DNA from: Horticoccus luteus
GTDB taxonomy: Bacteria > Verrucomicrobiota > Verrucomicrobiia > Opitutales > Opitutaceae
Reading direction: 5' to 3'
NCBI RefSeq assembly: GCF_019464535.1
Contig: NZ_CP080507.1
Location: 4,288,199-4,320,198 of the forward strand
DNA: 32,000 bases
Below are positions 1 to 32,000 of the stretch, in pieces (the first letter of the stretch is position 1; each line of letters starts with the position of its first letter). The notes under the pieces are model-generated. The model was not told where the DNA came from and did no database searches. It saw nothing but the letters and a program-made list of their open reading frames with translations. The translations under genes and the position numbers were made by a program.

Positions 1-3000
1 ACCGGCCTCGCCACCTTGACCGCCAAGAGCGGCATCGGCGACGTCGGCGCCGCCGACCTCAACACCGCGCTCGGCTCGCTCACCGCGTCCAACAGCACCA
101 CGGGCCGCATCGTCATCAACGAAGTCGACGCGCTGACCATCGCCGCGCCTGGTATTTCCAACACCGCCGGCACCGCCATCATCGTCACCACCGCCGCCGG
201 CACGCTCACCGTCAACGGTGCGGTCAACGTTTCCGCCGCCGGCCGTGTGCTCCTGCAGGCGGGTGGGGTGGGCTCTGATCTCTTTACCACCGCCGCCATC
301 TCCTCCGGCACCGGCGCCATCACGCTCCTCGCCGCCCGCGACCTCAACGTCGCCGCCAACATCGCCACGGTCGGCGGCTCCATCGATCTCGAAGCCACCG
401 CCGGCTCGCTCGCCATCGCCGACGGCGCCGCCCTCACGACGTCCGGTGGCAACCTTCGCGCCTTCGCCCACCTTTCCCTCGCCGTCACCGGCATCAACGT
501 CGGCGCCGGCGGCGCCACGCTCACTGCCGTCACCGGCCAAATCACCGACGCGGGCGATAGCTTGATCGACGTCGTCGCGTCCCTCCTTCGCCTCTCCGCC
601 GCCACCGGCATTGGCGCCGTCGATGCGATCGACGTTTCCGCCGGCACGCTCGCCGCGGCCACCACCTCCGGCGCCCTCCGCCTCAACGAAAGCGACGACG
701 TCACTATCGGCACCGTCGCCGTCATTTCCGTCAGCCGCGTGACCACCGCCGCCGGCGTGACCCCGCTCGCCGACAGCGCCGCCACCAGCGACCTCGTCGC
801 CGGCAACGGCGGCGACATCGCCCTCACAAGCCTCGCCGGCTCCATCACGTTGACCGACGGCGTCAACGCCGACGCCACCGCCGTCCATTCCGACACCGGC
901 AGCATCACCATCACCGCCGCCAACAACGTTCTTCAGAACGCCAACGTTTACACCGCCGCGGCCGGCACGATTTCTGTTACCGCCACGACCGGTTCCATCA
1001 CGATGGCCGATGGCACCAAGGCGCAGACCGTCACCGGCGAGATCACCTACCTCGCCGGCGTCAACGTCGCCCTCTCGCTGCTCACGAGCACGACCGGCGC
1101 GCTCAACGTCACCGCCACCGCCGGCGCGATCACCGATCACACCGCCGCCGAAACCGCCAACCTCTCCAGCGCCGCCCTCGCCACGCTCGTCGCCGGCACC
1201 GGCATCGGCGCCGCCAACGCCGCCGACATCGACACCACCATCGACTCCCTGCAGGCCACCGTCACCACCTCCGGCGGCATCTTCATCCAGGAAACGAGCG
1301 TCCTCGTCCTCACCGGCACCGGAGTCCAGACGCAGGCGGGCACCGGCGCGATTTCGATCCTCATCACCGACGGCAACCTCACTGTCGCCGCCCCCGTTCA
1401 AGCCTACGCGGGCAACGTTCGACTCGAAGCCGCCGGCACCACGCTCGCGAACTCCGACCTGCTCGTTAACGCCGCCGTCGGCTCCGGCGGCGGCAACCTC
1501 AGCCTCGTGGCCCGTCACGACGTCATCTTCGCCTCCGCCGGTAACGTCACCGTCTCCGCCGCTCCCGGCACCATCGACGTCTGGGCCCGCGAAGGTAAAC
1601 TTCAGCAAGCTGCCGATCTCATCCTCGCCACCGACGGCGCCAACATCCGCCTGACCGCTGCGACCTCGATCATCGCGGGAGTCATCGACGCGCGGACCAA
1701 CGCCGACCGTCTGGGCGGCACGCTGACGCAGCAAGCGGCCTGGGGCTCCCTCGCGCTGAGCGCCGGCAGCGGCTCGATCACCGACGCGAAGGCGCGCGGC
1801 GAAGCCGGCATCAACCTCTACGGCTCGTCCGCCCGCCTCTCCGCCGCGACCGACATCGGCGTCCTCGGTGCCGGCGTGGACAACGCCCTCGACACCGAAC
1901 TCGTCACCGTCGCGGCCGAGACCACGACCGCCGGCAGCATCAACCTCGCCGACGCGAGCGACCTGACGGTGGACACCGTGGCGATCATCTACGTCAACCG
2001 CGTCGCCGCCGACGGCACCGCCTCCGTGATCGGCACGACCGCCTTGTCCGACCTGACGACCACCGGCAACGGCGCAATCGTCGTCACCGCCGCGGGCGAC
2101 CTCACACTGAATGACGGCTTCGCCAACAACACCGCCGTCAGCGCGAACGGCACCGGCAACGTTTACGTCTCCGCCGCGAACGTCACCGCGAACGCGGACA
2201 TCCTCAGCGGCAGCGGCGACATCACCCTCCTCGGCACGACAAACCTGACCTTCAACACGACCGCCGACGTCAAGACGAGCGGCGGCGACGTGAACTTGGT
2301 CGCGGCCGCCGGCGCGATCCTCTTCGCCGACAACGCGCAAGTCGCCACCTCCAACGGCAACGTCCGCCTGCTCGCCGCGACCGACATCACGCTCGGCGGC
2401 ATCCAAGCCGGCACCGGCTCCGTCACCCTGACCGCGATCGCCGGCTCGATCCTCGACGGCGGCGACACGTATCAAGACATCAGCGCCTCCGCCGCGCGCC
2501 TCGTTGCTGGCACCGGCATCGGCACGTCCACCAACCCGCTCGAAGTCGGCCTCGACACCCTCGCCGCCAGCGCCGGCAGCGCGGGCATCAGCCTCGTCGA
2601 AGACAACGCTCTCACCGTCACAAACGTCTCAATCACCGTTCGCAGCGTCGCGACCGACGCCTCATCCGCCGCACTCGCCGCCGAAACCCTCTCCGACCTC
2701 ACGACGACCGCGAACGGCTCGATCGCCCTGACAATCATCGCCGGCGACCTCACGCTGAACGACGGCTTCGCCAACAACACGGCGGTCAGCGCGAACGGCA
2801 GCGGCAACGTTTACTTCTCCGCCGCGAACGTCACCGCGAACGCCGATATCCTCAGCGGCAGCGGCGACATCACGCTCCTCGGCGCGACGAACCTCGCCTT
2901 CAACGCGACCGCCGACGTCAAGACGACCGGCGGCGACGTGAACCTCGTGGCCGGGGTGGGGGCGATCCTCTTCGCCGACAACGCGCAAATCGCGACCTCG

Positions 3001-6000
3001 GGAGGCAACGTCCGCCTCCTCGCCGCGACCGACATCACCTTGGGCGGCCTCCAAGCCGGCACGGGTTCAGTCACGTTGACCGCGACCGCGGGCTCGATCC
3101 TCGACGGCGGCGACACGTATCAAGACATCAGCGCGTCCGCCGCGCGTCTGGTTGCCGGCACCGGCATCGGCACGTCCACGAACCCCCTCGAAGTCAGCCT
3201 CGACACCCTGGCCGCCAGCGCCGGCAGCGCGGGCATCAGCCTCCTCGAAGACAACGCGCTCACGATCACGAACGTGTCGGTCACGGTGCGCGCCGTCGCC
3301 GCCGACTTCACGTCCACCGCGCTCGCCGCCGAAACCCTCTCCGACCTCACGACGACCGCGAACGGCTCCATCGCCCTGACAATCATCGCGGGCGACCTCA
3401 CGCTGAACGACGGCTTCGTGAACAACACCGCGGTCAGCGCGAACGGCACCGGCAACATCTACTTCTCCGCCGCGAACCTCACCGCCAACGCCGACATCCT
3501 CTCTGGCAGCGGCGACATCACGCTCCTCGGTGCCACGAACCTCACGTTCACCACGACCGCCGACGTCAAAACCACCGGCGGCGACGTGAACCTCGTGGCC
3601 GCCGCGGGTGCGATCCACTTCGCCGACAACGCGCAAGTCGCCACCTCGAACGGCAACGTCCGCCTGCTCGCCGCGACCGACATCACGCTCGGCGGCATCC
3701 AAGCCGGCACCGGCTCCGTGACGTTGACCGCCACCGCCGGCTCGATCCTCGACGGCGGGGACACCTATCAAGACATCAGCGCCAGCGCCGCTCGCCTGGT
3801 TGCCGGCACGGGCATCGGCACCGCGACCAACCCGCTCGAAGTCGGCCTCGACACGCTGGCCGCCAGCGCCGGTTCCGCCGGCATCAGCCTCCTCGAAGAC
3901 AACGCGCTCACGATCACCAACGTCAGCGTCACCGTGCGCGCCGTCGCGGCCGACTTCACCTCCACCGCACTCACCGCTGAAACCCTCTCCGACCTCACGA
4001 CGACCGCGAACGGCTCGATCGCCCTCACGATCATCGCCGGCGACCTCACGCTGAACGACGGCTTCGTGAACAACACCGCGGTCAGCGCGAACGGCACCGG
4101 CAACGTCTACTTCTCCGCCGCGAACCTCACCGCGAACGCCGACATCCTCTCTGGCAGCGGCGACATCACACTCCTCGGCGCGACGAACCTCACCTTTAAC
4201 ACGACGGCCGACATCAAGACCACCGGCGGCGACGTGAACCTCGTGGCCACCGCGGGTGCGATCCACTTCGCCGACAACGCGCAAATCGCCACGTCAGGCG
4301 GCAACGTCCGCTTCCTCGCCGCGACCGACATCACGCTCGGCGGCATCCAAGCCGGCACCGGCTCCGTGACGTTGACCGCCACCGCGGGCTCGATCCTCGA
4401 CGGCGGCGACACGTATCAAGACATCAGCGCGTCCGCCGCGCGCCTGGTCGCCGGCACCGGCATTGGCACCGCGACGAACCCGCTCGAAGTCGGCCTCGAC
4501 ACCTTGGCCGCGTCCGCGGGCAGCGCCGGCATCAGCCTCCTCGAAGACAACGCCCTCACGATTACCAACGTCAGCATCACCGTGCGCGCCGTCGCGGCCG
4601 ACTTCATCTCCACCGCACTCACCGCCGAAACCCTCTCCGACCTCGTCACGACGGCCAACGGCTCGATCGCCCTGACGATCATCGCCGGCGACCTGACGCT
4701 GAACGACGGCTTCGCCAACAACACCGCGGTCAGCGCGAACGGCTCCGGCAACGTTTACGTCTCCGCCGCGAACGTCACCGCGAACGCCGATATCCTCAGC
4801 GGCAGCGGCGACATCACACTCCTCGGCGCGACGAACCTCACCTTCAACCCGACCGCCGACGTCAAGACGAGCGGCGGCGACGTGAACCTCGTGGCCACCG
4901 CGGGTGCGATCCACTTCGCCGACAACGCCCAAATCGCGACCTCGGGCGGCAACGTCCGCCTGCTCGCCGCGAGCGACATCACCTTGGGCGGCCTCCAAGC
5001 CGGCACCGGCTCCGTCACCCTGACCGCGATCGCCGGCTCGATCCTCGACGGCGGTGACACGTATCAAGACATCAGTGCCAGCGCCGCGCGCCTGGTTGCC
5101 GGCACGGGCATCGGCACCGCGACCAACCCGCTCGAAGTCGGCCTCGACACGCTCGCCGCCAGCGCCGGTTCCGCCGGCATCAGCCTCCTCGAAGACAACG
5201 CGCTCACGATCACGAACGTGTCGGTCACCGTTCGCAGCGTCGCGACCGACGCCTCATCCGCCGCACTCGCCGCCGAAACCCTCTCCGACCTCACGACGAC
5301 CGCGAACGGCTCGATCGCCCTGACAATCATCGCCGGCGACCTGACGCTGAACGACGGCTTCGCCAACAACACGGCGGTCAGCGCGAACGGCAGCGGCAAC
5401 GTTTACTTCTCCGCCGCGAACGTCACCGCGAACGCCGATATCCTCAGCGGCAGCGGCGACATCACGCTCCTCGGCGCGACGAACCTCGCCTTCAACGCGA
5501 CCGCCGACGTCAAGACGACCGGCGGCGACGTGAACCTCGTGGCCGGGGTGGGGGCGATCCTCTTCGCCGACAACGCGCAAATCGCGACCTCGGGCGGCAA
5601 CGTCCGCCTCCTCGCCGCGACCGACATCACCTTGGGCGGCCTCCAAGCCGGCACGGGTTCAGTCACGTTGACCGCGACCGCGGGCTCGATCCTCGACGGC
5701 GGCGACACCTATCAAGACATCAGCGCCAGCGCCGCGCGCCTGGTCGCCGGCACCGGCATCGGCACCGCGACGAACCCGCTCGAAGTCGGCCTCGACACCC
5801 TGGCCGCCAGCGCCGGCAGCGCCGGCATCAGCCTCCTCGAAGACAACGCGCTCACGATCACCAACGTGTCGGTCACCGTGCGCGCCGTCGCGGCCGACTT
5901 CACGTCCACCGCGCTCACCGCCGAAACCCTCTCCGACCTCGTCACGACGGCCAACGGCTCGATCGCCCTCACGATCATCGCCGGCGACCTGACGCTGAAC

Positions 6001-9000
6001 GACGGCTTCGTGAACAACACCGCGGTCAGCGCGAACGGCACCGGCAACGTTTACTTCTCCGCCGCGAACGTCACCGCGAACGCCGACATCCTCTCTGGCA
6101 GCGGCGACATCACGCTCCTCGGTGCCACGAACCTCACGTTCACCACGACCGCCGACGTCAAAACCACCGGCGGCGACGTGAACCTCGTGGCCGCCGCGGG
6201 TGCGATCCACTTCGCCGACAACGCGCAAGTCGCCACCTCCAACGGCAACGTCCGCCTGCTCGCCGCGACCGACATCACGCTCGGCGGCCTCCAAGCCGGC
6301 ACCGGCTCCGTCACCCTGACCGCCACCGCGGGCTCGATCCTCGACGGCGGCGACACCTATCAAGACATCAGCGCCAGCGCCGCGCGCCTGGTCGCCGGCA
6401 CCGGCATCGGCACGTCCACGAACCCCCTCGAAGTCGGCCTCGACACGCTGGCCGCCAGCGCCGGTTCCGCCGGCATCAGCCTCCTCGAAGACAACGCGCT
6501 CACGATCACGAACGTATCGGTCACCGTGCGCGCCGTCGCCGCCGACTTTACCTCCACCGCGCTCGCCGCCGAAACCCTCTCCGACCTCACGACCACCGCG
6601 AACGGCTCGATCGCTCTCACGATCATCGCGGGCGACCTCACGCTGAACGACGGCTTCGCCAACAACACCGCCGTCAGCGCGAACGGCAGCGGCAACGTTT
6701 ACTTCTCCGCCGCGAACGTCACCGCCAACGCGGACATCCTCAGCGGCAGCGGCGACATCACGCTGCTGGGCGCAACGAACCTCACCTTCAACGCGACCGC
6801 CGACATCAAGACGAGCGGCGGCGACGTGAACCTCGTGGCCACCGCGGGTGCGATCCACTTCGCCGACAACGCGCAAATCGCGACCTCGGGCGGCAACGTC
6901 CGCCTCCTCGCCGCGACCGACATCACCTTGGGCGGCCTCCAAGCCGGCACCGGCTCCGTGACGTTGACCGCTACCGCGGGCTCGATCCTCGACGGCGGCG
7001 ACACGTATCAAGACATCAGCGCCAGCGCCGCGCGCCTGGTCGCCGGCACGGGCATCGGCACCGCGACGAACCCGCTCGAAGTCGGCCTCGACACCCTGGC
7101 CGCCTCCGCCGGCAGCGCGGGCATCAGCCTCCTCGAAGACAACGCCCTCACGATCGCGAACGTATCGGTCACCGTGCGCGCCGTCGCGGCCGACTTCACG
7201 TCCACCGCGCTCACCGCCGAAACCCTCTCCGACCTCACGACGACCGCGAACGGCTCCATCGCCCTCACGATCATCGGCGGCGACCTCACGCTGAACGACG
7301 GCTTCGCCAACAACACCGCCGTCAGCGCGAACGGCAGCGGCAACGTCTACTTCTCCGCCGCGAACCTCACCGCGAACGCCGACATCCTCAGCGGCAGCGG
7401 CGACATCACGCTCCTCGGCGCGACGAACCTCACCTTCAACGCGACCGCCGACGTCAAGACGAGCGGCGGCGACGTGAACCTCGTGGCCAGCGCCGGCGCG
7501 ATCCACTTCGCCGACAACGCGCAAGTCGCGACCTCCAACGGCAACGTCCGCTTGCTCGCCGCGACCGACATCACGCTCGGCGGCATCCAAGCCGGCACGG
7601 GTTCCGTCACGTTGACTGCGACCGCGGGCTCGATCCTCGACGGCGGCGACACCTATCAAGACATCAGCGCCAGCGCCGCGCGCCTGGTCGCCGGCACCGG
7701 CATCGGCACGTCCACGAACCCGCTCGAAGTCGGCCTCGACACCCTGGCCGCCAGCGCCGGCAGCGCGGGCATCAGCCTCCTCGAAGACAACGCGCTCAAG
7801 ATCACCAACGTATCGGTCACGGTGCGCGCCGTCGCGGCCGACGTCACGTCCACCGCGCTCGCCGCCGAAACCCTCTCCGACCTCACGACCACCGCGAACG
7901 GCTCCATCGCCCTGACGATCATCGCCGGCGACCTGACGCTGAACGACGGCTTCGTGAACAACACCGCCGTCAGCGCGAACGGCAGCGGCAACGTTTACTT
8001 CTCCGCCGCGAACGTCACCGCGAACGCGGACATCCTCAGCGGCAGCGGCGACATCACGCTGCTGGGCGCAACGAACCTCACCTTCAACGCGACCGCCGAC
8101 ATCAAGACGACCGGCGGCGACGTGAACCTCGTGGCCACCGCGGGTGCGATCCACTTCGCCGACAACGCGCAAATCGCCACGTCGGGCGGCAACGTCCGCC
8201 TCCTCGCCGCGACCGACATCACGCTCGGCGGCATCCAAGCCGGCACGGGTTCAGTCACGTTGACTGCGACCGCGGGCTCGATCCTCGACGGCGGCGACAC
8301 CTATCAAGACATCAGCGCCAGCGCCGCGCGCCTGGTCGCCGGCACCGGCATCGGCACGTCGACGAACCCCCTCGAAGTCGGCCTCGACACCCTGGCTGCG
8401 TCCGCCGGTTCCGCAGGCATCAGCCTCCTCGAAGACAACGCGCTCACGATCACGAACGTGTCGGTCACGGTGCGCGCCGTCGCCGCCGACTTTACCTCCG
8501 CCGCGCTCGCCGCCGAAACCCTCTCCGACCTCGTCACGACCGCCAACGGCTCCATCGCCCTGACGATCATCGCCGGCGACCTCACGCTGAACGACGGCTT
8601 CGTGAACAACACCGCGGTCAGCGCGAACGGCAGCGGCAACGTCTACTTCTCCGCCGCGAACCTCACCGCCAACGCCGACATCCTCAGCGGCAGCGGCGAC
8701 ATCACGCTGCTGGGCGCGACGAACCTCACCTTCAACGCGACCGCCGACGTCAAGACGACCGGCGGCGACGTGAACCTGGTCGCCAGCGCCGGCGCGATCC
8801 ACTTCGCCGACAACGCGCAAGTCGCCACGTCGGGCGGCAACGTCCGCCTCCTCGCCGCGACCGACATCACCTTGGGCGGCCTCCAAGCCGGCACGGGTTC
8901 CGTCACCTTGACCGCGACCGCCGGTTCGATCCTCGACGGCGGCGACACTTATCAAGACATCAGTGCCAGCGCCGCGCGCCTGGTCGCCGGCACCGGCATC

Positions 9001-12000
9001 GGCACATCCACCAACCCCCTCGAGGTCGGCCTCGACACCCTGGCCGCCAGCGCCGGCAGCGCCGGCATCAGCCTCCTCGAAGACAACGCGCTCACGATCA
9101 CGAACGTGTCGGTCACCGTGCGCGCCGTCGCCGCCGACTTTACCTCCGCCGCGCTCACCGCCGAAACCCTCTCCGACCTCACGACGACCGCGAACGGCTC
9201 GATCGCGCTGCGCACCCTCAACGGCACGCTGACCCTGAACGACGGGGGCAACGCCAATCACACCGCGGTCAGCGCGGCCGGCACCGGCCGGATCCTCCTC
9301 TCGGCCGGCGGCGCGACGAGCGACCTCCTGCTCAACGCCGACGTCATCTCCGCGACGGGCGCGATCACGCTCCTCGCCGGCCATGACCTCACCACCGCCG
9401 CGACCGTGGCCGTGCAAACGGCCGGCGACCTCGACCTCGAAGCGACGACCGGCGCCCTGACCCTCGCGGCCACCTCGACCCTCACGACGACCGCGGGCTC
9501 CCTCCGCCTCCTCGCCGGCGCCGACGTGCGCCTCGCGCAAGTCCGGGCGACGACCGGCCGCATCCTGATCCGCTCCGGCGCCTCGATCCTGGACAACACC
9601 GCCGGCACCGCCGCCGCGAACCTCACCGCCACCGCGGTCCGCCTGGAAGCCGGCACCGGCGCCGGCACCGCCGCGACCCCGCTCACCCTGGCGACGGCGC
9701 TCCTCGCCGGCACCGCCGGCAGCGGCGGCCTGAACATCCTCAACGCGACCGCGCTGACGATCGACACGGTGACCTTCGCCCTCGCCAAGGTGAACGCCAA
9801 CTTCACGACGACGACCGTCACCGAACCCTCCCTCGCCGACCTCACCACGACCGCGAACGGGGCCATCACGCTGCGCACAGCCAACGGCACCCTCACGCTC
9901 AACGACGGCGCCGACGCCGACGGCCTGGCCCTCTCCGCCGCGGGCACCGGTGCCATCACGCTCCTGCCCGGTGGCGCCGCCTCGAATCTCCAAGTCAACG
10001 CCGGCGTCCGCTCCGGCACCGGCCCGATCCTCCTGGACGCGCCCGCCGCGATCACGCTCTCCTCCGCCGCGACGATCGCGACGACCGGCGGCACCCTCAC
10101 GCTGCACACCGCCACCGGCGCCATCACGATGGACTCCGGTTCGCGCCTCGCCTCCGCCGGCGGCCTGCTCACCGTCACCGCCGCGCAACGCCTTGCGGTC
10201 TCGATCATCGACGCCGGCACCGGCGCCATGGTGCTCACGACCGGCGCGGACCTGACCGACAACCTGGCCACCGAAGCCCCGAACCTCCTCGGCGCCGCCG
10301 CCACGCTCCGCAGCGTGGGTTCCCTCGGCACCGCCGCCAACAACCTCAACACGACCCTCGGCACCCTCGACGCCGCGATCTCCGGCCCCGGCACCCTGGT
10401 CCTCGCCGACACCGGCAACCTGACCGTCACCGCGACCACGACCGACGGCGCGATCACGCTGACGACCGCCGGCACCCTGACCGCCACCGCCCTCACGGCG
10501 GGCGGCACCGCGGACATCACCCTCACCGCCGGCGCCGACCTCCTCGTGGGCACCGTCCTCGCCGAGAACGACACGATCACCGCCACCGCCGCCGGCCGCC
10601 TCGAACGCGCCTCGACCGGCACCCAGTTCACCGCGGCCCTCTTGACGCTCCAAGCCGGCACCGGCATCGGCACCCTCGACCCCGTCGTCGTCGCCGTCCC
10701 CACGCTCTCCGCCACCTCGACGACCGGTGACATCCGCCTGCGCAACCTCCTCACGACCGACGTCACCGTCACCCACCTCGCCACCGGCACCGGCGCCATC
10801 GCCTACAGCCAGGCCGGCGGCACGCTCCTCGTCACCGACGCCACCACCCAAGACGGCGACATCGCGCTCAGCCTCGACCAAGGCAACCTCCATGTGGTCA
10901 ACGTCGACGCCGGCGGCACCGGCGACATCAGCCTGACCGTCATCGGCACCGGCAAAGTCAAATACGACACCGCCCACGCCGGCGGCGGCGACCTGAACAT
11001 CTCCACCTCCGGCGCGGTCACCCTCGACGAAGACCTCGTCACCCACGGCGAAAACCTCCACTTCACCGGCAACGTGGTCCTGCCCCGCGACACCCTGATC
11101 ACGACCTTCGGCGGCGACGTGACCTTCGACCAGACCATCGACGGCGCCTACGCCCTGACGATCGACGCCGGCTCCGGCGACGTCTCCTTCGCCCAGGCCC
11201 TCGGCGCGCAAACCCCCCTCACGCAACTGACGATCACCACGACCGGCGCGCTCACCTTCGCCGCCACCGTGACCGTGCAAGGCGACCTCGTCCTCGGCTC
11301 CGGCTCGCTCACCCTCACCGGCGGCCCGGGCTCGATCCACACCTTGAACCACGGCCAGTTCATCGCCGCCCCCGCGACCAACGTCGCCACGATCGGCCTG
11401 GGCAACGTGCCCACCCCCTCCGCCTACGCCTACCTCCTCTCCCAGACGAGCCTCGAAGCCCTGGCGCCCGGCTTCAGCCAGGTCGTCCTCGGCCGCGCCG
11501 ATTCCTCCGCCCGCATCGACCTCGGCACCGTGACCCTGGTCAACCCGACCCTCATCCGCTCCCCGCAGGCCACCGGCACGATCGTCCTCCTCGCGAACCA
11601 GACCCTCACCGTCACCGGCGCCAACCCCCTGACCCTGCAAGCGGGCCCCGGCACCGGCGCCTTCACGCAGGAAACCGGCGCGAAGCTCCTCGCCGGCACG
11701 GGCCTCGTCACGATCACCGCCGACCTCCTGAACCTGCAAGGCGCGGCCGGCTCGATCACCGGCACCGGCCGCCTGATCTTGCAACCGGCCTCCCTCACGC
11801 AACCGATCACCGTCGGCCAGGCCGGCGGCTTCGACCTCCTCGCTCCGGAAATCGCCGTGCCCGCGGCCTTCACCGAAGTGCAGATCGGCCGCACCGACGG
11901 CGCCCATGCGATCGACGTCTATCAAAGCACCTTCGGCACCGCGGTCCTGTTCTCCGCGCCCGCCGCGGCCGGCACCCTGACCGTGCACGGCGCGGTCCGC

Positions 12001-13191
12001 ACGAGCGGCGCCCAAGGCAACCTCACGGCCCGCACCGGCGGCGACCTCACCATCGACGCGAACCTCACGATCGGCATTAGCGGCACGCTGACCCTCACCG
12101 CCGACACCGACGGGGACAACCACGGGGCCGTCCGCATCGCCCAAAACGCCGTCAGCGTCCTGCAAGTCGCCCAAGGCGGCATCGTCCTCCAAGGCGAAGC
12201 GATCCAGATCGGCACCGCGACCAACCGCGCCGAACTGCTCGCCCTCCAAGGCGCGATCACCCTCACCGTCGACCTGAACGCCAACGGCCAGGGCACGCTG
12301 ACCCTCGCCAACGATAACACCCAGTTGAAAGCGGGCACGGACCTCTTGATTACGACCGGCGGCACCGCGCCCGTCACCGGCACGCTGACCCTCCGCGGCC
12401 AGTTGCAGGCCCTGGGCAGGATCACCGTCCGCAGCGCCGCCGACGTGGTCGCGCAAAACCTCCTCCTGACCGCCCTGGGCGCCATCAGCCTTACCTCCGC
12501 CGGCAACGTGACCCTGCAAAGCACGATCCTGCAAACGCCCGCCGGCGCGCTCACCCTGAGCGCGGACTCCGACCACAACGGCACGGGCGACCTCACCCTG
12601 GGGGCCGCCGCGCCGGTGCTCGTCACCGCGCAACTCGACCTCGTCCTCGGCGGCGAAAACGTCACCATCGGCGGCCTGGGCGCCAACTTCGGCCGCGTGA
12701 ACTCCCTCGCCGGCGCCGTGAGCATCTTCGCCAACTACAACCGCGACACCACGGGCCGCTTCATGCTGATCCAGGCCCTCTCCGAAGTGAACGCCGCCAC
12801 CACCCTGCAGGTCGGCGACCTGCTCTTCGGCGCCGGCACGCCCGTGGAAATCATCCTCAATGAAGGCGCCCTGCGCTCCAAAGGCACGCTCTTGGTGCAG
12901 ACGACCGGCAACCTCGCGATCGGCATCGGCACCATCGCCGGCCAGGCCAACGTCGAGTTCTCGGCCTACGGCGACATCACCGTCACCCAGGGCTCCCTCC
13001 TGTCCTCCGGCAACCGCCTGGCCCTCATGGCCGACTTCGAACGCGACAACCACGGCACCCTCACCATCGCCGCCAACGTCTCCCTCTCCGTCCCCAACGG
13101 CAACCTCCTCCTCTTCGGCTACGACGTCCTCCTCGACCCCTCCGCCAAAACCTCCGCCGCCACCTTCACCCTCACCCGCTGGAAAGGGTAA
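1..13191 (+). CDS. Giant beta-strand-repeat (parallel beta-helix/fibre-like) surface or secreted protein; 5' end outside window (4396 codons plus stop visible)
   Basis: Phase-1 frame has no stop from nt 1 (acc ggc ctc gcc acc ttg...) to TAA 13189-13191. The track's 'M' at 16 is only an internal TTG, so the real start is upstream of the window. Third codon positions are strongly G/C-biased (Asn almost always aac). A 22-24 aa periodicity recurs, e.g. SGSGDITLLGATNLTFNATADVKT / SGGDVNLVATAGAIHFADNAQIAT / SGGNVRLLAATDITLGGLQAGT. The composition is Ala/Thr/Gly-rich and I saw no Cys in the translation. All competing frames are repeatedly interrupted by stops. Confidence 0.9.
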   Translation, partial: TGLATLTAKSGIGDVGAADLNTALGSLTASNSTTGRIVINEVDALTIAAPGISNTAGTAIIVTTAAGTLTVNGAVNVSAAGRVLLQAGGVGSDLFTTAAISSGTGAITLLAARDLNVAANIATVGGSIDLEATAGSLAIADGAALTTSGGNLRAFAHLSLAVTGINVGAGGATLTAVTGQITDAGDSLIDVVASLLRLSAATGIGAVDAIDVSAGTLAAATTSGALRLNESDDVTIGTVAVISVSRVTTAAGVTPLADSAATSDLVAGNGGDIALTSLAGSITLTDGVNADATAVHSDTGSITITAANNVLQNANVYTAAAGTISVTATTGSITMADGTKAQTVTGEITYLAGVNVALSLLTSTTGALNVTATAGAITDHTAAETANLSSAALATLVAGTGIGAANAADIDTTIDSLQATVTTSGGIFIQETSVLVLTGTGVQTQAGTGAISILITDGNLTVAAPVQAYAGNVRLEAAGTTLANSDLLVNAAVGSGGGNLSLVARHDVIFASAGNVTVSAAPGTIDVWAREGKLQQAADLILATDGANIRLTAATSIIAGVIDARTNADRLGGTLTQQAAWGSLALSAGSGSITDAKARGEAGINLYGSSARLSAATDIGVLGAGVDNALDTELVTVAAETTTAGSINLADASDLTVDTVAIIYVNRVAADGTASVIGTTALSDLTTTGNGAIVVTAAGDLTLNDGFANNTAVSANGTGNVYVSAANVTANADILSGSGDITLLGTTNLTFNTTADVKTSGGDVNLVAAAGAILFADNAQVATSNGNVRLLAATDITLGGIQAGTGSVTLTAIAGSILDGGDTYQDISASAARLVAGTGIGTSTNPLEVGLDTLAASAGSAGISLVEDNALTVTNVSITVRSVATDASSAALAAETLSDLTTTANGSIALTIIAGDLTLNDGFANNTAVSANGSGNVYFSAANVTANADILSGSGDITLLGATNLAFNATADVKTTGGDVNLVAGVGAILFADNAQIATSGGNVRLLAATDITLGGLQAGTGSVTLTATAGSILDGGDTYQDISASAARLVAGTGIGTSTNPLEVSLDTLAASAGSAGISLLEDNALTITNVSVTVRAVAADFTSTALAAETLSDLTTTANGSIALTIIAGDLTLNDGFVNNTAVSANGTGNIYFSAANLTANADILSGSGDITLLGATNLTFTTTADVKTTGGDVNLVAAAGAIHFADNAQVATSNGNVRLLAATDITLGGIQAGTGSVTLTATAGSILDGGDTYQDISASAARLVAGTGIGTATNPLEVGLDTLAASAGSAGISLLEDNALTITNVSVTVRAVAADFTSTALTAETLSDLTTTANGSIALTIIAGDLTLNDGFVNNTAVSANGTGNVYFSAANLTANADILSGSGDITLLGATNLTFNTTADIKTTGGDVNLVATAGAIHFADNAQIATSGGNVRFLAATDITLGGIQAGTGSVTLTATAGSILDGGDTYQDISASAARLVAGTGIGTATNPLEVGLDTLAASAGSAGISLLEDNALTITNVSITVRAVAADFISTALTAETLSDLVTTANGSIALTIIAGDLTLNDGFANNTAVSANGSGNVYVSAANVTANADILSGSGDITLLGATNLTFNPTADVKTSGGDVNLVATAGAIHFADNAQIATSGGNVRLLAASDITLGGLQAGTGSVTLTAIAGSILDGGDTYQDISASAARLVAGTGIGTATNPLEVGLDTLAASAGSAGISLLEDNALTITNVSVTVRSVATDASSAALAAETLSDLTTTANGSIALTIIAGDLTLNDGFANNTAVSANGSGNVYFSAANVTANADILSGSGDITLLGATNLAFNATADVKTTGGDVNLVAGVGAILFADNAQIATSGGNVRLLAATDITLGGLQAGTGSVTLTATAGSILDGGDTYQDISASAARLVAGTGIGTATNPLEVGLDTLAASAGSAGISLLEDNALTITNVSVTVRAVAADFTSTALTAETLSDLVTTANGSIALTIIAGDLTLNDGFVNNTAVSANGTGNVYFSAANVTANADILSGSGDITLLGATNLTFTTTADVKTTGGDVNLVAAAGAIHFADNAQVATSNGNVRLLAATDITLGGLQAGTGSVTLTATAGSILDGGDTYQDISASAARLVAGTGIGTSTNPLEVGLDTLAASAGSAGISLLEDNALTITNVSVTVRAVAADFTSTALAAETLSDLTTTANGSIALTIIAGDLTLNDGFANNTAVSANGSGNVYFSAANVTANADILSGSGDITLLGATNLTFNATADIKTSGGDVNLVATAGAIHFADNAQIATSGGNVRLLAATDITLGGLQAGTGSVTLTATAGSILDGGDTYQDISASAARLVAGTGIGTATNPLEVGLDTLAASAGSAGISLLEDNALTIANVSVTVRAVAADFTSTALTAETLSDLTTTANGSIALTIIGGDLTLNDGFANNTAVSANGSGNVYFSAANLTANADILSGSGDITLLGATNLTFNATADVKTSGGDVNLVASAGAIHFADNAQVATSNGNVRLLAATDITLGGIQAGTGSVTLTATAGSILDGGDTYQDISASAARLVAGTGIGTSTNPLEVGLDTLAASAGSAGISLLEDNALKITNVSVTVRAVAADVTSTALAAETLSDLTTTANGSIALTIIAGDLTLNDGFVNNTAVSANGSGNVYFSAANVTANADILSGSGDITLLGATNLTFNATADIKTTGGDVNLVATAGAIHFADNAQIATSGGNVRLLAATDITLGGIQAGTGSVTLTATAGSILDGGDTYQDISASAARLVAGTGIGTSTNPLEVGLDTLAASAGSAGISLLEDNALTITNVSVTVRAVAADFTSAALAAETLSDLVTTANGSIALTIIAGDLTLNDGFVNNTAVSANGSGNVYFSAANLTANADILSGSGDITLLGATNLTFNATADVKTTGGDVNLVASAGAIHFADNAQVATSGGNVRLLAATDITLGGLQAGTGSVTLTATAGSILDGGDTYQDISASAARLVAGTGIGTSTNPLEVGLDTLAASAGSAGISLLEDNALTITNVSVTVRAVAADFTSAALTAETLSDLTTTANGSIALRTLNGTLTLNDGGNANHTAVSAAGTGRILLSAGGATSDLLLNADVISATGAITLLAGHDLTTAATVAVQTAGDLDLEATTGALTLAATSTLTTTAGSLRLLAGADVRLAQVRATTGRILIRSGASILDNTAGTAAANLTATAVRLEAGTGAGTAATPLTLATALLAGTAGSGGLNILNATALTIDTVTFALAKVNANFTTTTVTEPSLADLTTTANGAITLRTANGTLTLNDGADADGLALSAAGTGAITLLPGGAASNLQVNAGVRSGTGPILLDAPAAITLSSAATIATTGGTLTLHTATGAITMDSGSRLASAGGLLTVTAAQRLAVSIIDAGTGAMVLTTGADLTDNLATEAPNLLGAAATLRSVGSLGTAANNLNTTLGTLDAAISGPGTLVLADTGNLTVTATTTDGAITLTTAGTLTATALTAGGTADITLTAGADLLVGTVLAENDTITATAAGRLERASTGTQFTAALLTLQAGTGIGTLDPVVVAVPTLSATSTTGDIRLRNLLTTDVTVTHLATGTGAIAYSQAGGTLLVTDATTQDGDIALSLDQGNLHVVNVDAGGTGDISLTVIGTGKVKYDTAHAGGGDLNISTSGAVTLDEDLVTHGENLHFTGNVVLPRDTLITTFGGDVTFDQTIDGAYALTIDAGSGDVSFAQALGAQTPLTQLTITTTGALTFAATVTVQGDLVLGSGSLTLTGGPGSIHTLNHGQFIAAPATNVATIGLGNVPTPSAYAYLLSQTSLEALAPGFSQVVLGRADSSARIDLGTVTLVNPTLIRSPQATGTIVLLANQTLTVTGANPLTLQAGPGTGAFTQETGAKLLAGTGLVTITADLLNLQGAAGSITGTGRLILQPASLTQPITVGQAGGFDLLAPEIAVPAAFTEVQIGRTDGAHAIDVYQSTFGTAVLFSAPAAAGTLTVHGAVRTSGAQGNLTARTGGDLTIDANLTIGISGTLTLTADTDGDNHGAVRIAQNAVSVLQVAQGGIVLQGEAIQIGTATNRAELLALQGAITLTVDLNANGQGTLTLANDNTQLKAGTDLLITTGGTAPVTGTLTLRGQLQALGRITVRSAADVVAQNLLLTALGAISLTSAGNVTLQSTILQTPAGALTLSADSDHNGTGDLTLGAAAPVLVTAQLDLVLGGENVTIGGLGANFGRVNSLAGAVSIFANYNRDTTGRFMLIQALSEVNAATTLQVGDLLFGAGTPVEIILNEGALRSKGTLLVQTTGNLAIGIGTIAGQANVEFSAYGDITVTQGSLLSSGNRLALMADFERDNHGTLTIAANVSLSVPNGNLLLFGYDVLLDPSAKTSAATFTLTRWKG
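1663..13134 (+). repeat. Copy A of an 11,472-bp direct repeat (segmental duplication or gene-conversion tract) shared by the two giant genes
   Basis: Matches 20529-32000 at a constant offset of 18,866 bp. Every antisense or off-frame track ORF in this span recurs at +18,866 with an identical translation, e.g. 2163..2468=21029..21334, 3067..4284=21933..23150, 5659..8238=24525..27104, 9258..10799=28124..29665, 11922..12734=30788..31600. Together these cover several reading frames. Lines compared by hand at about 2100, 1663-1700 and 13081-13134 are identical. The right end is set by the window edge, not by divergence. Confidence 0.95.
2044..9205 (+). repeat. In-frame tandem array, 648-bp (216-aa) unit, about 11 copies (10 full units plus partial flanks), inside gene 1
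   Basis: The 'GDTYQD' unit starts (gac) fall at 2464, 3112, 3760, 4408, 5056, 5704, 6352, 7000, 7648, 8296 and 8944, exactly 648 nt apart. Antisense track ORFs recur at the same period (2163, 2811, 3459 ... 8643). Units differ by scattered substitutions, many of them synonymous (gacacg/gacacc/gacact tat caa gac). The left flank unit (about 1816-2463) matches the consensus only from about 2044. The last unit diverges after about 9205 (SIAL|RTLNGTLTLNDGGNANH). Confidence 0.95.
12091..13188 (+). repeat. C-terminal repeat of about 155 aa (462-468 nt), about 2.4 copies, with Asp/Asn-rich loops; ends gene 1 (its image starts at 30957 and runs off the window end in gene 2)
   Basis: The loops LTLTADTDGDNHG (ADTDGDNHG = 12100-12126), LTLSADSDHNGTGD (12562-12591) and LALMADFERDNHG (12100+930 = 13030-13056) are spaced 462 and 468 nt apart. 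Secondary loops DLNANGQG (12271-12294) and ANYNRDTTG (12730-12756) keep the same phase. The third copy is cut short by the stop codon. Confidence 0.7.
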
Positions 13192-13316
13192 GGAAAAGAG
13201 CACTACAAATTTCACCCGCGATTTTCGCAATGCGTTTGAAACAAGAAATTCCCGACCTCCGTCTCCAAATAGGAGTTGAACTCCCCTAGCGGGTTCTCCT
13301 GTTTTCACATCCTCGA
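13192..13316 (+). promoter_or_regulatory. Only intergenic spacer in the window; presumed to hold the promoter and translation-initiation region of gene 2 (no specific element called)
   Basis: These 125 nt lie between the TAA of gene 1 and TTG 13317 and are visibly AT-richer (59 G+C of 125 by hand count). It contains TTGAAA at 13236-13241 but no convincing -10 hexamer at proper spacing. An AGGAG at 13271-13275 is too far (about 40 nt) from TTG 13317 to serve as its Shine-Dalgarno sequence. There is no convincing intrinsic terminator, so co-transcription with gene 1 cannot be excluded. Confidence 0.3.
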
Positions 13317-16300
13317 TTGAACCAGCGTAAGCCACATCGCGCAGCCCGCACCCCGGCGTTTCTCATCGAGCCGTTGGAGGAACGCGTGCTTCTGTCAGCC
13401 ACTCCGGTGGCGGGGCTTCCGCTCGGGCATGCGCACCTTCATCCGGTGGTGGTGGAAACGGCGCCCGCCGCCTTGCCGGCGCTCGCGAATGCCGCGGCGC
13501 ATGCGACAGCCACCGGCGGCTTGTTTGATCAGGTTGAGCTGAGCGCCATTCCGGCAGCGGCGGTGCAAACGCCGGCGGTCCAGATCGAGCAAGGAGCCAC
13601 GGCGGAATTTGGCCAGCCCGGTACCGACGGCCGCGGCAATGCGAGCAGCGAAGTGAATCTTTCGCAGGCCGACTTGGATGCGGCCGGCGCGGCCGGTCCC
13701 TTGGTGTTAGGCGGCGAAACGTTGCAGGACTTGCTGATCATTGGTCAGAACGGTCAACAAGCGGTCCATCTGCCCGTGACGACGTTGCGCGGCACCCAGA
13801 TCGTTTTCCAATCGCCGACCTTCGCCCAGAGCCTGACCATCATCGGGGATGGTTCGACCGTTGACCTCACGACCAATCTCACCAGCGCGACGGATGTGGT
13901 GATCAACGATTCCGTGAAGGTCACCGGCGATCGCAGCATCACGGCCCAAGCCGGCCAGGTGCGCATCGCCGCGCCCGGCACGATTTACGGCGATGGTGAC
14001 CTCGCGCCGGACAGTCTCACCTTGTCGGCTACGACGGATGTTTTGATCGATGGTGCCATTGGCGCCGCGGCGGGGTTGCAAAACCTGACGATCAATTCCG
14101 GTGGCAATGTGACGCTCAACGGTGCGGTCACGCTCGGTGGCAACCTCACGGTCAACACCGGCCAGGCAGTGGTGTTCAACGGCGCGCTGACGATCACCGG
14201 CGACCTCACGCTCGATAACGTCCAGAGCGTGACGTTCAACGGTCCCGTGACGGTGACGGGCAAGGTCGTCATCAACAAAGCGACTTCGGTCAACTTCAAC
14301 GGCAACGTCGCTGTGGGCGGCAATGTCACCGTCGGCAGCTCCAGCGCGTATGCGAATATCGGAGCCGTCGTCTTCACGACCTCGGCCCGCCTCGACTTCG
14401 GTGGCGCCGCGTCGTTCTACAGCTCGGGCGCCATCACCTTCGGCAACGCGATCGGCCGCAGCCTGACGTTGACGCCGCAAAGCCTGACGCTCGGGTCAAA
14501 CGACGCGATCACGTTCGCTTCCGCCGCCGAAGTGAAGCTCGGCACCGCGCCGCTTTCGATCGTCGCCGGCACCACCGTCTCCTTCGGCAACAACGTCGTC
14601 GCCGGCGCGCTTTCCGTCAGCCCGGTGTCCGGCAATATTGATTTTCAAGGCACCACGCAGGTTAATTCGCTGACCTTGGTCACCACCGGCGCCAGTGCGC
14701 TCGCGCGCCTCAACTTCCTCGAAGTCGGGTCGGGCGATGCCGTGATCACGGCCAATCAAATCGATTTCATCGGCACGGTGACGGATACGGGCGCCGCCTC
14801 GAACCTCACGCTCAAGCCTTACACGACCGGCCGCGCGATCGCGATCGGCAGCAGCATCCTCAGCACGCCTGGCTACACGATCCCTCTTTTCAGCAACCGC
14901 CTCGATCTCAGCGGCAATGACATGCTCGCGATCCAAGCCGGCTTCGCATCGGTCAACATCGGCGATGCGGCCGCCGGGACTGGCATTGTTTATCTGGGAT
15001 TCATGGGCACCCAGTTGTCGGGCGTTTCCGCGGAATATCTCAACCGCACCCAGATTTACGGCGGCACCATCGTCGTGACCCAGCCGATGGATATTGGCGC
15101 GACCGTCGATTATTTCCGCTTGGTGGCGCGCACGGGCGATGTCGTCATCAACGCGCTCGTCGGCTACGCGCAGAATGGCTCGCTCTCAGAACGCAGCCCT
15201 TGGCTCCGCTTTGAGGCCGCAGCCAATGTCGTCATCAACCAGCCCATTTACGCGACCGACCGGATCTCCTTGTCGGCGGGCATGAACTCCGCCGGCTTCG
15301 TCGGCTCGGGAAGCGGGTCGGTCACCGTGGCCGCGACGGGCAGCGTGATGACCTCAAACGCCGCCGGCCCCAACAAACGCATCGAGCTCTCCGCCGGCCC
15401 GCTGGGCGGCGATATCCTGTTGTTTGGCGCCTCCGCGGAAGCGACCATCCTCAGCACCGCTGGCTCCAGCTCTGAGATCGCCCTTTACGCGAAGGCCGGC
15501 GCCGTCACGCAATCGTCTGGTCGAATCGTGGGCGATCGCCTGGCGATGCAAAGCGCGAACAACATCACCGTTCGCACCAATGTCGGCAGCCTCACAGCAA
15601 TGACCATCAATGGCGCCGTGCTCCCCGCCGGTGCGGATCAGGCGATCAACGGCGTGCTCATCACCGGTGCCGGCACGTTTACGCAGACCGAGGTTAACAA
15701 TCTCGCCGTCGACCAAGTCACCACCAACGGCGGTGCCGTCGCGATCACCACCGAGTCGGGTGGGGCGGGCAACATCGTCGTTAACAACATCAACACCGTC
15801 AGCGGCGCCATCACACTGACCGCCGACGGTGCCATCACTGATTCCACCCCAGCGTCGGACGCGAGCGTCAACCTCCAGACCACCGGCCTGCTGACGGCGA
15901 CAGCGAAGAACGGTATCGGCGCAGCCGGCCTTGCGGATCTCGACGTGACTATCGGTTCGTTGCAGGCCACCAATTCCGTTTCCGGCGGCATCTACCTCGC
16001 CAACCAAGGCAATGCCGGCACCACCATCACGGGCACCGGCGTCCGCACAACCGGCGGCAATGGCCCGATCAGCGTGACAGTGACGACCGGCAACCTGACG
16101 ATTTCGGCTCCAGTTGCCGCCGACGGATCCGGTTCGGTGCAGTTAATCACCGCTGGTGCGTCCGGCAGCATCACTTCTTCGGCCGCCACGTCTTCCGCGA
16201 CCGGCCCGATTCTCCTGCAGTCGGTCAATAACATCACGCTCAACAGCGGCGGCACGGTCGCGACGGGCGGCGCCGGCACGATCGACCTTGAAGCGCAAAA

Positions 16301-19300
16301 CGGCTCCATTGCACTCAGCGCTGCAGCCACCGCGTCCGGCTCCGGCAACATTCGCTTCAACGCGGTCAATGCCGGCAATACCGCTAACATCATTCTTTCC
16401 GCCGCCGTCGCCACGAGCACCGGCAGCATCACGATCCTCGCTACTAATAGTGTTACGCAGAATTCCGGCGCCAATCTCACGAGCATCGGCTCGGGTAGTA
16501 CCGGGACCATCGACGTCGAAGCCACTACCGGATCCATCACCATGGCGGCCAATGCGCTCACGGCGACGACGGGCGGAAACATCCGCTACAAGGCCAACGT
16601 CGATGCGACGCTCGGCGTGCTTGATGCCCGCACCAATGCGGATCGCGCTGGTTCGACCTTGATCGACCAAGCCGCCATTTGGGGCTCCGTGAGCGTGCTC
16701 GCGGTGACAGGTCAGATCGTCGACGCCAAAACCGCCGTCGCGACTGAGCCGAACATTTACGCCCGCGGCATCCGCCTCAATGCGAACACCCGCATCGGAA
16801 TCGACGGCGCGAGCGCGAATCCGCTGGAAATTGAAGGCGCCGTGCTTTCGGCCTACGCCGCCGGCACTTCGACCAGCGGCATCAATCTTCTCGAGAGCAC
16901 GGACATCACGGTCGACACCGTGGCAGTATCCGTCAACCGCGTCGCCGCCGATCTGTCGGCCAGCGTTGCACCAGCGACGACCGACGCCGCTCAAAGCGAC
17001 CTCATCACCGCGGCGAACAACGGCCACATCCTCCTCCTCACGCTCGACGGCAGCATCACCGTCAACGCCGGCACGGCTCCCGCGGGTGGCATCGGTGTGA
17101 GCGCCAATGGTGCGGGCAACGTCCTCCTTGCGGCGGGCCAAACCGGCGCGACGGCTCGCGATGTTTCGCTCAACGCCGCTGTGCAAAGCGCGACCGGCAA
17201 CCTGTCGGTGATCGCCGCCGGCAGCGTTAATCAGAATCTCGTCAGCGCGACCGTGAAGGGCGACCTGGTGACCGCCGGCACCGGCACAATCGACGTGCAG
17301 GCGACCACTGGCTCGATCGTAATGGCCGTGAATGGCGCCGACACCACCCTCGCCCAGACTGTGGGCCAGAACATCCGCTACTCCGCCGGCGACAGCGTGA
17401 TGCTGGCGCGACTCGACGCCCGCGACGCCACGAATCGCGCCGATGCGCTGTTGACCAATCAGGCCGCAGGGTGGGGCGACATCAGTGTCACGGCCGGCAC
17501 GGTCGTCTCCACGGGCGGCATAACCGATGCCAAAGTGGCGGGCGATGCTGCTGTTAACCTTTACGCGAACAACCTCCGGCTTACGGCTGCGGCCAATGTT
17601 GGCACCTTGGGCGCCGGGACCAGCAATGCTCTCGAAACCGAAGTCGCCAATCTGGCGGCCCGCGGCGCGGCAGGCGGCATCAACCTTTTGGACAATTCCG
17701 ACGTCACCGTTGGCACCATCGGGCAGGTGCCCGCGGCCCGCGTTGCTGCCACCGGCATCACGTCGACACAGCAGGACGCCGCCGGGCTTTCCGATCTCGC
17801 GACCACCGGCGGCGACGGATCAATCGTTCTTCGCACGGTCGACGGCTCGATCACGCTCACCGACGGCATCGCGCCCGCGGATGTCACGGCGGTTTCCGCC
17901 GCCGGCACAGGTAACATCTTGATCGAAGCGCAGGGCGCTGGTCGCGATGTGATCGCCAACGCCGCCGTGAAGTCCGTCGCGGGCAACATCACTCTGAAGG
18001 CCCGCCACACCGTTGCACTGAATGCCAACGGCCACCTCGAAACCGGTTCCGCCGCCGGCATCGCCGGCACGATCAATGTCGAGTCCGTTGACCTGGATAT
18101 CGACATGGCAGCAGGCGTTCATGCGCAGACCGATGGCGGCAACGTCCGCCTCCACGCCGGCCGTCACGTTGTCCTCGGCGTGGTCGACGCCCGGATCGCT
18201 TCCGATCGGACCGGCGCCACGTTGACGCTGCAGAACGACGCGACCACGCCTTGGGGCGATGTCTCCGTCACCGCCGGTGCCACCGACGCAGCCGGCTACA
18301 TCACCGATGCCGATGCATTGAATGATACCGCCGTGAATGTTTTCGCGCGCGGCTTGCGCCTCATGGCGGCCACGCGGATTGGTGAAAGCACCGGCGTCGG
18401 TGCAGGTTACAACCCGGTCGAAACCGAAGTCGCCGTCCTCTCTGCGCTCGCCGCCAACGGCAACATCATGCTCATCGAAAGCACCGACGTCACGATCGGT
18501 GCCGTCGCTGTGAGCGTCAACGCGGTGGCGGTCGATGGCGTCGCGGCCACGCTCGCGGACGCCAGTCAAGCCGACCTCACGACAACCGGCGGCAACGGCT
18601 CGATCATCCTGTTGACCAACAACGGCAACCTTACGCTGACCGACGGGGATGCGAACAACGTCGCGATCAGCGCCAACGGTAGCGGCAACATCTATCTCGA
18701 CGCGGGGGTGGCGGGAGGCGCATCGGTGGGCGGAATCTCGCTTCTCGCCAACGCCGCCGTCCAAACCGCCAGCGGCAGCATTCTGCTGATCTCCCACGTG
18801 ACGGACATCAGTTTTGCCGCCGCCGCCAACCTCATCGTTTCCGCCAGCCCCGGGGGCGTGGCGGGTTCCATTGTCGTCGCCGCGCAAAGGTCCGTTTTGA
18901 TGGACCCGGCTGCTACCTTCCAAACCAACGCGGCCAACATTGCGGTATACTCTTACACTGGCGACATTGTGACCGGCTTGGTTGACGCGCGCACCAACGC
19001 CGACCGGCTGGGCGGCACGTTGTCCGATCAGGCCACTTGGGGGCAGATCGTGCTCGATACGACCGCGATCGGCGCCACCACCGGTTCGATTCGCGATGCC
19101 AAGTCCGACGCCGCGAGCACGACGGTCAATCTTTACGCCTCCGCCGCCCGGCTGCGCGCAGGCAACGCCATCGGTGCCCTCGGGGTCGGCACTGACAACG
19201 CCCTCGAAACCGAGGTCATCACCCTCGCCGCCCAAACCATCGGCGGCGGCGGTGGTGGCATCAACCTGCGCGATCTCACTTCCGTGACGGTGGGCTTGGT

Positions 19301-22300
19301 CGGCGATATCGGCCTCACGAACATATTTTTTGGAAACACGACTGCTCTCTACACCGATACCACGGCGCTGTCCGAGCTGACCACGGCCGGCAATGGCTCC
19401 ATTGTCCTGCGCACCGTCAATGGCACCATCACCCTCACGGACGCGGATGGAGATGGTATGGCGGTTGCGGCGGACGGCTCCGGCAATGTCCGTCTTGAGG
19501 CCGGTGGCGCTTCGAGCGATGTTGTCGTCAATGCCCGCGTCACCTCGGCCAGCGGCAACCTTTCCCTCCAGGCCGGCCACAGTGTCATCCAGTCGAATGC
19601 CGGCACCGGAATCGCCGATCTCGTGGTCGCGACGGCGCCGGGGTCAATCGATGTCGAAGCCGTTACCGGCTCCATCACGATGGACAGCGACCGGCAGGCG
19701 GTCACCGCCGGTGGTAGCATTCGCTACGCCGCTGGCACAGATGTCATTCTTGGTGTTCTCGACGCCCGCACGGTGGCTGACCGCGTTGGCGGCACGCTCG
19801 CCGATCAGACCAGCGCAACAACGCCATGGGGCGATGTCTCCGTGTTGGCCGGCACCTTCGGTGCATCGCCGACCGGCTCCATTCTTGACGCGAAAGCGCC
19901 GGCCAGTGGCACCGAAAATGTCTTCGCGCGCTGGTTGCGACTCCATGCGGCCACGCGCATCGGCAATCTAGCGGTTGATGGAAACCTTAATGCTCTGGAA
20001 ACAGAAGTGGCCGTAGTCACGGCTTACGCTGCTGCCGGCGGCATCAGCCTGCGCGACGATACCGATGTGACGGTCGACACCGTGACCGTTACCGTCAGCC
20101 GCGTTCTCGCCGATGGATCCACCACCGCCCAGACCGATTTGCAGCAAGCGGATCTCGTTACAGCCGGAGCCGACGGCTCGATTTCGCTGACGGCCTCGAA
20201 CGGGTCGATCACGGTCAACGACGGGGCTGACGCCGCCACCGGCGGCCTTGCTCTGGTTGGGATCAGCGCGAATGGCGCGGGCAACATCTTCCTACAGGCG
20301 AGCGGCGCCGCCCACGATATCACCCTCGGCGTTGGCGCTGCCATCCAGTCGGGCACGGGTAACATCACTCTCATCGCCGCCCGCGACATTACGCAGCAGG
20401 CGGGGGGAAACATCGTGGTGATCGCTTCGACCGGAACCATCGATATCGGAGCGACTGCCGGTTCCATTACGATGGACCCCGCCGCCAGCGATCAGACCGA
20501 CGGCGCCAACATCCGCTTGGATGCCGGAACCTCGATCATCGCGGGAGTCATCGACGCGCGGACCAACGCCGACCGTCTGGGCGGCACGCTGACGCAGCAA
20601 GCGGCCTGGGGCTCCCTCGCGCTGAGCGCCGGCAGCGGCTCGATCACCGACGCGAAGGCGCGCGGCGAAGCCGGCATCAACCTCTACGGCTCGTCCGCCC
20701 GCCTCTCCGCCGCGACCGACATCGGCGTCCTCGGTGCCGGCGTGGACAACGCCCTCGACACCGAACTCGTCACCGTCGCGGCCGAGACCACGACCGCCGG
20801 CAGCATCAACCTCGCCGACGCGAGCGACCTGACGGTGGACACCGTGGCGATCATCTACGTCAACCGCGTCGCCGCCGACGGCACCGCCTCCGTGATCGGC
20901 ACGACCGCCTTGTCCGACCTGACGACCACCGGCAACGGCGCAATCGTCGTCACCGCCGCGGGCGACCTCACACTGAATGACGGCTTCGCCAACAACACCG
21001 CCGTCAGCGCGAACGGCACCGGCAACGTTTACGTCTCCGCCGCGAACGTCACCGCGAACGCGGACATCCTCAGCGGCAGCGGCGACATCACCCTCCTCGG
21101 CACGACAAACCTGACCTTCAACACGACCGCCGACGTCAAGACGAGCGGCGGCGACGTGAACTTGGTCGCGGCCGCCGGCGCGATCCTCTTCGCCGACAAC
21201 GCGCAAGTCGCCACCTCCAACGGCAACGTCCGCCTGCTCGCCGCGACCGACATCACGCTCGGCGGCATCCAAGCCGGCACCGGCTCCGTCACCCTGACCG
21301 CGATCGCCGGCTCGATCCTCGACGGCGGCGACACGTATCAAGACATCAGCGCCTCCGCCGCGCGCCTCGTTGCTGGCACCGGCATCGGCACGTCCACCAA
21401 CCCGCTCGAAGTCGGCCTCGACACCCTCGCCGCCAGCGCCGGCAGCGCGGGCATCAGCCTCGTCGAAGACAACGCTCTCACCGTCACAAACGTCTCAATC
21501 ACCGTTCGCAGCGTCGCGACCGACGCCTCATCCGCCGCACTCGCCGCCGAAACCCTCTCCGACCTCACGACGACCGCGAACGGCTCGATCGCCCTGACAA
21601 TCATCGCCGGCGACCTCACGCTGAACGACGGCTTCGCCAACAACACGGCGGTCAGCGCGAACGGCAGCGGCAACGTTTACTTCTCCGCCGCGAACGTCAC
21701 CGCGAACGCCGATATCCTCAGCGGCAGCGGCGACATCACGCTCCTCGGCGCGACGAACCTCGCCTTCAACGCGACCGCCGACGTCAAGACGACCGGCGGC
21801 GACGTGAACCTCGTGGCCGGGGTGGGGGCGATCCTCTTCGCCGACAACGCGCAAATCGCGACCTCGGGAGGCAACGTCCGCCTCCTCGCCGCGACCGACA
21901 TCACCTTGGGCGGCCTCCAAGCCGGCACGGGTTCAGTCACGTTGACCGCGACCGCGGGCTCGATCCTCGACGGCGGCGACACGTATCAAGACATCAGCGC
22001 GTCCGCCGCGCGTCTGGTTGCCGGCACCGGCATCGGCACGTCCACGAACCCCCTCGAAGTCAGCCTCGACACCCTGGCCGCCAGCGCCGGCAGCGCGGGC
22101 ATCAGCCTCCTCGAAGACAACGCGCTCACGATCACGAACGTGTCGGTCACGGTGCGCGCCGTCGCCGCCGACTTCACGTCCACCGCGCTCGCCGCCGAAA
22201 CCCTCTCCGACCTCACGACGACCGCGAACGGCTCCATCGCCCTGACAATCATCGCGGGCGACCTCACGCTGAACGACGGCTTCGTGAACAACACCGCGGT

Positions 22301-25300
22301 CAGCGCGAACGGCACCGGCAACATCTACTTCTCCGCCGCGAACCTCACCGCCAACGCCGACATCCTCTCTGGCAGCGGCGACATCACGCTCCTCGGTGCC
22401 ACGAACCTCACGTTCACCACGACCGCCGACGTCAAAACCACCGGCGGCGACGTGAACCTCGTGGCCGCCGCGGGTGCGATCCACTTCGCCGACAACGCGC
22501 AAGTCGCCACCTCGAACGGCAACGTCCGCCTGCTCGCCGCGACCGACATCACGCTCGGCGGCATCCAAGCCGGCACCGGCTCCGTGACGTTGACCGCCAC
22601 CGCCGGCTCGATCCTCGACGGCGGGGACACCTATCAAGACATCAGCGCCAGCGCCGCTCGCCTGGTTGCCGGCACGGGCATCGGCACCGCGACCAACCCG
22701 CTCGAAGTCGGCCTCGACACGCTGGCCGCCAGCGCCGGTTCCGCCGGCATCAGCCTCCTCGAAGACAACGCGCTCACGATCACCAACGTCAGCGTCACCG
22801 TGCGCGCCGTCGCGGCCGACTTCACCTCCACCGCACTCACCGCTGAAACCCTCTCCGACCTCACGACGACCGCGAACGGCTCGATCGCCCTCACGATCAT
22901 CGCCGGCGACCTCACGCTGAACGACGGCTTCGTGAACAACACCGCGGTCAGCGCGAACGGCACCGGCAACGTCTACTTCTCCGCCGCGAACCTCACCGCG
23001 AACGCCGACATCCTCTCTGGCAGCGGCGACATCACACTCCTCGGCGCGACGAACCTCACCTTTAACACGACGGCCGACATCAAGACCACCGGCGGCGACG
23101 TGAACCTCGTGGCCACCGCGGGTGCGATCCACTTCGCCGACAACGCGCAAATCGCCACGTCAGGCGGCAACGTCCGCTTCCTCGCCGCGACCGACATCAC
23201 GCTCGGCGGCATCCAAGCCGGCACCGGCTCCGTGACGTTGACCGCCACCGCGGGCTCGATCCTCGACGGCGGCGACACGTATCAAGACATCAGCGCGTCC
23301 GCCGCGCGCCTGGTCGCCGGCACCGGCATTGGCACCGCGACGAACCCGCTCGAAGTCGGCCTCGACACCTTGGCCGCGTCCGCGGGCAGCGCCGGCATCA
23401 GCCTCCTCGAAGACAACGCCCTCACGATTACCAACGTCAGCATCACCGTGCGCGCCGTCGCGGCCGACTTCATCTCCACCGCACTCACCGCCGAAACCCT
23501 CTCCGACCTCGTCACGACGGCCAACGGCTCGATCGCCCTGACGATCATCGCCGGCGACCTGACGCTGAACGACGGCTTCGCCAACAACACCGCGGTCAGC
23601 GCGAACGGCTCCGGCAACGTTTACGTCTCCGCCGCGAACGTCACCGCGAACGCCGATATCCTCAGCGGCAGCGGCGACATCACACTCCTCGGCGCGACGA
23701 ACCTCACCTTCAACCCGACCGCCGACGTCAAGACGAGCGGCGGCGACGTGAACCTCGTGGCCACCGCGGGTGCGATCCACTTCGCCGACAACGCCCAAAT
23801 CGCGACCTCGGGCGGCAACGTCCGCCTGCTCGCCGCGAGCGACATCACCTTGGGCGGCCTCCAAGCCGGCACCGGCTCCGTCACCCTGACCGCGATCGCC
23901 GGCTCGATCCTCGACGGCGGTGACACGTATCAAGACATCAGTGCCAGCGCCGCGCGCCTGGTTGCCGGCACGGGCATCGGCACCGCGACCAACCCGCTCG
24001 AAGTCGGCCTCGACACGCTCGCCGCCAGCGCCGGTTCCGCCGGCATCAGCCTCCTCGAAGACAACGCGCTCACGATCACGAACGTGTCGGTCACCGTTCG
24101 CAGCGTCGCGACCGACGCCTCATCCGCCGCACTCGCCGCCGAAACCCTCTCCGACCTCACGACGACCGCGAACGGCTCGATCGCCCTGACAATCATCGCC
24201 GGCGACCTGACGCTGAACGACGGCTTCGCCAACAACACGGCGGTCAGCGCGAACGGCAGCGGCAACGTTTACTTCTCCGCCGCGAACGTCACCGCGAACG
24301 CCGATATCCTCAGCGGCAGCGGCGACATCACGCTCCTCGGCGCGACGAACCTCGCCTTCAACGCGACCGCCGACGTCAAGACGACCGGCGGCGACGTGAA
24401 CCTCGTGGCCGGGGTGGGGGCGATCCTCTTCGCCGACAACGCGCAAATCGCGACCTCGGGCGGCAACGTCCGCCTCCTCGCCGCGACCGACATCACCTTG
24501 GGCGGCCTCCAAGCCGGCACGGGTTCAGTCACGTTGACCGCGACCGCGGGCTCGATCCTCGACGGCGGCGACACCTATCAAGACATCAGCGCCAGCGCCG
24601 CGCGCCTGGTCGCCGGCACCGGCATCGGCACCGCGACGAACCCGCTCGAAGTCGGCCTCGACACCCTGGCCGCCAGCGCCGGCAGCGCCGGCATCAGCCT
24701 CCTCGAAGACAACGCGCTCACGATCACCAACGTGTCGGTCACCGTGCGCGCCGTCGCGGCCGACTTCACGTCCACCGCGCTCACCGCCGAAACCCTCTCC
24801 GACCTCGTCACGACGGCCAACGGCTCGATCGCCCTCACGATCATCGCCGGCGACCTGACGCTGAACGACGGCTTCGTGAACAACACCGCGGTCAGCGCGA
24901 ACGGCACCGGCAACGTTTACTTCTCCGCCGCGAACGTCACCGCGAACGCCGACATCCTCTCTGGCAGCGGCGACATCACGCTCCTCGGTGCCACGAACCT
25001 CACGTTCACCACGACCGCCGACGTCAAAACCACCGGCGGCGACGTGAACCTCGTGGCCGCCGCGGGTGCGATCCACTTCGCCGACAACGCGCAAGTCGCC
25101 ACCTCCAACGGCAACGTCCGCCTGCTCGCCGCGACCGACATCACGCTCGGCGGCCTCCAAGCCGGCACCGGCTCCGTCACCCTGACCGCCACCGCGGGCT
25201 CGATCCTCGACGGCGGCGACACCTATCAAGACATCAGCGCCAGCGCCGCGCGCCTGGTCGCCGGCACCGGCATCGGCACGTCCACGAACCCCCTCGAAGT

Positions 25301-28300
25301 CGGCCTCGACACGCTGGCCGCCAGCGCCGGTTCCGCCGGCATCAGCCTCCTCGAAGACAACGCGCTCACGATCACGAACGTATCGGTCACCGTGCGCGCC
25401 GTCGCCGCCGACTTTACCTCCACCGCGCTCGCCGCCGAAACCCTCTCCGACCTCACGACCACCGCGAACGGCTCGATCGCTCTCACGATCATCGCGGGCG
25501 ACCTCACGCTGAACGACGGCTTCGCCAACAACACCGCCGTCAGCGCGAACGGCAGCGGCAACGTTTACTTCTCCGCCGCGAACGTCACCGCCAACGCGGA
25601 CATCCTCAGCGGCAGCGGCGACATCACGCTGCTGGGCGCAACGAACCTCACCTTCAACGCGACCGCCGACATCAAGACGAGCGGCGGCGACGTGAACCTC
25701 GTGGCCACCGCGGGTGCGATCCACTTCGCCGACAACGCGCAAATCGCGACCTCGGGCGGCAACGTCCGCCTCCTCGCCGCGACCGACATCACCTTGGGCG
25801 GCCTCCAAGCCGGCACCGGCTCCGTGACGTTGACCGCTACCGCGGGCTCGATCCTCGACGGCGGCGACACGTATCAAGACATCAGCGCCAGCGCCGCGCG
25901 CCTGGTCGCCGGCACGGGCATCGGCACCGCGACGAACCCGCTCGAAGTCGGCCTCGACACCCTGGCCGCCTCCGCCGGCAGCGCGGGCATCAGCCTCCTC
26001 GAAGACAACGCCCTCACGATCGCGAACGTATCGGTCACCGTGCGCGCCGTCGCGGCCGACTTCACGTCCACCGCGCTCACCGCCGAAACCCTCTCCGACC
26101 TCACGACGACCGCGAACGGCTCCATCGCCCTCACGATCATCGGCGGCGACCTCACGCTGAACGACGGCTTCGCCAACAACACCGCCGTCAGCGCGAACGG
26201 CAGCGGCAACGTCTACTTCTCCGCCGCGAACCTCACCGCGAACGCCGACATCCTCAGCGGCAGCGGCGACATCACGCTCCTCGGCGCGACGAACCTCACC
26301 TTCAACGCGACCGCCGACGTCAAGACGAGCGGCGGCGACGTGAACCTCGTGGCCAGCGCCGGCGCGATCCACTTCGCCGACAACGCGCAAGTCGCGACCT
26401 CCAACGGCAACGTCCGCTTGCTCGCCGCGACCGACATCACGCTCGGCGGCATCCAAGCCGGCACGGGTTCCGTCACGTTGACTGCGACCGCGGGCTCGAT
26501 CCTCGACGGCGGCGACACCTATCAAGACATCAGCGCCAGCGCCGCGCGCCTGGTCGCCGGCACCGGCATCGGCACGTCCACGAACCCGCTCGAAGTCGGC
26601 CTCGACACCCTGGCCGCCAGCGCCGGCAGCGCGGGCATCAGCCTCCTCGAAGACAACGCGCTCAAGATCACCAACGTATCGGTCACGGTGCGCGCCGTCG
26701 CGGCCGACGTCACGTCCACCGCGCTCGCCGCCGAAACCCTCTCCGACCTCACGACCACCGCGAACGGCTCCATCGCCCTGACGATCATCGCCGGCGACCT
26801 GACGCTGAACGACGGCTTCGTGAACAACACCGCCGTCAGCGCGAACGGCAGCGGCAACGTTTACTTCTCCGCCGCGAACGTCACCGCGAACGCGGACATC
26901 CTCAGCGGCAGCGGCGACATCACGCTGCTGGGCGCAACGAACCTCACCTTCAACGCGACCGCCGACATCAAGACGACCGGCGGCGACGTGAACCTCGTGG
27001 CCACCGCGGGTGCGATCCACTTCGCCGACAACGCGCAAATCGCCACGTCGGGCGGCAACGTCCGCCTCCTCGCCGCGACCGACATCACGCTCGGCGGCAT
27101 CCAAGCCGGCACGGGTTCAGTCACGTTGACTGCGACCGCGGGCTCGATCCTCGACGGCGGCGACACCTATCAAGACATCAGCGCCAGCGCCGCGCGCCTG
27201 GTCGCCGGCACCGGCATCGGCACGTCGACGAACCCCCTCGAAGTCGGCCTCGACACCCTGGCTGCGTCCGCCGGTTCCGCAGGCATCAGCCTCCTCGAAG
27301 ACAACGCGCTCACGATCACGAACGTGTCGGTCACGGTGCGCGCCGTCGCCGCCGACTTTACCTCCGCCGCGCTCGCCGCCGAAACCCTCTCCGACCTCGT
27401 CACGACCGCCAACGGCTCCATCGCCCTGACGATCATCGCCGGCGACCTCACGCTGAACGACGGCTTCGTGAACAACACCGCGGTCAGCGCGAACGGCAGC
27501 GGCAACGTCTACTTCTCCGCCGCGAACCTCACCGCCAACGCCGACATCCTCAGCGGCAGCGGCGACATCACGCTGCTGGGCGCGACGAACCTCACCTTCA
27601 ACGCGACCGCCGACGTCAAGACGACCGGCGGCGACGTGAACCTGGTCGCCAGCGCCGGCGCGATCCACTTCGCCGACAACGCGCAAGTCGCCACGTCGGG
27701 CGGCAACGTCCGCCTCCTCGCCGCGACCGACATCACCTTGGGCGGCCTCCAAGCCGGCACGGGTTCCGTCACCTTGACCGCGACCGCCGGTTCGATCCTC
27801 GACGGCGGCGACACTTATCAAGACATCAGTGCCAGCGCCGCGCGCCTGGTCGCCGGCACCGGCATCGGCACATCCACCAACCCCCTCGAGGTCGGCCTCG
27901 ACACCCTGGCCGCCAGCGCCGGCAGCGCCGGCATCAGCCTCCTCGAAGACAACGCGCTCACGATCACGAACGTGTCGGTCACCGTGCGCGCCGTCGCCGC
28001 CGACTTTACCTCCGCCGCGCTCACCGCCGAAACCCTCTCCGACCTCACGACGACCGCGAACGGCTCGATCGCGCTGCGCACCCTCAACGGCACGCTGACC
28101 CTGAACGACGGGGGCAACGCCAATCACACCGCGGTCAGCGCGGCCGGCACCGGCCGGATCCTCCTCTCGGCCGGCGGCGCGACGAGCGACCTCCTGCTCA
28201 ACGCCGACGTCATCTCCGCGACGGGCGCGATCACGCTCCTCGCCGGCCATGACCTCACCACCGCCGCGACCGTGGCCGTGCAAACGGCCGGCGACCTCGA

Positions 28301-31300
28301 CCTCGAAGCGACGACCGGCGCCCTGACCCTCGCGGCCACCTCGACCCTCACGACGACCGCGGGCTCCCTCCGCCTCCTCGCCGGCGCCGACGTGCGCCTC
28401 GCGCAAGTCCGGGCGACGACCGGCCGCATCCTGATCCGCTCCGGCGCCTCGATCCTGGACAACACCGCCGGCACCGCCGCCGCGAACCTCACCGCCACCG
28501 CGGTCCGCCTGGAAGCCGGCACCGGCGCCGGCACCGCCGCGACCCCGCTCACCCTGGCGACGGCGCTCCTCGCCGGCACCGCCGGCAGCGGCGGCCTGAA
28601 CATCCTCAACGCGACCGCGCTGACGATCGACACGGTGACCTTCGCCCTCGCCAAGGTGAACGCCAACTTCACGACGACGACCGTCACCGAACCCTCCCTC
28701 GCCGACCTCACCACGACCGCGAACGGGGCCATCACGCTGCGCACAGCCAACGGCACCCTCACGCTCAACGACGGCGCCGACGCCGACGGCCTGGCCCTCT
28801 CCGCCGCGGGCACCGGTGCCATCACGCTCCTGCCCGGTGGCGCCGCCTCGAATCTCCAAGTCAACGCCGGCGTCCGCTCCGGCACCGGCCCGATCCTCCT
28901 GGACGCGCCCGCCGCGATCACGCTCTCCTCCGCCGCGACGATCGCGACGACCGGCGGCACCCTCACGCTGCACACCGCCACCGGCGCCATCACGATGGAC
29001 TCCGGTTCGCGCCTCGCCTCCGCCGGCGGCCTGCTCACCGTCACCGCCGCGCAACGCCTTGCGGTCTCGATCATCGACGCCGGCACCGGCGCCATGGTGC
29101 TCACGACCGGCGCGGACCTGACCGACAACCTGGCCACCGAAGCCCCGAACCTCCTCGGCGCCGCCGCCACGCTCCGCAGCGTGGGTTCCCTCGGCACCGC
29201 CGCCAACAACCTCAACACGACCCTCGGCACCCTCGACGCCGCGATCTCCGGCCCCGGCACCCTGGTCCTCGCCGACACCGGCAACCTGACCGTCACCGCG
29301 ACCACGACCGACGGCGCGATCACGCTGACGACCGCCGGCACCCTGACCGCCACCGCCCTCACGGCGGGCGGCACCGCGGACATCACCCTCACCGCCGGCG
29401 CCGACCTCCTCGTGGGCACCGTCCTCGCCGAGAACGACACGATCACCGCCACCGCCGCCGGCCGCCTCGAACGCGCCTCGACCGGCACCCAGTTCACCGC
29501 GGCCCTCTTGACGCTCCAAGCCGGCACCGGCATCGGCACCCTCGACCCCGTCGTCGTCGCCGTCCCCACGCTCTCCGCCACCTCGACGACCGGTGACATC
29601 CGCCTGCGCAACCTCCTCACGACCGACGTCACCGTCACCCACCTCGCCACCGGCACCGGCGCCATCGCCTACAGCCAGGCCGGCGGCACGCTCCTCGTCA
29701 CCGACGCCACCACCCAAGACGGCGACATCGCGCTCAGCCTCGACCAAGGCAACCTCCATGTGGTCAACGTCGACGCCGGCGGCACCGGCGACATCAGCCT
29801 GACCGTCATCGGCACCGGCAAAGTCAAATACGACACCGCCCACGCCGGCGGCGGCGACCTGAACATCTCCACCTCCGGCGCGGTCACCCTCGACGAAGAC
29901 CTCGTCACCCACGGCGAAAACCTCCACTTCACCGGCAACGTGGTCCTGCCCCGCGACACCCTGATCACGACCTTCGGCGGCGACGTGACCTTCGACCAGA
30001 CCATCGACGGCGCCTACGCCCTGACGATCGACGCCGGCTCCGGCGACGTCTCCTTCGCCCAGGCCCTCGGCGCGCAAACCCCCCTCACGCAACTGACGAT
30101 CACCACGACCGGCGCGCTCACCTTCGCCGCCACCGTGACCGTGCAAGGCGACCTCGTCCTCGGCTCCGGCTCGCTCACCCTCACCGGCGGCCCGGGCTCG
30201 ATCCACACCTTGAACCACGGCCAGTTCATCGCCGCCCCCGCGACCAACGTCGCCACGATCGGCCTGGGCAACGTGCCCACCCCCTCCGCCTACGCCTACC
30301 TCCTCTCCCAGACGAGCCTCGAAGCCCTGGCGCCCGGCTTCAGCCAGGTCGTCCTCGGCCGCGCCGATTCCTCCGCCCGCATCGACCTCGGCACCGTGAC
30401 CCTGGTCAACCCGACCCTCATCCGCTCCCCGCAGGCCACCGGCACGATCGTCCTCCTCGCGAACCAGACCCTCACCGTCACCGGCGCCAACCCCCTGACC
30501 CTGCAAGCGGGCCCCGGCACCGGCGCCTTCACGCAGGAAACCGGCGCGAAGCTCCTCGCCGGCACGGGCCTCGTCACGATCACCGCCGACCTCCTGAACC
30601 TGCAAGGCGCGGCCGGCTCGATCACCGGCACCGGCCGCCTGATCTTGCAACCGGCCTCCCTCACGCAACCGATCACCGTCGGCCAGGCCGGCGGCTTCGA
30701 CCTCCTCGCTCCGGAAATCGCCGTGCCCGCGGCCTTCACCGAAGTGCAGATCGGCCGCACCGACGGCGCCCATGCGATCGACGTCTATCAAAGCACCTTC
30801 GGCACCGCGGTCCTGTTCTCCGCGCCCGCCGCGGCCGGCACCCTGACCGTGCACGGCGCGGTCCGCACGAGCGGCGCCCAAGGCAACCTCACGGCCCGCA
30901 CCGGCGGCGACCTCACCATCGACGCGAACCTCACGATCGGCATTAGCGGCACGCTGACCCTCACCGCCGACACCGACGGGGACAACCACGGGGCCGTCCG
31001 CATCGCCCAAAACGCCGTCAGCGTCCTGCAAGTCGCCCAAGGCGGCATCGTCCTCCAAGGCGAAGCGATCCAGATCGGCACCGCGACCAACCGCGCCGAA
31101 CTGCTCGCCCTCCAAGGCGCGATCACCCTCACCGTCGACCTGAACGCCAACGGCCAGGGCACGCTGACCCTCGCCAACGATAACACCCAGTTGAAAGCGG
31201 GCACGGACCTCTTGATTACGACCGGCGGCACCGCGCCCGTCACCGGCACGCTGACCCTCCGCGGCCAGTTGCAGGCCCTGGGCAGGATCACCGTCCGCAG

Positions 31301-32000
31301 CGCCGCCGACGTGGTCGCGCAAAACCTCCTCCTGACCGCCCTGGGCGCCATCAGCCTTACCTCCGCCGGCAACGTGACCCTGCAAAGCACGATCCTGCAA
31401 ACGCCCGCCGGCGCGCTCACCCTGAGCGCGGACTCCGACCACAACGGCACGGGCGACCTCACCCTGGGGGCCGCCGCGCCGGTGCTCGTCACCGCGCAAC
31501 TCGACCTCGTCCTCGGCGGCGAAAACGTCACCATCGGCGGCCTGGGCGCCAACTTCGGCCGCGTGAACTCCCTCGCCGGCGCCGTGAGCATCTTCGCCAA
31601 CTACAACCGCGACACCACGGGCCGCTTCATGCTGATCCAGGCCCTCTCCGAAGTGAACGCCGCCACCACCCTGCAGGTCGGCGACCTGCTCTTCGGCGCC
31701 GGCACGCCCGTGGAAATCATCCTCAATGAAGGCGCCCTGCGCTCCAAAGGCACGCTCTTGGTGCAGACGACCGGCAACCTCGCGATCGGCATCGGCACCA
31801 TCGCCGGCCAGGCCAACGTCGAGTTCTCGGCCTACGGCGACATCACCGTCACCCAGGGCTCCCTCCTGTCCTCCGGCAACCGCCTGGCCCTCATGGCCGA
31901 CTTCGAACGCGACAACCACGGCACCCTCACCATCGCCGCCAACGTCTCCCTCTCCGTCCCCAACGGCAACCTCCTCCTCTTCGGCTACGACGTCCTCCTC
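13317..32000 (+). CDS. Second giant beta-strand-repeat protein, paralogue of gene 1; 3' end outside window (6228 codons visible); not listed in supplied ORF track
   Basis: I translated frame 3 (positions divisible by 3) by hand from 13290 through the unique region to about 20550 and met no stop. Beyond that the frame is the +18,866 image of gene 1's open frame, and the last codon 31998-32000 (ctc) is complete. The last in-frame upstream stop is TAG 13287-13289. The first plausible start is TTG 13317, giving M-NQRKPHRAARTPAFLIEPLEERVLLSATPVAG...; CTG 13299 is a weaker alternative. Later starts such as GTG 13386 would cut the conserved-looking LExRxLLSA motif. If the identity with gene 1 continues, the stop would lie about 57 nt past the window (inference). 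The coding call is strong; the exact start is uncertain. Confidence 0.85.
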   Translation, partial: MNQRKPHRAARTPAFLIEPLEERVLLSATPVAGLPLGHAHLHPVVVETAPAALPALANAAAHATATGGLFDQVELSAIPAAAVQTPAVQIEQGATAEFGQPGTDGRGNASSEVNLSQADLDAAGAAGPLVLGGETLQDLLIIGQNGQQAVHLPVTTLRGTQIVFQSPTFAQSLTIIGDGSTVDLTTNLTSATDVVINDSVKVTGDRSITAQAGQVRIAAPGTIYGDGDLAPDSLTLSATTDVLIDGAIGAAAGLQNLTINSGGNVTLNGAVTLGGNLTVNTGQAVVFNGALTITGDLTLDNVQSVTFNGPVTVTGKVVINKATSVNFNGNVAVGGNVTVGSSSAYANIGAVVFTTSARLDFGGAASFYSSGAITFGNAIGRSLTLTPQSLTLGSNDAITFASAAEVKLGTAPLSIVAGTTVSFGNNVVAGALSVSPVSGNIDFQGTTQVNSLTLVTTGASALARLNFLEVGSGDAVITANQIDFIGTVTDTGAASNLTLKPYTTGRAIAIGSSILSTPGYTIPLFSNRLDLSGNDMLAIQAGFASVNIGDAAAGTGIVYLGFMGTQLSGVSAEYLNRTQIYGGTIVVTQPMDIGATVDYFRLVARTGDVVINALVGYAQNGSLSERSPWLRFEAAANVVINQPIYATDRISLSAGMNSAGFVGSGSGSVTVAATGSVMTSNAAGPNKRIELSAGPLGGDILLFGASAEATILSTAGSSSEIALYAKAGAVTQSSGRIVGDRLAMQSANNITVRTNVGSLTAMTINGAVLPAGADQAINGVLITGAGTFTQTEVNNLAVDQVTTNGGAVAITTESGGAGNIVVNNINTVSGAITLTADGAITDSTPASDASVNLQTTGLLTATAKNGIGAAGLADLDVTIGSLQATNSVSGGIYLANQGNAGTTITGTGVRTTGGNGPISVTVTTGNLTISAPVAADGSGSVQLITAGASGSITSSAATSSATGPILLQSVNNITLNSGGTVATGGAGTIDLEAQNGSIALSAAATASGSGNIRFNAVNAGNTANIILSAAVATSTGSITILATNSVTQNSGANLTSIGSGSTGTIDVEATTGSITMAANALTATTGGNIRYKANVDATLGVLDARTNADRAGSTLIDQAAIWGSVSVLAVTGQIVDAKTAVATEPNIYARGIRLNANTRIGIDGASANPLEIEGAVLSAYAAGTSTSGINLLESTDITVDTVAVSVNRVAADLSASVAPATTDAAQSDLITAANNGHILLLTLDGSITVNAGTAPAGGIGVSANGAGNVLLAAGQTGATARDVSLNAAVQSATGNLSVIAAGSVNQNLVSATVKGDLVTAGTGTIDVQATTGSIVMAVNGADTTLAQTVGQNIRYSAGDSVMLARLDARDATNRADALLTNQAAGWGDISVTAGTVVSTGGITDAKVAGDAAVNLYANNLRLTAAANVGTLGAGTSNALETEVANLAARGAAGGINLLDNSDVTVGTIGQVPAARVAATGITSTQQDAAGLSDLATTGGDGSIVLRTVDGSITLTDGIAPADVTAVSAAGTGNILIEAQGAGRDVIANAAVKSVAGNITLKARHTVALNANGHLETGSAAGIAGTINVESVDLDIDMAAGVHAQTDGGNVRLHAGRHVVLGVVDARIASDRTGATLTLQNDATTPWGDVSVTAGATDAAGYITDADALNDTAVNVFARGLRLMAATRIGESTGVGAGYNPVETEVAVLSALAANGNIMLIESTDVTIGAVAVSVNAVAVDGVAATLADASQADLTTTGGNGSIILLTNNGNLTLTDGDANNVAISANGSGNIYLDAGVAGGASVGGISLLANAAVQTASGSILLISHVTDISFAAAANLIVSASPGGVAGSIVVAAQRSVLMDPAATFQTNAANIAVYSYTGDIVTGLVDARTNADRLGGTLSDQATWGQIVLDTTAIGATTGSIRDAKSDAASTTVNLYASAARLRAGNAIGALGVGTDNALETEVITLAAQTIGGGGGGINLRDLTSVTVGLVGDIGLTNIFFGNTTALYTDTTALSELTTAGNGSIVLRTVNGTITLTDADGDGMAVAADGSGNVRLEAGGASSDVVVNARVTSASGNLSLQAGHSVIQSNAGTGIADLVVATAPGSIDVEAVTGSITMDSDRQAVTAGGSIRYAAGTDVILGVLDARTVADRVGGTLADQTSATTPWGDVSVLAGTFGASPTGSILDAKAPASGTENVFARWLRLHAATRIGNLAVDGNLNALETEVAVVTAYAAAGGISLRDDTDVTVDTVTVTVSRVLADGSTTAQTDLQQADLVTAGADGSISLTASNGSITVNDGADAATGGLALVGISANGAGNIFLQASGAAHDITLGVGAAIQSGTGNITLIAARDITQQAGGNIVVIASTGTIDIGATAGSITMDPAASDQTDGANIRLDAGTSIIAGVIDARTNADRLGGTLTQQAAWGSLALSAGSGSITDAKARGEAGINLYGSSARLSAATDIGVLGAGVDNALDTELVTVAAETTTAGSINLADASDLTVDTVAIIYVNRVAADGTASVIGTTALSDLTTTGNGAIVVTAAGDLTLNDGFANNTAVSANGTGNVYVSAANVTANADILSGSGDITLLGTTNLTFNTTADVKTSGGDVNLVAAAGAILFADNAQVATSNGNVRLLAATDITLGGIQAGTGSVTLTAIAGSILDGGDTYQDISASAARLVAGTGIGTSTNPLEVGLDTLAASAGSAGISLVEDNALTVTNVSITVRSVATDASSAALAAETLSDLTTTANGSIALTIIAGDLTLNDGFANNTAVSANGSGNVYFSAANVTANADILSGSGDITLLGATNLAFNATADVKTTGGDVNLVAGVGAILFADNAQIATSGGNVRLLAATDITLGGLQAGTGSVTLTATAGSILDGGDTYQDISASAARLVAGTGIGTSTNPLEVSLDTLAASAGSAGISLLEDNALTITNVSVTVRAVAADFTSTALAAETLSDLTTTANGSIALTIIAGDLTLNDGFVNNTAVSANGTGNIYFSAANLTANADILSGSGDITLLGATNLTFTTTADVKTTGGDVNLVAAAGAIHFADNAQVATSNGNVRLLAATDITLGGIQAGTGSVTLTATAGSILDGGDTYQDISASAARLVAGTGIGTATNPLEVGLDTLAASAGSAGISLLEDNALTITNVSVTVRAVAADFTSTALTAETLSDLTTTANGSIALTIIAGDLTLNDGFVNNTAVSANGTGNVYFSAANLTANADILSGSGDITLLGATNLTFNTTADIKTTGGDVNLVATAGAIHFADNAQIATSGGNVRFLAATDITLGGIQAGTGSVTLTATAGSILDGGDTYQDISASAARLVAGTGIGTATNPLEVGLDTLAASAGSAGISLLEDNALTITNVSITVRAVAADFISTALTAETLSDLVTTANGSIALTIIAGDLTLNDGFANNTAVSANGSGNVYVSAANVTANADILSGSGDITLLGATNLTFNPTADVKTSGGDVNLVATAGAIHFADNAQIATSGGNVRLLAASDITLGGLQAGTGSVTLTAIAGSILDGGDTYQDISASAARLVAGTGIGTATNPLEVGLDTLAASAGSAGISLLEDNALTITNVSVTVRSVATDASSAALAAETLSDLTTTANGSIALTIIAGDLTLNDGFANNTAVSANGSGNVYFSAANVTANADILSGSGDITLLGATNLAFNATADVKTTGGDVNLVAGVGAILFADNAQIATSGGNVRLLAATDITLGGLQAGTGSVTLTATAGSILDGGDTYQDISASAARLVAGTGIGTATNPLEVGLDTLAASAGSAGISLLEDNALTITNVSVTVRAVAADFTSTALTAETLSDLVTTANGSIALTIIAGDLTLNDGFVNNTAVSANGTGNVYFSAANVTANADILSGSGDITLLGATNLTFTTTADVKTTGGDVNLVAAAGAIHFADNAQVATSNGNVRLLAATDITLGGLQAGTGSVTLTATAGSILDGGDTYQDISASAARLVAGTGIGTSTNPLEVGLDTLAASAGSAGISLLEDNALTITNVSVTVRAVAADFTSTALAAETLSDLTTTANGSIALTIIAGDLTLNDGFANNTAVSANGSGNVYFSAANVTANADILSGSGDITLLGATNLTFNATADIKTSGGDVNLVATAGAIHFADNAQIATSGGNVRLLAATDITLGGLQAGTGSVTLTATAGSILDGGDTYQDISASAARLVAGTGIGTATNPLEVGLDTLAASAGSAGISLLEDNALTIANVSVTVRAVAADFTSTALTAETLSDLTTTANGSIALTIIGGDLTLNDGFANNTAVSANGSGNVYFSAANLTANADILSGSGDITLLGATNLTFNATADVKTSGGDVNLVASAGAIHFADNAQVATSNGNVRLLAATDITLGGIQAGTGSVTLTATAGSILDGGDTYQDISASAARLVAGTGIGTSTNPLEVGLDTLAASAGSAGISLLEDNALKITNVSVTVRAVAADVTSTALAAETLSDLTTTANGSIALTIIAGDLTLNDGFVNNTAVSANGSGNVYFSAANVTANADILSGSGDITLLGATNLTFNATADIKTTGGDVNLVATAGAIHFADNAQIATSGGNVRLLAATDITLGGIQAGTGSVTLTATAGSILDGGDTYQDISASAARLVAGTGIGTSTNPLEVGLDTLAASAGSAGISLLEDNALTITNVSVTVRAVAADFTSAALAAETLSDLVTTANGSIALTIIAGDLTLNDGFVNNTAVSANGSGNVYFSAANLTANADILSGSGDITLLGATNLTFNATADVKTTGGDVNLVASAGAIHFADNAQVATSGGNVRLLAATDITLGGLQAGTGSVTLTATAGSILDGGDTYQDISASAARLVAGTGIGTSTNPLEVGLDTLAASAGSAGISLLEDNALTITNVSVTVRAVAADFTSAALTAETLSDLTTTANGSIALRTLNGTLTLNDGGNANHTAVSAAGTGRILLSAGGATSDLLLNADVISATGAITLLAGHDLTTAATVAVQTAGDLDLEATTGALTLAATSTLTTTAGSLRLLAGADVRLAQVRATTGRILIRSGASILDNTAGTAAANLTATAVRLEAGTGAGTAATPLTLATALLAGTAGSGGLNILNATALTIDTVTFALAKVNANFTTTTVTEPSLADLTTTANGAITLRTANGTLTLNDGADADGLALSAAGTGAITLLPGGAASNLQVNAGVRSGTGPILLDAPAAITLSSAATIATTGGTLTLHTATGAITMDSGSRLASAGGLLTVTAAQRLAVSIIDAGTGAMVLTTGADLTDNLATEAPNLLGAAATLRSVGSLGTAANNLNTTLGTLDAAISGPGTLVLADTGNLTVTATTTDGAITLTTAGTLTATALTAGGTADITLTAGADLLVGTVLAENDTITATAAGRLERASTGTQFTAALLTLQAGTGIGTLDPVVVAVPTLSATSTTGDIRLRNLLTTDVTVTHLATGTGAIAYSQAGGTLLVTDATTQDGDIALSLDQGNLHVVNVDAGGTGDISLTVIGTGKVKYDTAHAGGGDLNISTSGAVTLDEDLVTHGENLHFTGNVVLPRDTLITTFGGDVTFDQTIDGAYALTIDAGSGDVSFAQALGAQTPLTQLTITTTGALTFAATVTVQGDLVLGSGSLTLTGGPGSIHTLNHGQFIAAPATNVATIGLGNVPTPSAYAYLLSQTSLEALAPGFSQVVLGRADSSARIDLGTVTLVNPTLIRSPQATGTIVLLANQTLTVTGANPLTLQAGPGTGAFTQETGAKLLAGTGLVTITADLLNLQGAAGSITGTGRLILQPASLTQPITVGQAGGFDLLAPEIAVPAAFTEVQIGRTDGAHAIDVYQSTFGTAVLFSAPAAAGTLTVHGAVRTSGAQGNLTARTGGDLTIDANLTIGISGTLTLTADTDGDNHGAVRIAQNAVSVLQVAQGGIVLQGEAIQIGTATNRAELLALQGAITLTVDLNANGQGTLTLANDNTQLKAGTDLLITTGGTAPVTGTLTLRGQLQALGRITVRSAADVVAQNLLLTALGAISLTSAGNVTLQSTILQTPAGALTLSADSDHNGTGDLTLGAAAPVLVTAQLDLVLGGENVTIGGLGANFGRVNSLAGAVSIFANYNRDTTGRFMLIQALSEVNAATTLQVGDLLFGAGTPVEIILNEGALRSKGTLLVQTTGNLAIGIGTIAGQANVEFSAYGDITVTQGSLLSSGNRLALMADFERDNHGTLTIAANVSLSVPNGNLLLFGYDVLL
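13362..13400 (+). other. N-terminal 'LIEPLEERVLLSA' motif of gene 2 (LExRxLLSA-type motif)
   Basis: Codons ctc atc gag ccg ttg gag gaa cgc gtg ctt ctg tca gcc, preceded by a short basic stretch (NQRKPHRAARTP). From memory, and not checked by any search, LE-x-R-hydrophobic-hydrophobic-(S/D)-A motifs about 15-35 residues from the start are common in very large extracellular repeat proteins of high-GC Gram-negative lineages, notably planctomycetes and verrucomicrobia and some proteobacteria. Confidence 0.6.
16623..20552 (+). repeat. Five degenerate modules of about 257-266 aa (771-798 nt) in the unique head of gene 2, each marked by a (V/L)DAR(T)NADR...WG motif
   Basis: The in-frame 'DAR' codons start at 16623, 17415, 18186, 18984 and 19761; a sixth at 20553 lies inside the shared tract and equals 1687 in gene 1. 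Spacings are 792, 771, 798, 777 and 792 nt. Each module repeats this pattern: GN(I/V)R(Y/L).AG..V.LG.(L/V)DAR...DR.G.TL..Q...WG.(V/I)SV.AG...G.I.DAK....N(L/V)(Y/F)A..LRL.A...IG.....NALETEV..L.A....GI.L.....DVTV..V. Similarity is at protein level only; the nucleotide sequences are diverged. Confidence 0.8.
20529..32000 (+). repeat. Copy B of the 11,472-bp direct repeat (3' part of gene 2)
   Basis: Same evidence as copy A. The left boundary is sharp. A 21-nt identical island (1630-1650 = 20496-20516, accgacggcgccaacatccgc) is followed by 12 nt with 7 mismatches (ctgaccgctgcg vs ttggatgccgga), then uninterrupted identity. Upstream of the island the flanks are alignable only as diverged paralogues. 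Confidence 0.95.
20910..28071 (+). repeat. Same 648-bp tandem array inside gene 2 (image of 2044-9205 at +18,866)
   Basis: Unit starts at 21330, 21978, 22626, 23274, 23922, 24570, 25218, 25866, 26514, 27162 and 27810. The unit-specific variants occur in the same order as in gene 1, judged from identical antisense ORF translations. Confidence 0.95.

Follow-up and report, generated by a model that had tools for sequence, protein, structure and literature searches.

Perfect identity over 11.5 kb between the 3' ends of two adjacent giant genes of Horticoccus luteus

The locus analysed here, from the soil bacterium Horticoccus luteus, raises the question of how two adjacent genes, which are distant paralogues in their upstream parts, can carry 3' ends that do not differ by a single base. 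The window, meaning the whole stretch of 32,000 nucleotides that was analysed, consists of just two giant genes with 125 nt between them, and Rfam and tRNA scans of it returned no matches. When positions 1663-13134 were compared exactly with positions 20529-32000, no mismatch was found over the 11,472 nt, the two copies being offset by 18,866 nt; with the same offset applied to positions 1-1500, identity was just 34-38%, which is the background level. As a perfect 11.5-kb direct repeat outside the classes of mobile elements and rRNA operons, the tract is unusual for a bacterial chromosome and inherently unstable. The features of the locus are collected in Table 1, where the part specific to each gene is called its head; the shared part is referred to below as the stalk.

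Table 1. Features of the two giant genes, in positions of the window.
Feature	Position	Strand	Remarks
3' part of gene 1 (>=4396 codons + TAA)	1..13191	+	N-terminus to the left of the window
Head 1, gene 1-specific part, about two diverged A-type repeat units	1..1662	+	
Transition zone of gene 1: 21-nt identity island (1630-1650), then 12-nt patch (1651-1662)	1630..1662	+	Base-by-base alignment
Identical tract, copy 1	1663..13134	+	0 mismatches vs. 20529-32000; C-termini the same in P0134
Array, copy 1: 11 tandem units of 648 bp (216 aa)	2071..9198	+	Autocorrelation
C-terminal region of 900 aa, where the family is most conserved	10489..13188	+	
Intergenic gap, 125 nt, 47% GC	13192..13316	.	
Gene 2, K0B96_00005, QYM80869.1 (P0134), 6246 aa	13317..32000	+	Stop expected 57 nt past the window
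Head 2, gene 2-specific part, 2404 aa: N-domain, then diverged ~260-aa A-type units	13317..20528	+	
LEPR-XLL N-terminal motif, gene 2 residues 15-34	13359..13418	+	NCBIfam NF012209
Transition zone of gene 2: identity island (20496-20516), then 12-nt patch (20517-20528)	20496..20528	+	Base-by-base alignment
Identical tract, copy 2	20529..32000	+	Cut by the window end; array at 20937-28064

The frame of gene 1 (frame 0, GC3 0.89-0.94) was open from window position 1 and stop-free over 1-13188, with its TAA at 13189-13191. Gene 2 starts with a TTG at 13317, as implied by the public protein QYM80869.1; its translation in the window equalled P0134 from residue 2 on and its length fitted the prediction. 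Both reading frames were without frameshift, over 13 and 18.7 kb, respectively. In the gap between them one weak terminator-like hairpin was detected at 13278-13296, compared to 0.6 expected by chance. As the window truncates copy 2 about 57 nt ahead of the expected stop of gene 2, the right end of the repeat lies beyond it. The last 18 residues of P0134 are those of gene 1 and the protein has the predicted length, so that at the protein level the shared tract extends to the stop codon; copy 1 probably continues to the stop at 13191.

In gene 2, a LEPR-XLL leader (18.3 bits, cut-off 17; E = 0.0012) is followed by an N-domain, diverged A-type units of ~260 aa, an array of B-type units of 216 aa and a conserved C-terminal region of ~900 aa, and by homology gene 1 probably has the same architecture. 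Both genes encode secreted giants with a predicted beta-solenoid ('beta strand repeat') fold, which belong to a rare family with 35 relatives at E <=1e-30 among 1.84 billion representative proteins. When two array units were modelled with AlphaFold2, one continuous beta-solenoid was obtained (pLDDT 87.2), for which the top Foldseek matches in the PDB were EtpA, IgA1 protease, Hap, HMW1 and FHA, all weak (E >0.01). The model of the C-terminal 900 aa was also an all-beta solenoid (pLDDT 84.5), with short solenoid-like strands up to the C-terminus, and its best PDB fold matches were beta-helix adhesins, again all weak (E >0.05). The fold itself is what would suggest a role as a surface fibre or adhesin.

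In sequence searches, the C-terminal region showed 39-46% identity to P0001-P0004, P0136 and P0137, and the N-domain of head 2 matched the related locus L003 at 41% and P0011 at 50%. No Pfam match was found for residues 1-2428 of gene 2 at E <=0.01 and no match in a sequence search of the PDB, so that beyond LEPR-XLL no other Pfam or PDB family was assigned; a Pfam match to OsmC was spurious, as no stretch passed by itself. Searches of genome, metagenome and viral contigs with the C-terminal 600 aa gave no true matches, and a profile scan of genome contigs yielded just a weak match to Rickettsiales, which was treated as unrelated. Two apparent parallels to the tandem arrangement were rejected: at the metagenomic locus L002 the neighbour of the giant is an unrelated LEPR-XLL-like protein, and the giant 'pair' of L003 is apparently a single gene interrupted by a frameshift. 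A further relative (L005, P0147) lies on a 1.9-kb scaffold and was uninformative. The locus documents rare, uncharacterised beta-solenoid giants with a LEPR-XLL leader.

The left boundary of the identical tract was resolved by base-by-base alignment. Upstream of it the heads were 35% identical in amino acids and 52% in nucleotides (global alignment, 554 codons; 27-31% by BLASTP), with a flat profile without gradient, and at the boundary identity stepped between 52-57% and 100% of nucleotides. The 12-nt patch that precedes the tract contains 6 mismatches, and identity is perfect beyond it. The 21-nt island before this patch encodes the conserved motif T-D-G-A-N-I-R. Such exact 21-nt matches between head 2 and gene 1 are not unique, as a second one was found at 16931/1992, and identical codons for seven identical amino acids would be expected with p ~0.035 under the codon usage of head 2; the island may therefore be a mere conserved motif. 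The breakpoint sits between T.G.NIR and DARTNADR.GGTL, the two motifs most strongly conserved in the A-type repeat unit and the sole short patches of DNA homology common to both heads; between a different unit of head 2 and the DAR motif of the stalk, exact runs of 8, 14 and 12 nt were observed. No further patches of high identity were found when head 2 was compared with the DNA of gene 1, in which no match exceeded ~77% over <=300 nt.

The array within the stalk gave autocorrelation peaks at 648, 1296, 1944 and 2592 nt. Its units were pairwise 85-96% identical, with a longest exact match between units of 251 nt, and within one copy they had diverged to a dS of 0.10-0.39 (about 0.25) with a dN/dS of 0.21, whereas the dS between the two copies was <0.001 (95% bound). 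Thus, the event that made the two genes alike must be far younger than the array. A preliminary description of this DNA had proposed the perfect identity, the sharp 5' boundary with its island and 12-nt switch, the distantly paralogous parts upstream, the two different heads on one identical stalk and C-terminus, and the 648-bp array duplicated in both copies; the exact comparison and the alignments confirmed all of these, with the boundary elements and the array lying where it had placed them.

To account for this pattern, we consider it fairly probable that the two genes are ancient tandem paralogues and that one recent recombination copied the 3' end of gene 1 onto gene 2. The last 11.5 kb of gene 2 would then have been copied very recently from gene 1, beginning within its last A unit and taking in the 11-unit array together with the C-terminal region, and the left end of the recombination would fall between the T.G.NIR and DARTNADR.GGTL motifs of the A unit. 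The simplest route would be a single event between sister chromosomes, either an unequal, homeologous exchange or a template switch, by which an interval of 18,866 bp would have been duplicated; afterwards, conversion between the now-identical copies could preserve their identity. This route predicts a third gene, with head 2 on its original tail. The direction of transfer, the single event and the type of crossover are what we infer from the locus. On this reading, the event is striking yet ordinary, a further example of a familiar type with no new mechanism shown, and the tract would offer a clean, datable case of module exchange among giant repetitive surface-protein genes, with its breakpoint at a conserved repeat motif.

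Codon composition and a related locus both bear on the direction. Head 2 has C3 0.54 and T3 0.12, compared to 0.68-0.74 and 0.01-0.03 in the stalk, and at the boundary in gene 2 the A3+T3 fraction breaks sharply, from 0.17-0.21 in head 2 to 0.01-0.05 in the stalk, whereas gene 1 shows a far weaker break (0.08). Residues 1-600 of gene 1 are colinear with residues 1287-1889 of gene A of L002, a metagenomic orthologue, at 50-60% identity, and this colinearity runs straight over the boundary at residue 554, the alignments beyond about residue 600 being ambiguous owing to the repeat units. Head 2 is just ~36% identical to the same gene A, which implies that the split between head 1 and head 2 predates that between the two organisms. 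Composition and colinearity taken together suggest that the tail is native to gene 1, which would make it the donor. The argument is moderate, since the composition of head 1 also departs from that of the stalk (chi-square 54-70) and a tract that recombines could gain in GC3 through GC-biased conversion. In L003, a head-2-like N-domain (41%) and the C-terminus of the family (41%) occur in apparently one gene, suggesting that gene 2 formerly carried a tail of its own.

The same identity could also be the product of long-running concerted evolution, in which repeated gene conversion homogenised the 3' 11.5 kb ever since the ancient duplication, the heads diverged freely outside the conversion domain and the zero divergence dates the last conversion only. 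Long identical direct repeats recombine readily, which makes two 11.5-kb copies excellent substrates; a sharp boundary reinforces itself once the flanks have diverged, a homology-poor right-hand junction is not required, and there is documented precedent in the gene conversion between bab paralogues of Helicobacter pylori (PMC4552749). The contrast between comparisons is also that of interlocus gene conversion, with the stalk 100% identical between the genes and 35-46% identical to its nearest relatives, and the opposite in the heads, which share 35% identity, as compared to the 50-60% between head 1 and gene A of L002. Against this explanation, the boundary showed neither a gradient nor a mosaic of intermediate identity, head 2 carried no older partial tracts when compared with the DNA of gene 1, and the units within each array have drifted to a dS of 0.25, so that homogenisation is not generally fast here; in addition, the codon composition of the stalk is nearer to that of head 1 than to that of head 2. 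The marks of repeated events (mosaic, gradient or a corresponding pattern in relatives) were absent, the search among relatives having covered L002 and L003, neither of which is close to H. luteus and neither of which has homogenised neighbours. Because of the step without gradient and these two loci, a discrete single event is favoured over a long-running process with fuzzy edges, and we regard the latter as unlikely. Of the earlier proposal of a recent duplication or conversion or else ongoing concerted evolution, it is the recent event (dS <0.001) that stood, the ongoing process being disfavoured by the missing gradient.

Part of the identity might instead have been made by the assembly, if the real stalks differed in sequence or in number of units and one consensus had been written twice, the extreme case being a mis-joined tandem. 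An exact 11.5-kb repeat can be resolved by longer reads alone, and a repeat-graph assembler, or polishing with multi-mapped reads, could have made the copies exactly identical. Moreover, assembly problems concentrate where a circular assembly is linearised, and K0B96_00005 is the first gene of the 4,320,198-bp record, which was not rotated to dnaA; as its locus tag comes first, the locus adjoins the linearisation point of the record. However, three distinct junctions lie within the window (head 1 to stalk, stalk to gap and head 2, head 2 to stalk), which, if real, require at least two stalk copies on one linear molecule, and fewer than two copies are unlikely. Where head 2 meets the stalk, at a conserved motif, both frame and register are kept, which an arbitrary overlap of contig ends would not achieve, both genes are free of frameshifts, the 4-15% divergence between array units is enough for read placement, and a collapse by the assembler would itself presuppose a very high true identity. 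An untrimmed circular overlap was excluded, as 7.4 kb of unique sequence lie between the copies, head 2 joins the stalk in frame and register, and gene 2 is annotated intact. An assembly origin thus appears rather improbable to us; even so, this spot in the H. luteus record, cited as CP080507, is flagged, and its sequence and copy number merit a check against reads.

The shared stalk might also serve variation. In one version, to which we give little credence, continuing conversion maintains it, and the 18.9-kb unit lets the population vary the dosage of heads, or lose and regain head 2, through deletion or amplification that depends on RecA; if true, the maintained stalk would be a copy-number-based mechanism of variation for giant LEPR-XLL fibres in Verrucomicrobiota. 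In a stricter version, programmed deletion or amplification of the 18.9-kb unit by RecA would switch which heads, and how many, are displayed. Direct repeats of this length do recombine at appreciable frequency and the two heads differ strongly, but the window contains neither meaningful inverted repeats nor any recombinase gene or silent cassette, a deletion would be irreversible with head 2 always the part lost, and the arrangement is absent from L002 and L003; we consider such a programme very improbable. The head-swapping surface-fibre system envisaged in the preliminary description found no support, since direct repeats yield deletion or amplification only, and neither meaningful inverted repeats nor a recombinase gene were found in the window. 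An invertible element or shufflon was rejected, the inverted repeats being 72-78% complementary and looking like chance matches.

Returning to the single recent recombination, its place among known systems can be considered first for the proteins. With the LEPR-XLL giants (NF012209) they share the motif of gene 2, above the curated cut-off, the length of 6246 aa and a Verrucomicrobiota (PVC-group) host, and a Rariglobus relative bears the LEPR-XLL name at NCBI; that family is, however, defined by its leader only, and the N-terminus of gene 1 lies outside the window. A Planctomycetota origin, first considered on account of the motif, was rejected, the host being a member of the Verrucomicrobiota. 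TpsA/FHA-like exoproteins resemble them in giant size and, less certainly, in the Gly/Ala/Thr/Ser/Val-rich shaft, predicted here as a beta-helix, and the TpsA proteins EtpA, HMW1 and FHA were among the best fold matches, beside other beta-helix proteins and at E >0.01. Proteins of the FHA family also gave weak sequence matches, and the locus L004, of a TPS-domain protein, shares a repeat of ~100 aa with the family. Unlike TpsA proteins, the N-terminus of gene 2 has no TPS domain (PF05860) but the LEPR-XLL leader in its place, and no TpsB/ShlB (POTRA) gene was found in the window or beside the relatives in the visible parts of L002 and L003. The barrel of type Va autotransporters (PF03797) had no Pfam match, and the C-terminal model stays solenoid-like to its end.

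As for the recombination, CdiA/Rhs loci encode giant beta-rich exoproteins in which a conserved body recombines with alternative end modules to create new combinations. In those loci it is the C-terminal toxin tip that varies, and silent orphan cassettes lie downstream of it, whereas in H. luteus the two full-length genes vary in their N-terminal 2400 aa. Bordetella bronchiseptica is reported to carry, beside fhaB, another giant gene of the FHA-like type, fhaS, which is highly similar to fhaB in nucleotide sequence (PMC4542190); these two genes are not adjacent. In Helicobacter pylori, gene conversion among babA, babB and babC gives chimeric adhesin genes (PMC4552749). The likeness to our case lies in surface-protein paralogues of one genome that have homogenised segments and become chimeric by recombination between loci. 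The bab genes differ in being ~2 kb long and at separate loci, with repeated conversion documented across strains, whereas in H. luteus the tract is 11.5 kb long, the genes are adjacent and one event is visible in one genome.

Exact comparison of the two genes in the window, gene 1 on the left, whose N-terminus lies beyond the window edge, and gene 2 on the right, revealed 0 mismatches in 11,472 nt between their 3′ parts (hereafter the stalk) at an offset of 18,866 nt, whereas positions 1-1500 and their counterparts at the same offset were only 34-38% identical. The gene-specific front parts (heads 1 and 2) showed 35% aa and 52% nt identity in a global alignment up to the boundary, with a third-position identity of ~0.5, apparently near saturation. 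The head-versus-head profile was flat across 554 codons, so that identity changes in a step and not along a gradient, and no other tract common to head 2 and gene 1 exceeded ~77% identity over at most 300 nt. At the other end, the last 18 residues of the gene 2 product (P0134), encoded beyond the window, are those of gene 1, and its length is exactly that predicted for a second copy ending at the stop of the first; therefore, the shared tract extends to the stop codon, at least at the protein level. The preliminary description, which reported identical 11.5-kb tails entered through a 21-nt island and a 12-nt patch, was accurate in both respects, and the observation is real. The best reading of the arrangement is that recombination recently copied the 3′ 11.5 kb of one giant gene onto its ancient tandem paralogue, within a rare family of LEPR-XLL beta-solenoid proteins.

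Coordinates of the genes and sequence features in the window
Feature	Position	Strand	Remarks
Gene 1	1 to 13189-13191	+	open from 1 to TAA
Intergenic gap			125 nt, between gene 1 and gene 2
Gene 2	from 13317	+	TTG start, continues beyond window end
Head 1 / head 2	1-1662 / 13317-20528	+	gene-specific front parts
Identical island	1630-1650 / 20496-20516		21 nt
Patch	1651-1662 / 20517-20528		12 nt, 6 mismatches; identity perfect beyond it
Identical tract	1663-13134 / 20529-32000	+	
Internal array	2071-9198	+	11 units of 648 bp (216 aa)
Hairpin	13278-13296		weak, terminator-like, then T-rich run
Antisense ORF	8251-13335	-	example

The window (G+C content of 68.6%) holds these two genes only, and neither Rfam families nor tRNAs were found in it. 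Both genes are overlapped by very long antisense ORFs, the longest of 1694 aa, which are taken to be by-products of high G+C content and codon bias rather than genes. In the intergenic gap no sigma-70-like promoter was detected; the hairpin, 20 nt upstream of the TTG of gene 2, was the only terminator-like one found there, versus 0.6 expected by chance. The gene 2 product is deposited as QYM80869.1 / WP_220166622.1, 'hypothetical protein K0B96_00005 [Horticoccus luteus]', from a host of the family Opitutaceae (Verrucomicrobiota); in a later paper the H. luteus genome carries the accession CP080507. As K0B96_00005 is the first locus tag of a 4,320,198-bp record not rotated to dnaA, the locus abuts the linearisation point of the circular assembly, and the record origin is to be placed within gene 1 or immediately before it, or else immediately after gene 2.

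A full HMMER search of 1.84 billion representative proteins, with the C-terminal 900 aa as query, retrieved 380 matches at E ≤ 0.001, with 35 at E ≤ 1e-30, most of the weaker ones being based on generic repeats only; by this count the family is rare. P0134 (6246 aa), which is identical to the gene 2 translation from residue 2 onward, was among them, and no separate match to the product of gene 1 itself was found in this search. True relatives include a 'beta strand repeat-containing protein' of Rariglobus hedericola (P0136) and two metagenomic giants, P0137 and gene A of locus L002. Gene 2 and its relatives, taken together, give an architecture of a LEPR-XLL leader (NCBIfam NF012209, just above cut-off in gene 2), an N-domain of ~770 aa, diverged A-type units of ~260 aa, an array of 216-aa B-type units, two to three degenerate units and a C-terminal region that is conserved. 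Gene 2 opens with TTG AAC CAG ~15 codons before the LEPR-XLL motif, and an unrelated gene with a LEPR-XLL-like motif in the same metagenomic locus (L002 gene B, ~12800) has an in-frame TTG AAG CAG ~14 codons before it; TTG with near-identical codons may be a common start context for such leaders. Pfam returned only OsmC (E = 2e-8; gene 1 residues 1273-1326), a spurious sum of weak repeat matches in which no stretch passed alone, and a PDB sequence search returned no match for either part queried. AlphaFold2 predicted a continuous all-beta solenoid both for the C-terminal 900 aa (pLDDT 84.5) and for two array units (pLDDT 87.2, pTM 0.86); the top Foldseek matches were beta-helix exoproteins, including EtpA, IgA1 protease, Hap, HMW1, HxuA, FHA and Ag43, all at E > 0.01.

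The array units are 85-96% identical pairwise, with a longest exact inter-unit match of 251 nt, and within one array dS is 0.10-0.39 (mean 0.25; dN/dS 0.21), against a 95% upper bound of 0.001 between the two 11.5-kb copies. By these values, even the youngest pair of array units is at least 100 times older than the event between the genes, in agreement with the recency first proposed, and rapid homogenisation is not a general feature of this DNA.

Regarding the direction of transfer, head 2 (C3 0.54, A3+T3 0.17-0.21) is clearly unlike both the stalk (C3 0.68-0.74, A3+T3 0.01-0.05) and head 1 (C3 0.78, A3+T3 0.08), and the composition break within gene 2 coincides with the identity boundary. 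On the coding strand of 1-13188 and 20529-32000, third positions are ~70-80% C and only ~20% G, an extreme strand-specific bias that is milder in head 2 (T3 0.12-0.15). Residues 1-600 of gene 1 align colinearly, at 50-60% identity, with residues 1287-1889 of L002 gene A, which lies on a 120-kb metagenome contig and has its own 729-bp array; the alignment crosses the boundary at residue 554 without a break. Head 2 is only ~36% identical to the gene A protein, so that the split between the heads predates that between the two organisms. The first 1000 aa of gene A (L002 2-3001), upstream of the part of gene 1 visible in the window, hold a ~200-aa domain common to >1900 proteins, multicopper-oxidase-like and beta-1,3-glucanase-family proteins included. 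In another related locus, L003, an apparent single gene combines an N-domain resembling that of head 2 (41%) with the C-terminus of the family (41%), so gene 2 was probably once a complete member with its own tail before receiving that of gene 1. The genes called there (L003 2-27992, Ga0302279_10000864) are 2-9034 and 9039-27992 (P0137); as the first ends junk-like and the second begins mid-repeat, the two are apparently a single gene of at least 9300 aa interrupted by a frameshift. Together these comparisons favour gene 1 as donor, with only moderate support, because the composition of head 1, too, is significantly different from that of the stalk and biased conversion could shift GC3.

The boundary falls between the two most conserved motifs of an A-type unit, T.G.NIR and DARTNADR.GGTL. 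Other head 2 units match gene 1 at these motifs in exact runs of 9-14 nt, and one matches the DAR motif of the stalk in runs of 8, 14 and 12 nt; these motifs are the sole recombination homology offered by the diverged heads. The 21-nt island corresponds to the NIR motif and may reflect motif conservation rather than a piece of the transferred tract, as identical codons given identical amino acids have p ~0.035 and a second 21-nt match between head 2 and gene 1 occurs elsewhere. For a two-ended conversion, another patch of homology would be required at a distance of 11.5 kb, within a tail whose divergence presumably matched that of the heads, whereas one junction would suffice if the motif was the site of a single unequal exchange or of a template switch. 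Such an exchange or switch would duplicate the 18,866-bp interval, giving exactly the head 2/stalk join observed, and predicts that the stop of gene 2 is followed by the intergenic gap and head 2 again, and then by the original tail of gene 2. Once identical 11.5-kb copies existed, further conversion between them would be easy, so that zero divergence gives the age of the last homogenisation but not necessarily that of the junction.

Long-term concerted evolution of the tails remains a rival to a recent copy, although neither gradient nor mosaic was seen at the boundary and the pattern is absent from L002 and L003. One consensus may also have been written twice by polishing or by a repeat-graph assembler, which would hide a small number of differences between the copies or unequal unit counts; the location at the linearisation point of the record speaks for this, but the three distinct junctions (head 1-stalk, stalk-gap-head 2 and head 2-stalk) speak against an artefact, since, if real, they imply at least two stalk copies on one molecule. 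An untrimmed circular overlap was rejected: it would give back-to-back copies and an arbitrary origin junction, whereas here the copies have 7.4 kb of unique DNA between them, the head 2/stalk junction keeps both frame and register, the annotation gives gene 2 as intact and both ORFs lack frameshifts. A programmed role for the head-swapping initially suggested is unsupported, as the window contains no meaningful inverted repeats, recombinase gene or silent cassettes, and direct repeats permit just deletion, always losing head 2, or amplification. Tandem duplications are unstable in general, and the 18.9-kb unit may fairly be predicted to be unstable as well.

The strong repeat-level match to P0135, a protein whose locus (L004) holds ShlB-type transporters and TPS-domain proteins, suggests that the shaft repeats are related to those of FHA-like proteins; gene 2 itself lacks a TPS domain, and no transporter gene can be seen in its vicinity. 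L004 4015-34262 (ctg6211l, a 2.5 Mb contig) carries two tandem loci of a ShlB-type transporter plus a TPS-domain giant protein; P0135 is the giant protein of the first, and shares a ~100-aa repeat with gene 1 residues ~3672-3775 in 43 matched stretches. Intragenomic recombination generating chimeric paralogous surface-protein genes is well known, as in the bab genes of H. pylori (PMC4552749), where the event is of the same kind; thus, the mechanism is not new, but the H. luteus tract is a new and unusually large instance of it.
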